Source of the DNA: a virus
Lineage: Duplodnaviria; Caudoviricetes
Direction: 5' to 3' (one strand)
Length of the DNA: 56,366 bases
Virus record (IMG/VR): IMGVR_UViG_3300037840_000311
Span: 1 to 56,366 of that record
Position numbers and translations under genes: made by a program
The notes under the pieces: generated by a model
Databases searched by the model: none
The model's input: only the letters and a program-made list of their open reading frames with translations
Told to the model about the DNA's origin: nothing
Shown: positions 1 to 56,366 of the stretch, piece by piece
Position numbering within the stretch: the stretch's first letter is position 1
How the letters are laid out: each line of letters starts with the position of its first letter

Positions 1-127
1 AGCACCAAAGTAACGAAGCAATCCGTACCCTTCAACCCGGCAGAACTCGCGACATGGGCCGAGGCTATGAAACTGGCGGCCCTCATCAACGGAAGCCAGT
101 TGTTTCAATCGGCGGGCCTGTTCATCA
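1..127. repeat. Terminal direct repeat, copy 1 (circular assembly overlap)
   Basis: Identical to 56240-56366; 127 nt is a common assembler k-mer length; a CDS reads through the join. Confidence 0.97.
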
Positions 128-369
128 TCCCCCAGGACCCGAAGCACGTTCACTCCGGCGCCTACATCCCTTCGTGGGTAGCAGGACCAGGCGGATTCCA
201 GGAGCCCGTCAACGGCAATCAGTATTTCATCCACTTCCGGTACTCGAATGGAATGGAAGGAATGAACGCAGGCCTGGTGCGCGAGAAGTTCAAGAGTTTC
301 CCGAATTCCCCGACGTACGTTTTGGGAACGCTTTTGGTGGAAGTTCAGCAGGGCGCGCGTACCGCATGA
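1..369 (+). CDS. Hypothetical protein spanning the circular join (GTG at 56237)
   Basis: GTG 56237-56239 overlaps the TGA of 55734..56240 and is in frame with ORF 67..369. Confidence 0.75.
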   Translation, partial: STKVTKQSVPFNPAELATWAEAMKLAALINGSQLFQSAGLFIIPQDPKHVHSGAYIPSWVAGPGGFQEPVNGNQYFIHFRYSNGMEGMNAGLVREKFKSFPNSPTYVLGTLLVEVQQGARTA

Positions 370-536
370 CCGCGACGGAGCGCAGCTTGGTTCTATCGAC
401 TCCTCAACTCGATTGCGAAGCTTGTCAGACGCAATCGATTCACACCGCAGAGGACTGGAAACTCCATCCGTACGCCGGCCACGGTTTCAGCCCGGAGCGC
501 GGATGGAGTCACCCGAATCTTGGGAAAGCAAAATGA
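366..536 (+). CDS. Small hypothetical protein (CxxC, His-rich)
   Basis: ATGA overlaps at both ends. Confidence 0.6.
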   Translation: MTATERSLVLSTPQLDCEACQTQSIHTAEDWKLHPYAGHGFSPERGWSHPNLGKAK

Positions 537-664
537 AGCGCTGGGTATTCTGGCTGATTTTGGTTCCACTATTTGCTTGGTTTGGCCGGGATGGAGGGAA
601 TTGGAATCAGTGGCGAGTTTTTGGGGATAAACCGCCGTTCGCCAGTTGGGGCAATTTGAAATAG
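533..664 (+). CDS. Small hydrophobic protein reading through a reversed right half-site
   Basis: ATGA coupling; MKRWVFWLILVPLFAW. Confidence 0.45.
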   Translation: MKRWVFWLILVPLFAWFGRDGGNWNQWRVFGDKPPFASWGNLK

Positions 665-680
665 TCAGGGCGCGGCGGCG
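618..680 (-). repeat. Right-type half-site on the minus strand
   Basis: Reverse complement reads CCGCCGCGCCC...CTGGCGAACGGCGGTTTATCCCC. Confidence 0.85.
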
Positions 681-752
681 GTTTCGTTTCATTTCCAGCC
701 CTACGAGAATCCCAAGTCTCAGGGCATCAGGACTCGAGCGCATCTTCGACGG

Positions 753-956
753 TCACGCCGGGTCCATCAACTTCGCCGCGAGCCTCAGAGCGCATTCTAC
801 CCCGCACACATGCTGATGTTTTGCGACAGCCTGAAACTCCCACGGCGCTATCAGAACTAAGCCGTCATCGGTACGCCAGACGCGCCACCAGTGATTTGTC
901 TCGCCCTTGAAGACGTTGCAGATATCGCACGTATACGGATTGGCTAATTCCGCCAT
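753..956 (-). CDS. Small zinc-finger-like protein
   Basis: CDIC ... HVCGVEC. Confidence 0.7.
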   Translation of the reverse strand: MAELANPYTCDICNVFKGETNHWWRVWRTDDGLVLIAPWEFQAVAKHQHVCGVECALRLAAKLMDPA

Positions 957-966
957 CAGGACGCCT

Positions 967-1018
967 TTTGTTTGGCCGCATCTGTTGCCGCAGGTTGAGG
1001 ATCGGCATTGCGCGGAGG
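967..1018 (+). repeat. Degenerate left half-site
   Basis: TTTGG at 971 and GCGCGG at 1010, the same 39-nt offset as canonical copies. Confidence 0.65.
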
Positions 1019-1118
1019 ATCTTTCACCAGGACTCGATAGCGCATCATGCAGACAATCCGCGCCACGGGTCCAAATAGCGCTTCAATAATCAAGCAGGCA
1101 GCGAACGCCCACAACGCA

Positions 1119-1772
1119 TCACCCAGCATGGGCAGGCTCCGGTTTCGGCGGGAATAGGACCGCTTCCGCTTTGGAAATCAGCACGCTCATTTCATGCCGC
1201 TGCTTTTTCATCCCCTCATCAGTCACGCCATCGGGATGGTAACGAATGCGCGCCTCTTTGATGAACGGAGCCGGATTTGCGGCAACGTTCTCACGCGGGA
1301 CATTCAGGATTGAGGCAATGGTTTGTATCGCCCCTTCGCGATTGGTTTCAGGTGACGGTGCTTCGAGCCTTGCCCAGCCCTTGTACTGCTCATTCCCTCT
1401 TGTGACTCCGTAGCGGTCCACCATGCGAAGCGCTTCGAGGGATTTCGCGATAGCGCGGAGGTTGTCCTGCCAATCGCCGAATCGATCGCATGGGAACGAC
1501 ATGGAGCCTTTCGGGGAATCGAAGGATAGAACCACCCCAGGCCCGCCGTATCCGTTTTTCCAGTTGCCGGAGCGCGGCCAGCCATCATTTCGGATATCGT
1601 CTCGCGTCAACCCTTCGATCTGGATAACCGTATCGTGGGCGCCCAAGCGCTGCAGTTCGTATTCGAGCTCATCCAGGGTTTTGACGTAGGTAGCGCGGAA
1701 GGTTGCATCGCGGCGCTTTTCGGTACGTTCTACCGGCCAGTGATCGAGTGGGCGAAATTGAGCGTTCAGCAT
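1119..1772 (-). CDS. Phage J-domain (DnaJ-like) protein
   Basis: C-terminal YHPD motif; N-terminal PGVVLSF...CDRF..WQDNLRAI..SLEALR region typical of phage J-domain proteins. Confidence 0.8.
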   Translation of the reverse strand: MLNAQFRPLDHWPVERTEKRRDATFRATYVKTLDELEYELQRLGAHDTVIQIEGLTRDDIRNDGWPRSGNWKNGYGGPGVVLSFDSPKGSMSFPCDRFGDWQDNLRAIAKSLEALRMVDRYGVTRGNEQYKGWARLEAPSPETNREGAIQTIASILNVPRENVAANPAPFIKEARIRYHPDGVTDEGMKKQRHEMSVLISKAEAVLFPPKPEPAHAG

Positions 1773-1981
1773 CAGGCGTTTCTCTTTTTGGTTTGGCCTT
1801 GAGATTCAGCAAGGTCTGTTTCTGTCTCGAGCGCGGCGGCTGTCCCGTTCTGCGCTTTCCGGGCTTTTGCTAATCCGCCTTGTCGCGCGATTTCCTGCCG
1901 TTCCTCAGCCGTGAGGACCTGTGCCCGGTTCTTCCCACCGATCCGGCCCAGTGCTGCCGCAGCTCCGTTCTTGCGCTTCAT
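1772..1981 (-). CDS. Small basic putative nucleic-acid-binding protein
   Basis: AAALGRIGGKNRAQVLTAEERQEIARQGGLAK motif; two apparent paralogs elsewhere in the genome. Confidence 0.7.
   Translation of the reverse strand: MKRKNGAAAALGRIGGKNRAQVLTAEERQEIARQGGLAKARKAQNGTAAALETETDLAESQGQTKKRNA
1792..1840 (+). repeat. Degenerate left half-site
   Basis: TTTGG...GCGCGGCGGC with 39-nt offset. Confidence 0.55.
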
Positions 1982-2253
1982 GCCGGTATCCCGCGCCTGA
2001 TTTCATGTTTACTTTTCTCGAGCGCCCGTTCTCGAAGCGTTCCGGCCCATTCATGCGCGCCGGATTCAGCGAGCTTATCAGCCTTGGTAAGCAACTCGCG
2101 CGGCGTACACTGACAGTGTTCCAAGCATTTGTAGCAGCGGTGACAGTGGTCTAAGAAGTTCCCGGTTTCGCACCGGCAAGGGAACCCGATCACGCAACCG
2201 CGCGATTCTTCAACTCCGCAACACCAGCACCGACGTGGCCCAATTCTATTCAT
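1978..2253 (-). CDS. Cys-rich hypothetical protein
   Basis: Multiple CxxC/CxC motifs; first gene after the leftward promoter. Confidence 0.6.
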   Translation of the reverse strand: MNRIGPRRCWCCGVEESRGCVIGFPCRCETGNFLDHCHRCYKCLEHCQCTPRELLTKADKLAESGAHEWAGTLRERALEKSKHEIRRGIPA

Positions 2254-2263
2254 CGAAGTCCTC

Positions 2264-2353
2264 AGTGTAAAGCCTTTTCTGCTTAGCGTCAAGTACTCAG
2301 ACGGGTACTAGGTAAAGAATTCTTTTGCGTTTCTGCTTAGCGTCAAGTAGAAT
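2264..2353. promoter_or_regulatory. Divergent sigma70-like promoters with two 20-bp direct repeats (putative operators)
   Basis: Leftward TTGACG-17-TACACT (2292-2264); rightward TTGCGT-17-TAGAAT (2325-2353); TTTCTGCTTAGCGTCAAGTA at 2276-2295 and 2330-2349. Confidence 0.75.
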
Positions 2354-2359
2354 TAGGAC

Positions 2360-2656
2360 ATGAACACCGAAAACAATGAACATCTGATCGACCGAATTCA
2401 AATTCTCTTGCTCGGTTTTGAAGGGCGCATTGAGAAGCGTTTCATCGCACTAGAAAATAAGATGTCCGATGGCTTCGGTGCCGCGAATACTCGCCTGGAT
2501 TCCATCGACCGCCGTCTCACGCTCCATGCGGGCGCACTCGCTCACATTGTCGAATGGACCAATAAATACGAAGAAGAATTAATTCGTATGGCGTCCGAAT
2601 TGGCCGACGTGAAACAGCGGCTCGGCAAGTTGGAAAACCCGGCGGTGATTTCATGA
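2360..2656 (+). CDS. Small coiled-coil protein
   Basis: Heptad pattern; AGGA upstream. Confidence 0.75.
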   Translation: MNTENNEHLIDRIQILLLGFEGRIEKRFIALENKMSDGFGAANTRLDSIDRRLTLHAGALAHIVEWTNKYEEELIRMASELADVKQRLGKLENPAVIS

Positions 2657-2892
2657 CCTTTGAAATCCCCTGTCTCGAATGCTCCGGCGCTGGATTCTTC
2701 GGTGGTAACGGCCCCCAGGTTGAGCGCCGATGTGAAGCGTGCAACGGAACCGGCGTACTCGTGGAAGATGGGTTAGTGAACGTGCGGCCTGTTCCGAAGT
2801 CTGTTTTCTATTCGATGACCAAGGATGAGGGTAAGACGCTGTTTCATCAGATGGAGGAACGGCGCAGCCATCGGGAGTGTTTTGGTAATTAA
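2653..2892 (+). CDS. CxxCxGxG zinc-finger protein
   Basis: CLECSGAG and CEACNGTG. Confidence 0.7.
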   Translation: MTFEIPCLECSGAGFFGGNGPQVERRCEACNGTGVLVEDGLVNVRPVPKSVFYSMTKDEGKTLFHQMEERRSHRECFGN

Positions 2893-2894
2893 AT

Positions 2895-3218
2895 ATGTCA
2901 AAAAATAAAAAGCCTAAAAATAAAAAGCCTAAGGATTTAGCAGCCTCAGACGGCGCAGGCGTGGACAGTCAGGAGCGCGGAGGCGAGCCGTCAGCATTCG
3001 TGCAAGCGGATCGGATTTCAGATCGCATCGTGGATATTCTGAATGAGGAGCGGACCAAACCCGGCTTTAATCCAGTTCAGGCTTTCGCGGGCCAACTGCT
3101 AGCGATTCTTTCATTCGCGAGAACCGCGCCAGTCCCGCGACCTCAGCCAATGGCGAACCCGTCCGCTCCAGACCTTGCCCCACCGTCCAGCCCAAAAACC
3201 AAAGGAGACCCCGCGTGA
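2895..3218 (+). CDS. Hypothetical protein
   Basis: Coupled ORF; KNKKP tandem duplication; degenerate half-sites near both ends. Confidence 0.55.
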   Translation: MSKNKKPKNKKPKDLAASDGAGVDSQERGGEPSAFVQADRISDRIVDILNEERTKPGFNPVQAFAGQLLAILSFARTAPVPRPQPMANPSAPDLAPPSSPKTKGDPA

Positions 3219-3805
3219 TTATCAGACCAGAACCCAACAAGCCCCTAACCGTAAACTTGCTCTACGCCTCAGCCAAAGAGACCAAGGGGAAATACGGCAT
3301 CGACTTTCAATACACCTTGCAAGGTGGACATGCGCTCTTCGTCCCACCGATCGCGCACGATGAAATCCAGAAACTTCACGCCGGCCCAGGCGAACCGTTC
3401 ACGCTGACAAAAAGCATCGGGCAAGGAAATCAAGCCGTCTGGAAAGTAGAACGTATTGTACAAAACGGCGGGAACGAGCCAGGAAATGTCCAACAGGTTG
3501 AACAACCGGGCGGCCAGCCTTCCGGGATGAACCGCCCAGTTGAGCCACTCCCTCTTAGGAGCTCTATTGCCCCGAAGTCTATCACAAACGGAAACAAGCC
3601 GGTATCGGTCATGCCGACCGCGCCCACGCTGACCACGCGGCAATCGAGCGCCATGGTTCGGCAACTGATCGCCGCCGTCGATGCCTGCAAACTCGCTCAG
3701 GACTACGCCAAGTCTCAGAATATCGAGTTTGAAATCACAAGCGATATCATCTGCCGAGTGGCCATCACCGGGGGGATTCAGAGCTTCAAGGAGGGAGTTT
3801 ACTGA
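3215..3805 (+). CDS. Hypothetical protein (possible OB-fold/ssDNA-binding N-terminus)
   Basis: AAAGGAG RBS; beta-rich N-terminal half; function is a guess. Confidence 0.6.
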   Translation: MIIRPEPNKPLTVNLLYASAKETKGKYGIDFQYTLQGGHALFVPPIAHDEIQKLHAGPGEPFTLTKSIGQGNQAVWKVERIVQNGGNEPGNVQQVEQPGGQPSGMNRPVEPLPLRSSIAPKSITNGNKPVSVMPTAPTLTTRQSSAMVRQLIAAVDACKLAQDYAKSQNIEFEITSDIICRVAITGGIQSFKEGVY

Positions 3806-4026
3806 TGGCAGACCAGCAGTTTTACACCGTGATTTTGACCACCGTCGGTATAGGCTTGATGAACATGATTTTCACCGGCGCGATGGTTTTCGTCCTCAAT
3901 TCCCGAATAAACGACCTGCGGGCAGACATGAACGCCCGATTCACAAACCTCGAAAAATTGATGGATCAGCGCTTTGAATCGCTGGAACAGGAGTTTATTC
4001 ACCATCGCCACGAGGATGCCCAATGA
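3805..4026 (+). CDS. Small TM plus coiled-coil protein
   Basis: Hydrophobic helix followed by RINDLRADMNARF. Confidence 0.7.
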   Translation: MADQQFYTVILTTVGIGLMNMIFTGAMVFVLNSRINDLRADMNARFTNLEKLMDQRFESLEQEFIHHRHEDAQ

Positions 4027-4481
4027 GCGGATTTGTAAAGACTCCCACGGAGCGAGAATTAGAAATCCTGCGCTATCGGCTGGACAAGTTAGAAAAGCGT
4101 GTTGAGGATTTAGCCGCGACACCCCAACCCCCTTCGGGCGAACAGGAGCGCGGTAGCGAAGGGCGCGCGGCAGAGTTTTACGCTGGTTTGGATTATCGCT
4201 CCCTTGATGCCCGTCTGAAAGTTCTGGAGGCGTGGATATTGCCCAGCCGATCAAATCCAGCCACCGCGCCACCGGAGGCCGCGACGGCTACCCCGGCGCC
4301 GCCAAACGAAGATCTTGCGGAAGTACAATACGCCGCCATCAAAGAGAACCACGAAAGAGACCTCCGCATTCCCGATCCAACCAATGCTTACGAATGCGCC
4401 TATCATCAGTTCATCAACCTACTGGAACGAATCATGGCGGCTGAGATTCAACGTCTCCGCACGCTGAAAGGAGTAACCTAG
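4023..4481 (+). CDS. Hypothetical protein
   Basis: Coupled ORF containing a degenerate left/right site pair (about 4108-4156 and 4261-4306). Confidence 0.6.
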   Translation: MSGFVKTPTERELEILRYRLDKLEKRVEDLAATPQPPSGEQERGSEGRAAEFYAGLDYRSLDARLKVLEAWILPSRSNPATAPPEAATATPAPPNEDLAEVQYAAIKENHERDLRIPDPTNAYECAYHQFINLLERIMAAEIQRLRTLKGVT

Positions 4482-4861
4482 TGGACCCACAACCCGGTAG
4501 CGCCGATTGGAATAGCCCGATTGTCGACTTTATTGTCGATTTTACGCTGTTGTACGTCTGGATTGTCGGCAGTTAGTTTCTCGAGACCGGGCCGCAACTT
4601 CTAGCACGCGCATCCTAACCCCTTCGCGTGAAAAAAGGCTGGATCTCCTTCGAGTCCTCACCCCATGGAGTTGTGGCCCGATCTGGAGGGATTGAAAAAT
4701 GATCTTTTGGTCTGCTTTTTTCGCAACGATCCTGATAGTAGTCTCCGTCAACGAGTGGCGCGACCGGAGAGACGCCCGCCGCGCCGCCGACAGCCGGAGA
4801 CCTTCGCCGACCGACGAGCCCAAACACTGAAGATTTCCAACTGTCAGCCGATAATATTCTC

Positions 4862-5047
4862 ATGATTAAACAAACCGACATTTTTCAAACAGCCCGCCAG
4901 TATCTAGAAGCAAAACGGGATGAAGACGAATTGATAATCAGAACAGCAGGACGGCAATTAGAAGCCTTTGCCTACGTTCAGATGTTGAATACAGGCTTCC
5001 CCAACGGCTCAGGCATACCGGAGCGCGGGAGCGGGAGGCGCGATTGA
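4862..5047 (+). CDS. Hypothetical protein
   Basis: ORF ends through a left-like half-site. Confidence 0.45.
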   Translation: MIKQTDIFQTARQYLEAKRDEDELIIRTAGRQLEAFAYVQMLNTGFPNGSGIPERGSGRRD

Positions 5048-6098
5048 TAACGGAAATAGAACTCCTGAAACTGAGAAATCCCGCGTAGCCGAATCGTATT
5101 CGCTATTCAAGAATTAATTCAGATCGCTCGTACCGCGTTGGTAGTCGAATGACCAAGATCGAATGGACGGACGAGACCTGGAACCCGACCCGCGGTTGCT
5201 CTCGAGTTTCCGAAGGTTGCCGGAATTGCTACGCCGAACGGCAGGCAGCAAGATTCAGTAATTCAAAACGCAGTGATGACGAAACTGTAGAACCGTTTCA
5301 CCTTTTTGCTGAGAGAACGCCAGCCGGCCCGCGTTGGACCGGCCGCGTCGAACTGATTGAGTCTAAGCTAACCGAACCGCTCCACTGGAAAAAGCCCCGG
5401 CGTGTGTTCGTCAACAGCATGTCGGATTTATTCCATGAGGCGCTATCGGATAACGCGATTCAAGAAGTTTTCGCTGTCATGGCCCTTTGCCCCCATATCA
5501 AGTTTCAGGTTCTCACCAAGCGAGCACAACGGATGCGGGAATGGTTGGCACATCCGCACCGGGTCAATTTCACAGCTATCCGCGCAGCGAACCTGGCAAG
5601 CACACACTTTGACCGTTACGAACAATTGACGCGCGCCCCGTATCAATGGCCCCTGGCCAACGTCTGGCTCGGTGTATCTGTAGAAGACCAGGCCAACAAG
5701 GACCGCATCGACCTCTTGCGCCAGACGCCGGCAGCCGTCCGTTTTTTGTCGATTGAACCGCTACTAGAAGACTTCGGCATGTTGAATCCTTTGGGCATCC
5801 ACTGGGTTATCGTAGGCGGGGAATCCGGCCCTCAGGCACGGCCTTGTGACCTCGCATGGATCAGATCTATCCGCGACCAGTGCCGAGCCGCCAGCGTGCC
5901 TCTATTCGTCAAGCAACTGGGAGCACGGCCGGGTTATCAACGTAAAGACGGATGGCGAGATATCGATTTGAAAGACCCAAAGGGCGGCAACTGGGACGAA
6001 TGGCCGCGCGATCTCCGTATCCGGGAGTTTTCCCGATAATGAACGCCACCGCGCGCCCGCGAGTCCAGATCGTTAGAAAAGCCCGTATTCCCAACAAA
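4984..6098. mobile_element. Putative cassette carrying the DUF5131 gene
   Basis: Left GTTGAATACAGGC...GGAGCGCGG and right CCACCGCGCGCCC...GCCCGTATTCCCAAC are mutually complementary variant ends. Confidence 0.55.
5149..6039 (+). CDS. DUF5131 / phage Gp37Gp68 family protein
   Basis: TKIEWTDETWNPTRGCSRVSEGCRNCYA, VFVNSMSDLFH, WVIVGGESG, FVKQLG motifs. Confidence 0.95.
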   Translation: MTKIEWTDETWNPTRGCSRVSEGCRNCYAERQAARFSNSKRSDDETVEPFHLFAERTPAGPRWTGRVELIESKLTEPLHWKKPRRVFVNSMSDLFHEALSDNAIQEVFAVMALCPHIKFQVLTKRAQRMREWLAHPHRVNFTAIRAANLASTHFDRYEQLTRAPYQWPLANVWLGVSVEDQANKDRIDLLRQTPAAVRFLSIEPLLEDFGMLNPLGIHWVIVGGESGPQARPCDLAWIRSIRDQCRAASVPLFVKQLGARPGYQRKDGWRDIDLKDPKGGNWDEWPRDLRIREFSR

Positions 6099-6485
6099 AG
6101 ATTAAAGCAACGCCGTGGCTCAGTGAAAGATCCAGCCTATCGAGCCTTTGTACGGAGTTTTGGGTGTATCGCTTGCTTCGGCGAACTCATACCGCCAGAC
6201 GAATTGGGCCCACTCGAATGCATGCTCCAAGGTTCAAGAACCGAATGCGCCCACGTCGGAGCCCGCGGTCTCTCCCAGAAGGCATCAGATTACGATTCTC
6301 TGCCTCTCTGTGCAATCGAACACCATCGAGTAGGCCCAGAGTCCCACCACAAGCTAGGGAAGCGATTCTGGGGCTTCCACGGGCTTAACCGAGTAGAACT
6401 TATCCACCAGTTGCAAGAGTTGTGGAAAACTGAAGTATTGGGCTCGACAGCCAAACCAAGAGGGGAATATGGAGGCGCGCGGTAG
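6039..6485 (+). CDS. DUF968/Ref-like HNH-type nuclease
   Basis: Y.AFVRSFGCIAC ... ECAH ... LPLC..HH. Confidence 0.75.
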   Translation: MNATARPRVQIVRKARIPNKRLKQRRGSVKDPAYRAFVRSFGCIACFGELIPPDELGPLECMLQGSRTECAHVGARGLSQKASDYDSLPLCAIEHHRVGPESHHKLGKRFWGFHGLNRVELIHQLQELWKTEVLGSTAKPRGEYGGAR

Positions 6486-7310
6486 CCGTGAAACCCCGCG
6501 CTGTGGACCTGTTTTGCTGTGCAGGGGGAGCGACCCGCGGTCTACAACTCGCCGGCTTCCACGTAACCGGAGTGGACTGGAAACCCCAGCGGCACTATAT
6601 TGGTGACGAATTTCACCAGGCCGATGCGCTCACTTTTCCGCTTAACGGATTCGATTTTATCTGGGCCAGCCCGCCGTGTCAGAAATTCACTGCGCTACGC
6701 CACATGCCCACCGCGAAAGAATATCCTGACCTGATACCGGAAACGCGCGCCCGGCTTGTCGCTTCCGGGATACCTTACGCGATTGAGAACGTAGAAGGAG
6801 CGCCGCTGGGTGAAAGTGGATACTTGATAATGCTCTGCGGAACCATGTTTGGGCTTCAGACCGCGGACGGCCGCGCGGAACTCCGGCGCCATCGGCTCTT
6901 TGAAACCAGTTTTTCGATTCCGCTCCGTCCTGCCTGCCAGCATGGACACGTTCCGATTTTGACCGTGTGTGGACACACCCCGGTGGATAACCCGCGCACG
7001 ATCTCAGTTACCGGCACAGGCGGCCGCAAAGGTGGGATGAAGGGAAGGGTAATACGTTCTATCACCGTGACTGGCAACACACCGCAAACGAACACCGTCC
7101 GAAACCGTGAACGGCAAACTTTTACAGTCCAACAGGCCCGTGAAGCCATGGGAATCGACTGGATGCCGATGAGCGCCTTGTCGCAGGCTATTCCGCCAGC
7201 CTACGCGAAATTTATCGGCCGCCAAACTCTGGAATGGATCGCCGATCAATCCCCAGCGCTCTCGAAACCCTGAAACCTGCCCCGACCGGCGAACGGCGGT
7301 TTATCCCTAA
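6437..7310. mobile_element. Putative cassette carrying the C5 methyltransferase
   Basis: Left TTGGGCTCGACAG...GCGCGG 6437-6486; right ...GGCGAACGGCGGTTTATCCC 7251-7310. Confidence 0.7.
6488..7273 (+). CDS. DNA (cytosine-5) methyltransferase
   Basis: DLFCCAGG, ASPPCQ, IENV, C-terminal AIPP. Confidence 0.92.
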   Translation: MKPRAVDLFCCAGGATRGLQLAGFHVTGVDWKPQRHYIGDEFHQADALTFPLNGFDFIWASPPCQKFTALRHMPTAKEYPDLIPETRARLVASGIPYAIENVEGAPLGESGYLIMLCGTMFGLQTADGRAELRRHRLFETSFSIPLRPACQHGHVPILTVCGHTPVDNPRTISVTGTGGRKGGMKGRVIRSITVTGNTPQTNTVRNRERQTFTVQQAREAMGIDWMPMSALSQAIPPAYAKFIGRQTLEWIADQSPALSKP

Positions 7311-7611
7311 TCCCAGTTCGTGAAAACCTCCAGCCCAATTCGAAAACACGTCCACTGGAGTTCTTTTTCAAAAACTTTATCTATATTGTCTTTAAGAAGT
7401 AAGCGTAAGAACCGAGTGTGGATAAAAAAATTCCTCTTGCCGAAACACTGGGAGTGGGTGTATGTTGGGTGAGTTGAAAATGCTACCAGAAAGCAAAAAG
7501 GCCCAAGCGGTTAAACATTTCCCAATGTCCGCAAGAGCCTTCCTGAACAACAATGCCACCTTATCATAAATCACGAGCCTACGCAAGTAGAAAAACCTGG
7601 GGGTTTCCCCA
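7311..7611. promoter_or_regulatory. AT-rich intergenic region with a consensus DnaA box; candidate origin/promoter
   Basis: TGTGGATAA at 7417-7425, directly upstream of the initiator-like gene and dnaB. Confidence 0.5.
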
Positions 7612-8622
7612 GTGACTACAACCGAACCCATCCAAACAGGCATAACTGGCAACTGGACAAGGGTGAGGCCGGCATTCTTCCGAGGATTGGCGAAGCGGCT
7701 TGAATACGCCGAGGATAAATGCTTTGGCTTAATTCTCCAATCAACCGTAGGCCGTGGCCGTGGCAGTTGGGAAAAAGTCACCTGGAAACGATTCTGCGAC
7801 GTGGCCGGCGTGACCCGGCGAAGGTGTGAGCAAGCGATCGCGTCACTACTCGGAAAAGAGGATCCAGACCAACCAGGTCTCTATTTTGAAGGCATCATCC
7901 GCCAACGAAAAGCGGCAACGGGCGGATTTGAATACTCGATAGCAGCACGGCCAGAAGGCGATCAAACAGGAATTGCAAAGTGCCGAAATTGCGGAACCAC
8001 CGGCGAAGTGGACCTCGACCTTGATTTCATCCCCGTACCCCACACGTTCTTTCTAAATCTCCCACTATCCTGCGATCACGGCATGTACCTTGTGGTAAAA
8101 ACCGTCGTAGAGCGGACGATGCGATGGGACAAGGAAACCAAGCAAATCGTCGTGATCCCCTGCGAGATCACGATAGAGGAATTCGAGCGGGCCACCGGCA
8201 AGAAGCGCAGCGAGATTTTACAGGACCTCGCGAAAGTCCAGGCGGAAGGCTACCAGTTCATCGGATCGGAAAAGATCGGACGGACCAATCGGTATTGGGC
8301 ACGGCCGGAAAACTTCGCATCGGCCCCGGCGCGGGCGGCTCGAGAAGTGAAACAGCCGAAAATACGAAAGAAACGGGAAACCCAAAAGGCTGAAAAGCCA
8401 GCGCAACCCGTTGAACCCACAAAGACCATACGTCCAGTTGAGTTCATAACCGTACCATGTGGAGTTTGCCGGCATTGCCAGTGCTATGGACCTGTGGATA
8501 TCGTGCCAGAGTCGGAAAAAGCGACCCGGAAGCCGCTGGAGCGGGCGCGAGCGGGTCCAATTCTACAGCCGTGGTCGAATTTACCCACCTTAGATAAGCC
8601 GATTTGGAAAAAGGAAGCCTGA
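7612..8622 (+). CDS. Putative replication initiator (two HTH-like repeats, CxxC ribbons)
   Basis: Lies immediately before DnaB; internal duplication (WTRVRPAFF/FIPVPHTFF; FCDVAGV/FERATGK; CRNC/CRHC). Confidence 0.65.
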   Translation: MTTTEPIQTGITGNWTRVRPAFFRGLAKRLEYAEDKCFGLILQSTVGRGRGSWEKVTWKRFCDVAGVTRRRCEQAIASLLGKEDPDQPGLYFEGIIRQRKAATGGFEYSIAARPEGDQTGIAKCRNCGTTGEVDLDLDFIPVPHTFFLNLPLSCDHGMYLVVKTVVERTMRWDKETKQIVVIPCEITIEEFERATGKKRSEILQDLAKVQAEGYQFIGSEKIGRTNRYWARPENFASAPARAAREVKQPKIRKKRETQKAEKPAQPVEPTKTIRPVEFITVPCGVCRHCQCYGPVDIVPESEKATRKPLERARAGPILQPWSNLPTLDKPIWKKEA

Positions 8623-8625
8623 ACC

Positions 8626-9939
8626 ATGTTTGACCGGCCCTTGCCGCAGGATATCCCCGCCGAAAAACTGATCCTAGGATCGCTGATCCTAGACCATGCG
8701 GCGCATGCGGAAGTTTTCAACTTGATCCAGCCGGAAGACTTCACCCTGGAAAAACACCGGCGCATCTTTGGCGCGATGAAGGCGATGGACTCGACAGGGG
8801 ATGTAATCGACCGAATCACTATTGCGAGGCGGCTGGACGATCTAAAACAATTGCAATCGATAGACGGACTAGCGTATCTCGTCTCGCTTGACGACGGGCT
8901 CCCGCAAATTCCACACCTCGATTCCTACGTCGAAATCATCCGCGAGAAAGCGGCGCAGCGTAAAATCATCCTACTTGCTCAACACCTAATGAACCAAACG
9001 ATGGCGCGGGACACGGACGCCGCAGGTCTGGTTTCGCTCGCCGAACAGATGTTGATGGATGTCAACTACAAAGCCGACGAGACGGCGGAAACCCTGAAAC
9101 CCGGCGAAGTGGTGGAGCAAGAAGGGGGAATCGAAAAGTTCCTCTATCCCACTCCGGGAGTCGCTACACCATGGGCGCGGTTTTCTGAAGTGACCGGAGG
9201 TTATCGCCGTGGCGAACTCTTTATCATCGCCGGCAACCCGTCTATGGGAAAGAGCGCTCTGGCGATGCAGATCGCCATGAAGGTAGCGGAGGAAAGCCTA
9301 GGTGTCAATGTTTTCAGTTTGGAAATGTCGCGCGTGTCCTGGGTGAAGCGGATGGCCTGTTACAAAGCCCGCGTCGATGGAGCAAAACTACGAGCTGGCT
9401 ACCTCAACAAGGAAGAACGCGACCGACTCCGCATCGCTATCAACGCGATTTCAGGCTGGCCCCTTTGGATTGCGGAACACGGAATCTCGACGGTGCCAGC
9501 GATCCGTTCCGCACTTCGCAAGAGGCGCGCGAAGCAGGATATTTTCATGGTAGTAGTCGATTACCTTCAACTTTTGCAATCGATAGGCAAGCACTCCAAC
9601 CGAAGCAACGAGGTATCGGAAATCACGCGTCAGTTGAAATTGATGGCGGTCGATGAAAAAGTGAACATGCAAGTCCTGTCGCAGTTGAACCGCGACAACA
9701 TGAAAGAGCGCCGGCCGCCAGAACTGCGAGACCTCCGGGAATCAGGATCGATCGAGCAGGATGCCGACGCGACAGCGTTCGTGTGGCGCCCGGAAATGCT
9801 GTTTCGGGACCGCGAAGACCTCCGCGGCGAAGCGGAGTTGATTCTAGCCAAGCAGCGGAATGGCCCAACTGGGAAAATCAGGCTGACGTGGTTAGGACAT
9901 CTTACGGCCTTTGAAAATCGAGCAGAGGATACCGAATGA
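8626..9939 (+). CDS. dnaB: Replicative DNA helicase DnaB
   Basis: GNPSMGKS, FSLEM, VVDYLQL, LSQLNR, DLRESGSIEQDAD, KQRNGPTG. Confidence 0.97.
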   Translation: MFDRPLPQDIPAEKLILGSLILDHAAHAEVFNLIQPEDFTLEKHRRIFGAMKAMDSTGDVIDRITIARRLDDLKQLQSIDGLAYLVSLDDGLPQIPHLDSYVEIIREKAAQRKIILLAQHLMNQTMARDTDAAGLVSLAEQMLMDVNYKADETAETLKPGEVVEQEGGIEKFLYPTPGVATPWARFSEVTGGYRRGELFIIAGNPSMGKSALAMQIAMKVAEESLGVNVFSLEMSRVSWVKRMACYKARVDGAKLRAGYLNKEERDRLRIAINAISGWPLWIAEHGISTVPAIRSALRKRRAKQDIFMVVVDYLQLLQSIGKHSNRSNEVSEITRQLKLMAVDEKVNMQVLSQLNRDNMKERRPPELRDLRESGSIEQDADATAFVWRPEMLFRDREDLRGEAELILAKQRNGPTGKIRLTWLGHLTAFENRAEDTE

Positions 9940-10112
9940 CCGACGACGAGCAATACGCCGATGAAAAACTGATCGAAGCGAAAGACCTTATTAAACTCGG
10001 CTTTGGAGCACTCAACCCGGCGCCCAAGGAACCATCAGCCGTAGCGATTCTGGCGGTACTCGATTCCATCGACGCAGCCCGGAAGGCGCTGAAAGAGAGG
10101 ATGCCGGCATGA
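9936..10112 (+). CDS. Small hypothetical protein
   Basis: 58-aa ORF with ATGA overlaps at both ends. Confidence 0.6.
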   Translation: MTDDEQYADEKLIEAKDLIKLGFGALNPAPKEPSAVAILAVLDSIDAARKALKERMPA

Positions 10113-10429
10113 GCGAGCATCAATGTCACGCAGTGGGATGCGCCGCTCTTGTTCCGCCCAAAATGCACATGTGCCTAAAGCACTGGCGCATGGTTCCAGA
10201 AGCCGTCAGGAATCTCATCTGGAAGCATTACCGACCCGGCCAGGAGATCGACAATCAACCATCGCTCGAATACATCATGACGGCCTTCGTCTCGATTTCA
10301 TGCGTTGCGCTGAAAGAAGGGCAACCGTTGCCCAAGTTGACGCAACGATTAAATAGTTTGGAGTTTGGCCGCGACACTTTGCCCGATTCGGAATCGGTAT
10401 TGCGCGAAGATCAGGAGAGCGCTTCGTGA
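10109..10429 (+). CDS. Hypothetical protein with Cys/His motif
   Basis: HQCHAVGC...MCLKHWRMVP. Confidence 0.7.
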   Translation: MSEHQCHAVGCAALVPPKMHMCLKHWRMVPEAVRNLIWKHYRPGQEIDNQPSLEYIMTAFVSISCVALKEGQPLPKLTQRLNSLEFGRDTLPDSESVLREDQESAS

Positions 10430-10615
10430 CGCCAAGAGAGGCAGTTATCGAACTTGAGCGAGCCATAGCCCAGGCGATTGTAAAATACGAGATTGCCGTA
10501 CCAAGCGGCATTTGTATCGGCATTTTTGTAGACAGGCAGGCCGATGGATTCAAGGTGAAACCCCGCCTAAAAACACGTCCGGCATTGCGCGGAGATCAGG
10601 AGAGTGTTTCGTGAC
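10399..10615 (+). repeat. 32-bp imperfect direct repeats (10399-10430, 10584-10615) around gene 10426..10614
   Basis: ATTGCGCG(A/G)AGATCAGGAGAG(C/T)G(C/T)TTCGTGAC, 29/32 identical; includes RBS and start codon. Confidence 0.85.
10426..10614 (+). CDS. Small hypothetical protein
   Basis: AGGAG RBS, coupled. Confidence 0.6.
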   Translation: MTPREAVIELERAIAQAIVKYEIAVPSGICIGIFVDRQADGFKVKPRLKTRPALRGDQESVS

Positions 10616-11240
10616 CCTACCAACACAAGGCCAAGTTGATCCCTATCGGGTGGTAACGTCGCGACTTGGCGACTGGATTCAGACATTCACCGGGCTCGTC
10701 ATGTATCCACTCGATCCGCGACCGGAAGAGATTTGTATCGAAGACATCGCCCACGCCCTATCAAATCTGTGCCGATTCACCGGGCATTGCCGAGAGTTCT
10801 ACAGCGTTGCGGAGCATAGCGTCAGGGTCAGTTATGCCTGCGACCCGAAGGATGCTTTGTGGGGATTGTTGCACGATGCGCCAGAAGCTTATCTTGCCGA
10901 CATGAGCCGGCCCGTGAAGCGATATTCAGAATTTGGCGCGATCTATCGCCAGATTGAAGCGCGGCTCATGGATCAGATCGTTATTAAATTCGGGCTTTCT
11001 CAATTCGGCACGCCGGCCAGCGTGGAGTACGCCGACACCGTTTTACTGATGACTGAAAAGCGCGACCTGATGCACGGCTGCAACAAAGCATGGGAAGACA
11101 CGGCAGAGCCGCTCGAAGATATCATTCGACCGCGCTATCCCTACGATGCGCGCCAGATGTTTTTGAAGCGTTTCCGCCAACTCACAGCCAACGAGCGGAG
11201 CGCCCGCATAGAATCGCCCGATAGCCAACATTCAAAATAG
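10611..11240 (+). CDS. HD-domain phosphohydrolase (YfbR-like 5'-deoxynucleotidase)
   Basis: DIAHALSNLCRFTGH, FYSVAEHS, LLHDAPEAY. Confidence 0.92.
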   Translation: MTLPTQGQVDPYRVVTSRLGDWIQTFTGLVMYPLDPRPEEICIEDIAHALSNLCRFTGHCREFYSVAEHSVRVSYACDPKDALWGLLHDAPEAYLADMSRPVKRYSEFGAIYRQIEARLMDQIVIKFGLSQFGTPASVEYADTVLLMTEKRDLMHGCNKAWEDTAEPLEDIIRPRYPYDARQMFLKRFRQLTANERSARIESPDSQHSK

Positions 11241-11252
11241 GAAAACGCGAAC

Positions 11253-14081
11253 ATGGATAAGATTGAAAATCAGAGCTTGGGAGCACCACTCCAAACGGAC
11301 CCGGACCCGTCAGGGCGCGGCGGCATGCGGGAGAACTGCCCATCATGCAAGGTTCACCGCGGACACAAAGCGGGATGCCCACAAGCAAACGAAGTCGCAG
11401 ACCCGGCGGATTACTCCATTGAAGCCTACCGCGAATTCCTCAGAGCAAAATGCAATCTCCCGCAAGAGCTCGGCGTACCCGTCGAACCCGGCGACCTCCC
11501 GCTAACCTTCCCGAGCGGCTTCGAGTTGAAACCCCACCAGGCCGCGGCAATCATCTGGGGAGCAAAAGGCGGCCGGCGCGCGCTGTTTGAATCCTTCGGA
11601 CTGGGCAAGACGGTACAGCAACTCTTGATACTTTGGCTTATCCTTCGAGCACTGGCAAAGAAAGGCCAGAACGGTAGAGCCCTGATCGTGGCGCCGCTGG
11701 GCGTACGCCAGGAATTCATGCGGGACGCGCAGTGCGTCGGAATCGAGTTGAAATTCGTCAGGCGCATTGAAGAGTGCGAAGAGACCGGCATCTACCTCAC
11801 CAATTACGAAACCGTGCGAGACGGCAAACTCGACCCGGCGCAATTCGTCGCCGCGAGTCTTGACGAAGCAAGCATCCTGTCATCCTTCGGCGGTACGAAA
11901 ACCTTCCGCGAATTCATGCGCCTGTTTGAAAGCGTGCCCTACCGCTTCGTGGCGACGGCAACACCGGACCCAAACGAGTACATCGAGCTGCTCGCTTACG
12001 CGGCATTCTTGGGAATCATGGACGTGAGCCAGGCGAAGACGCGGTTTTTCAAACGCGACTCGGTACACGCTGATAAACTTACGCTGCATCCGCACAAGGA
12101 GAAAGAATTCTGGTTTTGGTGCTCCACCTGGGGATTGTTCCTGTATCGCCCGTCAGACTTGGGCTACGACGATACCGGATATGCAGTTCCCCCGCTGGAA
12201 GTCATCAAGCACGAAGTCAAAGTAGACCACTCGACCGCGCCGGAAGAAAAAGACGGCCAAGGAAGAATGTTCCGCGAGGCGTCCCACGGAGTGAGCGAAG
12301 CGGCTCGAGAAAAGCGCGACACCCTACCGGAACGAATCGCGAAGATGGAGGAGATTTTAGAAGCGGAGCCGGAGAAGCATTTCATCATCTGGCATGACCT
12401 CGAAGCGGAACGGCATGCTATTGAGAAAACGGTACCCAACGTGGTCAGTGTGTACGGAGGACTTCGGGCAAAACCGGGAGGCGATGAAGAAATCGCGGAC
12501 GCGGTAGCCAGATTCTCGGATGGGGAGATTCAATACATCGCCGGCAAGCCCGTGATGCTGGGCGCCGGCGTCAACTGGCAGCGGCATTGTGCGGATGCGA
12601 TCTTTCTCGGGATCGGCTTCAAATTCCGCGACTGGATTCAAGCCATCAAGCGTATCCATCGTTTTTTACAGACGCGCACCGTCCGAATCCATCTGATTTA
12701 CGCAGAATCGGAGCGCCTCATCCTCGAGAACCTCATACAAAAATGGGAGCGCCACAAAGAGCAATCGGCGCGCATGAGCGAGATCATCCGCGAGTACGGA
12801 CTCTCCCAGGCGGCAATTCAAAGCGTGCTTGCCCGTGCAATGGGAATCGAACGCGCCGAAGTTCAAACCGAAACCTGCAAGCTGGTGAACAATGACAGCG
12901 TAGAAGAACTCGAAACGATGGCGCCGAACAGCGTCGATTTAGTTCTGACCTCGATACCGTTCAGCACGCAATACGAATATACGCCGTCGTACAACGATTT
13001 TGGACACACGGACGGGAATGAGCACTTTTTCGCGCAGATGGATTTTCTAACCCCGCGGCTTTTGAAAGTCCTGAAACCCGGCCGCGTCTGCGCGATCCAC
13101 GTCAAGGACCGGATCGTCCCAGGCGGCATCACAGGCCTCGGCTTCCAGACCGTGTATCGTTTCCACTCGAAAACCGCCGACCACTTCGAGAAACACGGAT
13201 TCGCCTACATGGGAATGAAGACAATCGTCACCGACGTAGTACGAGAGAACAACCAGACGTACCGCTTAGGCTGGACAGAGCAATGTAAAGACGGTACGAA
13301 AATGGGCGTCGGGATGCCGGAATATCTTCTGATCTTTCGGAAGCCCCCAACCGATACGACCAACGCCTACGCCGACGATCCCGTAGTCAAGCATAAATCG
13401 CTTTGCATCGACAGCGAGACGGGAGAGATCGCGCCCTACGACAAAGACAACCGAAACCAGAACATTATTCCAACATCAGAAGGGAAGGATTGGGAAGAGA
13501 AGACCGGATACTCCCGCGCCCGCTGGCAGTTGGACGCGCACGGGTACGAGCGATCGAGCGGCGACCGGCTCTTGACGGCGGAAGACCTGGAAGGCATCGC
13601 CCATGCTTCGATCTACAAAAAGTACCGGCATCATTCCATGACGACGGTGTACGACTATGAGCACCACGTCGCCATTGCGGAATCGCTCGAAGCGAAAAAG
13701 ATCCTGCCCGTCAAGTTTATGCTCCTGCCCCCGCAGTCCTGGCACCCCGACGTGTGGACCGACATTACCCGAATGCGAACGTTGAACGGGGCGCAATCAG
13801 CGAAGGGAAGGGAGATGCATCTTTGCCCCATGCAGTTCGATTTAGCAAACCGGGTCATACGCCAGTGCTCCCAGGAAGGGGAGACGGTTTTAGATCCGTT
13901 CGGCGGCTTGCACACAGTCGCGTATTGCGCTGTACCGCTCAAGCGAAAGTCAGTCAGCATCGAACTGAACCCGCGCTATCACTTCGATGGAACCGCCTAC
14001 GTGAAACTGGCAGAGCAGAAGCTGAACGCGCCGACTTTGTTCGATATGTCGGAATACTTGCAGCCCGAAGAGGAGGACTAA
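11253..14081 (+). CDS. SF2/SNF2-like helicase fused to an N4/N6 DNA methyltransferase
   Basis: GLGKT, LDEAS, TAT, QAIKRIHRF; SIPF catalytic-like motif, HLCP, VLDPFGG. Confidence 0.9.
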   Translation: MDKIENQSLGAPLQTDPDPSGRGGMRENCPSCKVHRGHKAGCPQANEVADPADYSIEAYREFLRAKCNLPQELGVPVEPGDLPLTFPSGFELKPHQAAAIIWGAKGGRRALFESFGLGKTVQQLLILWLILRALAKKGQNGRALIVAPLGVRQEFMRDAQCVGIELKFVRRIEECEETGIYLTNYETVRDGKLDPAQFVAASLDEASILSSFGGTKTFREFMRLFESVPYRFVATATPDPNEYIELLAYAAFLGIMDVSQAKTRFFKRDSVHADKLTLHPHKEKEFWFWCSTWGLFLYRPSDLGYDDTGYAVPPLEVIKHEVKVDHSTAPEEKDGQGRMFREASHGVSEAAREKRDTLPERIAKMEEILEAEPEKHFIIWHDLEAERHAIEKTVPNVVSVYGGLRAKPGGDEEIADAVARFSDGEIQYIAGKPVMLGAGVNWQRHCADAIFLGIGFKFRDWIQAIKRIHRFLQTRTVRIHLIYAESERLILENLIQKWERHKEQSARMSEIIREYGLSQAAIQSVLARAMGIERAEVQTETCKLVNNDSVEELETMAPNSVDLVLTSIPFSTQYEYTPSYNDFGHTDGNEHFFAQMDFLTPRLLKVLKPGRVCAIHVKDRIVPGGITGLGFQTVYRFHSKTADHFEKHGFAYMGMKTIVTDVVRENNQTYRLGWTEQCKDGTKMGVGMPEYLLIFRKPPTDTTNAYADDPVVKHKSLCIDSETGEIAPYDKDNRNQNIIPTSEGKDWEEKTGYSRARWQLDAHGYERSSGDRLLTAEDLEGIAHASIYKKYRHHSMTTVYDYEHHVAIAESLEAKKILPVKFMLLPPQSWHPDVWTDITRMRTLNGAQSAKGREMHLCPMQFDLANRVIRQCSQEGETVLDPFGGLHTVAYCAVPLKRKSVSIELNPRYHFDGTAYVKLAEQKLNAPTLFDMSEYLQPEEED

Positions 14082-14152
14082 ATTGCAGCGCTCCCACCTG
14101 TCGAAACCTTAGAAAAAGTACCAGCCAACCTATTAAAATCTTCCGAAAGGGA

Positions 14153-14181
14153 TTGACAGACGCAGAGAGTACGGTTATGAT
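14153..14181 (+). promoter_or_regulatory. Sigma70-like promoter
   Basis: TTGACA-17-TATGAT. Confidence 0.75.
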
Positions 14182-14216
14182 CGTCTACGACCATCAGTAA
14201 GGGCATTTGACGACCA

Positions 14217-14450
14217 ATGGTTACAGCCAAAAGACTCGCAGACGGGCGCTATGAGTGCCAGAACTGCTTGAAACGATTTAAGCGTAGCGAATCCAAGAAA
14301 TCCACCATAGAGCCAAAGTTCTGCGGTGACAACTGCCGCAAGGAATTTCACAAGACCGGCGCTCTATCGTTGCGAAAGATTCAGTCTTTCGTGAAGAAGT
14401 GGGTACGGGAAGAGTGGGCCGCTATCAAGGCGGAAGAGGCGCGCGCATGA
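14217..14450 (+). CDS. Small zinc-finger protein
   Basis: CQNC ... FCGDNCR. Confidence 0.7.
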   Translation: MVTAKRLADGRYECQNCLKRFKRSESKKSTIEPKFCGDNCRKEFHKTGALSLRKIQSFVKKWVREEWAAIKAEEARA

Positions 14451-14662
14451 CGTGGTTTGTCGTGAAACTCGTGTTCAATTTAGCTCTGTTCGTCAGCACT
14501 GGACTGGCAGGCATTCAGGCACTTCGTAACCACACGGATGCCGGATGGGTAGCGGGATTCGTGTTTTGCTCCTCAGGCAGTGCGCTGTTTGGTGCTGCTT
14601 TTTCGCGGCGACCGTTAATAGACGGGCCAGACCGATCCAAGCCGGAGGAGTTGCGCACATGA
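14447..14662 (+). CDS. Small membrane protein
   Basis: Two hydrophobic segments; coupled. Confidence 0.6.
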   Translation: MTWFVVKLVFNLALFVSTGLAGIQALRNHTDAGWVAGFVFCSSGSALFGAAFSRRPLIDGPDRSKPEELRT

Positions 14663-14943
14663 ACACCACTACGCGGACCTCCCACCGGAAACCTTCGCGC
14701 ACAGCCGCCATTCAACCTAAAAGCATTCTTTCAGAAGCGGCCCAAAAGACTTTCGACGCAGCCCTCAATAAAGCTTACGACCAAGGCGTATCAGATTGTG
14801 AAAACGGCACCCGAGATCATCCCCCTTATGGGTTCTCAGATTTACAACAAGCATGGAGATTAGGATGGTTAGCAGCGAAGCAGCGTAAAGATGGTTTGGG
14901 CTCAACAGCGCAACAAGGTCTGAAGAGAACAGGAGCGCGGTAG
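14659..14943 (+). CDS. Hypothetical protein ending through a left half-site
   Basis: AYDQG...WRLGW; GGAG RBS. Confidence 0.6.
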   Translation: MNTTTRTSHRKPSRTAAIQPKSILSEAAQKTFDAALNKAYDQGVSDCENGTRDHPPYGFSDLQQAWRLGWLAAKQRKDGLGSTAQQGLKRTGAR

Positions 14944-14944
14944 C
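14895..14944 (+). repeat. Left half-site
   Basis: TTTGGGCTCAACAGCG...GGAGCGCGGTAGC. Confidence 0.85.
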
Positions 14945-14945
14945 G

Positions 14946-15326
14946 ATGGGAAAACCAAGCGTTCCATTGGACGAGGCCACCTTCTGGAATCGCCACTACC
15001 TGTGGATTGAAAAGCAACTTATCAATGCTCGCGCCGTCGTAACGGGATTGGAGCGGGAATTGGATATCGCCGTTGACCGATTGGCTGAAATAGGATGTCC
15101 AAATCCTAAAGCGCTCTGCCGACTGTGCGGACATCGGGCCGAAGTCCACTTGACGGAATATGGCATAGATCGCGGTTGTTTTATTCTGAACTGCCCGTGC
15201 GTGCAATTTATGAACGCCGATGTAGCGGACGATGCAGCCAACGAGCGGCTACCCCGTCCCAACACCGAGACAGCCTCCATTCAACAACCCAAACGGGAAG
15301 AAAGCATTCCCCGAATTATCCCATGA
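14946..15326 (+). CDS. Hypothetical protein (Cys-rich C-terminal half)
   Basis: CRLCGH...C...CPC. Confidence 0.6.
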   Translation: MGKPSVPLDEATFWNRHYLWIEKQLINARAVVTGLERELDIAVDRLAEIGCPNPKALCRLCGHRAEVHLTEYGIDRGCFILNCPCVQFMNADVADDAANERLPRPNTETASIQQPKREESIPRIIP

Positions 15327-15553
15327 CCCCCACCCGCTTACGTCAAATCGCCGACCGCATGGAACGAGTCTGCTCTAATTACCAAGAGTTGATAGGCGTA
15401 GGATACAAAGCCTGCCGATCCTGCCAGGATGTGGCGGCGGAACTGCGAGTCTTCGCAGCTAAGTTTGACAAGGGCGAGCAGCCAAGGACCGGGCCAACGC
15501 CGCTGGAAGTGCGGGACCATTTACCGAAGCCGACAGGACCGGCAGCCGCATGA
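15323..15553 (+). CDS. Hypothetical protein
   Basis: ATGA coupling. Confidence 0.5.
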   Translation: MTPTRLRQIADRMERVCSNYQELIGVGYKACRSCQDVAAELRVFAAKFDKGEQPRTGPTPLEVRDHLPKPTGPAAA

Positions 15554-15697
15554 AACAGCGCAGCCAGAATTACCCTGACCTTCCGAGAACTAAAGCGGAG
15601 AAATACGAATTTATGCGCCAGCGGCAGCAACGCAAGAAACGACTGAAACGAGACAGCCGCAAAACTCCCGCGCACGTCAAAGCGGAGATGGATACCT

Positions 15698-16018
15698 CTA
15701 CATCTTAGAATTAGACGGCGGCAACATCGTGGCGCCCACGATACCGCTCGACATCTGAGAGTAGGCGCGCAAGCTCAATTGCATCTCTTCAAGGTTCACT
15801 AATTCCTGATTGATCTTGGCCGTTAGGTAGTTATGGATGGCGGTTTGCACTGGCTGCTGTTTATCTTCGTCTCGAAAGTTGAAATGCTTTGCGATGACAT
15901 CGACGGCACAGGTCCGCATCTTACTCAGCGAATCGATCTCCAACATCTTCGCATCGACCCGCTTTTTAATATTCGATATCGCGTGTTCCAATTGCTGCTT
16001 GCTCAATTGTGGGCTCAT
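15698..16018 (-). CDS. Hypothetical protein
   Basis: Last gene of a coupled leftward operon. Confidence 0.65.
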   Translation of the reverse strand: MSPQLSKQQLEHAISNIKKRVDAKMLEIDSLSKMRTCAVDVIAKHFNFRDEDKQQPVQTAIHNYLTAKINQELVNLEEMQLSLRAYSQMSSGIVGATMLPPSNSKM

Positions 16019-16410
16019 ACGATTGGTGTCACGTCGATGGTTTCGCCTTCGGAATCTTCGCTACCCTCGTCATCGTCACCCGATTCATCGCTATCGAAAT
16101 CCGTTGGAACCAATTTAACGACAGGACCAGCGAGCGGCTTAACCGTGGGGAAATCGGTAATGTCGTAGATTGGGACGCTGTTGCAAGGCATCGAAATATG
16201 CAACGGGTCCGGGTCTTCGGCGACAAACTTCTCGGCCGCGGTGAGTTGCGTTTCCGATCCTCGCAAATATAGCCCGTACACTCGTCCATCGGCGGCAACC
16301 GCTGAGGAGACGCTACAGAATGGCTGTTCTGCCTGATAGCTCTCTTCACCATTCGATTCGAGGATGACTAAGAGAAAGTGTTGGTCTGAGAATTCTATAT
16401 GGAAGGTCAT
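16015..16410 (-). CDS. Acidic hypothetical protein
   Basis: Coupled; D/E-rich tail. Confidence 0.65.
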   Translation of the reverse strand: MTFHIEFSDQHFLLVILESNGEESYQAEQPFCSVSSAVAADGRVYGLYLRGSETQLTAAEKFVAEDPDPLHISMPCNSVPIYDITDFPTVKPLAGPVVKLVPTDFDSDESGDDDEGSEDSEGETIDVTPIV

Positions 16411-16679
16411 TGGAGATTCCTTTTTAGAGGTTGGCTATTGGGACTCGGCGCGGTTAAGGAGGACGGCGCGATGGCAGTGGTCACGGGTCCATCCAAGCCT
16501 AGTTCGTGGCATTCTTCGCATGGAATCGAAACCCGCTGATTAACGATTACATGGACGCGGTGACCGCATTCAAGTTTTAAATGATCCCCATCGGACAAGC
16601 GAACGCGGCTGACAACATTCCGATACGGCGGGAAGGATCGGAGTGGCAATCGAAATAACCAATTCCAAAAGCGTTTCAT
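16407..16679 (-). CDS. Hypothetical protein (LECGH...CEEC)
   Basis: Coupled ORF; zinc-ribbon-like. Confidence 0.55.
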   Translation of the reverse strand: MKRFWNWLFRLPLRSFPPYRNVVSRVRLSDGDHLKLECGHRVHVIVNQRVSIPCEECHELGLDGPVTTAIAPSSLTAPSPNSQPLKRNLQ

Positions 16680-17110
16680 TCCGGGGATCCTGGTAGAAAC
16701 CGGCAATTGGGGCAGCCTGCGGTTGCCGCTGTAGGTTTCACGGGCGGCTTGAACCCTTGCGCCACGGCTTTACCGGCAAGCTCTTCCCAGTACTTCAACA
16801 CGGCTGGCATGTCCGATTCTCGAATAAGGGAGTACGTTTTGCAATTCTGGCAAATCCACTCCCAGCCTGGCTCGGGCCGGAGAACGTAGGATACCTCTTG
16901 ATCGGCCTTAATTGGCTCGATTCGTTCCACGCGGCTGAAGACTCGACCGCTGCGCGTCATGTTGCGCCAGTGCTTTCCCCAGCGCGTTTTCCCCGCTGCC
17001 GTTTTCGCCTTTAGACGGGCGGCGCTTTCTCGCTTGTCTTGACGGAGCGCTTTTTGAATCGGGTCTAGCTTGGCGGGACGAGCGCGGAACTTCCGGGCAG
17101 TTCTTGTCAC
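16676..17110 (-). CDS. Basic hypothetical protein with CxxC pairs
   Basis: Coupled ORF. Confidence 0.6.
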   Translation of the reverse strand: MTRTARKFRARPAKLDPIQKALRQDKRESAARLKAKTAAGKTRWGKHWRNMTRSGRVFSRVERIEPIKADQEVSYVLRPEPGWEWICQNCKTYSLIRESDMPAVLKYWEELAGKAVAQGFKPPVKPTAATAGCPNCRFLPGSPE

Positions 17111-17484
17111 AGGCCCAAGTCCTCACGGTTGACGAAAGCTCCCCGGCGTTCCACCTGCCCGGCGTAAGCGGCTTGCTCACGCTCTTTTCGTCGCTCTCTC
17201 TTTTCGGCTGCGATGCAATCGGGACACCGATGGTTCGGCCCTTCGCGGTCTTCTGTGCTCCATCCGAAATGCGCGGCGGCTTCATTACCTTCGTCCTTGC
17301 TTGAAAACCATGCAATGTCCTCAGCGGTGACTTTTGCTAGGGGCTCCGGGATGCCTTGAGCGTTCATGCGCATTCCAGCCAGGGGCTTTCCATCTGGGGC
17401 CATCATGCGATAACATCCGCAACACATGACTCCGAGTCCTCTCAACTTTGGGAGTGGTGGGGGTTGCGGGAGATTGGAGCTCAT
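17107..17484 (-). CDS. Hypothetical protein with CxxC pairs
   Basis: CCGC ... CPDC. Confidence 0.65.
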   Translation of the reverse strand: MSSNLPQPPPLPKLRGLGVMCCGCYRMMAPDGKPLAGMRMNAQGIPEPLAKVTAEDIAWFSSKDEGNEAAAHFGWSTEDREGPNHRCPDCIAAEKRERRKEREQAAYAGQVERRGAFVNREDLGL

Positions 17485-17549
17485 GCGGCCTCCGCGCTAT
17501 CGAATGCCGGAAACCTTGACGGACTGGTGAACGGCGGTTTAACAATCAT
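17481..17549 (-). CDS. 22-aa linker ORF reading backwards through a solo right half-site
   Basis: MIVKPPFTSPSRFPAFDSAEAA; ATGA overlaps with both neighbours. Confidence 0.6.
   Translation of the reverse strand: MIVKPPFTSPSRFPAFDSAEAA
17489..17545 (+). repeat. Right half-site inside the leftward operon
   Basis: CCTCCGCGC...CCGGAAACCTT...CTGGTGAACGGCGGTTTA. Confidence 0.9.
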
Positions 17550-18274
17550 TCGTCTTCTCCAAGCACAGCCAGTACCGAGTGCTCTCCAATAATAAAGTAC
17601 GTTTCTCCATCTCCTAAATCGATTTGACGGTCGAAGCGTTGTACTGATGGGTGGTACCAGACTCGGTTTCCTACTTTGACGCTGAGTGGTATCAACTCAT
17701 CTTGACGGGCACGCCGAATCAACTCTTGATGCTTTTGAAATAAACGCAGGAAGAACTCCTCAGCATCATGCAGATCAGTCCTACCGCGCGGCGGTTCGAT
17801 ATGAAATTGCAAAGCATGCGCAAGCGCCTCAATCAGATCAGGCGATTTAGCCCGCCTCCCTGGCCCTACTGCTACTACTTCCGCTTCCACGAAGTTCAGC
17901 CCTGCTCCATTCTGCGGGATGATCCCCGTCGCGTTCTTCGGCAAGAGCGCTCGATTCGCTCGGAATACCAGATCCTTCAATGCTTCCTTGTCCGCATCCG
18001 TGAGGGGCATTCCGGTTAAGATGCGTTTCAGGCTCTCGGTGATGTCTTCGAACAGCCAGCGGTTGACGTATTGCAATTCTTCCGAGCCTGAGCCTGGGCC
18101 GTCGTCTTCTCCTTGGTGGGTGATTCGTTTTGCTGAGTCTGGGACTATGATGGAGCCTACTGATTCTGGTTGGATGAGGCGTATGATGATTTGATCGCCG
18201 AGGGGTCTGATGTTTTGAATACGGGCGGCACTGGCGCTGGAGAGTGGCGGGAGCGCGGCGGCGGTCTCGGTCAC
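17546..18274 (-). CDS. GroES/Cpn10-like co-chaperonin with two large insertions
   Basis: IRPLGDQIII, SIIVPDSAK, EVVAVGPG, PLSVKVGNRV, DGETYFIIGEHSVLAVL. Confidence 0.85.
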   Translation of the reverse strand: MTETAAALPPLSSASAARIQNIRPLGDQIIIRLIQPESVGSIIVPDSAKRITHQGEDDGPGSGSEELQYVNRWLFEDITESLKRILTGMPLTDADKEALKDLVFRANRALLPKNATGIIPQNGAGLNFVEAEVVAVGPGRRAKSPDLIEALAHALQFHIEPPRGRTDLHDAEEFFLRLFQKHQELIRRARQDELIPLSVKVGNRVWYHPSVQRFDRQIDLGDGETYFIIGEHSVLAVLGEDE

Positions 18275-18588
18275 TTTTGCACCTCACTGTCGGGAGTTTG
18301 CGGCAGCAGTTGGGATATCGACGTATTGGGGAGTTTATCTGCCACCATCCGCATGGCGTCTTTGAGTTGCTCCCCGAAGTCAGGGCGCTCGATTTCAGGC
18401 GGTTCTACTTCGTTTTCATCCATCCAATCGGCCCACACTGAAACCGCTTGGCGCGCGCGTTCCAACGCTTCCTCGGGAGATTTGTCCTGAGACAGGTACA
18501 TGCAGAACAGGCTCCAGGTTTCCTCAATGCGAAGATTGGCGCGCTGGGCGATTTTCAGGTGCTCTTGCTGTTCGGGTGTGAGATTCAT
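18271..18588 (-). CDS. Hypothetical protein
   Basis: GGAGG RBS, coupled. Confidence 0.7.
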   Translation of the reverse strand: MNLTPEQQEHLKIAQRANLRIEETWSLFCMYLSQDKSPEEALERARQAVSVWADWMDENEVEPPEIERPDFGEQLKDAMRMVADKLPNTSISQLLPQTPDSEVQK

Positions 18589-19100
18589 GCGGCCTCCATC
18601 GCTCGCTGAATTTCAGATAGCCATCCTTGTGCACGCTTTAGATTGCCTTCCAACTGGGGCCGCGTGTATTGAGCCAGGAACTCGCCGGAGCCTTCCGGTA
18701 ATTCGTCCAGCGCTTCAAGGGTGGCTTGGCATTGCTCCACGTCTCGCTGCGCTCGCTCCATGTCTTCGAGCGTTGGAACCTGACGGGGTACAGCCTCGGC
18801 ATGGGCGATACGTTCCAACTGCTCGGCTATTTCGCTTCCGAGTAGGAATTCGATGGCGGCGCAAATATCGGCCACGCCTTCGGGACGCTGAGCACTCAGG
18901 TGTGCATGTAATCCTCGCGAAAGTTGCTGAATGGCTTCTTGCTTGCGCTTCAAGCGTTCAATCCATCGCGGATCAGGTCCGCATGGTGGAAGCCGGTATG
19001 CGGGAATAAAGTCGCCGCGCCCTGATGAGTCTGGAGCGGGCGGTACTGGTGAAGCCAAACCATCATCCATTTTGTTTCTCCTGCTCTGCCATGATTGCAT
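18585..19100 (-). CDS. Helical hypothetical protein (start uncertain)
   Basis: Coupled ORF; coiled-coil pattern. Confidence 0.6.
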   Translation of the reverse strand: MQSWQSRRNKMDDGLASPVPPAPDSSGRGDFIPAYRLPPCGPDPRWIERLKRKQEAIQQLSRGLHAHLSAQRPEGVADICAAIEFLLGSEIAEQLERIAHAEAVPRQVPTLEDMERAQRDVEQCQATLEALDELPEGSGEFLAQYTRPQLEGNLKRAQGWLSEIQRAMEAA

Positions 19101-20805
19101 CGTAATTGAAAAACTCTACCAGAAATTGCCCAAAGGTCGAAAGCGGCGCTACCTTCTCCCAAAGCTTCGCGGTCTCCGGGCCTCTGCCAGGATGATTCAA
19201 AAGATTGCCTAGATTCGCCTTGAACGTCTCGAAATCATAAACCCCAGGCGACGTTTCTCCAAGAGACCGGATCATGTCGTATGCTGGACGGCGCTTCGTC
19301 TTGAGCACAATCTCGGCGAATTGCACACCGGTATCCCCATCATCGATACAGTTTGAGATCGTCTCGGCGGCCTTCTCCAAAGTTGTCAACATGAGGATAA
19401 GCCGGGCTTGCTGCGCTTGCTGCTCGGGCGTCAAGGGCGGGCCTTGTGGCTGAATCGGTTTACCGGGCTCGGGCGGGTTCTGCACGGCGGGAGGTTTCGG
19501 TTGCTCTCCGTTCTTCAGCAAAGCGTTATTGTACGCTACACTCTGCCAGGTTTGTAGCCCAAAGTGTATCGTCTGGAAAATCCCTTGCACGAAACTTTGC
19601 ACGATCGGACCCACGATGGGAGCGGCTTCGAGCCATTTGTCGATGTTCGCCGGCTTCTCTACTTCTTCGGTTGCGCCTCCGCGGCCAGTGAGTTGCTTGA
19701 GAAGGTTTTGTTTCTTTACCATCTCTTCCAAGACATCGACATCGGTACGAGGGGCGGGAACGGTTGCCGCGGCGGGCGGCGGCGCATCGGCTTTCTTGCG
19801 AAGATCGGCCAAAACCTCGGCCTGTAAATCGTCGGCGCGTTTTCGTTCGGCTTTTGCCGATTCTCGGGCGGCTTCGCGTTCGGCGGCCTCCTGAGCACGG
19901 CGCGTCTCTTCGCGGGCGGCTTCCAACTTCAGATAATCCGAGAGCGAATTGTCCGGGTTCGGCTTCACTGCATTAACCAGCGAAACGATTACGCCTCCCA
20001 TCGCTTCCAGGTCGGTAGTGGGGCGAACGGGCTCGATCGGTTTAGCGGCTTGAGCTCGGGCTAATGCTTCCTTGGCGTCCCTCGCTTCACGTTCGGCTTT
20101 CTCCGTCGCTTCTTTTTGTAACTGATCGGCGCGGGCGCGTTCCAGTCGCGCGTCATTCATCACGGTTTCGACTACATTGGCTTGAGCCATGTCGGCTTGT
20201 TCCTTTTCGGTATCCCGATCCTGCGGGAGTTTGCCTCTCGATTGCGCCCACTTGATGAAAACTCGATTCGCATCGTCATCCCAATCTAGCCGCTTATAAT
20301 CAAGCCAGGGCGGGTACACGTCCCAGTTCCGCATCGTGGAGAGTTTCTCTCCATGGACGACGGTAGCCTGATCCCATGGGCGGCGGGAGTCGTTCAGGCG
20401 AAACGTATAATCCCCCACGCCGATATCGGATAGCAGTTTTTTTTCATCCAGCGGGCCGTCCTCTTTGGTATACTTTTTTTCGCTGGGATGAGATTCACGA
20501 GTCAATCCGCTTTTCGCATCTTCGATCTCTTCAGGCAGGAGTACGGGGAACCATCGGCGGACGTAGATTCTGGCGTACTTGGAAACCGGTTGCTGAATCA
20601 AGTCGTTCCAGTAAGCGCAGAATTTTGGAAAGGGCAGAGTCTTAGAATCAGGGACGGGGAATGGGGTGCGGCTGATAATTGCGTCTTGCTCGCGTTGCGC
20701 GACAATGGCATCCCTGCCGCCTGTGCGGTCCCAGTCGTAGTGCTCAGTGGTTTTCAGGTCGATTCCATTGACCGGGGCGGGTTCCGGCGCGGGCTGGGTC
20801 TCCAT
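19063..20805 (-). CDS. Large protein with central coiled coil and a hydrophobic segment
   Basis: 580-aa ORF divergent from the protease gene. Confidence 0.85.
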   Translation of the reverse strand: METQPAPEPAPVNGIDLKTTEHYDWDRTGGRDAIVAQREQDAIISRTPFPVPDSKTLPFPKFCAYWNDLIQQPVSKYARIYVRRWFPVLLPEEIEDAKSGLTRESHPSEKKYTKEDGPLDEKKLLSDIGVGDYTFRLNDSRRPWDQATVVHGEKLSTMRNWDVYPPWLDYKRLDWDDDANRVFIKWAQSRGKLPQDRDTEKEQADMAQANVVETVMNDARLERARADQLQKEATEKAEREARDAKEALARAQAAKPIEPVRPTTDLEAMGGVIVSLVNAVKPNPDNSLSDYLKLEAAREETRRAQEAAEREAARESAKAERKRADDLQAEVLADLRKKADAPPPAAATVPAPRTDVDVLEEMVKKQNLLKQLTGRGGATEEVEKPANIDKWLEAAPIVGPIVQSFVQGIFQTIHFGLQTWQSVAYNNALLKNGEQPKPPAVQNPPEPGKPIQPQGPPLTPEQQAQQARLILMLTTLEKAAETISNCIDDGDTGVQFAEIVLKTKRRPAYDMIRSLGETSPGVYDFETFKANLGNLLNHPGRGPETAKLWEKVAPLSTFGQFLVEFFNYDAIMAEQEKQNG

Positions 20806-21021
20806 AGTGGAGTTTTCGGGATTTTGAGGCTGCTCGGGCTTGGGTTTTGCGGAGCGTTTCGGCTTCTTTTTCTCGGGTGTCGAGACTTCTGGCGTGATGG
20901 AAATCGGCGTAAACCTCCCGCTGAGAGCTATACCTAGTGGTGCTCAGTAGCACAATACCACAACTGCCCCATATATATAAATACTCCACTTTGCAACGGC
21001 TTGCGGAAAGTCTAGGATTAG

Positions 21022-21696
21022 GTGCGAACAATTGTGAACCTCAGAGCCTACCACCCGGAGCTTGGAGAGCAGGTCTACGGCGTCCATTTGCTGTCAGACG
21101 ACCCGGATACCCAGGTAGCGCAGACCATCCACCGCATGGCTCAGAACGTCCGGGAGGACGCGAAGTCAGCTCCTATCCTTAATGAAGCGGCGGCGATTCA
21201 AGCTTTAGGCTCAGGGGATCCGGTCTCCGATACCTTCTGGCACGTCAAGAATCGGGTAGGCTTCCGGCAGGATGAGCAATTGGCGGCTCCGGTTCTGCCA
21301 TTGCTTCAGCAATACGATCCTGGCGCGAGCGTGGTTGAAGTCCTTGTACGGCCGCGGGACCTGGCGCAGATGCCGAACCCGATGGAAGACTGCGACGGTT
21401 TTGCATCCTACATGCCGGCATTGCTTCGAGCTCAGGGCGTGAAGTGCAACTTCGTCACGGTCGCGGCCGATGGGCGGGATACGTCGCGATTCTCCCACGT
21501 GTACGCAGCTTGCTATCCGAATGGGCAGCGAGTTTCCTTGGATGCTTCGCACGGACCTTACCCGGGATGGGAATGTTTAAGCGCTGGACCTGTCTGGAGA
21601 ATTAAAGAGTGGGATATCGATGCTGTGGACTGGGGTCAGGTTGTTCTGTGGGGACTGTTTTTATTTGCAGCCGGTAAGTTGATGGGGATTTTATGA
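21022..21696 (+). CDS. Transglutaminase-like (Cys-His-Asp) protease, putative maturation protease
   Basis: EDCDG ... FSHVY ... SLDAS; C-terminal TM; first gene of the late region. Confidence 0.8.
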   Translation: MRTIVNLRAYHPELGEQVYGVHLLSDDPDTQVAQTIHRMAQNVREDAKSAPILNEAAAIQALGSGDPVSDTFWHVKNRVGFRQDEQLAAPVLPLLQQYDPGASVVEVLVRPRDLAQMPNPMEDCDGFASYMPALLRAQGVKCNFVTVAADGRDTSRFSHVYAACYPNGQRVSLDASHGPYPGWECLSAGPVWRIKEWDIDAVDWGQVVLWGLFLFAAGKLMGIL

Positions 21697-21896
21697 AGCG
21701 GCTTTTTGGTTGGGCTCTTCTGTGTTGGCGACTCCATGCAAGCTTGCGCGCGGCGAGAATCGCGATCGGTGAGGCGGGGCGTCAACCAATTAGAATCCGG
21801 CCCGCGGTTCGACTTCCCCGGTTTCAGGGCGCCCACATGCCGGAAGCCTTCATTGAACAGGTGAACGGCGGTTTATCCAAAAGGACCCACGCGTGA
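21693..21896 (+). CDS. Linker ORF over a left/right element with ~70-nt filler
   Basis: MKRLFGWAL...VNGGLS; 4-nt overlaps at both ends. Confidence 0.55.
   Translation: MKRLFGWALLCWRLHASLRAARIAIGEAGRQPIRIRPAVRLPRFQGAHMPEAFIEQVNGGLSKRTHA
21703..21882. repeat. Left+right element with short insert
   Basis: TTGGGCTC...GCGCGG and ...CAGGTGAACGGCGGTTTATCCAAAA. Confidence 0.85.
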
Positions 21897-22249
21897 GAGT
21901 TGATACCCCATTCCCGGATCGTCCACTCATGCCACCCTTAACCGGAGGAATGGGAGACTTCACACTCTCCAACGGTCAAGCGTGCGATCCAGGGCTCATG
22001 GGGCCAGTGCTCTGCCAGGATACCACGGTGAGAATCATCAACGCGATCGCGGCTGGTACAGCAACGGCGGCGCAGATCGCGGCCGGCAACAGTCTGGGAG
22101 TATCCAGCGCGAATTGTCCACTGGGCACGATCTACAATCCCGCAACACTGAGTTGTCAGCCAGGCGTTACAGCGACGGCTTCTGCAAACAGCGGAATGAT
22201 TCTCCTGTTGATAGCCGGGGCGGTTGTGTACTTCATGATGAGGCGATGA
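21893..22249 (+). CDS. Tail-anchored putative virion membrane protein
   Basis: TGGMGD motif; C-terminal TM then MMRR. Confidence 0.75.
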   Translation: MRVDTPFPDRPLMPPLTGGMGDFTLSNGQACDPGLMGPVLCQDTTVRIINAIAAGTATAAQIAAGNSLGVSSANCPLGTIYNPATLSCQPGVTATASANSGMILLLIAGAVVYFMMRR

Positions 22250-22252
22250 ACG

Positions 22253-22582
22253 ATGGCGAAGTCATGGGACGGTTGGACGCTACGGGCACGGGTTAGAGGA
22301 ATGAGATCAGCACGAGAAACAGCAGGGCGGCATCGCTCATATGGCGATGCGGTGCGGATCACGAAAATGAGTGGCGATTGGTATGGGGTTTATTCCAAAA
22401 CCACTAAGCGATCAAAGCCATATGGTCCGCCGGGATCGAATCCTCGGAAGCGGAAGCGGCACGCGAAACACCGGAAGAATCCTCGGCAACTTCTATTTCG
22501 CACGGCCAAAGCAGCTCGGGCCTACGCAAAGGCTCACGGCGCTAAGAAGTTCTCGGTTCGAAAGTTGAAAAGGGGCAAATGA
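22253..22582 (+). CDS. Basic Asn-Pro-punctuated putative core protein
   Basis: NPRQLLFRTAKAARAYAKAHGAKKFSVRK; paralogous to 40084..40371. Confidence 0.75.
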   Translation: MAKSWDGWTLRARVRGMRSARETAGRHRSYGDAVRITKMSGDWYGVYSKTTKRSKPYGPPGSNPRKRKRHAKHRKNPRQLLFRTAKAARAYAKAHGAKKFSVRKLKRGK

Positions 22583-23286
22583 CTCCAGCGCAACATAGAG
22601 CGGGTGAAGCCTTCATGCACCGGGGATACTTCGGCATGCAAGGGCTCGGCATCACGTCCCAGCAGATTACCTCGACCGTGGGCGGCTCGCTGATGGCTTC
22701 GGCTGGCGTCGTGGCGCTGATACCAGGCGGCCAACTTCCCGCGGCGATCATCGCGGCAGTGGGAGCGCTTACCAATCTGATCGGCGGATTGTTTAAACCG
22801 GACATTACCAAGATCCAGGCGTCCCAGATCGTAGACCAGATCGAAGCGCAGACGTTGAAACCCATGCGCGTTAGTTGGCAGGCGTTGCCGGCGAATCAGA
22901 AAACCGTGAGCATGCAAGCTCACTACTTGAACGTGTTCGATCAGGCATGGTCCGCGGTCATGCAAGGTTGCTCGAATCCGGCGCTCGGCAGCGCAGGGCA
23001 GAATTGCATCGGTGATCGGCAGCGAGGGGCTTGTCACTACACCCAGACGGGGCAGACTCCGGGAGCTCCACCGAACTGTGGGAACTGGTTCGTTTGGTAT
23101 CGGGACCCGATAGCGAATGACCCGAACGTGATTCCCGATCCTGTAGCGGGAGTTTCAACGGCTCCGGGCTCGGTGACGGGCGCGATCGATTCCACGGTAT
23201 CAAGCGTGTCGCAAGCGCTCGGCGGTATCTCTCCGCTGTGGATTGGTCTCGGGATTATCGTAGCGGCCTTCATGGTGAGCGACTGA
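22579..23286 (+). CDS. Putative virion membrane protein
   Basis: MQGLG motif; N- and C-terminal hydrophobic segments. Confidence 0.8.
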   Translation: MTPAQHRAGEAFMHRGYFGMQGLGITSQQITSTVGGSLMASAGVVALIPGGQLPAAIIAAVGALTNLIGGLFKPDITKIQASQIVDQIEAQTLKPMRVSWQALPANQKTVSMQAHYLNVFDQAWSAVMQGCSNPALGSAGQNCIGDRQRGACHYTQTGQTPGAPPNCGNWFVWYRDPIANDPNVIPDPVAGVSTAPGSVTGAIDSTVSSVSQALGGISPLWIGLGIIVAAFMVSD

Positions 23287-24239
23287 TGGAATTGAACCTC
23301 AGACCTCCGGTATACCGATTCCATCCGTTGATGAGACCGCGGCGCGGTTTCGCCGGCATGGGCGCCGATCCGGGCGTCAATGCAACTACGATCTGGACAC
23401 CTTCAGGAGGATGGACGGGCGGCGGTGGAGCGGCGGTGTATCAGGCTCCCAGCGTTCCTCCGCTGCCGGCGTGTACGCAGGATACCCAACCAGGCGGCGC
23501 GGCATTTTCCCAAGCGTGCATCGATGCGTTGCAAAAACGGCAACAGGGGATTTTTCAAGCGAACAACAATGCGAATTTCCAGGTGGACTATACCAACTGC
23601 GTCAACCAAGGCCTCGACCCTTCGGTATGCGCCTCGCGAACCTACGGCCTGACTCCCGCAGGTGGGTACACGTCGGATGCTGGCGCAGGACCGGCCGGGT
23701 CGCAACTGATCCTTGACGCCAACGGTAATCCAGTACCTCCAGCGGGATCGAATCCACCGGCTCCGCATCCTCCAACTCCGGGGAGTGGAACCGTTCTCGC
23801 GTTCACAAACCTGACCTCTGGCGACAATACGAATTTCAAAGTAGGCGACCGCTGGCAAATCAAAATCACCGGCGCGGCGCCGAATGCTCCGGTTACGGTT
23901 TCCGGGGGTATGGCTGGCGGAAATACGTTTGCAAGCCAAGGGATGACTAATCAGGGAACGACCGATTCAGCGGGCAACTTCACGATGAACGGTCAGATGA
24001 CCCAAGGGCAGATCGGGAGTTGGTCGGAGTCCTGGAGCGTGGCGGGGGCTCCTATCGCGTCTTTCACGTTCAACGTTTCGGCGGGATCAACGGGCGGCGG
24101 TCAGTCCACACAGACCTCAACCTCTACAAGCGTCTTCGGCACGCTGCCCGGAGGTTCTGTTTTGATCGGCGGGACGAGCGTTCCTTGGCTTGCGATTGGG
24201 GCTGGTGTGGTGGTTTTGTTTTTGATGATGAGGCGATAA
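23286..24239 (+). CDS. Tail-anchored putative virion protein with an Ig-like beta region
   Basis: FAGMG motif; C-terminal TM then MMRR. Confidence 0.8.
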   Translation: MELNLRPPVYRFHPLMRPRRGFAGMGADPGVNATTIWTPSGGWTGGGGAAVYQAPSVPPLPACTQDTQPGGAAFSQACIDALQKRQQGIFQANNNANFQVDYTNCVNQGLDPSVCASRTYGLTPAGGYTSDAGAGPAGSQLILDANGNPVPPAGSNPPAPHPPTPGSGTVLAFTNLTSGDNTNFKVGDRWQIKITGAAPNAPVTVSGGMAGGNTFASQGMTNQGTTDSAGNFTMNGQMTQGQIGSWSESWSVAGAPIASFTFNVSAGSTGGGQSTQTSTSTSVFGTLPGGSVLIGGTSVPWLAIGAGVVVLFLMMRR

Positions 24240-24637
24240 TGAAAGGCTTATTGTTTGGGCTGATCTGTCGGCGTCTGGTCCGTGCTTGCCAGGGCGCGGC
24301 GATGTTTTATGCGGTCTGTGTGTGTTGCACATTCTCCCAAGGGGCATTTTGTTCCAGGGCATCCGCAACGGTGGCAGCCGTCGAAACGAAACCCTGCCAC
24401 GTTTGGACACGTGCGAGGGCAGGGAGTCCCGCCGTAAATTCCCATGACGTGGCAAACGCAATCGCACAAGCCGGACCGACTAGCGGGAGTCGCAAACAAT
24501 TCGCCGATAAAATCGAGCAGTCCCATCGAAACGCGCTTTGTTTGGGTCGTGGCCGTCCTTACCATACCCCCAGCCCTGACGTAAGTCCCTTTACCGCTGG
24601 TTTGGCCGCGACCGAATCAGCTTGGAGTTTAGCATGA
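24239..24637 (+). CDS. Linker ORF over a left site and antisense cargo
   Basis: TAATG start overlap; ATGA stop overlap. Confidence 0.5.
   Translation: MKGLLFGLICRRLVRACQGAAMFYAVCVCCTFSQGAFCSRASATVAAVETKPCHVWTRARAGSPAVNSHDVANAIAQAGPTSGSRKQFADKIEQSHRNALCLGRGRPYHTPSPDVSPFTAGLAATESAWSLA
24248..24526 (-). CDS. Antisense cargo, Cys-rich protein
   Basis: Many Cys; ends through the left site (DQPKQ*). Confidence 0.6.
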   Translation of the reverse strand: MGLLDFIGELFATPASRSGLCDCVCHVMGIYGGTPCPRTCPNVAGFRFDGCHRCGCPGTKCPLGECATHTDRIKHRRALASTDQTPTDQPKQ

Positions 24638-24819
24638 ATTTCACAGGCTTAGGCAGTTGTCCAACAGGTCAGACCGATTCGAATGGCGTTTGCATCGCTG
24701 GTAATGTTCCGCCTTGGCCCGTTTTGTGCTTTTCAAATCCTTCAGCCGTTGGCGGGTTTAACTGCGGCTTGCTCTATCTCGGGATTGCCGTGGTTTTGTT
24801 TTTGATGATGAGGAAGTGA
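24634..24819 (+). CDS. Small tail-anchored protein
   Basis: FTGLG motif; TM then MMRK. Confidence 0.7.
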   Translation: MNFTGLGSCPTGQTDSNGVCIAGNVPPWPVLCFSNPSAVGGFNCGLLYLGIAVVLFLMMRK

Positions 24820-24989
24820 ACTTGTGGGAATTGCGCGTTTGCGATGTCTGTTTGTTGCTCGATCAGGATTCGACTCCGAAGCCTTGTCTATTTTGCCCAA
24901 GTTGTCAGGCGTGGATTTGTCAGCAGGATCAGGGAGACATGGTGAGACGAGCAAAAGCAATGTTCAAGCGACAGTGGGGTACGGAATGA
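24816..24989 (+). CDS. Small zinc-finger-like protein
   Basis: CDVC...CLFCPSCQAWIC; coupled at both ends. Confidence 0.6.
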   Translation: MNLWELRVCDVCLLLDQDSTPKPCLFCPSCQAWICQQDQGDMVRRAKAMFKRQWGTE

Positions 24990-25363
24990 AACGCTTATTG
25001 TTTGGGCTCGACAGCGGGCGCAGGCTTGGTGCTTGCGGGCGCGCGGTGAAGGACCACTTCGAGGTTCCCGTATGCATCCGCGAAAAACCCGCTGAGCGTT
25101 TCCTGGCCTTCCTCCGGGAAACAATCTCTCAGGCATTGAGCGTTGAAAAAATAACTCTCCAGAATATCCACGTCGAGAGGCTTGCCTTCGATGGCTCTGG
25201 ATATGATTTGGTGGGCCCGGCTCAGAAGATCAAGGGCTTCTTCGAGTGCATGGACCGCTTTATCAGGCTCAATCGTCATACATCCTCCGCGCGCTCACAA
25301 GCCATCATAGCCCAACTGGTGAACGGCGGTTTACCCCAAGAAACGAAAAGGAGCTTCGCATGA
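24986..25363 (+). CDS. Linker ORF over a loaded element
   Basis: MKRLLFGL...VNGGLP; ATGA overlaps at both ends. Confidence 0.5.
   Translation: MKRLLFGLDSGRRLGACGRAVKDHFEVPVCIREKPAERFLAFLRETISQALSVEKITLQNIHVERLAFDGSGYDLVGPAQKIKGFFECMDRFIRLNRHTSSARSQAIIAQLVNGGLPQETKRSFA
24995..25279 (-). CDS. Antisense cargo, helical protein
   Basis: GGAGG RBS on minus strand; ends through the left site (VEPKQ*). Confidence 0.7.
   Translation of the reverse strand: MTIEPDKAVHALEEALDLLSRAHQIISRAIEGKPLDVDILESYFFNAQCLRDCFPEEGQETLSGFFADAYGNLEVVLHRAPASTKPAPAVEPKQ
24998..25340. mobile_element. Loaded element with one antisense gene
   Basis: Canonical left (24998-25048) and right (25285-25340) half-sites. Confidence 0.8.
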
Positions 25364-26052
25364 GCCTAGGAGTCGTACGTTACTGCACACCGGAAGGCGG
25401 TTCAGGTTTCATTCCGAACTCGTCGCTTCCTTGGCTCTCGTCCTTTAACATTACTCAACAGGCTCCGGTTTACGATCAGTATCCAGGATGGCTGAGGGAT
25501 GCTCTTCCGGGAAGCTACACCAACTACTCGCGCTTCGGACCTCCCTACTCGATGGATGGGGGAGTGCTTCCGCCTTACTACGTTGATGAAACCGGGCAAC
25601 CCGTCCCAGTTCCGACGAGCTGCGGGATGGGCGCGGTCGATCCGGGACAATTTGAAGCGCAGTACGGCCATCCGGAACCGGACGCATCGACCTGCGTACA
25701 AATCCAGTGCGGGGCGATTTCCCAAACCCAAGCCGGGATGCAACTGATTGTCGATTGCGCCAACGCCGGGTACTCCGGGGTCCGTTCGTGTTTCGATCCG
25801 GCATGCTCTCCCTGGAGGTCTCGAATCCCAGGATGTTCGTTAGCGCCCAACGCTCCGTCGCCCGTGCTCTTGCGTTCCGATGTTGTGGCGCCCATGCCGT
25901 CGATTACCACCACAGCGCGAGGCGGGTGTCAGCAGCAATCGCGGCCGGCGTGTCCTTCGCCTCTGGCTAGTTGGCTTCAATCGAATCCGCTGCTTGCTTT
26001 GGGATTAGCGATTGCAGCCGGGGCCATTTTATTTGGAGGTGGCAAGAAGTGA
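25360..26052 (+). CDS. Cys-rich tail-anchored putative virion protein
   Basis: SCGMG motif; C-terminal TM then GGKK. Confidence 0.8.
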   Translation: MSLGVVRYCTPEGGSGFIPNSSLPWLSSFNITQQAPVYDQYPGWLRDALPGSYTNYSRFGPPYSMDGGVLPPYYVDETGQPVPVPTSCGMGAVDPGQFEAQYGHPEPDASTCVQIQCGAISQTQAGMQLIVDCANAGYSGVRSCFDPACSPWRSRIPGCSLAPNAPSPVLLRSDVVAPMPSITTTARGGCQQQSRPACPSPLASWLQSNPLLALGLAIAAGAILFGGGKK

Positions 26053-26774
26053 ACTCCAAAGACCTCATCAAATACGGACTGCTCGCGTTGGGAGCGTACC
26101 TGATTTGGAAGTACGTTCAAGATCACGGCGGCATTTCGGGATTATTCGGAACCACCGCGGCAGCGGGAACTACTGGTTTGAATGCAAACGGTACAGCCGT
26201 GCTGAATCAGGTTCTTGGGCAACTCCATATCAGTCCATCCGTAGCCGCCTCGCTGAACCTGACATCAAGCCAGATCGCCTTATTAAATTCAACGACCATA
26301 CCTACAGGGCAAGTTCCGGGTCCTGGGTTTCTTTCAGAGTTGGCATTCACGCCAGCACAAATGTCGATACTCAGCGGCGCTCCCTATATTGGGCCTGTCG
26401 GCGGAACGCTACCCGTGGGCAGCACGATTCCTTCAACGCCAGTGTCCACGCCGCCTCCGTTCACCACTCCGACTCCCGCGCCAATCGTACAGCCAGTTAC
26501 GCTTGCCCCCACCGTCTCCCAAAAGATGCTCGCAGCGGCAGGAACAAACAGCCTGAACATGGATCAATGGTGCTTCTATTACTCGGCGGCCACGGGGAAC
26601 GGTTGCCCGGTCGATCCGGGCTCGATCGATCCGAGCGTTTACGCCGGCGCGGGAATCGTGGACCGTACCACACCGACCGATGTCGGAACATGGATCGCAA
26701 TCATGCAAAACCAAGCGCCTCAGTTGGGCTTGATGGGACTTGGGGCGCGTTTCACTCCGGCTTGGCTCATGTGA
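26049..26774 (+). CDS. N-terminally anchored putative virion protein
   Basis: N-terminal TM; LMGLG near the C-terminus. Confidence 0.8.
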   Translation: MNSKDLIKYGLLALGAYLIWKYVQDHGGISGLFGTTAAAGTTGLNANGTAVLNQVLGQLHISPSVAASLNLTSSQIALLNSTTIPTGQVPGPGFLSELAFTPAQMSILSGAPYIGPVGGTLPVGSTIPSTPVSTPPPFTTPTPAPIVQPVTLAPTVSQKMLAAAGTNSLNMDQWCFYYSAATGNGCPVDPGSIDPSVYAGAGIVDRTTPTDVGTWIAIMQNQAPQLGLMGLGARFTPAWLM

Positions 26775-26781
26775 GGATGCG

Positions 26782-27396
26782 ATGGAACTAGCTCTCAGAC
26801 GCGCTTACGGATACGCTTTCGGATCTCCGCTACTTCATTCCCACTACGGAATGCGAGGATTGGGAGATACTGTCAGCGATCTGATAGCCGCTGGCGTGAA
26901 CCCCATTGACGCGCAAGCCTACGCGCCTCAGATCAACATGGACCCGTCACCAATTGGAACCACGCTGGCCCCACCGGAGTTAAGCCTTTATGCGCAATTG
27001 GTCCAGCAGGGAGTGAATCCGATTGACGCGCAGGTATACGACCCGACAGGAGCGGCTGCGGCGGGCTACATTCCAGGATCGGCAACCTCGCCGTCAACCT
27101 CGACCAGCACTGCGGGAGCGATTACGGCGGCGTCACAAATCGCGGCGGCACTGAGTCGCGCGCTGGCGCCTACTCCTGGAATCTTCGGAGGAACGCCAAC
27201 CAGTTGCCCAGCGGGGTACGTTTACGGAGCTCCGGGGGCTTCAGTCGCCATCGCGCCTGGTGTAGCGACCGTGGGCACGGGGAAATGCTTACCGAGCACG
27301 GTACCAGCGGGGATCATTCCGGGAGTCTCGAATACGACTCTTGGCATTGCGGTGTTTGCCGTGATTGTTCTGATGATGATGGGGAAAAAGCGGTGA
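26782..27396 (+). CDS. Tail-anchored putative virion protein
   Basis: MRGLG motif; GVNPIDAQ twice; TM then MMMGKKR. Confidence 0.8.
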   Translation: MELALRRAYGYAFGSPLLHSHYGMRGLGDTVSDLIAAGVNPIDAQAYAPQINMDPSPIGTTLAPPELSLYAQLVQQGVNPIDAQVYDPTGAAAAGYIPGSATSPSTSTSTAGAITAASQIAAALSRALAPTPGIFGGTPTSCPAGYVYGAPGASVAIAPGVATVGTGKCLPSTVPAGIIPGVSNTTLGIAVFAVIVLMMMGKKR

Positions 27397-27400
27397 AGGG

Positions 27401-27510
27401 TTTTGGGCTCGACAATTCGGAGCGGGTTCGGAATGCTCAGGGCGCGGCGGCTGTCTCCGCGCTTCCACGGGCTGAAAACCTTCGACCAATGGTGAACGGC
27501 GGTTTATCCC
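27401..27510. repeat. Empty element (left + CGGCTGTCT + right)
   Basis: ~110-bp imperfect palindrome covered by linker ORF 27393..27515. Confidence 0.92.
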
Positions 27511-27511
27511 T

Positions 27512-27730
27512 ATGAGCAAAACCGTACAAAAACAAGGCCGTCTCGATCATCTCGCCAAAGGAGTGCTTAACAAGTTGCTCAAGGAAATAGGCAACCCGGA
27601 AATGCGGTTCACGTGCAAACTTCTGGAGGAAGAAATAGACGAGACCCTGGAAGAGAATTTAGGACCGGGTACCCAAGTTCACAAAGTAGGGCAGAGAATT
27701 CTCCGGGCGATCAATAGGGGAGACCGCTGA
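27512..27730 (+). CDS. Small hypothetical protein
   Basis: Coupled at both ends. Confidence 0.6.
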   Translation: MSKTVQKQGRLDHLAKGVLNKLLKEIGNPEMRFTCKLLEEEIDETLEENLGPGTQVHKVGQRILRAINRGDR

Positions 27731-27738
27731 TGGTTTCT

Positions 27739-27933
27739 TTATTGTTTGGGCTCATCTGTCGGTTGCGAGTCCGTGCTTGCCATTGCGCGGCGGCTGAGTT
27801 CTTCGCCGATCAGTTCTCTCAGGCGTCGTCCTCCATCCTGTTTTGCAAAGTGAATGAGAATAGTTGCCTGATCGCGGCTAAAACCCTGACTCATAAGTTC
27901 ACGCACTTCAGGGCTAAGCCGCTCTTCTTCCAT
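27739..27933 (-). CDS. Antisense cargo protein under linker ORF 27730..27966
   Basis: Ends through left site 27742-27794 (DEPKQ*). Confidence 0.6.
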   Translation of the reverse strand: MEEERLSPEVRELMSQGFSRDQATILIHFAKQDGGRRLRELIGEELSRRAMASTDSQPTDEPKQ

Positions 27934-27965
27934 GAATTCAGTCTAACTCACCGGGGGATTGCCTG

Positions 27966-28514
27966 ATGCAACTGGCGCTGCGAGGGATGGGCGCGATAAG
28001 CGCGAACGGAATACCGTACAACGATACGGGAGATGGAATCTCGCTTGACAACTTCCAGTCCGGATGCTGTCCGTGGGAAATCACAACGCCCTCGTGTTCC
28101 GCATTTATTCAAGCAAATCAATCCCGGTTCGCCGGATACTCGCCTTGTTCATCGGCAGCCCAAGAAGCGCTGACGTTTCCAAATCTGCCAGGGCCAACCG
28201 GCGCAGCGGTTACGCCTCCGGTTTTGAATCCGGCTCTGTTGAACTCGCAAGATCCTAACACTACGATCAATCAGATTCTTGTAGCAAGCGCGGCAGCGGA
28301 TACGGCGCAGAATCGAGCGGCGGCAGCGGGCATTCTCGCCAACCTCTGCGCGACTCAGGCGGCAACCTGCCAATCCAGTTTCTTCAGCGCATTCGTTTCG
28401 CCAAGTCCCGATTGCACCGGGTGTGTGTTCGACTTCAGTAAGACCGCTTCAATGTTCTTGGTTGCCGGAATCGTTCTGCTCGGCCTTGCGCTGACAAAGG
28501 GGATTGTCCGATGA
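27966..28514 (+). CDS. Cys-rich tail-anchored putative virion protein
   Basis: LRGMG motif; C-terminal TM. Confidence 0.8.
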   Translation: MQLALRGMGAISANGIPYNDTGDGISLDNFQSGCCPWEITTPSCSAFIQANQSRFAGYSPCSSAAQEALTFPNLPGPTGAAVTPPVLNPALLNSQDPNTTINQILVASAAADTAQNRAAAAGILANLCATQAATCQSSFFSAFVSPSPDCTGCVFDFSKTASMFLVAGIVLLGLALTKGIVR

Positions 28515-28618
28515 GAACCGGCATGGAGCCATTTGTCGCATTGCTTGAAGCCGTCCGCTACGCCTTCGAGCAAATCCGAATCGAGCGCCGCGCCTGGCAA
28601 GCGTACCAGAGAAATCAG

Positions 28619-28677
28619 TCTCCGCGCCCTGTCTATTCCGAACATCCTGGACAGTTGAGCCCAAAAACAAACGAGGT
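28619..28677 (+). repeat. Right half-site, GAGCCCAAA type
   Basis: CTCCGCGCCC...CAGTTGAGCCCAAAAA; covered by coupled ORF 28511..28687. Confidence 0.85.
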
Positions 28678-28683
28678 ATTTTC

Positions 28684-29124
28684 ATGAACGCACTTCAAGA
28701 CTTTGTACCCGCCAGCTTTCCTCTACCCTGGAACGTCATTACCATGGCAGGACTCCAGGACTTCGTACCGGCAGACTTTCCCTTACCTCAGAATCCGATT
28801 CGCTTTGTTCCAGCGGCTAACGGCTCACTTCCGAAAGCTCCACCCATGCCCATGGCAAATATCGGAGCGAAAAACGGAAACGCCTACATGTCCGCAATCC
28901 TGAACAGCGGGTGCGGAGGCTGCGGATGCGGAGAAGGGATGGGAGCGCTCTGCCCAACCTGTTCGGCGAGCATGGCGACCGATACGTTTATCCCGCAGGC
29001 GAGCTTGCCCACTTTCCTGCAGGGAGATGCGTACATGGCTGGTTTTCCCACGGTCTACCTGGCTGGGGCCGTGGCGTTGACACTGGCGTTTATGTTTATG
29101 GGATCGAAAAGAGGGAGGCGGTAA
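28684..29124 (+). CDS. Tail-anchored putative virion protein
   Basis: LQDFVPA.FPLP twice; GEGMG; TM then KRGRR. Confidence 0.8.
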   Translation: MNALQDFVPASFPLPWNVITMAGLQDFVPADFPLPQNPIRFVPAANGSLPKAPPMPMANIGAKNGNAYMSAILNSGCGGCGCGEGMGALCPTCSASMATDTFIPQASLPTFLQGDAYMAGFPTVYLAGAVALTLAFMFMGSKRGRR

Positions 29125-29125
29125 C

Positions 29126-29284
29126 GTGCTGCTGCTCATTATTCTTTTGATCCTGATTTTCGGCGGCGGCTTCGGTTACATCGGCCACGTCCACTCCTGG
29201 CCGGGAGGCGGGCCGGGTATCGGACTCGGAACGGTTGTGGTGATTCTGCTGATTATTTGGTTGCTCGGAGGATTTCGAGGTTAA
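29126..29284 (+). CDS. Small two-TM Gly-rich protein (DUF3309-like)
   Basis: LLLIILLILIFGGG...GIGLGTVVVILLIIWLLG. Confidence 0.65.
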   Translation: MLLLIILLILIFGGGFGYIGHVHSWPGGGPGIGLGTVVVILLIIWLLGGFRG

Positions 29285-29291
29285 AAACGTT

Positions 29292-29462
29292 ATGTCCACT
29301 CAATCCATTTTCTGTATCGTTCTCGCGTGCTTGTGCATCCTGCTTGGGCTTTTCGATTACTTCCGAACCCCACCGGCCAGCCCGCCAGGACGCGAGCCTT
29401 TATTCTGGCCATTGCTCGGTCTTCTCGTTATCGAGACTTGCAGGATGTTCGGGAGCCATTAA
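29292..29462 (+). CDS. Small two-TM protein
   Basis: 56-aa ORF with two hydrophobic stretches. Confidence 0.55.
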   Translation: MSTQSIFCIVLACLCILLGLFDYFRTPPASPPGREPLFWPLLGLLVIETCRMFGSH

Positions 29463-29470
29463 CCGATGAG

Positions 29471-29521
29471 GTTTTGGGCTCAACAGCGCGGGCAGGTTCG
29501 GGCTACCGGGAGCGCGGCGGC
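29471..29521 (+). repeat. Left half-site covered by 19-aa linker ORF 29466..29525
   Basis: TTTTGGGCTCAACAGCGCGGGCAGGTTCGG...GGGAGCGCGGCGGC then TAAATG. Confidence 0.9.
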
Positions 29522-29525
29522 ATAA

Positions 29526-29885
29526 ATGGAAGTCGATCTCTATCAACGGCGACGGATGTACGGCCTGGGAGTGGTGGACCCGGTTACGGGCATCGACTCG
29601 TCCGTCACAACCCCTCCGGCTTCGACGGGAGCACTATCTTCATTCGGGATAGACCTCTCTTCCATGTCCCCGACTACGCTTCTAGTAGCGGGCGCTTTTG
29701 GATTGTGGATGCTTTCGTCTCTGTTCAGCGGCGGAAAGAAAGTCTACGGAAAAGTCGCACGGCCCATTAAGAAACGTCGCAAGAAAAAGCGTGCTCTCGA
29801 GGATGCGGAAGAGCGATACGAAAGCGAGCGGCGCCGCATTGAAAGAGGCGGATCGTCGCGCCGGGGCGGGGGAGGGTTCTTCTGA
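29526..29885 (+). CDS. Membrane protein with basic tail
   Basis: MYGLG motif; central TM; K/R-rich C-terminus. Confidence 0.8.
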   Translation: MEVDLYQRRRMYGLGVVDPVTGIDSSVTTPPASTGALSSFGIDLSSMSPTTLLVAGAFGLWMLSSLFSGGKKVYGKVARPIKKRRKKKRALEDAEERYESERRRIERGGSSRRGGGGFF

Positions 29886-32026
29886 TGCCTGCCTCAGCCA
29901 GTCGCAAGCGCGGGCGTAACGCATTCGGAGATATCTTCCGCTCACGGGTAACGTATCACCGGGATGTCGCCGGAGAGCGCCGGGAATTGAAGCGCCAGGC
30001 GTTTGAAGAGCGGAAAGAACGGCTTCGGCTCAGGAAGCTGAAAGCTACGGAACGGGCGCAATCCCTGAGGGAGGCCAAGTTAGGAGAGCAAGAAAGAAAA
30101 CGTCAAGCCGGGCGCGATGCGGCCTCCATCATTTCCCGAAAGCAGGAACTGGCGGCAGAAGGGAAAATCCGCGCAGCGGAGCGCAAAATTGCCAAGGCGG
30201 AACATCAGATAGAGACGGCGGCTCAAAGGGCCAGCCGTGGTGCAAGCCGGGCCAGTGGGGGTCTCTCCGAGTCGGAATTCGACCGGATCAAAGCCCACAT
30301 GGAGAGCGAGATTGCCAAACAGGAAGACATGAAGCGGCGAGCGCTCGCTAGCGTGGGTAATCCGTCGTGGGGATTTGGAATTTACAAGGGCAGAGGTTTT
30401 GGAACCGAGCAACTGGCGCACTTCAAATCCAGGGAAGCGGCGGAAACTTATGCGCGGTCGCATGGCTTGACGGGGTATCGAATCCAGCGGGCCTTTGCGA
30501 AAGGCGCAAACCCGGCCAGTCGCCACCGCGCGCCCGCAAGCCGGAAACCCTCGACCACTGGTGAACGGCGGTCTACCCGAAATTGCGCCGTGGAATTCTC
30601 AACCGAATACCACCTAGGTTACAACCTAGGCCAAGCCGACCGGCAGAATGCCAGCCTCCGAAAGACGCCAGGTGAACTCCATGCGACCTTCGCCGCGAAC
30701 TTCGGGACCGTTCCATCCGCCAGTTGGGAAAGCTTCGAGCAAGCGTATCAAGCAGGGTACGGCGGGCAGATGGGCGCAGCGGCTCCGAATCCAAAGCATG
30801 AGACCCCGTTCCAGTACAAGGGAGTGACCATCACGCCGGTACCGCCGACCTTCACACGCTACGACGTGGCGCTACCGACCGGCATTATTCGACTCACGAG
30901 CCTACAGGACGCAAAGGATTGGGTTACGCGCAGTCAAGAACCGGCGCGGAATCCCGGTAGCCCGAAACTGCGAGCGCTTTTGAGACGAATGAGCACGGAC
31001 GAACAAGCGCAACTGCTCCAAGCGATTGACCGCTTCTACTATGCCGCAATCAGCGAAGGATTCAAACCGAGCGAGGCGCAGTCCTTCGCGGAAAAGCGAG
31101 CGATTCCAGAGGCGGAAAAGATTTTAAGGGGCCGATTCGCCAATCCCGAAGCATGGACCACGATTTACAAAACGAAAGCAGAAGCAAAAGCAGTATGGTA
31201 CGACAGCGCACCGGGCCGGAATGATCGAGCGACATTTCAGAAAGTTCGCGGCGGCTGGGTTATCAAAGCGGGGAATCCGCGCTCTGGCGGAATGAACGCG
31301 ACCGAGAAACGGCACGATGCGGAAGTCCGAAAACTGATCGCCAAACGATTTGGCGAAGGCGAGGACGCGACCAAGGTAGCGGCCCGCGTGTGGCGCAGTT
31401 ACGGTTATCTGACCGACGTGAAAGACGGCATCCTGATTGTTCAGTTGAACGCCGGAAGGGAAAGTTTCGCACCGGGCCAGCGCAACCCCGATGACGGCTC
31501 AGAAGAATACGCCCAAGCGAAACGCATAGCAGAACTCTTCCACGGTCACCCCGTCAAAGAAGAAATCACGGTAACCGAACAGATCGAATCGCATGATTGG
31601 CTGTGGAGAATCGGCCCCTTGGTGAAACTGAAAATCCGAACGCTGACCAAGCGAAACGCTACCCTGCCCTTCGGTCAGGACGAAACGAGCATGGTTCATC
31701 TGTTCTGTAGCCCGGACGGAAGGCAGTTCTATTTGCGCGGCGGCGACCAGGAGCTCGACATCGAAGCCCTCGGCATGGGACCGAAAACAGAATGGTTTCG
31801 AGATCAAATGCTGATCGGGGAAGCCAAGGAAATCACGTACCGGGACAAAAAGAAGTTTCACAAGTTCAAGCTGACCGACTACTTCCACAAGCTCGGGGAA
31901 GTCACGAAGAAAAAGCCAATGCTGGCCTATGACGCGCTCGCGCACAAGATGAGCATTTTGGGCGGCCAGTACAAAGTGGAAACCGAAGACCTGGTGGACG
32001 GGATGAGCCCCGGCATCGTGAACTGA
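29885..32026 (+). CDS. Large basic modular protein punctuated by Asn-Pro (putative core polyprotein)
   Basis: Seven NP motifs separating short modules. Confidence 0.85.
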   Translation: MPASASRKRGRNAFGDIFRSRVTYHRDVAGERRELKRQAFEERKERLRLRKLKATERAQSLREAKLGEQERKRQAGRDAASIISRKQELAAEGKIRAAERKIAKAEHQIETAAQRASRGASRASGGLSESEFDRIKAHMESEIAKQEDMKRRALASVGNPSWGFGIYKGRGFGTEQLAHFKSREAAETYARSHGLTGYRIQRAFAKGANPASRHRAPASRKPSTTGERRSTRNCAVEFSTEYHLGYNLGQADRQNASLRKTPGELHATFAANFGTVPSASWESFEQAYQAGYGGQMGAAAPNPKHETPFQYKGVTITPVPPTFTRYDVALPTGIIRLTSLQDAKDWVTRSQEPARNPGSPKLRALLRRMSTDEQAQLLQAIDRFYYAAISEGFKPSEAQSFAEKRAIPEAEKILRGRFANPEAWTTIYKTKAEAKAVWYDSAPGRNDRATFQKVRGGWVIKAGNPRSGGMNATEKRHDAEVRKLIAKRFGEGEDATKVAARVWRSYGYLTDVKDGILIVQLNAGRESFAPGQRNPDDGSEEYAQAKRIAELFHGHPVKEEITVTEQIESHDWLWRIGPLVKLKIRTLTKRNATLPFGQDETSMVHLFCSPDGRQFYLRGGDQELDIEALGMGPKTEWFRDQMLIGEAKEITYRDKKKFHKFKLTDYFHKLGEVTKKKPMLAYDALAHKMSILGGQYKVETEDLVDGMSPGIVN
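30522..30582 (+). repeat. Right half-site embedded inside the 713-aa CDS
   Basis: CCACCGCGCGCCCGCAAGCCGGAAACC...CTGGTGAACGGCGGTCTACCC. Confidence 0.92.
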
Positions 32027-32037
32027 GGAGAAAGTTT

Positions 32038-32226
32038 ATGAACTGTGACGCATGCGGAGTGGAACTGATCGACGGGGAACACCCGAAAACTGTTTGCACT
32101 GAAAAAGAGTGGGCCATCCATCAAGCCCGTCTCCTGGGCCAGATTGTGTATCTGCTGAAACAGAACGCCACCGCGCCCCCATCGGCACAGAGCGCTACGT
32201 CTGGCGCCGCCAAACAAAAAGGATAA
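32038..32226 (+). CDS. Small hypothetical protein
   Basis: GAGGAG RBS; CDAC...H...C. Confidence 0.6.
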   Translation: MNCDACGVELIDGEHPKTVCTEKEWAIHQARLLGQIVYLLKQNATAPPSAQSATSGAAKQKG

Positions 32227-32231
32227 CGATC

Positions 32232-33155
32232 ATGGCCTCCCCAGCTACAGTCAATATCGGCTCACTGAAAACCGTAGCAGTCTTGGGTCACACCACCGTA
32301 ACCAACACCGGCCCATCGGTAGTCCATGGCGACCTCGATCTAAGTCCGGGAACTTCGATAGTGGGATTTCCCCCAGGTACCGTGATTGGAACTATCCACG
32401 ACACCGACGCGCAAGCAGCCCAAGCCCAGACGGACTTGACGGCCGCTATTGCGGATGCCGGAGGACGCGCGGGCGCCGTACCGATCGTGGGAGACCTGGG
32501 CGGCCAGACCTTGACCACGGGAGTCTACAGCGCGGCCGCGGCGCAGGGATTGACCGGAGTACTCACGCTCAACGGAAGTCCTACCGATGTTTGGATATTC
32601 CAAATCGGAACCGCGCTCACGGTAGCAGGAACGATACTGTTCACCGGGGGAGCATCCGCGGCTAATGTCTTTTGGAATCTCGGCAGCTCGGCGACCATCG
32701 GCGTAGGGTCCGTGATGGCAGGAACGATCATGGCCCTTGCTTCCGTTACCCTGGCGACCGGCGCGAGCTTGAACGGTAGAGCGCTGGCCAGCACCGGCGC
32801 GGTATCGCTCGACACGAACAATATCAGCGCGCCGGGATCCGCTGGTTTCGGTTTGACGTGCGGAGCGGGACAAGACGGATACCTGGGAATCCCGTACTCG
32901 AAGCTCTTTCCGGTTACAGGAGGGACACCCCCTTACACGTTCAGCCTGAGCGCGGGAGTTTTGCCGATCGGCCTGAGCTTGAACTTCTCGACCGGCCTGG
33001 TATCTGGTACGCCCACGCAGTTGGGAGTTTTTGTATTCACGATCAACGCGACGGACTCTAACGGGTTTTCGTCGCCAGTGCAATGCTCAATTACAATCCG
33101 ACCCGCAGCTCAAGCCGGAAATCGCGGCGGGGGTACCGACTGCGGGTGTTGCTAA
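32232..33155 (+). CDS. DUF3494 ice-binding-like protein with C-terminal putative Ig (He_PIG-like) domain
   Basis: AVLG..TVTNTGPS, DLGGQTLTTGVY, WIFQIG, AANVFW, GRALASTGAVSLDTN; GGTPPYTFS...LPIGLSLN...SGTPT. Confidence 0.92.
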   Translation: MASPATVNIGSLKTVAVLGHTTVTNTGPSVVHGDLDLSPGTSIVGFPPGTVIGTIHDTDAQAAQAQTDLTAAIADAGGRAGAVPIVGDLGGQTLTTGVYSAAAAQGLTGVLTLNGSPTDVWIFQIGTALTVAGTILFTGGASAANVFWNLGSSATIGVGSVMAGTIMALASVTLATGASLNGRALASTGAVSLDTNNISAPGSAGFGLTCGAGQDGYLGIPYSKLFPVTGGTPPYTFSLSAGVLPIGLSLNFSTGLVSGTPTQLGVFVFTINATDSNGFSSPVQCSITIRPAAQAGNRGGGTDCGCC

Positions 33156-33164
33156 AAGAATCTG

Positions 33165-33373
33165 CGTCTGAGTAACGGCGCAAAAGGGATCCTAGCTCAA
33201 GGACGACGGTCCAAGAGTCAAGGCCGGTAACCAATCCGGGAACAACTCGGAAGGCAGCTTTCGCGAAAGGGCTGCTGGGTTCGCTTCACTCGCCAAACAC
33301 GAGAAGCGGATTCAGTAGCCCTTTTTGCTTTCCGGGGGGACTAGCACGGGCTAGGAAATTCGAGTCTTAGACG
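33165..33373 (+). ncRNA. Candidate structured RNA or attenuator
   Basis: Nested helices 33165-72/33366-73 and 33191-98/33348-55; 21-bp helix 33266-86/33304-24 with G-U pairs, followed by a U-rich run. Confidence 0.55.
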
Positions 33374-33397
33374 GGAACGAAAAGGAGAACAAAACGT

Positions 33398-33925
33398 ATG
33401 CCTTGCGGTTCAGGAAAAACTTACGGCGCTGCACTTACCGGATTGCTTCCGGGTACAGCGCCCACTTTCGCAGTTGCGGAGCTCGACGGATCGGCAACCC
33501 GCAAAATTCGGCTATTGCGCGTGGTTGTCAGCGGCATCGAAGCGACGGCGCTCGCGATCAACGATCTTCGATTGACCAAACTATCCAGCATTTCAACGGG
33601 CGGCACGGCCACAGTACCCCTACCCGTTCCGTTCGATTCGGCCTTTCCACCGGCCACCGCGATATTCCGCGGCTTCACCGTGGCGCCCACCGGAGGCGGC
33701 GTGGCTCTTGGCGCTTTTGCGTCCGTCAAACTTACCCTGCCGCTGGTGACGACTGCCACACCTCCGCCGATTATTTTCGACTTCGCCACGTTGCCATCAG
33801 GCCAACGGCCCACGCTCCACAACGCTGCGGAAGCGATCGGCATCGATCTGAACGGAGCGACACCGGCCAACGCTCCGAACCTCGATATCTACGCATGGTG
33901 GACCGAGGAGCCATTGAACGCCTAA
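33398..33925 (+). CDS. Beta-rich putative structural protein
   Basis: AAGGAG RBS; alternating hydrophobic strands. Confidence 0.75.
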   Translation: MPCGSGKTYGAALTGLLPGTAPTFAVAELDGSATRKIRLLRVVVSGIEATALAINDLRLTKLSSISTGGTATVPLPVPFDSAFPPATAIFRGFTVAPTGGGVALGAFASVKLTLPLVTTATPPPIIFDFATLPSGQRPTLHNAAEAIGIDLNGATPANAPNLDIYAWWTEEPLNA

Positions 33926-33942
33926 TGAAAACCGGCTAGCCA

Positions 33943-33995
33943 GCCGCCGCGCTTCTGGCAGTACGGAGCGCGGCGACTGACGAGGCCAAATAAAA
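33943..33995 (+). repeat. Degenerate right half-site / hairpin
   Basis: GCCGCCGCGC...TGACGAGGCCAAA; similar tail near 41702-41714. Confidence 0.55.
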
Positions 33996-34024
33996 CTCGA
34001 CCTTAAGGAGGCGATGAAAGAATC

Positions 34025-34915
34025 ATGATTACTCCCCGAGTCACAAAGGCCCTGAACCCCCAGCGGAGAAAGTTGACCATCAAGCAGATCCGCGCGGGAT
34101 TCGGCGGCAAGCGGCGCCTAGCCTCTCTTAAGGCAAAGCGTCACACTCACAAAAGACCCAAAGCCAAAGCGTCGAATCCCAAGAAGCACCGCCGACGCAC
34201 GGCTAAGGCCAAGAACGCGACCAGAGTCGTGTACCGCACGAAATACAAGACGCGGACCAAGAAGGTCTACGTCAAATCGAAACCCCGGCGCAAGGCAAAC
34301 GCCAAGCATCGGAGAAGCAGTAATCCCGGACAGTACTTATTGACCATGAGCCCTGCCGGCTTCGGAAACCCACACAAGAAAAGGAGAAAGACCAGTATGG
34401 CGAAACATCGCAGAAAAGCATCCGCCAGGGGCCGCTCCGGGAAGCGAAATCCGACCCGGCGTGCCTATCGGCGGAAAAGTAATCACCGTCCGCGCTCGAG
34501 AAATCCGTTCGGTGAAGGCACAAGCGTCCTGATGAAAAAGGGCTTTGGCGTCTTCCTGGGATTCTCGGCAGCGAAGAAAGTACCACCCATGCTCGGCGCG
34601 AGCATGAATTCCAGCCCCGGCATGAGCCTGCTCTCGACCGCAATCACGGCGGGAGTGCTGGCTTGGGCCGCGAAAAAGTTCATCCCCGGCCCTATTGCCG
34701 AGGGTGTTCTTTGGGGAGGCGTGGGAGGCGTGATCAACGTCGCCTGGAACGCCTGGGCGCCGCCCTCAATCGCGGGCTATGCCGGCGTTGGGGATTTTGT
34801 CAATGGGAGTTTCCCGCTACCCCAAGGACCTGTACGGTTCCCGATGGTAGCGGCTCCGAGCACCACACCGACCGGCTCACCCGTCAACCTGAGCGCGTTC
34901 GGAAGGGCCTGGTAA
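34025..34915 (+). CDS. Very basic NP-punctuated protein with a C-terminal multi-TM region (putative DNA-condensing membrane protein)
   Basis: K/R-rich N-terminal half with six NP motifs; hydrophobic helices; YAGVGDF. Confidence 0.85.
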   Translation: MITPRVTKALNPQRRKLTIKQIRAGFGGKRRLASLKAKRHTHKRPKAKASNPKKHRRRTAKAKNATRVVYRTKYKTRTKKVYVKSKPRRKANAKHRRSSNPGQYLLTMSPAGFGNPHKKRRKTSMAKHRRKASARGRSGKRNPTRRAYRRKSNHRPRSRNPFGEGTSVLMKKGFGVFLGFSAAKKVPPMLGASMNSSPGMSLLSTAITAGVLAWAAKKFIPGPIAEGVLWGGVGGVINVAWNAWAPPSIAGYAGVGDFVNGSFPLPQGPVRFPMVAAPSTTPTGSPVNLSAFGRAW

Positions 34916-34995
34916 TCAAGAAGGAGGGATTCCGGCAGGGGGAATTGAAAACCGTCTGCCGGGTCTAACATTTTGAAGTTTCAGGAAAGAAAAAC

Positions 34996-35652
34996 ATGCC
35001 AGCAGCAGTAGTCAATCGAACCATCGACCAGGCGAATCGCGCCGGAGCGTATCAACCCGCGAGCGGGTATTCGCAGCAACAAAACATGATCATGGAGGCG
35101 TTTCGCGCCGACGAGTACATCAAGAACCAGATGGATGTCCAAGCGGAGCCGATCTATGACACCAACACCCAGGTAGCGGGAGACATCATCCAGCAGGGTC
35201 AACCCTCCGGCGTCTTCTTCACCAACATCAGCGGCAAGGCTCTCAATCTGACCAACATGAAACAGCCGAACCAACTGATGAACCCCGAGGCCTTGGCGAT
35301 CTTTTGTTATCGCTACTACCTCGATCCGCGCAACGAAGTGCTCGACGCGGAAAACGTCATGGCCGACTTCGCCCTTCGCTTCGTGATGGGGCAGAAGCCG
35401 TACCAGACCATCCCGCTGTGGATGATTCCCCAGGGCGGCGGCCTCGATCTCCAGGGCTGCTGCTCAGACTGCGTTGTCCACAACGGCCGGCCCACGAAGG
35501 AAGCCATCCGGCCCATCGCCATCACGCTCGTTCTGGAGCAAGGCGTGTGGTTTGAAGGGGAACTCTTCGGAGGCCCCTACACCATCGATTCAACAGGTGG
35601 ATTCATTCACTCGCTGAATCTCGATGGATTGCACGCCCGAGGCATCCAGTAG
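34996..35652 (+). CDS. Putative major capsid protein (single jelly-roll-like, inferred)
   Basis: PIYDT...FF...LTNM..PNQL pattern; beta-rich; C-ending codon bias; flanked by hairpins; fold not verified. Confidence 0.6.
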   Translation: MPAAVVNRTIDQANRAGAYQPASGYSQQQNMIMEAFRADEYIKNQMDVQAEPIYDTNTQVAGDIIQQGQPSGVFFTNISGKALNLTNMKQPNQLMNPEALAIFCYRYYLDPRNEVLDAENVMADFALRFVMGQKPYQTIPLWMIPQGGGLDLQGCCSDCVVHNGRPTKEAIRPIAITLVLEQGVWFEGELFGGPYTIDSTGGFIHSLNLDGLHARGIQ

Positions 35653-35695
35653 CCAATCTGGTTTTTTCTTCGGTTCGTGGTATTGTTTTTGATGT

Positions 35696-35743
35696 TCGAG
35701 GCGGGCTCCCGTTCTCTCACGTTTTTCAGGGAGTCCGCTTCGA
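35696..35743 (+). terminator. Stem-loop after the putative capsid gene
   Basis: TCGAGGCGGGCTCCC / GGGAGTCCGCTTCGA 15-bp stem. Confidence 0.6.
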
Positions 35744-35756
35744 CTCGTTCACTTTT

Positions 35757-36596
35757 ATGAAGATGCTTTTTGTTTGGGCTCAACTGTCGATCACGCTCTG
35801 TGCTTGCCAGGGCGCGGGGGAAGTCTACTCGATCAATTCTCCGCGCTCATTATTCTCAGCGGGCGTGTGGGGCTTGCCGTCAATCATTGTCGCGCCCAGC
35901 CATCGTTTACCCTTGCGTGATTTTGTGAGGGCATCTACAAGCGCTGGAGTAGGCTCGACCGATGGCGGGAGCGGCCTACTGGGAGCAATGGGAATCATGC
36001 GAGGCGAGGAATCGGCACGAGGCGGGGGATCGGCACGGCGCAACCCCGTCGCGATTTCATGTAGAATCTGTTCCTCAGCGGCGCGGCATTCCTTTGGAGT
36101 AATCGGCAGCAACTTCCAGCGGCGCACCATTTCTAGTCGGCGAGTTGTCAAGTCCATGGTTTTCCAATCGAGCGGCCAGCGCGTCAAGTTTTGCGTGCAA
36201 CCCCTGAACAATCACCCTGTCTCGCTCAATCTGGCGATTCTGCGACATCATGATGAGCGGGCTTTGGAATGTGCTCACGATGGTCAACACCAGATTGAAC
36301 AGGATAAATGGGTACGGATCAAAGATACCTGTCAAAACCAGGACCGTGTTCAGGATGATCCAACCGGCAGTGAGCGCCGAAAATACGGCGATGAACGTCC
36401 AGGAGCCGCAGAATTCCGTCACGGCATCAGCGGCCCGTTGCGACCTTGTGAGTTGCGGCGGCTTATTGTCCATGCGCCTATCCTAGCGGTCCAGCACGGT
36501 CCCGCGCAACCGGCCCCAGCGCTCCCAGTAGTACGAATCGGCGCGACTGGTGAACGGCGGTTTATCCCTGATCTTCCAAGGAGCCTCTCTCTATGA
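35757..36596 (+). CDS. 279-aa linker ORF over two antisense cargo genes
   Basis: MKMLFVWAQ start through the left site; stop overlaps ATG 36593. Confidence 0.45.
   Translation: MKMLFVWAQLSITLCACQGAGEVYSINSPRSLFSAGVWGLPSIIVAPSHRLPLRDFVRASTSAGVGSTDGGSGLLGAMGIMRGEESARGGGSARRNPVAISCRICSSAARHSFGVIGSNFQRRTISSRRVVKSMVFQSSGQRVKFCVQPLNNHPVSLNLAILRHHDERALECAHDGQHQIEQDKWVRIKDTCQNQDRVQDDPTGSERRKYGDERPGAAEFRHGISGPLRPCELRRLIVHAPILAVQHGPAQPAPALPVVRIGATGERRFIPDLPRSLSL
35825..36157 (-). CDS. Antisense cargo, hypothetical protein
   Basis: Stops at the inner edge of the left site. Confidence 0.5.
   Translation of the reverse strand: MDLTTRRLEMVRRWKLLPITPKECRAAEEQILHEIATGLRRADPPPRADSSPRMIPIAPSRPLPPSVEPTPALVDALTKSRKGKRWLGATMIDGKPHTPAENNERGELIE
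36075..36473 (-). CDS. DUF1003-family membrane protein (antisense cargo)
   Basis: GSWTFI...W...N...FDPYPFILFNL...Q.PLIMMSQNRQ.ERDR. Confidence 0.9.
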   Translation of the reverse strand: MDNKPPQLTRSQRAADAVTEFCGSWTFIAVFSALTAGWIILNTVLVLTGIFDPYPFILFNLVLTIVSTFQSPLIMMSQNRQIERDRVIVQGLHAKLDALAARLENHGLDNSPTRNGAPLEVAADYSKGMPRR

Positions 36597-37033
36597 ATAA
36601 TTACCCCTTCCAAGACTACGCGGGAGACAACTCCTTCGACTACCCCTTCGACATCGTTCTAACGCCAAACCAGAACGCACCGAACGAAGGGAAGCGCACC
36701 GATACGGACTCGGACTTCCTGCTCTTCGGCTTGACGCTGAACAATTTCTCATCGATCCTGTTCACAATCCAATTCAAGGACGCCAACGGAAACTATTTCT
36801 CGAGCGCTCCAATCTTCGCATCGAATTACAACGGACAAGGAAGCGCGCCCTACATGTTCCCCGGGACGCCTAGAATCTTTCCGCCTGGCTCTCAGATCGG
36901 TATCGGCCTTTTGGAACTCTCCGGGTTTACGAACACGATCGAGATGACGTTCCGGGGTATCAAACGATTTGTGAAGCCTCAGCCTATCTGTGGGCAGGAC
37001 GCTCTTACGAATCGACTTTTAGTGAGGGCGTGA
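36593..37033 (+). CDS. Capsid-like paralog A (single unit)
   Basis: DSDFLL...FKDANG.YFSSAP...RIFPPGSQI...FRGIKRF. Confidence 0.75.
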   Translation: MNNYPFQDYAGDNSFDYPFDIVLTPNQNAPNEGKRTDTDSDFLLFGLTLNNFSSILFTIQFKDANGNYFSSAPIFASNYNGQGSAPYMFPGTPRIFPPGSQIGIGLLELSGFTNTIEMTFRGIKRFVKPQPICGQDALTNRLLVRA

Positions 37034-37043
37034 GAATGCTTTT

Positions 37044-37150
37044 TGTTTGGGCTCGACAGCGCGGGCTGTCCTGTGCGACCGGGAGCGCGGCGGCCACCGC
37101 GCGCCCACAAGCCGAAAACCTTGACCCGCTGGCAAACGGAGGTTCACCAC
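37044..37150. repeat. Empty element (left + CGGCCA + right)
   Basis: Covered by linker ORF 37030..37161 with GTGA/ATGA overlaps. Confidence 0.9.
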
Positions 37151-37157
37151 CAAGCGT

Positions 37158-37622
37158 ATGAACCAACCCATCTTCAACCAGTGGGCTCCACCCCTTCTCA
37201 ACGGATTCAACGCAACCTCTCCTGACGGTTGTGAAGACGTAGACGCGGGGTACGTCTGGCCCCAATCGAACGGCTTCCAAACCCTCGCACCGGGAGAGCA
37301 GCGCGAAGTTACGATCATTCTGGAAGGGGGAGACGATTTCCTATTCAAGAGTTTCATCTGGGCCTTGAAACCAAGCGAAGAATTCCCCAATCTAGGGTTT
37401 CTCTATCGAATCCAGGACGACGCCGGCAAGTTCATCAGCGATGGATTCGTGTACTGCTACGCGACCCCAGGAACGCTCGCTAACCCATGGCCGATGTTTC
37501 CGCATATCACCTACGCGGCGCATCAGAGAATCGTGTTCGAGATTATCAATCTCGACCCGGCGAACAGCCAGGGATTTCAAATCATGTTCCGCGGATGCAA
37601 GAGGTTCAGGAGGGTAGGGTGA
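37158..37622 (+). CDS. Capsid-like paralog B (single unit)
   Basis: GDDFLF...IQDDAG.FIS...ITYAAHQRI...FRGCKRF. Confidence 0.75.
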   Translation: MNQPIFNQWAPPLLNGFNATSPDGCEDVDAGYVWPQSNGFQTLAPGEQREVTIILEGGDDFLFKSFIWALKPSEEFPNLGFLYRIQDDAGKFISDGFVYCYATPGTLANPWPMFPHITYAAHQRIVFEIINLDPANSQGFQIMFRGCKRFRRVG

Positions 37623-38509
37623 GCCTAAAACAGACTTTCGGTGGTTGGGCTCTGCTTTTCTGTACGTTTATTGCTGGCGGGAGCGCGGGGGCCTTTCTTT
37701 TCGATCCGTGCTGGCGGCTGGACCGGCGCGGGGATATCGAAGGTCATCAAGCGATGTTCTCGCACGCAGCGGGCAACCAGTTCGCCGGTGAACAGAAATA
37801 CCTGATCCATCTGCCCGTTCCCATGAAGTTCGGGCCGGAATTCGATACGGCGACCATCAGTCAAATCCAGAAGTCCGCCCTGGAGACGAACCCAGATAGA
37901 CGGGTTACCATATTTCGCAGGCGCTTGCATATCGGCGGCCATTTCCGGGCAGATCACCGAGAATGTAGCGGTTTCACCCTTCGGCCCTTTGACCTCGAAC
38001 AGGTCTCCGATCCGTACTTCGACCTCTCCGTATTCGTCGCGCAGGATCATGGGTCACTTGGCCTTGTTGCGCGGCAATGGAAAACCACAATACCAATCAG
38101 GCAAATAGCCCATGAGCTTCGGACGCCACAAGAGCCGATAGACAAACCGGGCGAAATTAAACAGGTGCGGATACTGCCAGATTCGATATTTCACGCGACT
38201 TTCAACCTCCTCATCACCGCTTTCCGGTACCGCCAATTGTACAATTTCCAAAACCAGTTTATCAGCATCGCTTTTTTCTCCTACCTTAGAGACGCGCAGA
38301 CAAGTACCAGCGTGACACGTTTCAGGACTATTTCTTCACCTAGGCCGTTGGTTCTACGCACCTACGCGGATGAGACCTTAGGTTTGGGGTCGACGGTGCG
38401 GGCGGCTCGGAATGGCCAGCGCGCGGCGGCTGTCTCCGCGCTTCCACCGGCCGGGAACCTTGTCCCGCTGGTGAACGGCGGTTTATCCCAAAGAGGCCCG
38501 CATGCGTAA
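37619..38509 (+). CDS. 296-aa linker ORF over two antisense genes and an empty element
   Basis: GTGA start overlap; stop overlaps the start of 38502. Confidence 0.45.
   Translation: MSLKQTFGGWALLFCTFIAGGSAGAFLFDPCWRLDRRGDIEGHQAMFSHAAGNQFAGEQKYLIHLPVPMKFGPEFDTATISQIQKSALETNPDRRVTIFRRRLHIGGHFRADHRECSGFTLRPFDLEQVSDPYFDLSVFVAQDHGSLGLVARQWKTTIPIRQIAHELRTPQEPIDKPGEIKQVRILPDSIFHATFNLLITAFRYRQLYNFQNQFISIAFFSYLRDAQTSTSVTRFRTISSPRPLVLRTYADETLGLGSTVRAARNGQRAAAVSALPPAGNLVPLVNGGLSQRGPHA
37625..38050 (-). CDS. Antisense cargo, hypothetical protein
   Basis: Globular-looking; ends through left site 37643-37692. Confidence 0.65.
   Translation of the reverse strand: MILRDEYGEVEVRIGDLFEVKGPKGETATFSVICPEMAADMQAPAKYGNPSIWVRLQGGLLDLTDGRRIEFRPELHGNGQMDQVFLFTGELVARCVREHRLMTFDIPAPVQPPARIEKKGPRAPASNKRTEKQSPTTESLF
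38054..38251 (-). CDS. Antisense cargo, small protein (start uncertain)
   Basis: Abuts 37625..38050. Confidence 0.45.
   Translation of the reverse strand: MEIVQLAVPESGDEEVESRVKYRIWQYPHLFNFARFVYRLLWRPKLMGYLPDWYCGFPLPRNKAK
38382..38492. repeat. Empty element (left + CGGCTGTCT + right)
   Basis: TTTGGG...CCCAAA closure; centre identical to the 27401 copy. Confidence 0.92.
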
Positions 38510-39398
38510 CCTCTACTCTCCTTACCAAACACCTCGAGGCTGCCATGACGTTCCCTTCATTTATTTATTCGACGGGAACTCCCTGACCAATGGAACCGAC
38601 GTAATGGACCAGTTGAGCATGAAGGTTTTCTCCGACGCGGATTTCTATCTTCGTCGAATCGCGGGAACTCAATCAGTCGCGGAATTCTTCAGCTACCGCA
38701 ATGCGAGCTCTTCGTACGTCTGGCAACAGCCATTCTGGACACGCGGTATCAACGCCGCGCTCGGAGCTTCCAACCAGGGCGATATCGGCGTAGTCCCTGA
38801 GAAACTGTATCCCGGAAACAGCGTGATTCGCTTCGACCTCCTCACGGTCAACAAAGCGCTTGCGGTCTCAGGCGGTACGGACTGGCTCGCCTACATCGCG
38901 TTTCAAGGCGTCAAGCGCTTCCCGTACGACGTGACCGAGGCTCCATGCCCCTACACCACCAGGGCAGCGCAATACGCCATCACCGTAGGGCCAGTCGACT
39001 GGACGCGAGGGAATTACAAGCGCTTCAAGATCAAGATCAACCGGGGGTACGATTTTGAGCTTTTGCGATTGCAGCAATTGGACCTTGGGCAGACCACGCC
39101 GGCCTCAGGGGGAGGCATTCCGACCGTGGCAACCGATCGCGTGGGAAACTTCAATTACGTGCTCTACGACTCGAACGAATACCAAATGATGAGCGCGCCC
39201 GTGCCGGATTCCTACATCATCGATCAGACAGCGCCAATCTTCGCGGACCCGTCACCGTGCCCAGGAGTTTTTCCGTGTCCAGGAGTGCTTTACCCAGCTA
39301 CCACGCAAATAGTCTTCGATTTGTATGCAGTGCAGAGCGCTCCCCAAGGAAGCATCTTTCAGATAGTGTTTGATGGAGTAGAGAGGATACCCGTGTGA
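38502..39398 (+). CDS. Capsid-like paralog C, tandem double unit
   Basis: DADFYL...LYPGNSVIRFDL...FQGVKRF then GYDFEL...LYPATTQIVFDL...FDGVERI. Confidence 0.8.
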   Translation: MRNLYSPYQTPRGCHDVPFIYLFDGNSLTNGTDVMDQLSMKVFSDADFYLRRIAGTQSVAEFFSYRNASSSYVWQQPFWTRGINAALGASNQGDIGVVPEKLYPGNSVIRFDLLTVNKALAVSGGTDWLAYIAFQGVKRFPYDVTEAPCPYTTRAAQYAITVGPVDWTRGNYKRFKIKINRGYDFELLRLQQLDLGQTTPASGGGIPTVATDRVGNFNYVLYDSNEYQMMSAPVPDSYIIDQTAPIFADPSPCPGVFPCPGVLYPATTQIVFDLYAVQSAPQGSIFQIVFDGVERIPV

Positions 39399-40087
39399 AG
39401 ATTTTCAGTGTTTGGGCTCGACAGCGCGGGCAGGTTCGGAATACCGGGAGCGCGGGGGAAGTCTCAAAACTTCTCACGCGCTTTGCGGATTTCTTCGGCT
39501 GTGAGCCGAGCATGACGAAAGGCCGGAGTCTCCGACTGATCTCTCAGCGTGTAGCAGATTTTTCGCAGCAGGGCGGCCCGCTTGCCAAACTCTTTACTCT
39601 GAGACGCCGCAAGCATCCGGGCGCGGAGTGCGGCCGTAATCAGGCTCCATTCTGCGTCAGTCAAATCGATGGATGGCATAACCCTTCACTGGCAGAGGTA
39701 CTCTATCTCGCTTTCGGCTACGTATGTACTCATGGTTCCAGATCGGCTAAGTTTTGCGCTGACCTCATAGCAGGGGCTCCCGTCTGTGCATTGCGTTATG
39801 CCGATGATCGTTACGTTACGCCCACCGAAGCCGAACGGATCATGGGCGCCCAAGAATGGAATCCGCTCTTTCAACTTGACCAGATCGCCGGTTCTGTAAG
39901 TTCGATGTTGTTTTTTCTCTTTCTCCCGCATCATCGCAACCCACGGATCGCGGATGATATGGTCGGCTCGTTTCGCCTCTTGCAACCACCTGAGAGTCCA
40001 TCCCCCGGCGAAGAATCCGGCCAGGAATGCCGCCATCATAGTGCCACTGGGAATCGCGCTCATAACTCCATTTGGAGTTTAGCATGA
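39395..40087 (+). CDS. 230-aa linker ORF over two antisense genes
   Basis: GTGA start overlap; ATGA stop overlap. Confidence 0.45.
   Translation: MKIFSVWARQRGQVRNTGSAGEVSKLLTRFADFFGCEPSMTKGRSLRLISQRVADFSQQGGPLAKLFTLRRRKHPGAECGRNQAPFCVSQIDGWHNPSLAEVLYLAFGYVCTHGSRSAKFCADLIAGAPVCALRYADDRYVTPTEAERIMGAQEWNPLFQLDQIAGSVSSMLFFLFLPHHRNPRIADDMVGSFRLLQPPESPSPGEESGQECRHHSATGNRAHNSIWSLA
39464..39679 (-). CDS. Antisense cargo, small helical protein
   Basis: Stops at the inner edge of the left site. Confidence 0.6.
   Translation of the reverse strand: MPSIDLTDAEWSLITAALRARMLAASQSKEFGKRAALLRKICYTLRDQSETPAFRHARLTAEEIRKAREKF
39686..40063 (-). CDS. Antisense cargo, TM plus SH3/KOW-like region
   Basis: GGAG RBS on minus strand; YRTGDLVKLK. 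Confidence 0.65.
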   Translation of the reverse strand: MSAIPSGTMMAAFLAGFFAGGWTLRWLQEAKRADHIIRDPWVAMMREKEKKQHRTYRTGDLVKLKERIPFLGAHDPFGFGGRNVTIIGITQCTDGSPCYEVSAKLSRSGTMSTYVAESEIEYLCQ

Positions 40088-40371
40088 ACTACTACATGAT
40101 TACGTACGTGTTTCGGCGGGGCGCTCCCAGATCGTTGTATTCCACAACCAGATACTCGACGAAAGCAGACGCTAACGCCGCAATTCGTCGACTGAAAGAA
40201 ACGTATCCAGGGCGGGCATTTAAAGTGTTCTCCGTTCCAATCACTGGGTTTGTCTCAAAGCGCAACAATCCAAGGCCACTTCTTTTCCGCACCCGTGCCT
40301 CCGCACTGAAGTACGCCCGTGAGCACGGAGCAAAGCGATTCTCCATCCGAAAGGTGAAGGCGGGCCGATGA
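40084..40371 (+). CDS. Basic NP-containing protein, paralog of 22253..22582
   Basis: NPRPLLFRTRASALKYAREHGAKRFSIRK. Confidence 0.75.
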   Translation: MNYYMITYVFRRGAPRSLYSTTRYSTKADANAAIRRLKETYPGRAFKVFSVPITGFVSKRNNPRPLLFRTRASALKYAREHGAKRFSIRKVKAGR

Positions 40372-40565
40372 CCACCGCGCGGCAAATCATGCAAGAATTC
40401 CGCGACGATGAATACTGGGAGAATTGCGAACCATTCCGCGCTCACCGTTTCGCTGAATATAAATCCCTGTGCGCTGACCTAGGATTGTTGACAGCCACCG
40501 CGCGCCCGCAAGCCGGAAACCTTCGCCCGCTGGTGAACGGCGGTTTACCCCAGATGGTACGATGA
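40368..40565 (+). CDS. Small ORF ending through a right half-site
   Basis: ATGA coupling; ends VNGGLP. Confidence 0.5.
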   Translation: MTTARQIMQEFRDDEYWENCEPFRAHRFAEYKSLCADLGLLTATARPQAGNLRPLVNGGLPQMVR

Positions 40566-40569
40566 CCGC

Positions 40570-41736
40570 ATGAAGATACTCTTATCACTCCCGGAATCCC
40601 CCTTCGATCCAACCAACGGCGCCGCTCAATCCATGCGGACCATTGCGGAACTGATGGCGAAAGCGGGGCATCAGGTTCGATGCGTGGCGACGACAGCCAT
40701 GGAGAGACGGGGAACTCTCCCCGGAGTAGCGCCGTGGGGCCTGAACCATCGCGATGTAGTCTATAGTTTAGTGAACGTCGATGTAGCCTCTACGCAGAAC
40801 TGGCGCAACGAGGATAACGAAAAGACCTTCACCTGGGCCTTTACGCGGGAACTGGAAATCATCGGACCTCCAGACCTCTTGCTCTGCTACGGCGGCCACC
40901 CCACCGATGCAGCCCGCTACAATCGCGCGAAACGCGCCGGCGTCAAGATCGTCTTCGGACTCCGCAACTACGGCTATCAAAAGCGCGGTTTCTTCGACTT
41001 TTGCGACGGCGTAATCACCAGCTCGCAATTCCTGACCGACTGGTACAAAACCAAGTTCGGGATAGACTCGACTCCCCTGCCCTTACCGATCTGGCCCGAG
41101 GACGTCATCGCGGAAAAGCGAGACCCGATCTACTTCACAGCCATCAACCCGACACGGGAAAAGGGCTTGAGACTTTTGGAAACGGTCTGGCGACATTTGG
41201 GCGAGAAACGACCCGATATCCCGCTCATGGCCATTGACAGCAGCGATAGTCTACTGTGCGGATATTATCCGGCCATTGTGAAACCCTGGCAACCCAACCC
41301 GCGCGACATCTTCGCGCAAACGAAAGTGCTCCTCGTCCCCTCCGTTTGGGAAGAACCAGCTGGCCGCGTAATCGCCGAAGCGATGCTCAACGGAATCCCG
41401 CCAATCATCACCGACCGGGGAGGCATGCCGGAAGTGGCCAACGGCGGCGCCATCGTGATACCGCTGGACAAGCGAATCACGCCGGAGCGGACCCAGCCCG
41501 TACCGCTGAGCGTGGCCCAGCCGTGGATCGATGCGATTATCGAGTTACAGGACCATCCGGAATGCTACGCTACGCATGCGAGCACAGCGGAATATGCGGC
41601 ATCGATTTACGAAAACGTCACCCCCCTGTATGAGGACTATTTCGGGCGGATTCTGACCGGGACGCCAATTCCCGCGCGTCCGCATGCCCACATCGCGCCG
41701 TCTGACGAGGCCAACAACAAAGAGGCCACTGCATGA
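40570..41736 (+). CDS. GT-B (GT4-like) glycosyltransferase
   Basis: MKILL...GAAQS...GHQV; KG; LLVPSVWEEPAGRVIAEAMLNGIPPIITDRGGMPE. Confidence 0.92.
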   Translation: MKILLSLPESPFDPTNGAAQSMRTIAELMAKAGHQVRCVATTAMERRGTLPGVAPWGLNHRDVVYSLVNVDVASTQNWRNEDNEKTFTWAFTRELEIIGPPDLLLCYGGHPTDAARYNRAKRAGVKIVFGLRNYGYQKRGFFDFCDGVITSSQFLTDWYKTKFGIDSTPLPLPIWPEDVIAEKRDPIYFTAINPTREKGLRLLETVWRHLGEKRPDIPLMAIDSSDSLLCGYYPAIVKPWQPNPRDIFAQTKVLLVPSVWEEPAGRVIAEAMLNGIPPIITDRGGMPEVANGGAIVIPLDKRITPERTQPVPLSVAQPWIDAIIELQDHPECYATHASTAEYAASIYENVTPLYEDYFGRILTGTPIPARPHAHIAPSDEANNKEATA

Positions 41737-42299
41737 ACGAAACCAACTATCCTCAAATCCAAGACGGCTTCTGCTACTCGGGATTATTCGGAACCAGACC
41801 TCTGAATCACTCCTCCTGGTATTGGTCCTGTCTCGCCAACATGGACGACTTGAGACTCGCAGCCGATTCCTACACCCCGCGATGGTGGATAGTTCCCAAA
41901 AACTTCTTGGACCCAACCAATCCAGGAAGCGTGAATATCCTAAACGGGAAAACGGTGTTCTATGAATTTCAGGTGAAGCCGGGCTCGTTCCTGTGGGGTT
42001 TGCAATTCGGAGTCTCCGATAACGGCTTTCTCGCGGCGCAAGCTTCGCTCTCGGTGATTATCCGGCAAGGATCGGACTTACCCTTATTCGATCGCGTCAT
42101 GACGTGCTCCGGTATCGCGTCAGGGAATCCAGCGGACCCGTTGAACACGCTGTTCCCCGCCGTCGATTTACTTTGGAAACCGCGGCTCATTCTCGAGCCT
42201 GCTCAGATTCACGTGGAAATCTCGAACAATTTGGAACCGACAGATCCATCACTCATCAACGCACAATTGTTGATGCTGTTTGCGGAGCCGAAGGTATGA
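41733..42299 (+). CDS. Beta-rich putative structural protein (possible distant capsid-like paralog)
   Basis: FQVKPGSFLWGL...PRLILEPAQIHVEISN. Confidence 0.7.
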   Translation: MNETNYPQIQDGFCYSGLFGTRPLNHSSWYWSCLANMDDLRLAADSYTPRWWIVPKNFLDPTNPGSVNILNGKTVFYEFQVKPGSFLWGLQFGVSDNGFLAAQASLSVIIRQGSDLPLFDRVMTCSGIASGNPADPLNTLFPAVDLLWKPRLILEPAQIHVEISNNLEPTDPSLINAQLLMLFAEPKV

Positions 42300-42310
42300 A
42301 AACGCTTTTA

Positions 42311-42780
42311 GTTTGGGCTCAACTGTTCGGGCTATTCTGTGCGACCGGGAGCGCGGCGGCTTCAGGTTTCGCGCGTGTCGATCTCGACCGGCGCGGCTTC
42401 GCTGTTCGGACGGGTTGCCACTTGCACGATGGTGAACTTCTTACGGCCCGCGGCGACGATGACGGTCTTCGCGCCGTGGCCGCCGTCAATCAATCGCGCC
42501 AGAGCGGAGTACAGATCGTAGACGGTGGGATTCTTCAAGGTGTGGACGTTCATAAATGGAGCGGGCCGGGCCGACTATCGTTTGTTCCGTCCCCGAAGGG
42601 CTCTCAAACCGGACCCGACTCCCCTGGTAAAACCCAAGGGAAAAGCACCCGCTCCCGTCGCGTGGTTTATAAGTTTCAGCGAATCCAAGCCACAGCGCAT
42701 GGATATTTTGTAGCACCCATCACCGCGCCCTGTCAAGCTGAAAACCTTCGACCGCTGTACAACGGCGGTTTTCCCCAAAG
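42311..42780. mobile_element. Loaded element with an antisense gene, under linker ORF 42296..42790
   Basis: Left 42311-42360; right 42720-42780. Confidence 0.8.
42362..42553 (-). CDS. Antisense cargo, small protein
   Basis: Stop lies at the inner edge of the left site. Confidence 0.6.
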   Translation of the reverse strand: MNVHTLKNPTVYDLYSALARLIDGGHGAKTVIVAAGRKKFTIVQVATRPNSEAAPVEIDTRET

Positions 42781-42792
42781 GAGCTTCTAAAA

Positions 42793-43350
42793 ATGCCTCT
42801 AGGACACCTCGGAACCTGCTCCTCAGACCTTCTCCAAGCAGAACAAAACATCAAGCGCTACACCAAAGACTACTGCGACATCATGAGCCAAAGGCCCCGG
42901 CCTCACGGTCTCCCGCCCTACATTCAACCTCCCAAGAACGCGGTACGCTGGCAACCGGGCAAGGACCAGCCGCTCGTCATCCCAGTCGGGCCGGAAACGG
43001 GATTCGACATCCTGGTATTCCAAGACCGCATCCCACCGGGCTATGACGGACTTCTCGTAGCGCTCACAAACATCTGGAATGGAACCGGCTTTGTGGAAGC
43101 GTCAGGAGACATCACCTGGCGCGTAAAGATAGATCAGCGATTCATCCCTTACTACGATACGATTCTCACCACGCTGGGGAGCCTGGCTGTGCCCTTCGAT
43201 ATCATCGGGCAAGGAATCCCGCTACTCTCCGGGCAACTCGTTCAGTACTTCGTGAACTTCGCCGTGGGATCGGATGCGCGATTGAATGCCGGAGGAATGA
43301 CGATTTGCGCGGCAACAGGATACGTCTGGCCGAGGGAGAGGTTAGCGTGA
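42793..43350 (+). CDS. Beta-rich putative structural protein
   Basis: RIPPGYDGLLVAL...ITWRVKID...GYVWP. Confidence 0.75.
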   Translation: MPLGHLGTCSSDLLQAEQNIKRYTKDYCDIMSQRPRPHGLPPYIQPPKNAVRWQPGKDQPLVIPVGPETGFDILVFQDRIPPGYDGLLVALTNIWNGTGFVEASGDITWRVKIDQRFIPYYDTILTTLGSLAVPFDIIGQGIPLLSGQLVQYFVNFAVGSDARLNAGGMTICAATGYVWPRERLA

Positions 43351-43530
43351 AAATGCTAATCGCTGCTCGATGCGGTCTAGGATCGTTTCAATGCGGTCAA
43401 GTCGACGGGCAAAATAGTCCAGTCGCCTTGATAGCCCGTCGAGTTGCTTATTGTTCGTCCAGATCCCGAACAAGACCGCGAGTACTATCGGAAGCGCGGT
43501 CGAAAGAAAAGACTGTAGCATCGGATTCAT
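43342..43530 (-). CDS. Antisense cargo, TM plus coiled-coil small protein
   Basis: LPIVLAVLFGIWTNNKQLD...RLDRIE; the plus frame from GTG 43347 is open into 43671. Confidence 0.65.
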   Translation of the reverse strand: MNPMLQSFLSTALPIVLAVLFGIWTNNKQLDGLSRRLDYFARRLDRIETILDRIEQRLAFSR

Positions 43531-43670
43531 TGGCTTCCAGTGTGCCACGAATCAGGTTTAGCGTCAATGAACCGAATTACTTAGTACTGTTTTTGGCCGC
43601 GTCATTCGACCCGCTCCGTCTCCGCGCTCCTGACCGCTGGAAACCTTCGACTTCAGCCGAGCCTCAAAAT

Positions 43671-45077
43671 ATGAAGACACTACTGCTCGCCTTGCTCATT
43701 CTCCCGTTAGCCTACGCTCAGCAACTCCAGCCGGTAACCTCCCAGCAAGCGGACTGCGGAAAGTTCATCCCGGCAATCACCACGGCAGGCACTTTCACAA
43801 GCGCCACGGTCACCAACACTCAGGCGGCTTGTGACGGATGGGTAGTCACCTACTCCTCTTTCGGCTTCGCTACGGTGTCCGTATTGCTTCAGGATGCCCC
43901 TCTGACAACCAACGGGGCAGCGGGAACCTTCGTCTCCTTCGCCGGCACAATCGTAACCGGCTTCACCAATCCATCGACGGCGACACCCCAGGGCGAAATC
44001 CGGGCCACGGGATACTTTCCGTACGTGCGTGTGCAAATCACCACAACAGGAACCGGATACCTCACTGCCGAATTTCACGGCTTCAAGACCAATCCCAATT
44101 CAGGCGTAGGAGCCTCGGGAGGCGGCGGGGGAGGAGGTTGTACCGCGCCGTGCGTTGTCATCGGCCCCACAGCAGCCGGAAGCCCACCTACGACCGCGCC
44201 AGTGCTGGTAGCCGGGCAGGATGGAGCACCGGGGAATATCCGAGTGATCCTGACCGATTCCAGCGGCCGGCAAATCATGAACGTCGCCCAATGGGGCGGA
44301 ACGACGGTATTGAACGGTGGAACTGCCGGATCGGTCGCAGTGGGAGGACTCGGAACGGCAGGAACACCTTCGGGCGGCGTTGTTTCAGTGCAAGGTGTGG
44401 CGGGAGGCACAGCCCAGCCGGTAACGCTGCCTGCAAATCAATCCGTGAACGTGGCCCAGGTAGCAGGAACGAATACCATCACCGGCGGCGTGGCGGGATC
44501 TCTGGGAATCGGAGGACTCGCGGCCGCTGGCGCCGCCATCGCCGGAAACTCAGTCCGAATCGGAGGCGTGGATGGAGGGGGAACCAAGCGGGATATTCTG
44601 ACCGATACCGCCGGACGGGTAATTGTTGCATCAAATGCCGGTTCCATCGTTTCAATCATAGGAACCCTCTTAAATAATGCAGTCTCGGCCACTACAACTA
44701 ACAATTTAGGCGTACTCCCAGCCGTGGCAAACGCCGCGCCGCAAACCTGGACAGAAGGTGATCAGGTTCTTGGGTCCGTCGACTTGAAAGGCAACCTCCG
44801 CACCACCATCGCCGGTAACGCGACCGTGCTCTCCGGCCAGCAAGCCGTCACCAACGCAGCAGTAGCCCTAGCAACCAACACGGTGAAGAATATCTGTGTG
44901 AAAGCCCTCGCTGGGAACACTCAGAATGTTTACGTGGGTCCAACCGGCATCACTACTTCCACAGGAATGGAACTTGCAGCCGGAGACGCTTATTGCAGCC
45001 CGGTAACCAACACCAATCTCATTTTCGTCATAGCCGCAGCGGGAGGCCAGAGCGTATCATGGATCGCCGAAAACTAG
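43671..45077 (+). CDS. Signal-peptide-bearing Gly/Thr-rich spike/adhesin-like protein
   Basis: MKTLLLALLILPLAYA-Q; internal repeats ILTD..GR and NVAQ..GT. Confidence 0.8.
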   Translation: MKTLLLALLILPLAYAQQLQPVTSQQADCGKFIPAITTAGTFTSATVTNTQAACDGWVVTYSSFGFATVSVLLQDAPLTTNGAAGTFVSFAGTIVTGFTNPSTATPQGEIRATGYFPYVRVQITTTGTGYLTAEFHGFKTNPNSGVGASGGGGGGGCTAPCVVIGPTAAGSPPTTAPVLVAGQDGAPGNIRVILTDSSGRQIMNVAQWGGTTVLNGGTAGSVAVGGLGTAGTPSGGVVSVQGVAGGTAQPVTLPANQSVNVAQVAGTNTITGGVAGSLGIGGLAAAGAAIAGNSVRIGGVDGGGTKRDILTDTAGRVIVASNAGSIVSIIGTLLNNAVSATTTNNLGVLPAVANAAPQTWTEGDQVLGSVDLKGNLRTTIAGNATVLSGQQAVTNAAVALATNTVKNICVKALAGNTQNVYVGPTGITTSTGMELAAGDAYCSPVTNTNLIFVIAAAGGQSVSWIAEN

Positions 45078-47014
45078 CTCTCCTCTTTCTTTTTTTGTCC
45101 TCAGCATTGGCGCAAGGACCGATTTTCGTGTCGGGGCGAAAAGCAGGTACGGTCACCGTCGTAGGTGGAGGAAACCTCACCAATAACGCGATCGTCACCG
45201 GAGGCGGGAGTCAGGCCGTGCAAACCCCCTCGCCCGGTTCCACCTTGGATTCGAGCGGCAATGAAGTTTTGGCCGGCAGCTTATCCACAGGCGGGGGAAC
45301 GGCCCCTGCGCTTCCGTCTGGCGCCGCAACCTGCGTATTTATGGGAACGACAAACTATGTCGCCTGGTGCATTCCTACGGGTCTCAGCGTCTCGCTTGGA
45401 CTTTTTTTCCCAAATACAACCCCTACCGCGAATCAATTCCTCTTGTGCGGAAACACTTCAGGTGGGATATCCTCCTGTGTCTGGACTACCTTTGCAGTGG
45501 CGAATTTGACCGGGGCGGCGAACAATACTCTACCCAAAGGAAACGGCACCGGGGGACTCGTCAGCTCCTCTATTACCGACGACGGAACGGTCATCAAAAC
45601 GGGCGAGAATCTAGACCTCCAGACCAATAGCCTGCTTGTCGAGCTTGCCAACTGCGCAGCCTCCTGCGGCCATGGTGGTACGGGAACGGTACTCAATAAG
45701 ATCGCCGTCCTGGTTGCCGTCAATCCAAGTACTGTAACCCTCGCGGGAACCGGAGACACCACAGGCGGATCGGGCATCGTGATCGGCGGGGCGGGAACAA
45801 CCGGCAATGCTCAGATCGCTCGAGAGGGGGAAGCCCTGTGCGTATTCGACGGGGCTACAACGGCCAGCGATTACGTGCAAATGAGCCCCACGGTAGCGGG
45901 AGATTGCCATGATGCCGGGGCCGCGGTTCCCGCTTCCGGGCAAATCTTCGGACGGGTCCTGAGCACCAACGGCGCTGGTGGTACCTACAACATGACCATC
46001 GCGCCTCCTCACTATGGAGGCGGGGCATCAGGGGGATTACTGGGCGATCCGGGATCAAACGGAGTCGTTATCCGAACCGCTCTGAACACGACCACAGCCC
46101 GCACTATCACCGGAACGTCCCCAATCACGGTGACCAACGGAGACGGCACGGCAGGAAATCCCACCATCGCCTGCGCGACGTGCGCGCCTCTCAATAGCCC
46201 GACCTTCACCGGAACGCCAGCAGCCCCCACGCAAACAGCCGGAGACAACACCACGGCTCTTGCTACCGATGCCTTCGTGACCACAGCTATAAACAACGCC
46301 ATCGCCGGCGTGAACCCCGCTGTAGCGGTTCTGGCGGCAAGCACGGCCAACGTGGTAGGCACCTACAGCAATGGCGTGGCGGGAGTCGGAGCGACCTTCA
46401 CAGTCACGGCAACCGGGGCCTTCAGCCTGGATGGAGTGGCCATCAATACCATCGGCCAGCGAGTACTGCTCAAAAATCAGAGCACGGCCTTTCAGAACGG
46501 CATCTACACGGCAACAATTGTAGGCGCCGTGGCGGTTTCGCCCGTCTTCACACGCGCGCTCGATTACGACCAACCTTCGGACATCAATAGCACCGGAGCA
46601 ATCCCAGTTCAGAGCGGCACGGTGAACGCGCTCACAAGCTGGCTGCTCACCTCGACGGTGAATACTGTCGGAACGGATGCGTTGACTTATGCGCAGTTTT
46701 CAATCAGTCCAACCGTGACAACCCAACTCATCGCAACCGGCTCAACGGCGTTCGCAACGGCCTCAATCCCTGGCAATTCGTGCGCCACAACCATCACCGT
46801 CGCAGCAACCGGAGCGACCGTGGCCACCGATCGTATCACCTGGACTCCGAATGCGGATATCAGCGGCGTGACAGGATACGGCGTGCTTTCGACGGACGGC
46901 CTGAAGGTCTATAGTTGGCTCACGGCGGGCAATATCAATTTTCACGTGTGCAACGGAACCGGCACAGCGATCGTTCCAGGAGCGGTTACCGCTGTCTGGG
47001 GAGTGACACGATGA
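45059..47014 (+). CDS. Signal-peptide-bearing fibre-like protein
   Basis: MDRRKLALLFLFLSSALA-Q; APLNSPTFTGTPAAPT...LATDAFV fibre motif; RVLLKNQ...QNGIY domain. Confidence 0.85.
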   Translation: MDRRKLALLFLFLSSALAQGPIFVSGRKAGTVTVVGGGNLTNNAIVTGGGSQAVQTPSPGSTLDSSGNEVLAGSLSTGGGTAPALPSGAATCVFMGTTNYVAWCIPTGLSVSLGLFFPNTTPTANQFLLCGNTSGGISSCVWTTFAVANLTGAANNTLPKGNGTGGLVSSSITDDGTVIKTGENLDLQTNSLLVELANCAASCGHGGTGTVLNKIAVLVAVNPSTVTLAGTGDTTGGSGIVIGGAGTTGNAQIAREGEALCVFDGATTASDYVQMSPTVAGDCHDAGAAVPASGQIFGRVLSTNGAGGTYNMTIAPPHYGGGASGGLLGDPGSNGVVIRTALNTTTARTITGTSPITVTNGDGTAGNPTIACATCAPLNSPTFTGTPAAPTQTAGDNTTALATDAFVTTAINNAIAGVNPAVAVLAASTANVVGTYSNGVAGVGATFTVTATGAFSLDGVAINTIGQRVLLKNQSTAFQNGIYTATIVGAVAVSPVFTRALDYDQPSDINSTGAIPVQSGTVNALTSWLLTSTVNTVGTDALTYAQFSISPTVTTQLIATGSTAFATASIPGNSCATTITVAATGATVATDRITWTPNADISGVTGYGVLSTDGLKVYSWLTAGNINFHVCNGTGTAIVPGAVTAVWGVTR

Positions 47015-47016
47015 CC

Positions 47017-47075
47017 GCCACCGCGCGCCCGCAAGCTGAACGCCTTCGAGCACTGGCGAACGGAGGTTTATCCCA
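47017..47075 (+). repeat. Solo right half-site covered by 22-aa linker ORF 47011..47079
   Basis: CCACCGCGCGCCCGCAAG...CTGGCGAACGGAGGTTTATCCC; ATGA overlaps at both ends. Confidence 0.92.
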
Positions 47076-49094
47076 ATGAATCCGTTTCTCGCTTGCCTCA
47101 TAGCTCTCTGGCACTCGCTCTGGTTCTCGCCTCAGTTGTATCCGTTTCCTGGGAATCCACCAGTTGGTTCGGCACCAATTACTCTCGACGCCTCTTGCAC
47201 TGGAATAGGCAGTGCTTTCACCACCCCATGTTCATCACCAATGACCGTGACTGCTGGCGACACAATAACCTGCGAAGGTGTTATCTCTGCTTTCTCCGGA
47301 GAGTTTGGCTGGTTCAATGATGCTACCAACAATGCAATTTACGATACCGTCTACGGAGGACTTAATGGGACCAGCACGAATAACTGGGTAATCAGCGCCG
47401 TATATCCCAATTCAGCGGGTGGCTCTATAACCCCACAGATAAACGGATGGCCTTCCGGAGCTACTTCGTTTTTACTTTTGGCCTGTCAGGCGTGGAAAGG
47501 GACTCGCAGCACTTTTGTAGTAGATCCAACTCCGATCTTATTTAATGCCGCAAACGCATCGAATCCTACGGCAGGAACGGCGGTGACTCCTACAAACATC
47601 AATGAATTGATTGTTTGTCAGCTATCGCGTGCATCGGCGGCCACCACTTCTGCCGGATCGGGATTCAGCCCTGCCGGGACACTGACAGCCGTTACAGAAA
47701 ATTTGAGCCAATACTTTCAGTATCAGATTCAGACTGCCGCGACCGCCGTGAATTGCCCCTACACGTCCGCTTCGGCACAGTATACCGATACTCAGTTCGC
47801 ACTTCTGAATGCCGTCAATCCGGCGGGATATAGACCGCTCGGTGGAATGTACGGCTTCCCTGCATCGGCTCAGACCAATGGTGCGACCGCCACGCTAGCA
47901 ATTCTGAATACATCCAACTCAGGCTCCATTTGGGCCACGCACGGAAATCCTACTAACGCACCGTGGACCCAGTATTCCGGCGCTACAGTAACTTTCGATA
48001 CCTCGGTGAACCCCACAGGCACCGGAAAGATCATGGTCAACGGAAAGACCCATACATTCGGCGATGCGGGCGGCAGTGTGGCATTTCCCAACGGCAATGC
48101 AAGTAAAAACGCCTATCTGTTCACAGATTTGTCAGCTAATCAAGGCACTCCGATGTGGCTGTCTTATTTCTTTCGGGCCGCATCTGCTGGAGCAACTGCA
48201 TCGACGGGCTGCGATACGGTAGATTTATCGGGGGGAATCGTGGAGGGGGGCGTGGATGTTCAAGCACAATACACCACCGGCGGAACTCCTTTAGGATTTT
48301 TCATTGAACCCGCTGAAGGCGGTCATTCACCGGCCATAAGCGGGTTCAGCGCAGACACAGACTACTGGATACAGATTCACTCGGCGGGGGTAAATGAGCG
48401 ATACCACCAGGTGCTTGTGTCCAGCAAATCCGGTGGGGTATGGTCGTTATCAAGTACATTGAATTTCGACGCGCTGTGTGCAGCCCAAGGCGGCACTAAC
48501 TGCACGACGCCAGCTACGGTTGCCACGGGTTCAGGAACAGTGTCTTCAGGATCGAACTCTCTGGTACTCACGGGAGTAACCGGGACGGTATCGGTCGGCA
48601 ACGTCGTACTTGCCGCGTCGGGGAGCGCCATTCCCTATATCACGACAGTAGCGGCCTCGACGGTTTCGGCGGGTTCGGGAACGGTCACACTCTCTCAAAA
48701 CGCCGCCTCTCCCTTAAGCGCGGCGACCGTCAATTTCATAGCCAAGCCTGCCAATTTAATCGCAGCGACAACCGGGACAGTTTCAGCCGGTTCCACCGCA
48801 ATGACCATAGTAGTGCCGGGATCTGGGACCGTCGCTGTCGGGCAAGCGATCGGGAGCACAGATGGCAACATTCAGATGGGCACTGTAGTCGCCGCCGTAT
48901 CGGGCACCTCTGTCACACTTAACCAGGCTCCGGCCATCGCCGAATCTAGTGGCGTGTCATTTTGGAGAACATCACCAGGCTTGCCTAACTTTCCAATTGG
49001 AACATGGTCGTCTTGTGCGTTTACGAACACGCTTTGGTATAGCGGGGTAGTGTGGGACCCGTTAGGAACTTGGGGCCAGTTTGAGCCGAACTAA
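47076..49094 (+). CDS. Large beta-rich putative receptor-binding protein
   Basis: Hydrophobic N-terminus; Ser/Thr/Gly-rich; duplicated C-terminal module (GTVS.GS...V.VG...VTL.Q). Confidence 0.8.
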   Translation: MNPFLACLIALWHSLWFSPQLYPFPGNPPVGSAPITLDASCTGIGSAFTTPCSSPMTVTAGDTITCEGVISAFSGEFGWFNDATNNAIYDTVYGGLNGTSTNNWVISAVYPNSAGGSITPQINGWPSGATSFLLLACQAWKGTRSTFVVDPTPILFNAANASNPTAGTAVTPTNINELIVCQLSRASAATTSAGSGFSPAGTLTAVTENLSQYFQYQIQTAATAVNCPYTSASAQYTDTQFALLNAVNPAGYRPLGGMYGFPASAQTNGATATLAILNTSNSGSIWATHGNPTNAPWTQYSGATVTFDTSVNPTGTGKIMVNGKTHTFGDAGGSVAFPNGNASKNAYLFTDLSANQGTPMWLSYFFRAASAGATASTGCDTVDLSGGIVEGGVDVQAQYTTGGTPLGFFIEPAEGGHSPAISGFSADTDYWIQIHSAGVNERYHQVLVSSKSGGVWSLSSTLNFDALCAAQGGTNCTTPATVATGSGTVSSGSNSLVLTGVTGTVSVGNVVLAASGSAIPYITTVAASTVSAGSGTVTLSQNAASPLSAATVNFIAKPANLIAATTGTVSAGSTAMTIVVPGSGTVAVGQAIGSTDGNIQMGTVVAAVSGTSVTLNQAPAIAESSGVSFWRTSPGLPNFPIGTWSSCAFTNTLWYSGVVWDPLGTWGQFEPN

Positions 49095-49106
49095 GCGAGG
49101 CTGTTT

Positions 49107-49574
49107 ATGATTCTCCTCACCTTCGAAGACATCCAACCCGCGAACCCAAAACCACCCTCCAACTGGCCCTACCTGATAGCCGTGATCCTCATGGCTGCTT
49201 TCGGCGTGATCGCCGTATTGATCTTGACCAAGCTGCGCCCGACTCAGGACAACAGCATGCTGATTACAACGGTGATCGGGTTCTTGTCAACAACAACAGG
49301 CGTGATCCTGACCTTCATGAAAGCGGCCGATACCCACGATGCAGTGAACGGGCAACTCAGACGATTCCTGGATACAGCAAGGCAGGTATCGCACTACGAA
49401 GGCCAGGCACAAGGAAGGATCGAGGGAATCGCTGAAGGGGAATTGAGACACCCGATGCAAGCCGTCATCCCGGTTGTGCTTCAGCCAGCGCCGCCGATTC
49501 TACCCACCGCCCCCGCGCTTTCACCCGTACAACCCGCGCCCACTGATGCGGCCAACAAAAAGGAGTCCTCATGA
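49107..49574 (+). CDS. Two-TM holin-like protein
   Basis: Two TM segments directly upstream of the lysozyme-like gene. Confidence 0.6.
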   Translation: MILLTFEDIQPANPKPPSNWPYLIAVILMAAFGVIAVLILTKLRPTQDNSMLITTVIGFLSTTTGVILTFMKAADTHDAVNGQLRRFLDTARQVSHYEGQAQGRIEGIAEGELRHPMQAVIPVVLQPAPPILPTAPALSPVQPAPTDAANKKESS

Positions 49575-49978
49575 GCCTAACAGATCAAATCGCCAAATCC
49601 ATCGCCAATGTCGAATCGGGCGGCAACCCCAACGCCTTATCGTATCGAAACAACAATCCGGGAAACCTCCGCTCCTGGGGATCGAACCCGATCGTCAACG
49701 GCTACGCCAAATTTCCCACGATGCAAGACGGATGGAACGCTCTCTATTCCCAGATCAACACAAACATCGGCCGCGGCCTCACATTGAATCAGTTTTTTGC
49801 CGGCCAGCGAGATGCTAACGGCAACGTCATCCCAGGCGGATACCCCGGCTACGCTCCAAGTGGAGACAGCAACACGCCATCGGCTTACGCGGCTCGTGTG
49901 GCGTCAGACGTAGGCATTGACCCGAACACCCCGCTGAACGCCTTGGGAAGCCCGCCAAACCCTCACAAGCCCTCCTGA
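49571..49978 (+). CDS. Lysozyme-like muralytic protein
   Basis: IANVESGG, RNNNPGNLR, YAKFPT...G, YAP..D.N...YA..V. Confidence 0.8.
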   Translation: MSLTDQIAKSIANVESGGNPNALSYRNNNPGNLRSWGSNPIVNGYAKFPTMQDGWNALYSQINTNIGRGLTLNQFFAGQRDANGNVIPGGYPGYAPSGDSNTPSAYAARVASDVGIDPNTPLNALGSPPNPHKPS

Positions 49979-50165
49979 ACGCACAAACAGGCGGGCCAGA
50001 CACCAGCGCAATCGATCCGGTAACCGGCCTGCCAATCGATTACACGAATTCAATCACGTCCGATCCTTCGCAGTCAGGAGTAGTGGATTACACAGGTTTA
50101 GTTCTGTTGGGATTAGGATTGTTGGCAGCCTGGTACTTTTTCACGGATTGAAGCCTTTTTTTAGG

Positions 50166-50194
50166 TTGACCGCCTCTCGTTCTAAGCGTAGAAT
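50166..50194 (+). promoter_or_regulatory. Sigma70-like promoter
   Basis: TTGACC-17-TAGAAT a few nt before GTG 50201 (possibly leaderless). Confidence 0.65.
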
Positions 50195-50200
50195 ACTTTC

Positions 50201-50485
50201 GTGCCCGCTCCAAACTATCTAGTGTGCGCTCCTGCCGATGGGCCACTTTGCGTTGCGGGAACCGTCTTCAAGCATTTTTGCTCCGTTTGTCACCAACGCG
50301 TCATGCTCTCACCTTCCGGCCAGGAGCGTTTGAAATCTCTCGCGGATGTGAAAATTATCTGCTTGGACTGTTTTACTGAGCACCCACCAGAGGACGCCAA
50401 TTATCAGCATTCAGCAGGATCGGCAGAAAACGCCAGCCGCGAACTTTCGACGGCTGTACCGAATTCTTGGAAAAGCCGGAACTGA
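50201..50485 (+). CDS. Zinc-finger-like hypothetical protein
   Basis: CSVC...CLDC. Confidence 0.65.
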   Translation: MPAPNYLVCAPADGPLCVAGTVFKHFCSVCHQRVMLSPSGQERLKSLADVKIICLDCFTEHPPEDANYQHSAGSAENASRELSTAVPNSWKSRN

Positions 50486-50489
50486 ACTA

Positions 50490-50550
50490 GCCACCGCGCG
50501 CCCACATTTCCAACCCTGCCCCGGCTGGCGCACGGCGGTTTTCCCAAAAA
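50490..50550 (+). repeat. Right half-site
   Basis: CCACCGCGCGCCC...CTGGCGCACGGCGGTTTTCCCAAAAA. Confidence 0.85.
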
Positions 50551-50559
50551 CATCGTAAA

Positions 50560-50847
50560 ATGGAATCCATGCCAAAACCAACAGATGAAGTATCCGTACC
50601 CTTCCCCATGAAGCAGTCAGCTCTTGACAAATTGATAGCCTGGGGGAAAACCCAAGGGCTCACCGAACCAACGGCGATCCTCGAAGCCTTCATGCTCAAA
50701 GTGGGTTCAGTCGCGGCGCAGCATCCCGACAAGCACGCCAAATTCGGCGACTCCCCATTCTTCCCGCCCGATCCGACAGCGCCCGATCCGTGCGACGGCT
50801 GCCGAGGATGGGATTGTGTGATTTGCACGTTCACCGGGTCGTACTGA
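50560..50847 (+). CDS. Hypothetical protein with Cys-rich C-terminus
   Basis: CDGC...CVIC. Confidence 0.65.
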   Translation: MESMPKPTDEVSVPFPMKQSALDKLIAWGKTQGLTEPTAILEAFMLKVGSVAAQHPDKHAKFGDSPFFPPDPTAPDPCDGCRGWDCVICTFTGSY

Positions 50848-50881
50848 TATACTGGACTTGCGTTTGCATTGTCAGCCTCTT

Positions 50882-50920
50882 GGCCCGTTTCCACACGAAC
50901 TGGAGCGGGCCGTTTTTTTG
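50882..50920 (+). terminator. Intrinsic terminator
   Basis: GGCCCGTTTCCA / TGGAGCGGGCC stem followed by a T7 run. Confidence 0.75.
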
Positions 50921-50949
50921 TTTGACCGCCTCTCATTCCCAAGCTCCCC

Positions 50950-50978
50950 TTGACAACGAATGCTTCATGGAGCATACT
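50950..50978 (+). promoter_or_regulatory. Sigma70-like promoter
   Basis: TTGACA-17-CATACT. Confidence 0.6.
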
Positions 50979-51005
50979 GACCACTTGAACCGGCAAGAGC
51001 AATTC

Positions 51006-51155
51006 ATGCGCGAGCTTCAAGCCCTCGTCAATAAATATTTCGTCCCGACGATGAACGAGCTCCGATCCGAAAAGCTCACACCAAAGAAGCGTAAGGAAAT
51101 AGCCCAAAAAGCGGCAAGGGCCAGATGGGGGAAGAAACCAGATGTCAATCCATGA
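51006..51155 (+). CDS. Small basic protein (LTPKKRKEIAQKAARARW motif; start uncertain)
   Basis: Motif related to 1772..1981. Confidence 0.6.
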   Translation: MRELQALVNKYFVPTMNELRSEKLTPKKRKEIAQKAARARWGKKPDVNP

Positions 51156-51462
51156 TGGAATACGCCTGATAGCGATTACGTGCCCGCGTATTTATTGCGA
51201 TGTCTGCCAGAGGACTTTCCCGCGCGGACTTGAACCGATCATGACGATTCGGCTGGCAACGGAAAAGCCCAGCGCATACCGTTGGGACAACAGCGAAGCG
51301 ACGTATACAGCCGATGGAATTCCAACGACTGTAGATGCCTACCTCGCCGACGCAATTGCTGCCGGATGGAAACAGGTGGACTTTTTCGGGAAACCGCAGA
51401 TAGTCTGCACAAATTGCGCCACCGCGCCCCCGCGACCGCCGAAAACCCCGTGGAACCGTTGA
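51142..51462 (+). CDS. Zinc-finger-like protein ending in a right half-site
   Basis: CDVC...GW...CTNC. Confidence 0.65.
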   Translation: MSIHDGIRLIAITCPRIYCDVCQRTFPRGLEPIMTIRLATEKPSAYRWDNSEATYTADGIPTTVDAYLADAIAAGWKQVDFFGKPQIVCTNCATAPPRPPKTPWNR

Positions 51463-51472
51463 GCCCAAAAAC
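51419..51472 (+). repeat. Right half-site, GAGCCCAAA type
   Basis: CCACCGCGCCC...GTTGAGCCCAAAAA. Confidence 0.85.
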
Positions 51473-51483
51473 AGAATGAGCCC

Positions 51484-52647
51484 ATGCCCGACAATTTCAA
51501 ATTCCTACCAGATCATTCGACCAACCCTGATCATTCTCCTCTCAGGAGACACACCCCCACTCCCCACCCCGACAGTTTCATCGACGACTACTCCCACGCC
51601 AGACCGGGCATCTGGCCCCTGCCCGACAAGTTGCACGTGATGACGGTTCTGAGCAACCCCCCGCGGTTTCGATCCAGGTACAACCTCTACCGCGAGTACT
51701 CGAAACGTGTGCTCGACTCCTCGGCCATCCTTCACACCTGTGAAATCGCTTTTGGTCAGCGGCATTTTGAAATCACGGACCCCAATAACCCCCATCACCT
51801 TCAACTTCGCACTAGCCATGAACTTTGGCACAAAGAGAACGGCCTGAATCTGCTGATCGCCAACGCGCGGCGGCTCTACCCGGAAATGCGGTACGTTGCA
51901 TGGATCGACGCGGATATTCAATTCGCCCGGCCAGATTTCGCGCAAGAAACCCTCCATCAACTGCAGCATTTCGACTTCGTGCAGATGTTTTCTCACGCTC
52001 AGAATCTTGGACCGGAAGGCCAGCCGATCGATGAGAAAACCACGCCAGGTTTCATGTGGAGCTACGCCAATGATCGGCCGAACCCTCACGACGCCCCGGA
52101 CGGTTGGGACTGGGCAACCCAATTTCAAACCTCATCGGCCGATGGCGTAAGCCCTATGTGCTACTACTCCATGCTGCCGGAGCAAGCCGGCCCGATTTCG
52201 TGGAAATTCACGCACCCCGGTTTTTGTTGGGCAGCCCGCGTCGACGCCCTCGACAAAGTAGGCGGTTTGATCGATTTCGGCATCCTGGGATCCGGCGATT
52301 ATCACATGGCTTGTGCCCTGGTAGGCCACGTCGAATACAGCCTCGCTAGAGAAATGCCGGAGCGGTACAAGTACCTCTGCTACCAGTGGCAAGAGCGGGC
52401 GGAAAAGCACATTCGCCGAAACGTGGGATACGTGCCCGGTTTGGTCAATCACGGATGGCACGGCAGACGCGCAGCCAGGCTCTATGACAAGCGCTGGAAG
52501 TTCCTGAAGGTCTCAGGCTTCGATCCAGATCTAGACCTCAAGAAAGACTCGCAAGGTCTCTGGCAGTTGACGGACAGAAGCTATCAACTGAGAGACGGGC
52601 TCAGGGATTACGCCCGATTGAGAAACGAAGATTCCATTGACCTATGA
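51484..52647 (+). CDS. Putative GT-A-fold glycosyltransferase-like protein
   Basis: LWHKEN.LN, VAWIDADI (DxD), HPGFCWA, LGSGD, HGWHG. Confidence 0.7.
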   Translation: MPDNFKFLPDHSTNPDHSPLRRHTPTPHPDSFIDDYSHARPGIWPLPDKLHVMTVLSNPPRFRSRYNLYREYSKRVLDSSAILHTCEIAFGQRHFEITDPNNPHHLQLRTSHELWHKENGLNLLIANARRLYPEMRYVAWIDADIQFARPDFAQETLHQLQHFDFVQMFSHAQNLGPEGQPIDEKTTPGFMWSYANDRPNPHDAPDGWDWATQFQTSSADGVSPMCYYSMLPEQAGPISWKFTHPGFCWAARVDALDKVGGLIDFGILGSGDYHMACALVGHVEYSLAREMPERYKYLCYQWQERAEKHIRRNVGYVPGLVNHGWHGRRAARLYDKRWKFLKVSGFDPDLDLKKDSQGLWQLTDRSYQLRDGLRDYARLRNEDSIDL

Positions 52648-52792
52648 ACCTCCCCACTAATCAAGCCGAGATGATCGAATTCCGCAAGCGATTGATTGAC
52701 GCACGGCGCCGCAACCCAGAAGCACTCCAGACTTTCGCGGATGAAGTGATCGCAGCGGCTGACAAACTTATCGCAGAATACCAGGAGAACGA

Positions 52793-53539
52793 ATGAGAAC
52801 CACCAAACGCATGGGATGGATACCGGACCTCCCCGACCAGAGAGACCACAAGTATGGCCGTGCTCTGTTGGCGAAACTCCCCTTCGCCGTCTCACTCCGC
52901 GCCAACGCCGGGCCGATCTACGATCAAGGAAACATCGGCTCATGCACCGCGCAAGCCATCGCCGCGGCCATCGTGTACGAAGAGAAGAAACAGAGCCTAC
53001 CCGAAATCTTCCCCTCGCGCTTGTTCATCTACTACAACGAGCGGGTGATCGAGAATTCCGTATCGAGCGACTCCGGCGCCCAGATCCGGGACGGCATCAA
53101 GAGCGTAGTGAACCAGGGAGTTTGCAACGAAAGATCCTGGGGATACGAACACGCTTTTGACGATGTACCGTGGTCGAAGTGCTACACCGAGGCCAAGCGC
53201 GATCTCGTCAAGCAGTATCTGAGCTTGGACCCCGACTTGAACCAGATGCAAACCTGTCTCGCGGCAGGCTTCCCTTTTATCGTGGGATTCACGGTGTACG
53301 ACTCGTTCCAATCGGACGCGGTAGCTAACTCTGGACATGTGCCGATGCCGGGACCCTCTGAGCAGGTGATCGGCGGGCATGCGGTTTTGTGTTTGGGGTA
53401 CGATAACGCGAGTCAAACATTCCTTTGTCAGAACTCGTGGGGAAAAGACTGGGGAATGCAAGGGTTTTTCACAATGCCCTATGCGTATTTAACGGATTCA
53501 AATTTAGCTGGAGACTTTTGGTCTATCAGGATGGTGTGA
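52793..53539 (+). CDS. Papain-like C1 family cysteine peptidase
   Basis: DQGNIGSCTA, SRLFIYY, GGHAV, NSWGKDWG. Confidence 0.95.
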   Translation: MRTTKRMGWIPDLPDQRDHKYGRALLAKLPFAVSLRANAGPIYDQGNIGSCTAQAIAAAIVYEEKKQSLPEIFPSRLFIYYNERVIENSVSSDSGAQIRDGIKSVVNQGVCNERSWGYEHAFDDVPWSKCYTEAKRDLVKQYLSLDPDLNQMQTCLAAGFPFIVGFTVYDSFQSDAVANSGHVPMPGPSEQVIGGHAVLCLGYDNASQTFLCQNSWGKDWGMQGFFTMPYAYLTDSNLAGDFWSIRMV

Positions 53540-53889
53540 GTTTGGCTTCACCAGACGAACGCAAGAGCGAGACAGAACGGCAGCGCGGCGGCGATTTGTA
53601 TAGCGTTGTTCTTGACAGGGCAACCGAGAACTACGAGCAGGCTTTCGCGTGGAACAAGCCGGAAAATGGATCTGGTTATCATGCCATCAGCCTAAACAGG
53701 CTCATCCATGCAGAAGCTCAGATTGAAGTGTTGGAAATCTTCAATTGCGGCCAAGTTGGGGGTTATGATCGCGGACAGGAAGCGGCAGGCCGCCGATCAC
53801 TGAAAGATCGGCTCGCTTGGCTCAAATCTCATCGCCCCAGCGCCCCAACAAGCCCGGACCCGAGACCAACAGGTGAACCCAAACCATGA
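53536..53889 (+). CDS. Sense cargo ORF spanning a left/right pair
   Basis: Left TTTGGCTTCACCAG...GCGCGG 53541-53592; right ...CAGGTGAACCCAAA about 53835-53883; coupled at both ends. Confidence 0.6.
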   Translation: MSLASPDERKSETERQRGGDLYSVVLDRATENYEQAFAWNKPENGSGYHAISLNRLIHAEAQIEVLEIFNCGQVGGYDRGQEAAGRRSLKDRLAWLKSHRPSAPTSPDPRPTGEPKP

Positions 53890-54188
53890 AACGCTCTTGT
53901 CTCATCTGCCTCATCCTCCCCTTGCTGTTCGCCCAAACCCAGCTCCGCATTGACTCCCAAGTATCCCCCTTGCCTACCGTGATCGTGGCTCAGTACGCCA
54001 CTTGCATCGGACTACCCTCTTGCGCCGGGATACAGTACGCGCAGTTCAAGATGAGCGACGGCACGACGCGCGGCCCCTTTTGGCTTGTGCCGACCACTCC
54101 AGGTTTCGCGCTTGATGTGAACTGGACCTCGATTCCGGTTACCACGCCGGCAGGAACCGCAGCAAATTGCTCACAGGTGAAGCCATGA
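53886..54188 (+). CDS. Small secreted-type protein
   Basis: MKRSCLICLILPLLFA-Q. Confidence 0.7.
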   Translation: MKRSCLICLILPLLFAQTQLRIDSQVSPLPTVIVAQYATCIGLPSCAGIQYAQFKMSDGTTRGPFWLVPTTPGFALDVNWTSIPVTTPAGTAANCSQVKP

Positions 54189-54550
54189 CAACAACAGGTT
54201 GGAATACGGTCAATATAGCGATGTTGACGGTCGCCGTTATCTTGATGAACTTGCCGACGTTTCTTCACGGACAGCCCACCGTCACCCAGTCCTACGGTCT
54301 CACTTTAGAGCGAGACGACTTTCCGCCATCGAACGCCGGCGATACGACCTTTCAGACGCCAGTCTCGACGCGCAGCTCGTTCGTGTTGGTCTATCGAAAC
54401 GGACTCCTGCAGCGGGCGGGAACCAATTGTACGCCAGTTCCGCCAGCGTCCGCAAATTGCGATTATTCGGTATCGGGGAATGTCACAGTGACCTTTCCAG
54501 GGCCAGGAATGGCAGCGGGAGACCTCGTTACGATTCTGTTTCAGCGATGA
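54185..54550 (+). CDS. Small secreted-type beta protein
   Basis: Signal-like N-terminus; LVYRNGLLQ...DYSVSG..VTF...GD.V motif. Confidence 0.75.
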   Translation: MTTTGWNTVNIAMLTVAVILMNLPTFLHGQPTVTQSYGLTLERDDFPPSNAGDTTFQTPVSTRSSFVLVYRNGLLQRAGTNCTPVPPASANCDYSVSGNVTVTFPGPGMAAGDLVTILFQR

Positions 54551-54747
54551 AAAGGCTATCACCTGAACGGCGGCGAGAAATTGGAAGGCAGGGCGGATTA
54601 GCCGCTCAAGAACGGCGCCGAGCATGGGTAGTAAGCTGGGCGCGAACCTGTGCGATTTACCGTTGGGCTGCACTCATCGTGAGGGATTTTCACGGCCCCA
54701 ATGCGATCCTGCAATCGAGTCTAGGCCCAACCAAAGGAGCACGGTAA
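54547..54747 (+). CDS. Small basic protein (LSPERRREIGRQGG motif)
   Basis: Motif related to 1772..1981. Confidence 0.55.
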   Translation: MKRLSPERRREIGRQGGLAAQERRRAWVVSWARTCAIYRWAALIVRDFHGPNAILQSSLGPTKGAR

Positions 54748-54954
54748 ATGTGTTGGCATCGACCCGGTAGAAAGACGAAATCAGGAACGGTCACCTGTCG
54801 CTCTTGCGGAGTCGCTATCGAGCAATGCCCCTGTGTTGGGCAGTGGAGCCGGAGCGTCGACCATGATTGTACGGCCTGTCTTGGTTCGATGTGGTGCGCC
54901 ATCGTGCGCGGATGGAGAGCAAAACTGTGGGAACTCCTGGAGAACGCCGCATGA
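54748..54954 (+). CDS. Cys-rich small protein
   Basis: AAAGGAG RBS; CxxC pairs. Confidence 0.6.
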   Translation: MCWHRPGRKTKSGTVTCRSCGVAIEQCPCVGQWSRSVDHDCTACLGSMWCAIVRGWRAKLWELLENAA

Positions 54955-55460
54955 GCGAAACAGACCAAGTTTCGATGAAGCGCCACACCCCGCGAAAGTA
55001 TCGCCGAGGTTCCCGCAAATGGCGCGAACACTGGACGGTAATGCTGGAGTGGATCGGCAACAAGCCCCAGGTTCTACCGTTGATCGAGCACCACATCCGA
55101 TTGGCAAGCGATGGCTCAGGAACCATGCTGGCATGCAGCCTGAATGATGCAACCTGGACATGCTACCGTAAGACTGACGCGGAGCATCTATTCGGAAGGC
55201 TGAAACGCTTGGGCCGAATACGATTCTCGCCCTACGTTCGCGTCCAACTGTTCCACGATTTCAAGGATGTGCCGATCCATTTTGGGCCAGAGGGATCAAT
55301 CGCCATATCTGAACTCGGCAGAGGCGTCAAGCGGCTCGCGGTCTACCGGCTCGGCAAAACGCCCGACTTTAGCAAACTCTACCGTAAGCCACCGCGCGCC
55401 CGCAAGAAAAAGAGCGTTTCAAGCCTCAAGCCCAAACAAAAAGGAGCAAAGAGCAAGTGA
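54951..55460 (+). CDS. Hypothetical protein ending through right half-site 55389-55440
   Basis: Coupled; CCACCGCGCGCCCGCAAG...AAGCCCAAACAA. Confidence 0.65.
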   Translation: MSETDQVSMKRHTPRKYRRGSRKWREHWTVMLEWIGNKPQVLPLIEHHIRLASDGSGTMLACSLNDATWTCYRKTDAEHLFGRLKRLGRIRFSPYVRVQLFHDFKDVPIHFGPEGSIAISELGRGVKRLAVYRLGKTPDFSKLYRKPPRARKKKSVSSLKPKQKGAKSK

Positions 55461-55732
55461 CACCACAAGAATTCGCCAACTTGAAATACGGCAACATCAT
55501 CACCTCCGGAGGATTCTCAGGAGTCCCCTTCCGCCAAATGATGGTCATCCACACCAACCGGGACGATCAGGACAACTGTACCGCCATCGTAGCGCTCGAT
55601 TGCTTGTTGCCGGCCAACGCCGCCGCGTTGCAGTTGGTCAATCCTATTTCGCAACAAACCGTCCTGCTCGATCCAAACCTAGGACCGGAGCCCAAGGTTT
55701 TAGGTATCCTAAAGACAGTTCTGGAGAAATAA
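55457..55732 (+). CDS. Hypothetical protein
   Basis: AAGGAG RBS, coupled. Confidence 0.65.
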   Translation: MTPQEFANLKYGNIITSGGFSGVPFRQMMVIHTNRDDQDNCTAIVALDCLLPANAAALQLVNPISQQTVLLDPNLGPEPKVLGILKTVLEK

Positions 55733-55733
55733 C

Positions 55734-56240
55734 ATGAAACTACGAATCTTCCCTATCGGTGTTTTGATCCTGATATTGCTACTGGCAGCCTGCCAGACCT
55801 CAACCATCATCGCCAGCCTCGAGGCCGCCGTCTCAGCGGCTGAAATCGCCATACCGGTAATCGGGGCAGCGACCGGCCTGAACGCGCAGACCTCCGCGCT
55901 GATCGTGGCCTATCTCCAACAGGTGAACGTCGCGACCGCGGAAGCGGCTACCATCCTCGCAAACACCAGCCTGACGAGCGCGCAGAAGACAGCGCAGATC
56001 GTCAAGGCGTTCGCAGCGATCGCGGCGGGATGCAACTGTATTCCACCAGGGACTCCGCAGGAAGTGGTAGCCGTGGTGAACGCGGTAGCCCAAGCTGTCC
56101 TGAACTTCCTGACCAACTTCCAGCCCGCCCCCGCGCCCCCGCCAGTCGTAAAGGTCAGCACGGCCGATGCCCAAAAACTAGCAAGCCTCAGAACCCGGAG
56201 CGAGGCTAATATCACGAAACTGAAAGGAGTCAAAAAGTGA
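55734..56240 (+). CDS. Putative lipoprotein
   Basis: Lipobox LAAC after a hydrophobic signal. Confidence 0.75.
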   Translation: MKLRIFPIGVLILILLLAACQTSTIIASLEAAVSAAEIAIPVIGAATGLNAQTSALIVAYLQQVNVATAEAATILANTSLTSAQKTAQIVKAFAAIAAGCNCIPPGTPQEVVAVVNAVAQAVLNFLTNFQPAPAPPPVVKVSTADAQKLASLRTRSEANITKLKGVKK

Positions 56241-56366
56241 GCACCAAAGTAACGAAGCAATCCGTACCCTTCAACCCGGCAGAACTCGCGACATGGGCCG
56301 AGGCTATGAAACTGGCGGCCCTCATCAACGGAAGCCAGTTGTTTCAATCGGCGGGCCTGTTCATCA
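56240..56366. repeat. Terminal direct repeat, copy 2
   Basis: Identical to 1-127. Confidence 0.97.

Follow-up and report, generated by a model that had tools for sequence, protein, structure and literature searches.

Cluster K mycobacteriophages have a 13-bp start-associated motif together with imperfect inverted repeats that have a 4–13-bp spacer (PMC3203893). That pair is comparable to the units of a repeat family that we analyzed in the window, a stretch of 56,366 nucleotides that constitutes a complete 56.4-kb soil phage genome. Counting non-overlapping profile matches (nhmmer, E ≤ 0.02), we detected 34 copies of a 45–55-bp unit and, beyond these, a weak copy at 6435–6486 (Table 1). At E < 1 the models for the left (L) and right (R) halves returned 47 and 27 matches, which overlap each other, and the roughly 40 half-sites counted by eye in the initial annotation are a fair estimate. 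The outer end of the unit exists in two variants, A (GTTTGGGCTC) and B (ACGGCGGTTTAYCCC), while the inner core ending in GCGCGG is common to both. The predicted enrichment over shuffled sequence was borne out: TTTGGGCTCRACAG with at most two mismatches matched 16 times (0.77 expected) and GGCGGTTTAYCCC 18 times (3.08 expected), counts that were each reached in 0 of 100 shuffles. The near-fixed offset was also confirmed: among the 42 A-type copies of three genomes, 40 have 37–39 nt from TTGGG to GCGCGG. Since the L profile matches R copies on the opposite strand and vice versa, the two halves are inverted versions of one core. The right-end form 'GAGCCCAAA' distinguished earlier is just an inverted A-type unit. 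Two complete relatives, G001 and G002, contain the same family (34 and 26 copies); protein identity among the three genomes ranges from 24 to 98%, and copies within a genome are about 80–86% alike. These comparisons indicate that the repeat family is real and old, and that the half-sites are one clade-specific family of boundary repeats.

Table 1. Repeat units, + strand relay frames and cargo genes of the window (E values for units from nhmmer)
Position	Strand	Feature	Match
625–675	-	B-type unit, core toward right	E=8e-10
970–1015	+	A-type unit, variant GTTTGGCCGC	E=1e-6
4779–4825	-	A-type unit, inverted; + start 37 nt downstream	E=7e-5
6435–6486	+	Weak A-type unit	E=4e-4; 1 mismatch to motif
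7254–7306	+	B-type unit; contains stop of methylase-like gene 6488–7273	E=7e-13
14894–14940	+	A-type unit in 3′ end of gene 14659–14943	E=6e-4
17492–17541	+	Solo B-type unit, flanked by two minus-strand genes	E=1e-13
19015–19060	-	A-type unit, minus-strand block, on start of gene 18585–19070	E=2e-6
21825–21878	+	B-type unit; + start 51 nt downstream	E=4e-11
24253–24299	+	A-type unit without partner; opens relay frame 24239–24637	E=3e-7
25000–25046	+	A-type unit, left border of slot	E=3e-6
25287–25336	+	B-type unit, right border of slot	E=1e-9
27402–27447	+	A-type half, empty element 1	E=1e-7
27457–27509	+	B-type half, empty element 1	E=2e-12
27744–27790	+	A-type unit, left border	E=1e-8
28622–28665	-	A-type unit, inverted, right border; within small gene 28511–28687	E=1e-7
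29473–29517	+	A-type unit; + start 9 nt downstream	E=7e-8
30526–30577	+	Solo B-type unit within gene 29885–32026	E=1e-12
33947–33990	-	A-type unit, inverted; + start 35 nt downstream	E=6e-4
35772–35817	+	A-type unit, left border of DUF1003 slot	E=3e-9
36517–36567	+	B-type unit, right border	E=2e-10
37045–37090	+	A-type half, empty element 2	E=8e-5
37097–37148	+	B-type half, empty element 2	E=4e-10
38382–38426	+	A-type half, empty element 3	E=1e-4
38436–38488	+	B-type half, empty element 3; + start 14 nt downstream	E=5e-11
39410–39455	+	A-type unit 3′ of g77	E=9e-8
40497–40550	+	B-type unit, right border	E=4e-15
42311–42356	+	A-type unit, left border of g84 slot	E=3e-6
42723–42774	+	B-type unit, right border of g84 slot	E=4e-12
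43622–43660	+	Partial B-type unit; + start 11 nt downstream	E=1e-3
47021–47073	+	B-type unit; + start 3 nt downstream	E=1e-12
49513–49555	-	A-type unit, inverted, in 3′ end of gene 49107–49574	E=7e-3
50493–50544	+	B-type unit; + start 16 nt downstream	E=8e-8
51422–51469	-	A-type unit, inverted; + start 15 nt downstream	E=2e-3
53840–53884	-	A-type unit, inverted; + start 2 nt downstream	E=2e-3
24239–24637	+	Relay frame; ATG 2 nt after upstream TAA, stop overlaps next ATG	
24986–25363	+	Relay frame over antisense g50; ATGA overlap at each end	
27393–27515	+	Relay frame, 40 codons, via empty element 1; GTGA start, ATGA end	
27730–27966	+	Relay frame over antisense g56; TGATG at each end	
35757–36596	+	Relay frame, 279 codons, over antisense DUF1003 gene; stop overlaps g72 ATG	
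37030–37161	+	Relay frame via empty element 2; stop overlaps next ATG	
37487–38509	+	Open frame over antisense g75/g76 and empty element 3	
39395–40087	+	Relay frame over antisense g78/g79; GTGA start, ATGA end	
42296–42790	+	Relay frame over antisense g84; ATGA start, stop 5 nt before next ATG	
24995–25279	-	Antisense cargo g50, 94 aa	
27739–27933	-	Antisense cargo g56, 64 aa	
36075–36473	-	Antisense cargo g71, DUF1003 membrane protein	Pfam PF06210, E=3.4e-24
37625–38050	-	Antisense cargo g75	
39464–40039	-	Antisense cargo g78 and g79	
42362–42553	-	Antisense cargo g84; coding frame is minus	
6488–7273	+	Sense cargo, methylase-like gene; G001 lacks it at this junction	

Between + strand genes the units occur as inward-facing pairs that either abut ("empty") or enclose 0.2–1 kb of cargo. 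All three empty copies reported earlier are present (27402–27509, 37045–37148 and 38382–38488), with 6–9 nt between GCGCGG and CCGCGC. We propose that these pairs form "slots" separating genes of the main (+) strand, in which the left unit overlaps the upstream stop codon or follows it closely and provides a start codon, and the right unit ends just ahead of the ribosome-binding site and start of the next gene. In agreement, a + strand start follows 16 of the 21 left-pointing units at a distance of up to 51 nt, and 6 right-pointing A units start at most 14 nt from a + strand stop. The slot interior, be it empty or occupied by a sense gene or by antisense genes, would be read on the + strand as a single relay frame coupled stop-to-start at each end. 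This frame is a new point that the initial annotation had missed, and it changes the most likely role of the halves. In the three genomes a single + frame spans 15 of 17 slots, as compared to about 1.4 expected from opposite-strand windows of equal length (P ~3e-18); the other two slots need two successive frames. In most cases the relay frame begins at the upstream stop (RTGA) and closes at the next start (ATGA), even where it runs across real antisense genes. Of the 9 slots of the window, 7 have the first start of the frame at -1 to +2 nt relative to the upstream stop, and all 9 have the ATG of the next gene at most 5 nt from the stop of the frame; stop/start coupling in the relatives follows this pattern. 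Frame 37030–37161 may start with GTG on the upstream TGA or with ATG at 37036, open frame 37487–38509 ends 5 nt beyond the ATG of g77, and in the sense slot 6435–7306 the cargo's stop is followed by 189 nt without a relay frame. At 6435–6486 the unit forms the C-terminal extension of gene 6039–6485 and ends GCGCGG-TAG-CC-GTG, with the GTG serving the following gene as its start; unit 14894–14940 ends GCGCGG-TAG-CG-ATG. Judging from sequence, relay frames may be translated.

Codon usage, synonymous changes in g84, the DUF1003 match of g71 and a tRNA-Met inside one slot of G001 identify the antisense genes as the real genes. Seven of the eight antisense ORFs scored reached 0.09–0.27 per codon (the doubtful ORF g69: 0.04), as compared to 0.00–0.05 for relay frames (35757–36596: 0.018) and 0.15 ± 0.04 for confident genes. 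Codon changes in g84 are synonymous in 39% of cases in the minus frame versus 15% in the relay frame. The codons TTA, CTA and TCA, which in antisense genes would read as + strand stops, account for 1 of 785 codons in these genes, versus 237 of 11141 (2.1%) in other genes and 35 of 1594 in an ordinary minus-strand block. Since other A-ending codons are present at normal levels (17.7% vs 18.2%), this depletion is specific. Eight of nine antisense ORFs share their codon register with the relay frame, and the sole TCA sits in the one that does not. The C-terminus of g50 is encoded by the reverse complement of an A-type unit. The antisense DUF1003 cargo of the initial annotation proved to be g71. 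Of the sense cargo listed there, the methylase-like gene remains, with a weak C5 methylase match (21.6 bits; cut-off 22). The DUF5131 (5149–6039), HD-like and helicase-methylase (10611–14081) genes lie between an R and the next L and therefore are not cargo. R 30526–30577 does not pair with L 29473 but, compared with G001, represents an in-frame insertion of 72 bp (24 codons) in a 713-aa gene.

The content of slots differs among the window, G001 and G002, and gain and loss occur at the repeats, as the proposed capture system implied. Relative to G001, units are found at 28 of 36 variable and 1 of 8 conserved junctions, and relative to G002 at 26 of 36 and 1 of 8, although both comparisons are confounded by gap length. 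The + strand genes are collinear, and g84 and g75 each occupy three different slots across the three genomes; cargo that changes slot keeps its orientation. The anticipated empty and loaded alleles were found at the same junctions, as was an element-free state, and junctions that are tightly coupled in one genome can contain a whole element in another. At g72/g74, empty element 2 of the window corresponds to about 350 bp of loaded slot in G001. Neither G001 nor G002 has empty element 1 at g53/g55; in both, an ATGA overlap joins stop and start. At g55/g57, unit 27744–27790 and antisense ORF 27739–27933 make up a window-only 233-bp insert with CTGATG at both flanks. Element and no element also alternate at the g77/glycosyltransferase junction: contig L018 lacks 39399–40569, and its glycosyltransferase follows 9 nt after the g77 homologue. 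Other copies are retained at orthologous junctions, namely the A unit after g77 in four sequences (window, G001, G002 and contig L017), B unit 36517–36567 before g72 in three (window, G001 and G002), and solo B unit 17492–17541 at the same place in G001 (87% identity). The relatives are 65–87% identical at the nucleotide level, too diverged for exchange junctions to be placed at base resolution.

The capture/inversion interpretation is supported in part, by the content change at the repeats and by the lack of a known recombinase. Invertible cassettes found no support, as no strand difference was seen in any of the 46 and 48 homologous blocks compared. Neither did attC-like folding: folding of the empty elements does not surpass that of shuffles (z = -0.23, 0.01, -0.21), and no consensus structure or covariation emerged from 38 R or 42 L copies. 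Precise cassette boundaries are not supported either, since across the three genomes g84 is homologous just from its start to its stop codon and lies at varying distances from L. Nor is recent activity, given the modest similarity of copies within a genome.

It is possible, though unlikely, that the units are terminal inverted repeats or palindromic-site arms of mobile cassettes served by a sequence-specific enzyme of an unrecognized family, from phage or host, with empty L–R copies as a miniature or unoccupied form. Invariant blocks with a spacing of 37–39 nt in nearly all copies, a variable middle and the lack of RNA structure fit protein recognition, and where the arms meet in empty copies they form a near-perfect GC palindrome. 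Whole units come and go (L–R at g53/g55, L plus cargo at g55/g57, L–cargo–R at g77/glycosyltransferase, a solo R in frame inside a gene), and so does cargo, with orientation kept. Short direct repeats (GTGA..ATGA, CTGATG..CTGATG) lie on either side of these inserts; since the repeats vary in length and are stop/start codons, they need not be target duplications. However, in agreement with the initial annotation, no recombinase was recognizable: six-frame searches of the three genomes revealed no tyrosine or serine recombinase, Y1 transposase or rve integrase, and neither 70 ORFs (Pfam) nor 40 ORFs (PHROGs) included such a family. Near-identical copies are lacking (best pair in the window: 86% over 64 bp), and partner L/R resemble each other no more closely than L and R units combined at random (mean score 6.61 vs 6.59, p = 0.50, 18 pairs). 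Of 85 exact L-pattern matches in bacteria and archaea, 80 stretches were re-scanned without detecting a second unit, so that no host family was seen.

We consider it a little less probable again that the units are purely regulatory boundary signals, be it a phage-specific promoter or operator, a start-associated translation-initiation signal or the binding sites of one phage regulator, and that content varies because phage genomes tolerate insertions at gene boundaries only. This explanation agrees with the location of B units, 17 of 18 of which are on the + strand in the window, mostly just upstream of a + start. The motifs are conserved though proteins have diverged to 24–65% identity, orthologous copies are kept, and the cluster K pair offers a parallel. 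On the other hand, units occur in both orientations relative to + strand transcription, with either end type on either slot side (A..A at 27744/28622 in the window, B..B at G001rc 3675/4529 in the relative), and are tolerated within coding sequence in two frames. Neither sigma-70-like promoters (4 vs 7.4 expected) nor terminator-like hairpins (27 vs 23.8 expected) coincide with units. Regulation would also leave unexplained why antisense cargo is purged of + strand stops and why whole units are absent from tightly coupled junctions of the relatives.

Long-range RNA pairing, by which L and R in the + transcript would loop out cargo for processing (for example by RNase III), is very improbable: L and R do share one core in inverted form, but the folding and covariation results speak against it, complementarity of partners is not above that of non-partners (p = 0.50), and looped-out cargo would not need an open frame. 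Least credible is a real protein family with an L-encoded shared N-terminus and an R-encoded shared C-terminus, for although L often has an ATG followed by hydrophobic codons and several frames end ..NGG(L/F)(S/P)Q.., L and R are each read in two frames, codon usage scores close to zero, synonymous changes make up 0.15 versus 0.39 on the opposite strand, 0 of 3 scanned relay ORFs match Pfam, and the sequences resemble antisense translations.

We tentatively favor the explanation that the units are conserved boundary modules which keep translation coupled across accessory inserts and are also recombination points. Short invariant blocks, fixed spacing and a variable middle look more like recognition by a protein, which could be a recombinase or transposase of an unrecognized family, and this explanation does not account for what reads the conserved blocks. 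Copies that are about 80–86% alike would also be poor substrates for homologous exchange, and RecT, Erf and YqaJ families were not found either, so that no phage recombination function was identified. Nevertheless, since the borders are conserved at many junctions and in related phages, they may act as recombination points through which accessory genes and whole elements would be gained, lost and moved among slots. As the route of movement we infer homology-driven exchange in mixed or multi-copy replication without a dedicated integrase as most likely. We also infer a need for relay-frame translation: as the relay frame is coupled on either side, ribosomes would stay on the long + strand message throughout. 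Accessory DNA could then be inserted without loss of coupling to the downstream gene and, probably, without loss of protection from premature transcript termination.

The repeat feature in this genome is real and unusual. Profile searches (E ≤ 0.02) located 34 copies of a 45–55 bp unit in the window and a weak copy at position 6435, at a density of one unit per 1.7 kb. The enrichment over shuffled sequence claimed in the initial annotation could be confirmed (16 occurrences vs 0.77 expected; 18 vs 3.08 expected), and the three empty copies, in which two halves abut, were found as described there. The profile of left halves (L) matches right halves (R) on the opposite strand and vice versa; hence, both are one and the same unit with an inner core ending in GCGCGG. 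Two kinds of outer end occur, A (..CTTTTWGTTTGGGCTC) and B (ACGGCGGTTTAYCCC). The proposed layout of the sites holds insofar as the halves are inverted, but the sides are not fixed, since either end type occurs on either side; A units were found in both orientations. A comparison of 42 A and 38 B copies from three genomes (42 of 52 L-model and 38 of 45 R-model matches, kept after removing cross-hits of the other type with a motif filter) revealed that the invariant parts are short blocks only and that the middle varies. The distance from TTGGG to GCGCGG is nevertheless 37–39 nt in 40 of the 42 A copies. Within one genome, the best copies are 80–87% alike over 60–115 bp and no closer to each other than orthologous copies in different genomes, which argues for an old and constrained family rather than a recent burst.

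Of 21 left-pointing units, 16 are followed by a + strand start codon at a distance of 2 to 51 nt, and right-pointing A units start on or just after + strand stop codons. Compared with its homologue in the related genome G001, a gene for a 713-aa protein contains a B unit as a clean in-frame insert of 24 codons. In each of the three genomes, an A unit supplies the helicase-methylase with its N-terminus, and A units form the C-terminal extensions of two more genes, both ending in GCGCGG-TAG-NN-start. Two reading frames are used across the L copies and two across the R copies, so conservation acts on the nucleic acid. The DUF5131 gene, the HD gene, and the helicase-methylase, previously listed as cargo, are located outside inward-facing pairs, and the R unit at 30526 is not the partner of the L unit at 29473. 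Three antisense cargo proteins share an ending (..EPKQ-stop or ..QPKQ-stop): the A-type outer end encodes it on its reverse-complement strand, and the flank of this outer end also gives the stop codon.

Two complete relatives, G001 (56,029 bp) and G002 (53,692 bp), were retrieved from IMG/VR by protein search and a two-block DNA pattern. Both are collinear with the window (65–87% nucleotide identity, 24–98% protein identity) and contain 34 and 26 units, respectively. Two short metagenome contigs supply the neighborhood of gene g77. In the 20.8 kb of a more distant relative (27% identity in g77; L016), we found no comparable repeat family. The L pattern hit 85 stretches of bacterial and archaeal genomes with one match each, and re-scanning 80 of these with both profiles gave no second unit; we therefore regard these as chance matches and see no host family. 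An exact scan of IMG/VR for the B motif returned two single hits only, which we also take as chance.

With these relatives, we could establish that the content of the slots, that is, the spaces between inward-facing units, is variable and mobile as initially claimed. The same junction can be empty, loaded, or element-free in different genomes, and the antisense cargo genes g84 and g75 switch slots while the + strand gene order is unchanged (see the table). Based on blocks of at least 50 aligned residues, a unit is present at 28 of 36 variable junctions between the window and G001 and at 26 of 36 between the window and G002, compared with one of eight conserved junctions in each case (Fisher p 0.001 and 0.003), an association that is suggestive only because variable gaps are longer. 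A two-gene module that spans the record ends lies elsewhere in both relatives and has therefore moved in the window's genome. G001 holds two diverged g77 homologues (70% nucleotide identity) with slots between them. A tRNA guessed in G001 cargo near G001rc 47640 proved wrong (none by ARAGORN or Rfam). Contigs from public runs covering 24000–43990 have the same sequence (the long contigs show 0 differences) and no structural variant; their only joints arise where the alignment jumps from one repeat copy to another (sides of 20 and 64 letters). Since contigs drop rare variants, they are neutral on excision and inversion.

Positions of slots, junctions, and other features in the window and in its relatives (rc: reverse-complement coordinates)
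Feature	Window position	In the window	In relatives
Junction g53/g55		115-bp empty element	G001, G002: neighboring genes overlap as ATGA
Junction g55/g57		L unit and 64-aa antisense ORF (233 bp)	none (window only)
Junction g72/g74		empty	G001: ~350 bp
L-cargo-R	39399–40569	present	contig L018: absent; glycosyltransferase 9 nt after g77 homologue
Methylase-like slot	6435–7306	present	G001: absent
Antisense g84		between g83 and g86	G001: between g86 and g88, with tRNA-Met; G002: between g72 and g77
Antisense g75			different slot in each of three genomes
tRNA-Met in slot			G001: L012:557–628 (L012, a stretch of G001) = G001rc 55402–55473, minus strand
Two g77 homologues			G001rc 48430–49278 and 50862–51745
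Module across record ends	55734–56240 and 67–369	two genes	G001, G002: between homologues of 28684–29124 and 29526–29885
Genes extended by A units	6039–6485; 14659–14943		
Gene with B unit insert	29885–32026	713 aa	
Antisense proteins ending ..EPKQ or ..QPKQ	24995–25279; 27739–27933; minus frame in 24240–24560		
+ strand proteins with shared tail	23358–24239; 24635–24820; 26782–27396	endings ..VVLFLMMRR, ..VVLFLMMRK, ..VLMMMGKKR, each before the stop	
Ice-binding-like/Ig protein	32232–33155		
J-domain-like protein	1119–1772 (minus strand)		
Hypothetical protein	3215–3805		
387-aa protein	51484–52647		G002: 98% identical (DNA 87%)

The most surprising result is that, in the window, a single open frame on the + strand, here called the relay frame, runs across each slot that contains antisense genes. 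Counting ORFs of at least 57 codons, all eight antisense ORFs lie entirely under a + frame, compared with 11 of 79 other ORFs. Over the three genomes, one + frame spans 15 of 17 slots, hand-picked from the unit maps, where ~1.4 would be expected (Poisson-binomial P ~3e-18). The null used here, opposite-strand windows of equal length, is generous as it includes real minus-strand genes. In seven of nine window slots, the first start of the relay frame lies at −1 (RTGA) or +2 (TAATG, TGATG) from the upstream stop. In all nine, the ATG of the next gene lies no more than 5 nt from the relay stop, with an ATGA overlap in six, and the pattern is alike in G001 and G002. The relay frame over g84 is stop-free in the window, G001, and G002 alike, and in G001 the + strand frame also stays open over the antisense tRNA-Met (62.9 bits) that adjoins the g84 homologue.

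The antisense genes, not the relay frames, are the real genes. Gene g71 encodes a DUF1003 protein (E = 3.4e-24), and the synonymous share of codon changes in g84 is 0.39 in the minus frame vs 0.15 in the relay frame. Codon-usage scores are near zero for relay frames and gene-like for the minus ORFs, and relay translations resemble antisense junk. The codons TTA, CTA, and TCA occur once in 785 codons of the antisense genes, where 17–20 would be expected from their own composition; the frequency is 2.1% in other genes and 2.2% in an ordinary minus-strand block (confident ORFs, at least 150 codons). Other A-ending codons are normal (17.7% vs 18.2%), and so is GC3. Of nine antisense ORFs, eight share the codon register of the relay frame, the only register that permits stop avoidance by synonymous choice. 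The lone TCA belongs to the single non-aligned antisense ORF, which is itself doubtful. The loss of the three codons reflects selection, or filtering, that keeps the + strand frame open.

In the best-supported reading, accessory genes occupy slots within a translationally coupled operon, and the units are the conserved borders of these slots. On the left, the border would place a start codon on the upstream stop; on the right, it would bring the ribosome to the next start, and an insert between the two would be kept readable on the + strand. Foreign DNA in an operon presents two established hazards: coupling can be lost, and RNA that is not translated is exposed to Rho-type termination. We infer that the phage needs coupled, readable slots to avoid both.

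Cargo would then move by homologous exchange at the recurrent conserved borders, as proposed for the PeSLs of T4-like phages (PMC2839356, PMC4122927). PeSLs are direct repeats that consist of a sigma-70-like promoter and a terminator hairpin, and the insertions, deletions, and replacements that they mark between related phages are attributed to recombination between repeats (PMC2839356, PMC4122927). Both families are short composite repeats that reach from the upstream stop codon to the Shine–Dalgarno sequence and start of the next gene, both concentrate where accessory genes vary, and both mark indels and replacements between relatives. In contrast to PeSLs, the window's units form inverted, facing pairs with mostly antisense cargo, the slot is one coupled open frame, and the phage is unrelated to T4-like phages. 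The units also differ from PeSLs in that no promoter or terminator signal was found in them. Region 24000–43990 contains four sigma-70-like promoters (7.4 expected), none of them in a unit, which is a weak test since the consensus may not be that of the host. Terminator-like hairpins number 27 (23.8 expected), with none on units. The GC palindrome GCGCGG-N6-9-CCGCGC is present only where halves abut, and lacks a T-run.

There is real room for the alternative that an unrecognized sequence-specific enzyme moves the cargo. Blocks are conserved at fixed spacing, whole units have been gained at new junctions, and cargo keeps its orientation, all of which leaves scope for such an activity. In agreement with the initial annotation, we recognized no recombinase: six-frame searches of the three genomes gave no match to the tyrosine recombinases (PF00589) at E ≤ 1, although 14 of 14 controls matched, and the serine recombinase/invertase (PF00239), Y1 transposase, rve integrase, RecT, Erf, and YqaJ families are absent in any frame. 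If an enzyme is involved, it is outside every family recognized by current profiles. A more elaborate version, which we consider unlikely, is a docking system based on a translated ~105-bp palindromic linker between coupled genes. An unrecognized enzyme would open this linker centrally to take in genes, preferentially antisense and in codon register, with a stop-free relay frame carrying ribosomes across; the repeats would serve both as recombination site and as translational on- and off-ramps.

Alternatively, the motifs may be purely regulatory, like the start-associated repeats (SAS/ESAS) of Cluster K mycobacteriophages (PMC3203893), a possibility compatible with either homologous exchange or an enzyme. 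SAS/ESAS comprise a 13-bp motif and two 17-bp repeats, nearly all in one orientation (PMC3203893). Like the window's units, they provide an asymmetric conserved motif just upstream of many start codons; imperfect inverted repeats, separated by a short variable spacer, often come before it. Both kinds are conserved among related phages without known function. Unlike the window's units, SAS/ESAS are not described in the cited passages as interrupted by genes or as marks of gene gain and loss (PMC3203893). The window's arms are 45–55 bp long, lie at varying distances from the start (2 to 51 nt), occur in both orientations and up to ~1 kb apart, and are unrelated to the SAS/ESAS sequences quoted there, bar short similarity at chance level.

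MITEs and Rickettsia palindromic elements share with the window's family the small size, the inverted repeats, and the lack of a transposase gene (PMC10969869); the empty elements measure ~105–115 bp and have inverted arms. Both occupy some junctions but not others, and both can lie in frame within protein genes (PMC10969869), here the R unit in the 713-aa protein and the L unit in the helicase-methylase. In contrast to those elements, the window's family has no near-identical, recent copies and no consistent target duplication; the flanks of inserts (GTGA..ATGA, CTGATG..CTGATG, GTGA..ATGA) differ in length and are also stop and start codons. Its halves enclose genes, it reaches one unit per 1.7 kb in a phage genome, and the bacterial genomes scanned contain no related family.

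The likeness to integrons raised in the initial annotation does not extend to their attC sites. Both systems line up variable accessory genes, mostly promoter-less, with imperfect palindromic borders. However, this phage has no IntI-type recombinase, and its sites conserve sequence blocks instead of structure: empty elements fold no better than shuffles (z = −0.23, 0.01, −0.21), complementarity between partner halves is not above that of random pairs (p = 0.50, 18 pairs), and consensus folding gave 0 pairs for L and 3 for R, with no covariation. Cargo lies within a split palindrome and is mostly antisense, whereas integron cassettes lie between whole sites in one orientation. The attC boxes read RYYYAAC..GTTRRRY; the outer ends here, GTTTGGGC..GCCCAAAC, follow the opposite order. 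Inversion, as in the invertible segments and shufflons (Gin/Hin/Cin, Rci) whose inverted repeats also flank DNA segments in a mobile genome, is not supported, since no invertase family was found and 0 of 46 and 0 of 48 blocks changed strand among the three genomes.

The window is an entire virus record with direct terminal repeats of 127 bp. Genes were called with a home-made codon-usage caller instead of a standard program. Few of the scanned ORFs (70 against Pfam, 40 against PHROGs) matched a family: DnaB helicase, DUF5131, a SNF2-plus-methylase protein, an HD-like protein, a GroES-like domain, a glycosyltransferase, a papain-like protease, and an ice-binding-like/Ig protein, with weak tail-fiber and tape-measure matches. 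These same scans recognized no terminase, portal, or major capsid family, which points to a poorly known lineage of tailed phages. Profile searches found no integrase in the window's phage, which is probably virulent and belongs to a lineage that would be undescribed so far. Its DNA is present in two public soil-metagenome runs, both possibly the source sample; no RNA run containing the phage is listed among public sequencing runs. Region 24000–44000 has no near match in the phage collection, and Rfam and tRNA scans of the window gave no matches.

A few individual proteins deserve mention. The product of 32232–33155 combines an ice-binding-like domain (E = 6e-49) with a subsequent He_PIG Ig-like domain and is probably a surface or fiber protein. 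The predicted structure (TM 0.65) and ESM Atlas language-model features of one minus-strand protein resemble a phage J-domain (DnaJ-like); it matches PHROG 9210, a group of unknown function. The protein at 3215–3805 groups with viral hypothetical clusters in ESM Atlas, which indicated no recombinase likeness for either of these two proteins. Searching solved structures by sequence with four unknown proteins gave nothing useful. Three + strand proteins share a C-terminal hydrophobic tail followed by basic residues, which looks like a membrane anchor or sorting signal. The 387-aa protein nearly identical in G002 has neighbors that are 30–89% identical; it would be either very strongly constrained, possibly as capsid protein, or recently exchanged.

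If the coupled-slot reading is true, a phage can carry opposite-strand accessory genes in a tightly coupled operon without breaking downstream expression, by way of a junk frame held open across the antisense genes. The selective loss of only TTA, CTA, and TCA is a simple signature that can be carried over to other genomes to test them for hidden translation of this kind. For the engineering of such phages, the conserved borders offer natural landing pads that bring their own start and a coupled stop. In this little-known lineage of soil phages, the repeats flag the places where accessory genes are stored and exchanged, which is where genes for host interaction and counter-defense are usually located.

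Follow-up and report, generated by a model that had tools for sequence, protein, structure and literature searches.

The 69 nucleotides at the junction between a GroES-like gene and the next gene of a leftward phage operon are exactly filled by a 22-codon open reading frame, which crosses a reversed copy of a repeat of about 63 nt that we call R. This bridge arrangement is real and non-accidental. We give about an even chance to the reading, drawn from sequence comparison, that R is a translated intercistronic linker bounding small, shuffled accessory-gene cassettes, with the mini-ORF serving as a translational bridge. R's anatomy, its recurrence in relatives, its mosaic copies and the differing cassette contents at conserved junctions are all directly observed.

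The window (the whole stretch of 56,366 nucleotides that was analysed) is the complete 56-kb genome of a soil phage, with a direct terminal repeat of 127 nt at 1–127 and 56240–56366. Its plus strand carries most of the genes, and leftward blocks run from 20805 to 15698 and from about 1981 to 753. Nearly all of its proteins are without a family match; those with one include DnaB, a helicase-methylase, tail-fibre-like proteins, DUF5131, a papain-like protease and the GroES-like protein. PHROG scans of 10 structural-region proteins gave 0 matches, blastn of 8 kb against a phage database gave no match, and no close relatives of the GroES-like and portal-like proteins were found in viral contigs. 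A scan of the window for tRNA and tmRNA genes returned none, and Rfam covariance models run over the whole window had 0 matches at the gathering threshold. The features of the junction and of its mirror case are as follows.

17107–17484, minus strand: 125-aa accessory gene, downstream of the bridge ORF; 119 homologues at E ≤ 1e-3.
17481–17549, minus strand: 22-codon bridge ORF with an ATGA overlap at each end; translation MIVKPPFTSPSRFPAFDSAEAA, then stop.
17488–17550, plus strand: R copy, reversed relative to the leftward operon; nhmmer E 8.7e-18, model positions 2–64.
17489–17497, plus strand: block A of R (CCWCCGCGC); its first five bases are GGAGG on the minus strand, 4 nt upstream of the ATG at 17484.
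17524–17541, plus strand: block C of R, the near-invariant core; 18-mer core with 0 mismatches.
17546–18274, minus strand: GroES-like (Cpn10) gene, 242 aa; Pfam PF00166, E 6.7e-12, residues 190–237; PHROG GroES phrog_3188, residues 21–55.
17557–17560, minus strand: GGAG, a possible Shine-Dalgarno sequence 7 nt upstream of the mini-ORF's ATG, within the last GroES-like codons.
47011–47079, plus strand: forward 22-codon bridge ORF (the mirror case), ATGA at both ends; translation MTATARPQAERLRALANGGLSQ, then stop; crosses the R copy at 47017–47081.

The bridge ORF begins in TCAT at 17546–17549, the ATGA shared with the stop of the GroES-like gene, and it stops in TCAT at 17481–17484, the ATGA shared with the start of the 125-aa gene. 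The sequence and the ORF list thus confirm what the initial annotation had said of this junction, namely that a minus-strand 22-aa ORF exactly fills the 69 nt with ATGA at both ends; the site that it had placed on the plus strand in the leftward operon proves to be a full R copy, and the mirror linker that it had noticed at 47011–47079 is real. Both genes that flank the bridge ORF are supported by homology. Many homologues of the 125-aa gene start near query residue 15–19, which makes ATG 17427 an alternative start; the gene has no homologue in G002, G003 or L013, the relatives described below. Its protein is a member of a wide family of 90–140 aa whose core is repeated 2–11 times in giant proteins of 742–5488 aa. 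About 135 inserted residues separate the Cpn10 halves of the GroES-like protein (residues 21–55 and 190–237); in G003 the homologous open frame is of ordinary size, 124 aa. Across the R copy at 17488–17550 only one frame is open on each strand. Since ATGA overlaps are frequent in this genome (a crude gene list has them at 19 of 76 same-strand junctions), the double ATGA alone is only mildly unlikely; it is the replicate in L013, together with the other reversed copies, that makes a chance origin of the arrangement implausible.

R is present in 14 copies in the window by nhmmer profile (13 on the plus strand and 1 on the minus strand, one of the copies partial), and its 18-mer core pattern has 13 matches there against 0.06 expected. 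An alignment of 25 copies from the window and its relatives resolves three blocks: A, a looser B, and a nearly invariant C with the pattern CTGGYGAACGGMGGTTTA and then YCC. Block C holds an imperfect 6-4-6 inverted repeat, and the exact pattern occurs in 3 copies against 0.06 expected. Conservation of R is block-like, without a three-base periodicity. The next start codon lies 3–40 nt downstream of forward R copies, with several ATGs just 3–4 nt after block C. GGAGG is found in 3 of the 14 window copies; the majority form in block C is GGCGG, a poor Shine-Dalgarno sequence, and many genes downstream of R have an AAGGAG of their own, so that function as a ribosome binding site does not account for the near-invariance of block C. 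The layout of GGAGG and start codon seen at 17489 recurs at window 25279, at two L013 copies and at two G003 copies.

Three further observations concern short motifs. The block A motif CCWCCGCGC also stands alone, outside R, at 1010, 1453 and 2975 on the minus strand and at 4261, 6046, 32168, 40372, 51419, 55389 and 55891 on the plus strand, and its matches total 17 against 2.5 expected. At 40562–40573 a micro-ORF of three codons packs two ATGA overlaps into 12 nt and joins the ORF that crosses R at 40494–40559 to the gene at 40570–41736; the letters are identical in L055. Finally, two known motifs were set aside: an ops/RfaH-like reading of GGCGGT, for which no NusG paralogue was found and which shares 6 bases only, and an integron attC core site, whose consensus was not seen by eye.

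A search of viral contigs for R's 18-mer found one related contig, L010, and the same search in 185,579 species genomes gave 10 chance-level matches, none of which extends past the 18-mer, with no clue to a host or prophage. A 16-mer scan of metagenome contigs gave mostly chance single matches (120 loci); a profile screen of the loci from both scans identified true elements in L010 and eight metagenome contigs. Following a cargo-gene family identified two further complete genomes, the relatives G002 and G003, both of which have terminal repeats. As far as such matches tell, R is restricted to relatives of this phage among the sequences searched.

Reversed R copies number six in four phages: one at window 17488, two in L013, two in G003 and one in G002. 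All six are read through on the operon strand in one shared frame at block C (..KPPF/KPPL..). Four finish in an ATGA or GTGA that overlaps the next start, the other two belong to longer fused ORFs whose own end is an ATGA, and in five GGAGG lies 2–9 nt ahead of a start codon. The orthologous junction is present in L013, where a pair of reversed R copies comes after the GroES-like C-terminus. The second of these (435–503) sits in a 22-codon ORF, MRDKPPFTRPERFPAMKCAEAK and then stop, with ATGA overlaps on both sides; the first, read in that frame as well, runs on into the next ORF. The genes after each L013 R copy have no homologue in the window, and downstream of the R copies stands a homologue (54% amino acid identity) of the window gene at 16676–17110 on the minus strand. 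R itself is 78–80% identical in nucleotides between L013 and the window, at least as much as the best-aligning patches of the flanking gene. In the portal operon of G003 the reversed copy forms the C-terminal tail of the upstream ORF and ends in GTGA, with GGAGG 4 nt before the GTG; the second G003 reversed copy has an ATGA overlap at its end, and that of G002 is fused in frame on both sides. Three of the six are without ATGA on the block C side (L013 copy 1, G003 28789 and G002 4989), where the frame continues from the upstream ORF. Reversed copies are thus scarce, in part share descent, and represent about three independent events.

A second repeat, L, begins with an ATG or GTG that overlaps the preceding gene's stop, and its inner part is complementary to the block A–B part of R. 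A cis hairpin between L and R was considered and rejected: cognate pairs rank in the middle or at the bottom among all pairs, no better than non-cognate ones. The 41-aa L+R ORF has no protein homologues. Several R copies are mosaics. The right flanks of L010 and L056 are 90% identical and their left parts 49%, and the left part of L056 is 84% identical to a different window R copy. Gene content between the GroES-like gene and the 144-aa gene differs between the window and L013. The cargo families of 141 aa and 63 aa are found at different junctions in the window, in G002 and in G003 (loci L145–L150 in the latter two), and in all three complete genomes these cargo genes are antisense to their neighbours. 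Assembled contigs of two DNA runs showed no genuine alternative junctions, the joints found there being repeat cross-matches; it is the mosaics that suggest recombination at R. Two of the antisense cargo genes lie inside long plus-strand ORFs.

36075–36473, minus strand: DUF1003 gene (E 3.4e-24) inside a long plus-strand ORF (35757–36596).
37625–38050, minus strand: 141-aa-family gene (15 full-length homologues) inside a long plus-strand ORF (37487–38509).

These long, codon-aligned plus-strand ORFs run from an L element to an R element and span both minus-strand cargo genes. Among the 273 codons of the DUF1003 and 141-aa genes, 0 are TTA, CTA or TCA, compared with a rate of 2.07% for 22 confident genes (P 0.003), and the frame antisense to the cargo genes is open in relatives too. 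On the minus strand of G003, at 1762–463, a homologue of the window gene at 42793–43350 runs for more than 400 codons across antisense cargo to the next R; thus a bridge frame can be fused to a real gene.

The orientation of R relative to transcription was tabulated for all full-length copies with an assignable operon strand (n = 40). Left out of this census were the L111 copy, whose operon strand is unassignable, and the partial copies (window 36544, three in G002, three in G003 and one in L051).

Window: 12 co-oriented, 1 reversed.
G002: 7 co-oriented, 1 reversed.
G003: 6 co-oriented, 2 reversed.
Other loci: 9 co-oriented, 2 reversed.

Overall, 34 of 40 copies are co-oriented with their operon and 6 are reversed (p 8e-6 against 50:50, with copies that are not all independent). 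The portal/GroES operon has 3 co-oriented and 4 reversed copies, against 31 and 2 elsewhere (Fisher p 0.005, again with non-independent copies). The initial annotation had held that site orientation is independent of transcription, and the census contradicts this, orientation being mixed only in the portal/GroES operon. R orientation is biased toward transcription and is clearly not obligatory. The mixture in this minority-strand operon would fit a second pressure, for example one that keeps copies parallel along the genome.

These counts bear on the idea that R, mainly through block C, is a double-stranded DNA binding site for a regulator or a stoperator-like road-block, and that the ORFs are accommodations to it. 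We consider this unlikely. The inverted repeat in block C is what a dimeric binder would be expected to recognize, and conservation in blocks without codon periodicity, tolerance of either orientation and lack of an RNA fold signal (below) all agree with a DNA site. Co-orientation of 34 copies in 40 would, however, be unneeded for a symmetric site, although asymmetric stoperators, as described in PMC9283540, do show such a bias. Moreover, no repressor-like or other DNA-binding protein was found among the proteins scanned (a weak point, as most of these are without any family match), and binding alone leaves the mosaic copies and the shuffling of cassettes unexplained. The DNA-level function favoured in the initial annotation gains from the lack of an RNA-structure signal, the pseudo-palindromic core and the mosaic copies, and stays a proposal.

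When eight R or L+R stretches were folded as RNA and compared with shuffles, z ranged from −1.85 to +0.81 with most values near 0, and the small hairpin in block C shows no compensation, its substitutions leaving bases unpaired. RNA structure for R is not supported. A scan of 14500–22000 found no sigma-70-like promoter or terminator-like site at 17488–17550, where the host's promoter type may differ, and searches of the genome for the sigma-70 r2 and r4, T7-type RNA polymerase and NusG families found none (the polymerase search having no positive control). These results weigh against a promoter or attenuator for the downstream rightward gene of the kind represented by the promoter-early stem-loop motifs (PeSLs) of T4-type phages (Arbiol et al. 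2010, PMC2839356), in which case the reversed copy would either fire antisense into the GroES-like gene or be inert. Forward copies do lie a short way (3–40 nt) upstream of the next start codon, and R borders variable small genes as PeSLs do (PMC2839356), but R folds no better than shuffles, and an ATG 3–4 nt after block C in several forward copies allows no leader. We regard a PeSL-like role as improbable.

By our script an operon-strand ORF crosses R and is followed by a coupled start in 28 of the 40 copies, coupling being defined as a stop within 30 nt of the R end and the start of an ORF of at least 37 aa that overlaps this stop or lies no more than 7 nt from it. Of the other 12, one lies within a longer ORF and 11 fall short of this definition (window 677, window 50490 and G002 2033 among them); on inspection by eye, a pair of these 11 (38432 and L091 3042) look like overlaps slightly beyond the range that the script searched. 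Translation across R thus appears to be common, not universal. In the three GroES-junction copies, differences fall on codon positions as 6/2/5, 5/4/7 and 2/3/2, with no third-position excess, and in the other reversed copies the peptides diverge after KPPF. There is no sign of amino-acid-level selection on the bridge peptide. The forward and reversed 22-codon ORFs have the same ATGA-to-ATGA period of 65 nt (window 17481/17546, window 47011/47076 and L013 435/500), and their offset to the conserved core differs by 1 nt. The R consensus is seemingly open in 5 of 6 frames (by eye), so openness is cheap; the kept feature is the register of start and stop. The 1-nt difference in offset, together with the three copies that are without one ATGA, fits selection for register and does not fit insertion with fixed ends. 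The claim in the initial annotation that coupling is imposed separately from the site is accordingly supported by the 1-nt shift, by the translated-through frames of all six reversed copies and by the lack of a codon-position signal.

Two other explanations were also considered. If R were a MITE-like element inserted into an ATGA overlap, with duplication of the ATGA, the "perfect coupling" would be a target-site duplication, and the 65-nt period at three sites is what this would produce. The offsets from ATGA to the blocks nevertheless differ by 1 nt between forward and reversed copies, an ATGA on the block C side is missing from half of the reversed copies, a Pfam scan of 49 window proteins turned up no transposase or recombinase, and the 18-mer core occurs at chance level only in the 185,579 species genomes; we judge such an origin very improbable. 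That the 22-aa product is a functional micro-protein hardly merits credence: its equal length and similar sequence in L013 and the KPPF kept in reversed copies speak for it, but the shared residues are the translation of nucleotide-conserved blocks, third-position excess is absent, other reversed copies diverge wholly after KPPF and are fused to different proteins, and forward copies encode an unrelated peptide.

Under the translated-linker reading, a Shine-Dalgarno-like pentamer would face outward at each end of R, GGMGG in block C and GGAGG from the complement of block A, so that R could feed the next gene in either orientation. At 17488–17550 the complement of block A would supply GGAGG 4 nt ahead of the ATG of the 125-aa gene. 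The 22-codon ORF would span the 61-nt spacer, and ribosomes ending at the GroES-like stop would restart, cross R and end on the next ATGA. The ORF would be retained for the act of translation (coupling, or the avoidance of polarity) and not for its peptide, and R may also serve as a homology patch for recombination. Among the points that weigh against this reading are the 11 of 40 copies that the script scores as uncoupled and the possibility that the 125-aa gene starts at ATG 17427.

A broader view, which we put forward tentatively and consider less likely than not, is that the lineage runs a system of cassette exchange in which R and L linkers admit small genes in either orientation and each insertion is "translationally transparent". 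Short bridge ORFs would cross solo or sense-oriented linkers, and long codon-aligned antisense ORFs would cross antisense cargo that avoids TTA, CTA and TCA codons. Ribosomes would then never leave the operon mRNA, escaping for example Rho-type polarity, and the copy at 17488 would be the minimal example. If confirmed, this would offer an example, open to test, of selection that keeps translation continuous across inserted DNA, and a model for swapping accessory genes between phages without breaking operons. Annotation is affected as well: bridge ORFs and antisense shadow ORFs will be mistaken for proteins by gene-finding programs, and six such "proteins" of 258–361 aa are already in public sets.

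Phage junction repeats such as PeSLs, SAS and stoperators are already known, and their roles are mostly unsettled. What R adds is a repeat that occurs in both orientations and is commonly stitched into what would be the translation chain, so that a nucleotide-level core is separated from an imposed translational continuity. Rickettsia palindromic elements (RPEs), which insert within genes of a bacterial chromosome, are covered in a review of in-frame MITEs (PMC10969869); as described there, RPEs and in-frame MITEs resemble R in being repeats that survive in translated sequence because they are open in the frame used. R differs in lying at gene boundaries with stop-start overlaps and in one phage lineage only, and neither of the transposition signatures looked for, a target duplication at a fixed offset and a transposase gene, was seen in its ATGA flanks or among the proteins scanned. 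In Cluster A mycobacteriophages, stoperators are 13-mers to which a known repressor binds, and function is lost when a site is reversed (PMC9283540). Like R as described here, they are asymmetric sites present in many copies in short junctions, with an orientation that tracks transcription; they act at the DNA level, as R putatively does. R differs from them in being five times longer and putatively translated, and in having no repressor-like family among the proteins scanned.

Among known elements R comes closest to PeSLs and SAS/ESAS, and it belongs to neither. PeSLs have been proposed as homology patches for the insertion, deletion and replacement of cassettes (PMC2839356). As that paper describes them, PeSLs and R are both conserved junction motifs of about 60–100 nt that flank variable ORFans and have a Shine-Dalgarno sequence and start codon at the 3' side; for R we infer the recombination by which it would mediate shuffling. 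A PeSL is, however, an untranslated intergenic unit of promoter plus terminator, and R has neither signal: a sigma-70-like −35/−10 promoter and a stable stem-loop were not found in it. R is also unlike the PeSLs described there in being read through by ORFs, in occurring in both orientations and in having many cassettes antisense to the operon, and the two have no sequence similarity. Excised mini-circles are a further PeSL trait; for R, the joints in the assembled contigs of the two DNA runs were repeat cross-matches. The start-associated sequences (SAS/ESAS) of Cluster K mycobacteriophages (Pope et al. 2011, PMC3203893) are shorter, SAS being 13 bp and ESAS adding 17-bp inverted repeats, compared with about 63 nt in three blocks for R. 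The SAS consensus of 13 bp carries AGGAG and lies 3–7 bp before the start, whereas R has a different sequence and a start 3–40 nt away. Unlike SAS/ESAS as reported, R mostly has GGCGG, is crossed by ORFs, and has reversed copies integrated through a GGAGG on the other strand. R and SAS/ESAS are nevertheless alike, on the published description, in being asymmetric repeats with a Shine-Dalgarno core a few bases before start codons, in being conserved across subclusters in front of unrelated genes, and in having a near-uniform orientation with single reversed copies, which for R means 13 of 14 copies on one strand in the window and the 34 of 40 co-oriented copies of the census.

Follow-up and report, generated by a model that had tools for sequence, protein, structure and literature searches.

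The stretch of DNA analysed here (the window, 56,366 nt) is the complete 56-kb genome of an uncultured soil or groundwater phage with 56% G+C. In its long plus-strand operon, tightly chained late genes follow one another as cistrons linked through ATGA, GTGA or TGATG start-stop overlaps, and the same overlap types occur at nearly every gene boundary of the phage. Repeated elements with an L and an R arm lie along this chain: some enclose one or two minus-strand genes (cargo), some are empty L.R units of 123-132 nt with a GC-rich L2/R1 inverted repeat, and some are solo arms (Table 1). Plus-strand ORFs, here called bridges, run through them. When the bridges are counted, a chain walk finds the coupled plus-strand ORFs unbroken at 21022-33155 and 34996-49978. 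Counter to the pattern, the walk places two solo R arms of other plus operons in short untranslated stretches (46 nt past the stop at 7273 and 74 nt past the stop at 50485). A search for a sigma-70 consensus at the R arms within 32000-51600 found none, and the arms showed no U-tract terminator. The only RNA library comprises four 151-nt contigs of unknown strand, without evidence on translation or on a continuous plus-strand transcript.

Table 1. Bridge ORFs, cargo genes, solo arms and related ORFs of the window.
Feature	Position	Strand	Remarks
Bridge ORF, 67 aa	21693..21896	+	L..R element without recognisable cargo; ATGA on upstream stop, GTGA on downstream start; orthologous bridges at the same junction in L026 and L027
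Bridge ORF, 132 aa	24239..24637	+	Over antisense cargo 24248-24565; TAATG left, ATGA right
Cargo, 105-aa Cys-rich protein	24248..24565	-	C-terminal L-arm tail ..RRALASTDQTPTDQPKQ then stop; bridge codon-aligned; TTA/CTA/TCA absent
Bridge ORF, 125 aa	24986..25363	+	Over cargo 24995-25279; ATGA at both ends
Cargo, 94 aa	24995..25279	-	Upstream on its own strand: R2 reverse complement, then GCGCGGAGG (Shine-Dalgarno), then ATG
Bridge ORF, 40 aa	27393..27515	+	Over empty L.R unit; GTGA left, ATGA right
Bridge ORF, 78 aa	27730..27966	+	Over cargo 27739-27933; 98-aa bridge at the homologous junction in L014
Cargo, 64 aa	27739..27933	-	L-tail ..RRAMASTDSQPTDEPKQ then stop
Conserved 58-aa gene, not a bridge	28511..28687	+	L-type tail in sense orientation; 41% identical to an L014 ORF at the same chain position
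Bridge ORF, 19 aa	29466..29525	+	Over solo L arm
R arm in frame within 713-aa ORF 29885-32026	30522..30583	+	..HRAPASRKPSTTGERRST..
Mini-ORF, 27 aa	35677..35760	+	Links 34996-35652, past whose stop it begins by 24 bases (chain value +25), to bridge 35757-36596 through ATGA
Bridge ORF, 279 aa	35757..36596	+	Over DUF1003 cargo; R arm in minority frame (TGERRFIP)
Cargo, 132-aa DUF1003 family membrane protein	36075..36473	-	Pfam PF06210, E 3.4e-24, 85.4 bits against a cutoff of 27.4
Bridge ORF, 43 aa	37030..37161	+	Over empty L.R unit with GC-rich L2/R1 inverted repeat
Bridge ORF, 296 aa	37619..38509	+	Over 141-aa cargo, ~350 nt of unassigned sequence and a complete L.R unit
Cargo, 141 aa	37625..38050	-	Beta-rich core; disordered C-terminal tail encoded by L arm; 15 homologues, 46-72% identity
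Bridge ORF, 230 aa	39395..40087	+	Over two cargo genes
Cargo, 71 aa	39464..39679	-	Ends just short of L arm
Cargo, 125 aa	39686..40063	-	Hydrophobic N-terminus; no known relatives
Coupled ORF, 65 aa	40368..40565	+	Solo R arm at C-terminus; N-terminal half resembles ORF L032 3753-3938 (by eye)
Bridge ORF, 164 aa	42296..42790	+	Over 63-aa cargo
Cargo, 63 aa	42362..42553	-	Homologue in G002/L032, beneath a different bridge and at another junction
Bridge ORF, 22 aa	47011..47079	+	Over solo R arm; GGAGG in R2 lies 9 nt ahead of the next gene's ATG
Probably an ordinary 117-aa gene	53536..53889	+	Second, sigma-70-headed plus operon; no clear arms; plus-like codon statistics

The sequence-only reading had listed 14 plus-strand ORFs as stop-free linkers over the elements, mostly starting on the upstream stop and ending on the downstream start, with a few merely abutting. 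All 14 are open and have the junctions claimed for them. At the left end (ORF start minus end of the previous ORF), 11 overlap their neighbour by 4 nt in ATGA or GTGA and two by 1 nt in TAATG or TGATG (24239, 27730), and a 3-base gap (chain value +4) precedes 29466. At the right end the overlap is 4 nt in ten, 1 nt in one (27966) and 8 nt in one (38502/38509), and two abut: 29525/29526 directly and 42790/42793 with two bases between. The position over repeated L/R elements was confirmed for 12 of the 14 but not for 28511-28687 and 53536-53889, which look like ordinary genes; two bridges had been missed (35677-35760 and 40368-40565). Shine-Dalgarno matches of at least 4 nt precede 8/14 bridge starts (mean match 3.50), compared with 36/62 ordinary genes of the window (mean 3.53) and 668/5000 random positions (mean 1.65); they also precede 10 of the 13 genes that come after bridges.

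Eight plausible minus-strand cargo genes lie under the window bridges, and all are codon-aligned with them. TTA, CTA and TCA are the only codons that put a stop into an aligned antisense frame. They are absent from the eight cargo CDS (795 codons, 68 Leu and 43 Ser), where 17.55 were expected (P0 = 5e-9). Ordinary genes contain 315 of them in 13778 codons (2.3%), equally on the two strands (264/11569 plus, 51/2209 minus); only 1/26 small ordinary genes lacks them, against 8/8 cargo genes, and the aligned antisense frame is fully open in only 1/62 ordinary genes. Cargo and ordinary genes have nearly the same GC3 (0.623 vs 0.625), and other A-ending codons in cargo are close to expectation (149 observed vs 153.7). 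The zero count arises partly by construction, since cargo ORFs were delimited inside frames already open; the footing of the test is that all elements seen in operon context have a bridge. Homologues were found for three of the eight window genes (DUF1003, the 141-aa family and the 63-aa family); the other five are supported only by their ORF, Shine-Dalgarno and tail features. The cargo ORF 39686-40063 matches, besides one weak match, a 117-aa entry with 100% identity, most likely this ORF itself called from an internal start. Within several bridges, scoring by codon table gives no clean call for the minus strand; 35757-36057, for instance, is plus-like.

Synonymous-codon shuffling, a check proposed along with the original list, gave a joint probability of ~4e-9 for the open plus frames: resampling with the phage's own codon usage kept the seven cargo-bearing bridges open in 370, 151, 281, 36, 117, 12 and 708 of 2000 trials, the count of 12 being that of bridge 39395-40087. 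Dinucleotide shuffles kept the long bridges open in 2 (35757), 0 (37619), 5 (39395) and 29 (42296) of 2000 cases; for short bridges taken one by one the result is not significant (979/2000 for 27393, 1545/2000 for 29466). The bridge stretches outside the cargo CDS are open as well, with 209, 778, 41, 326, 1098 and 1648 of 3000 shuffles staying so. The bridge pattern is real and lies far beyond chance.

The same pattern is observed in relatives. On eight metagenome contigs, eight cargo CDS totalling 772 codons contain none of the three codons, with 16.9 expected (P0 ~1e-8) and other A-ending codons near expectation (161 vs 158.2); six aligned antisense ORFs in L031/L032 (783 codons) also contain none, with 14.4 expected from the codon usage of those genomes. 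In two complete relative genomes (G001, G002) the pattern recurs: 13 R arms lie on the strand carrying the greater ORF mass, and over all 13 runs a frame whose stop falls on the start of the next ORF; in 10 of the 13 the frame also begins on an upstream stop. Elements are present or absent at identical junctions. The GTGA junction at 26049 is bare in the window, and at the homologous junction L013 has an element between two GTGA copies, L021 has other cargo and L023 has an empty L.R unit, all bridged; the ATGA junction at 22579 is also bare, and L027 has there a 180-nt bridge between ATGA and GTGA. At both junctions the inserts lie exactly between two RTGA copies, with an open frame across. 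The 141-aa and 63-aa families occur at differing junctions between genomes, as cargo that moves; the way in which the cassettes do so is inferred. Beyond the RTGA at both ends (two junctions), the elements could not be shown to have a transposase, terminal inverted repeats or a typical target-site duplication.

The comparison of conservation per strand, suggested at the outset, was made for the 141-aa family: in 6/6 pairs conservation is higher for the minus frame than for the plus frame (identity 0.40-0.67 vs 0.32-0.45), and codon identity at conserved residues (0.53) is close to that of ordinary genes (0.51). The conserved protein frame is the minus frame, and the plus frame adds no synonymous-site constraint. 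The absence of extra codon identity and the lower conservation of the plus frame thus leave the bridge peptide without detectable protein-level selection. Two outcomes named beforehand as refuting the linker idea, namely shuffled controls with equally long and coupled frames, or conserved linkers over minus-strand ORFs that are not conserved, did not occur; the codon shuffling and the strand comparison both favour that idea.

We regard it as probable, though well short of established, that selection keeps antisense cassettes at start-stop overlaps open to translation on the operon strand, for a purpose that we can only infer. Small accessory cassettes sit exactly at start-stop overlaps in antisense orientation. 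On the minus strand, the R arm provides a conserved 20-mer and, ~40 nt later, a Shine-Dalgarno and the ATG of the cargo; next come one or two cargo genes, and the L arm in many copies codes for their common disordered C-terminal tail. Insertion would leave RTGA at both ends, so that the former start codon of the downstream gene now opens the bridge ORF. The bridge runs antisense through the cargo, codon for codon, passes a plus-strand Shine-Dalgarno at the right end of the element (AAAGGAG, or GGAGG within R2) and comes to its stop on the downstream gene's start codon. TTA, CTA and TCA have been purged from the cargo, while the bridge peptide can vary freely. The sequences show the arrangement of the ORFs, the purge, elements present or absent at identical junctions, and a minus frame that is the conserved one. 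Ribosomes might in this way stay on the operon mRNA, allowing termination-reinitiation coupling to the next gene and leaving no long untranslated stretch exposed to Rho or nucleases. This purpose is the most likely one, inferred, like the translation of the bridges itself, without strand-informative transcription or translation data.

The bridges could instead be genuine genes for small exported or membrane peptides, forming true antisense overlapping pairs whose openness is kept for a needed plus product, with a signal-like N-terminus from the L arm and a conserved C-terminus (..NLRPLVNGGLS..) from the R arm. We find this unlikely, but it has support. The sequence-only reading had held that the peptide seems unimportant, as the site is read in different frames. 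The frames do differ, with ..LFGL.. from the L arm in 4 window copies against ..VWA../..GWA.. in 6, and ..VNGGL.. from the R arm in 8 against ..GERRF.. in 2, and the lack of detectable protein-level selection agrees; yet the R arm is in one single frame in 21/24 copies, and in the same frame in 6/7 further copies in L031/L032, and many bridge N-termini, such as MKTLLVWAQLFGLFCATGSAAA and MTLKKAFRCWLMLFCAFLACGSAAS, resemble Sec or lipoprotein signals (by eye; no predictor was run), neither of which a purely peptide-agnostic bridge predicts. In addition, ORF 6609-7013 of L020, which has an N-terminus of this kind, plausibly encodes a secreted protein, ribosome-binding sites at bridge starts are normal, and the identity of bridge 21693-21896 to its orthologues (52-58%) resembles that of the flanking genes. 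Against genuine peptide genes stand the two frames of the L arm, the range of lengths (19 to 296 aa), the unrelated middles, which are set by the underlying cargo, and the weaker conservation of the plus frame over cargo whose synonymous sites carry no added constraint. Moreover, hydrophobicity in the plus frame is what one expects opposite a hydrophilic minus-strand tail, and the high identity of empty bridges follows from conservation of the arms at the DNA level.

A quite improbable alternative has the same architecture as our preferred reading but a different reason for translating the bridges: ribosomes might keep the plus mRNA from pairing with cargo mRNA into a duplex that RNase III would cleave, or might melt the GC-rich L2/R1 hairpin. 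The evidence for selected openness fits equally, the L2/R1 arms are a GC-rich inverted repeat, and the cassettes seem to own minus-strand signals (R2, Shine-Dalgarno, ATG), so that sense and antisense RNAs could coexist. However, the stop-on-start arrangement at both ends and the Shine-Dalgarno at the right end point specifically to ribosome hand-over, and empty and solo-arm units, which have no antisense gene, are bridged too; expression data are lacking. The reverse history, in which the plus ORFs are ancestral and the minus-strand cargo arose de novo inside them by overprinting, is very improbable: most cargo ORFs are indeed without known relatives, but DUF1003 is a curated Pfam family and a better fit to an acquired gene, cargo families sit at different junctions in different genomes, some genomes have bare junctions, and conservation is higher for the minus frame; together these points largely contradict it. 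That the long plus frames are chance shadow ORFs of codon bias in a 56% G+C genome can practically be dismissed: the aligned antisense does have the lowest stop density among non-coding frames (0.020 per codon) and short bridges stay open in a third to three quarters of shuffles, but the codon purge (P0 ~5e-9 in the window, ~1e-8 in relatives) affects the three stop-complements only, the shuffles and the comparisons with small genes and with all 62 ordinary genes contradict it, and the junctions fall on neighbouring stops and starts.

We found no published description of stop-free bridge ORFs over antisense cassettes, and the elements have partial counterparts. Rickettsia palindromic elements (RPEs) and other MITEs insert in frame into genes and are translated as a passenger peptide (PMC10969869). 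Like RPEs, the window elements are short repeats with a palindromic core, here the L2/R1 inverted repeat of the empty L.R units, in translated sequence whose frame is kept open, and one R arm is fused inside a 713-aa ORF. Unlike RPEs, which lie in genes and are not known to carry a gene, they sit at start-stop overlaps between genes, where they form a coupled cistron of their own, and many of them contain one or two antisense genes with codons constrained for an open opposite strand. The PeSL cassettes of T4-like phages combine sigma-70-like promoters and terminator stem-loops in hyperplastic regions (PMC2839356, PMC4122927). Both systems place conserved composite regulatory motifs around variable genes without known relatives, with gene content at the motifs varying among related phages and suggesting motif-mediated shuffling; PeSLs are co-oriented with the genes they flank, whereas the window cassettes are antisense inside a coupled operon, with R arms lacking a sigma-70 consensus (32000-51600) and arms lacking a U-tract terminator. 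To our knowledge, PeSLs have no overlay of bridge ORFs.

Lambdoid morons, known from work of Juhala, Hendrix and colleagues, are extra genes with their own expression signals between genes that are adjacent in the late operons of related phages, and the window cassettes are likewise extra genes with own signals between late-operon neighbours. Classical morons have a promoter and an intrinsic terminator and interrupt the translation of the operon; we know of no stop-free overlay or codon purge described for them. The junction types of the window are identical to those of known termination-reinitiation coupling at ATGA/TGATG overlaps (PMC6728339), which joins two real genes, whereas one partner here is a peptide-agnostic spacer ORF antisense to another gene. 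Avoidance of stops opposite real genes, without purifying selection on antisense translation, has been reported, with the speculation that translation itself may have a role (bioRxiv 10.1101/724807). There it is a genome-wide statistical tendency without defined context; in the window it is total, confined to cassette genes and tied to exact coupling junctions and insertion polymorphism. Inteins lie in frame within one protein and are removed through protein splicing. As with inteins, a selfish insertion is tolerable because the host reading frame continues through it, but what continues in the window is ribosome traffic along the operon.

Nearly all boundaries between plus-strand genes in the window are ATGA, GTGA or TGATG overlaps, and a simple chain walk recovers unbroken coupled plus chains at 21022-33155 and 34996-49978, and another from 50560 to the end. 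The sequence-only reading had proposed that 14 stop-free plus-strand ORFs (hereafter bridges) run across repeated elements and the antisense genes they carry (cargo), mostly starting on the upstream stop and ending on the downstream start. All 14 are indeed open, and the coupled-cistron geometry, i.e., an upstream stop overlapping or abutting the next start, is met at their junctions. The start overlaps the upstream stop by 4 nt in 11 of the 14 and by 1 nt in two, the exception being separated by a 3-base gap (chain value +4). The end overlaps the downstream start by 4 nt in ten cases, by 1 nt in one and by 8 nt in one, and only abuts it in the other two. Twelve of the ORFs are overlays as proposed; 28511-28687 and 53536-53889 are not.

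Features of the window discussed in the text
Feature	Position	Strand	Observation
DUF1003 protein (cargo)	36075-36473	-	Pfam E 3.4e-24
141-aa cargo	37625-38050	-	15 homologues (P0002-P0016), 46-72% identity
63-aa cargo	42362-42553	-	clear homologue under another bridge in L032
Empty L.R unit	27393-27515
Empty L.R unit	37030-37161
Solo arm	29466-29525
Solo arm	47011-47079
Solo arm	40494-40562
R arm (sense) just upstream of an ordinary minus-strand gene	17489-17549		reverse complement of R2, ~40 nt, GGAGG, ATG at 17484
Conserved plus-strand gene, not an overlay	28511-28687	+	41% identical to an ORF of L014 (contig of a relative), at the matching chain position; L-type tail in sense
Not an overlay	53536-53889	+	no clear arms; plus-like codon statistics
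27-aa mini-ORF, absent from the sequence-only reading	35677-35760	+	ATGA-coupled to the bridge at 35757
65-aa coupled ORF, absent from the sequence-only reading	40368-40565	+	carries a solo R arm
Sigma-70-like promoter, near-consensus	50166-50194		TTGACC-17-TAGAAT; just past the T-rich operon end

The arms of the elements were defined by repeat finding and motif scans. The left arm (L, which includes L2) reads ..TTTGGGCTCRACAG.. and then ..CGGGAGCGCGGCGGC, the right arm (R, which includes R1 and R2) reads GCCACCGCGCGCCCGCAAGCC..GAAACCTT..CTGGTGAACGGCGGTTTATCCC, and L2 and R1 are inverted complements. Besides the empty L.R units and the solo arms, there is a third form in which L and R lie 0.2-0.9 kb apart; in the window, seven elements contain an antisense gene or two. 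At its right, the 37619-38509 element includes an entire L.R unit (38404-38495 is 84% identical to 27425-27516, the empty unit at 27393-27515), so the 141-aa cassette stands to the left of a whole L.R unit, not between L and R. The same layout, with an internal ..MRTLVWA.. L arm within the bridge, occurs in L031 and L032, two 8-kb stretches of complete relative genomes. Counting stops in every frame of the arms was uninformative. Reading the elements as structured RNA was dropped, since the folds of the empty elements are on neither strand more stable than those of shuffled sequences (z -0.76 to +0.81).

The eight cargo CDS of the window are all codon-aligned with their bridges, so that a stop in the bridge corresponds to TTA, CTA or TCA in the cargo. 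These stop-complement codons are absent from the 795 cargo codons (68 Leu, 43 Ser), whereas 62 ordinary genes have 315 of them in 13,778 codons, i.e., none is observed against 17.55 expected (probability of zero, 5e-9). The depletion is specific to these codons: GC3 hardly differs (cargo 0.623, ordinary genes 0.625), and the other A-ending codons number 149 against 153.7 expected. Coding strand was rejected as its cause (264 in 11,569 codons of plus genes, 51 in 2,209 of minus genes), and so was gene size (only one of the 26 genes of at most 150 codons lacks stop-complement codons). A fully open aligned antisense frame occurs in a single ordinary gene out of 62 (73 codons). Shuffled controls giving equally open frames would have refuted the sequence-only reading, which withstood this check: upon synonymous resampling, the seven cargo-bearing bridges were still open in 370, 151, 281, 36, 117, 12 and 708 of 2000 replicates. 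Open frames are likewise improbable in the parts of the bridges that lie beyond the cargo CDS, which stayed open in 209, 778, 41, 326, 1098 and 1648 of 3000 shuffles. As the cargo ORFs had been defined within frames known beforehand to be open, the weight of the test rests on the bridging of every element found in operon context.

A search with the R2 20-mer gave 20 metagenome contigs, of which 15 are relatives by flanking protein identity of 35-85% (L011, L013-L015, L017, L020-L030); L012, L016, L018 and L019 have the 20-mer without recognisable element context. In genome contigs the R2 pattern gave two single matches, also without element context (L009, L010), and in viral contigs the exact pattern gave none, the relatives there having a variant R2 and being reached via P0002, a homologue of the 141-aa cargo. 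In the 11 contigs with R in plus-operon context, the frame crosses the element and stops on the next start. Eight cargo CDS of metagenome contigs have no stop-complement codon in 772 (16.9 expected), with other A-ending codons at 161 against 158.2 expected, and more bridges are present in L014, L020 and L027. The two complete relatives obtained via P0002, G001 (53.7 kb) and G002 (56.0 kb), have 12 and 14 R2-like motifs. Their stretches L031 and L032 contain at least 11 bridge ORFs, and the six aligned antisense ORFs there have no stop-complement codons, against 14.4 expected from own-genome usage. In a census of R arms in G001 and G002, all 13 arms on the strand with more ORF mass lie under a frame that ends on the start of the next ORF (10 of these frames also start on the upstream stop), and 5 of the 6 arms on the other strand are unbridged. 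Under these bridges, nine aligned antisense ORFs of 55 aa or more, a set that overlaps the previous six, have none against 27.3 expected. The census is heuristic: in the window, its hits at 23428 and 47575 are 3-mismatch matches inside large genes, and at 36552 the 279-aa frame-c bridge was passed over for a short segment in frame a.

The occupancy of the junctions varies between relatives. In the window, the 26049 junction is bare (..AAGAAGTGAACTCC..), the upstream gene ending in K-K-stop and the next one starting V-N-S-K on the same GTGA. In L013, ..AAGAAGTGA is followed by an insert with a 103-aa antisense gene and then by ..GGCGTGAACTCC..; the bridge is opened by the old GTG and closed by a new GTGA on the same downstream gene. 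The same junction has a different cargo in L021 and an empty L.R unit in L023, both bridged. Likewise, the ATGA at window 22579 is bare, and L027 has at this junction a 180-nt bridge between ATGA and GTGA. Cargo genes can also be found at different junctions: the 141-aa gene occupies the 37619 junction both in the window and in L025, but a 42296-type junction in L030, and the 63-aa gene is at another junction in L032 (flanks compared by eye).

Apart from the cargo genes with a Pfam match or homologues (table), those of the window are supported only by an ATG with a Shine-Dalgarno sequence, the shared tail and a protein-like sequence. DUF1003 was the sole Pfam match among the window minus ORFs, PHROGs gave nothing for 10 minus ORFs, and Pfam searches with six cargo ORFs of relatives and four window ORFs gave only sub-cutoff matches to Sigma70_r4 and SPOR. 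An exhaustive HMMER search with the 125-aa cargo returned only one weak match and a 117-aa entry of 100% identity, in all likelihood the same ORF. When the 141-aa cargo was modelled with AlphaFold (mean pLDDT 71), its core came out beta-rich and its L-encoded tail disordered, and Foldseek found no match to the model in the PDB at E <= 0.001. The C-terminal residues of many cargo proteins are encoded by the reverse complement of the L arm (e.g., ..RRALASTDQTPTDQPKQ before the stop; ..RAPASKKR..QPTSESLF in the 141-aa family), and in other copies the cargo stop lies just before L. L-arm sequence also occurs in sense as the C-terminal tail of ordinary small genes (956-1129 on the minus strand; 28511-28687, 49107-49574 and 14659-14943 on the plus strand), e.g., ..QPAATDAAKQKAS and ..GQLSPKTNEVFS, each followed by the stop. 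One possible role for a disordered tail that many unrelated small proteins have in common is that of a tag for targeting or turnover. By eye, many cargo proteins are small, Cys-rich and zinc-ribbon-like, with paired CxxC (L014 1608-1904, L015 7282-7467, L020 4930-5145, L032 1270-1500, a 72-aa ORF of G001 and window 24248-24565), and one G001 cargo has a twin-arginine-like start, MDMDRREFF.

The initial inference was that the bridge peptides seem unimportant, as the sites are read in different frames. The frame observation stands: in the window, L is read in one frame in 4 copies and in another in 6, and R in 8 and 2. The support is qualified for R, where the majority reading ..NLRPLVNGGLS.. 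accounts for 21 of 24 copies. Conservation of the frames was compared in one family only, the four DNA copies of the 141-aa gene (window, L025, L029, L030). In all six pairs identity is higher in the minus frame (0.40-0.67) than in the plus frame (0.32-0.45), and where residues are conserved, codons are identical at a rate of 0.53, compared with 0.51 in seven pairs of ordinary genes, i.e., the bridge peptide adds no detectable constraint. Purifying selection on both translations, as in an antisense pair of functional genes, is thus not supported by these four sequences. Several bridge N-termini resemble signal peptides, and a role for the peptide ends cannot be excluded. Codon-table likelihoods did not resolve the coding strand inside bridges.

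The elements have ribosome-binding signals on both strands. Read on the minus strand, the conserved R2 20-mer (as its reverse complement) lies ~38-45 nt ahead of a GCGCGGAGG-type Shine-Dalgarno sequence (in R1) and the cargo ATG (there are no data on promoter activity). The same order precedes the ordinary minus-strand gene at 17484, so R resembles an expression signal serving the gene on its left and, judging from sequence, a general 5' expression signal in this phage group. R arms also occur outside the late operon (617-690, 7251-7311, 17489-17549, 50490-50549), the solo arms at 7251-7311 and 50490-50549 lying within stretches of 46 nt and 74 nt that remain untranslated in the chain walk. 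No sigma-70-like site was found at R or L arms in a scan of 32000-51600, nor any terminator-like site at L arms, and the hairpins in the arms (including L2/R1) lack a U tract. On the plus strand, 8 of the 14 bridge starts have a Shine-Dalgarno match of at least 4 nt (mean 3.50), as do 36 of 62 ordinary genes (mean 3.53), against 668 of 5000 random positions (mean 1.65); gene-like values are expected if the site was inherited from the displaced gene. At its right end the element provides AAAGGAG, or GGAGG inside R2, 6-10 nt ahead of the next start, and 10 of 13 genes after bridges have a match of at least 4 nt. Four 151-nt contigs of metatranscriptome X3 are identical to 35851-36001, 35973-36123, 36893-37043 and 37048-37198; they do not demonstrate a transcript, as the strand they derive from is unknown and they might stem from carried-over DNA. 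The DNA runs X1 and X2 are possible source samples.

As a virus record the window is complete, and it has a terminal repeat of 127 nt. Its left part encodes a recognisable DnaB-type helicase, a DUF5131 protein and a methylase/SNF2-like protein, and its right part gives weak tail and tail-fibre matches. The long plus operon has a T-rich end (stop at 49978), and the promoter beyond it heads the second plus-strand chain, which wraps across the terminal repeat. Neither megablast of window 30000-50000 nor tblastn of the 580-aa protein and the 141-aa cargo matched any of 50,697 GenBank phages, and a search for related loci in viral contigs with the 298-aa protein (38502-39398) found nothing. A tRNA search was negative, and the sole Rfam match is a sub-threshold AdoCbl-II riboswitch at 19281-19354 on the minus strand (28.5 bits, gathering score 36.5), inside the 580-aa minus-strand ORF and probably due to chance. 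A shared hydrophobic anchor, ..VVLFLMMRR before the stop, ends a family of plus-strand proteins (21893-22249, 23286-24239, 24634-24819, 26782-27396), with a 24-nt stretch 100% identical between two copies (24210-24233 and 24790-24813). A small basic module, ..F(R/K)(T/S)..A..YA(K/R).HG..(F/Y)(S/R)(I/V)(R/Q)K, recurs in the window, free-standing at 22253-22582 and 40084-40371 and once inside the 713-aa ORF at 29885-32026 (~aa 178-215), and in L027 (5229-5372). In the 713-aa ORF an R arm follows in frame, which suggests that two cistrons and a bridge were fused into one gene.

The data are most simply explained if selection acts on the antisense cassettes located at start-stop overlaps, or if these are filtered at insertion, such that the operon strand can be translated all the way between the stop upstream and the start downstream. 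Filtering is plausible for cargo of 60-100 aa, as 7-35% of random synonymous versions are already open; synonymous purging after insertion is the likelier course for DUF1003 (1.8% open) and the two-gene cargo (0.6%). Continued translation may be required for reinitiation coupling, for avoiding Rho loading on long naked RNA, or for protection from pairing with the cargo mRNA. Taken as a whole, we tentatively propose, at slightly less than even confidence, an undescribed class of phage cassettes that target the RTGA (ATGA or GTGA) overlaps of coupled operons. They would be antisense and 'translationally transparent', with two-strand ribosome-binding signals, cargo free of TTA, CTA and TCA, and a peptide-agnostic bridge along which ribosomes pass from one host gene to the next downstream. 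If so, an ORF would be selected for being translated and not for its encoded content, which would be a clear example in nature of selection for nothing but ribosome transit. The cassettes would also show how an extremely compact ribosome-coupled phage operon accepts accessory genes in the 'wrong' orientation without polar effects. The proposal accounts for gene callers annotating either strand here, e.g., the identical 117-aa minus-ORF form under 39395-40087. It makes a testable genomic signature of cassette genes codon-aligned under a coupled ORF and totally devoid of TTA, CTA and TCA, by which embedded genes could be searched for in other viruses. It also suggests a design rule for antisense payloads in synthetic operons, and Rho polarity and coupling in phage late operons become directly testable by single synonymous changes in cargo.

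A literature search, which did not cover supplementary files that may hold relevant cases, found no description of this arrangement. The nearest work concerns PeSL cassettes (PMC2839356), in-frame RPEs (PMC10969869), stop avoidance in antiparallel ORFs (bioRxiv 10.1101/724807) and ATGA coupling (PMC6728339). The cassettes share with morons the presence of an extra gene between genes that are adjacent in relatives, as bare RTGA junctions of the window are occupied in L013, L021, L023 and L027, but the intrinsic terminator of morons was not found here. Like PeSL, they have conserved motifs around variable genes exchanged between relatives; however, the PeSL flank is a sigma-70-like early promoter with a terminator stem-loop, whereas the arms have no sigma-70-like site (32000-51600) and no U tract. 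Open frames and an inverted-repeat core, as in RPE-like elements, are present, and the elements lie between genes and not within coding sequence, except 30522-30583, which is inside one (there are no translation data). In-frame MITEs of the RPE type are non-autonomous and geneless, whereas seven elements of the window carry antisense genes.
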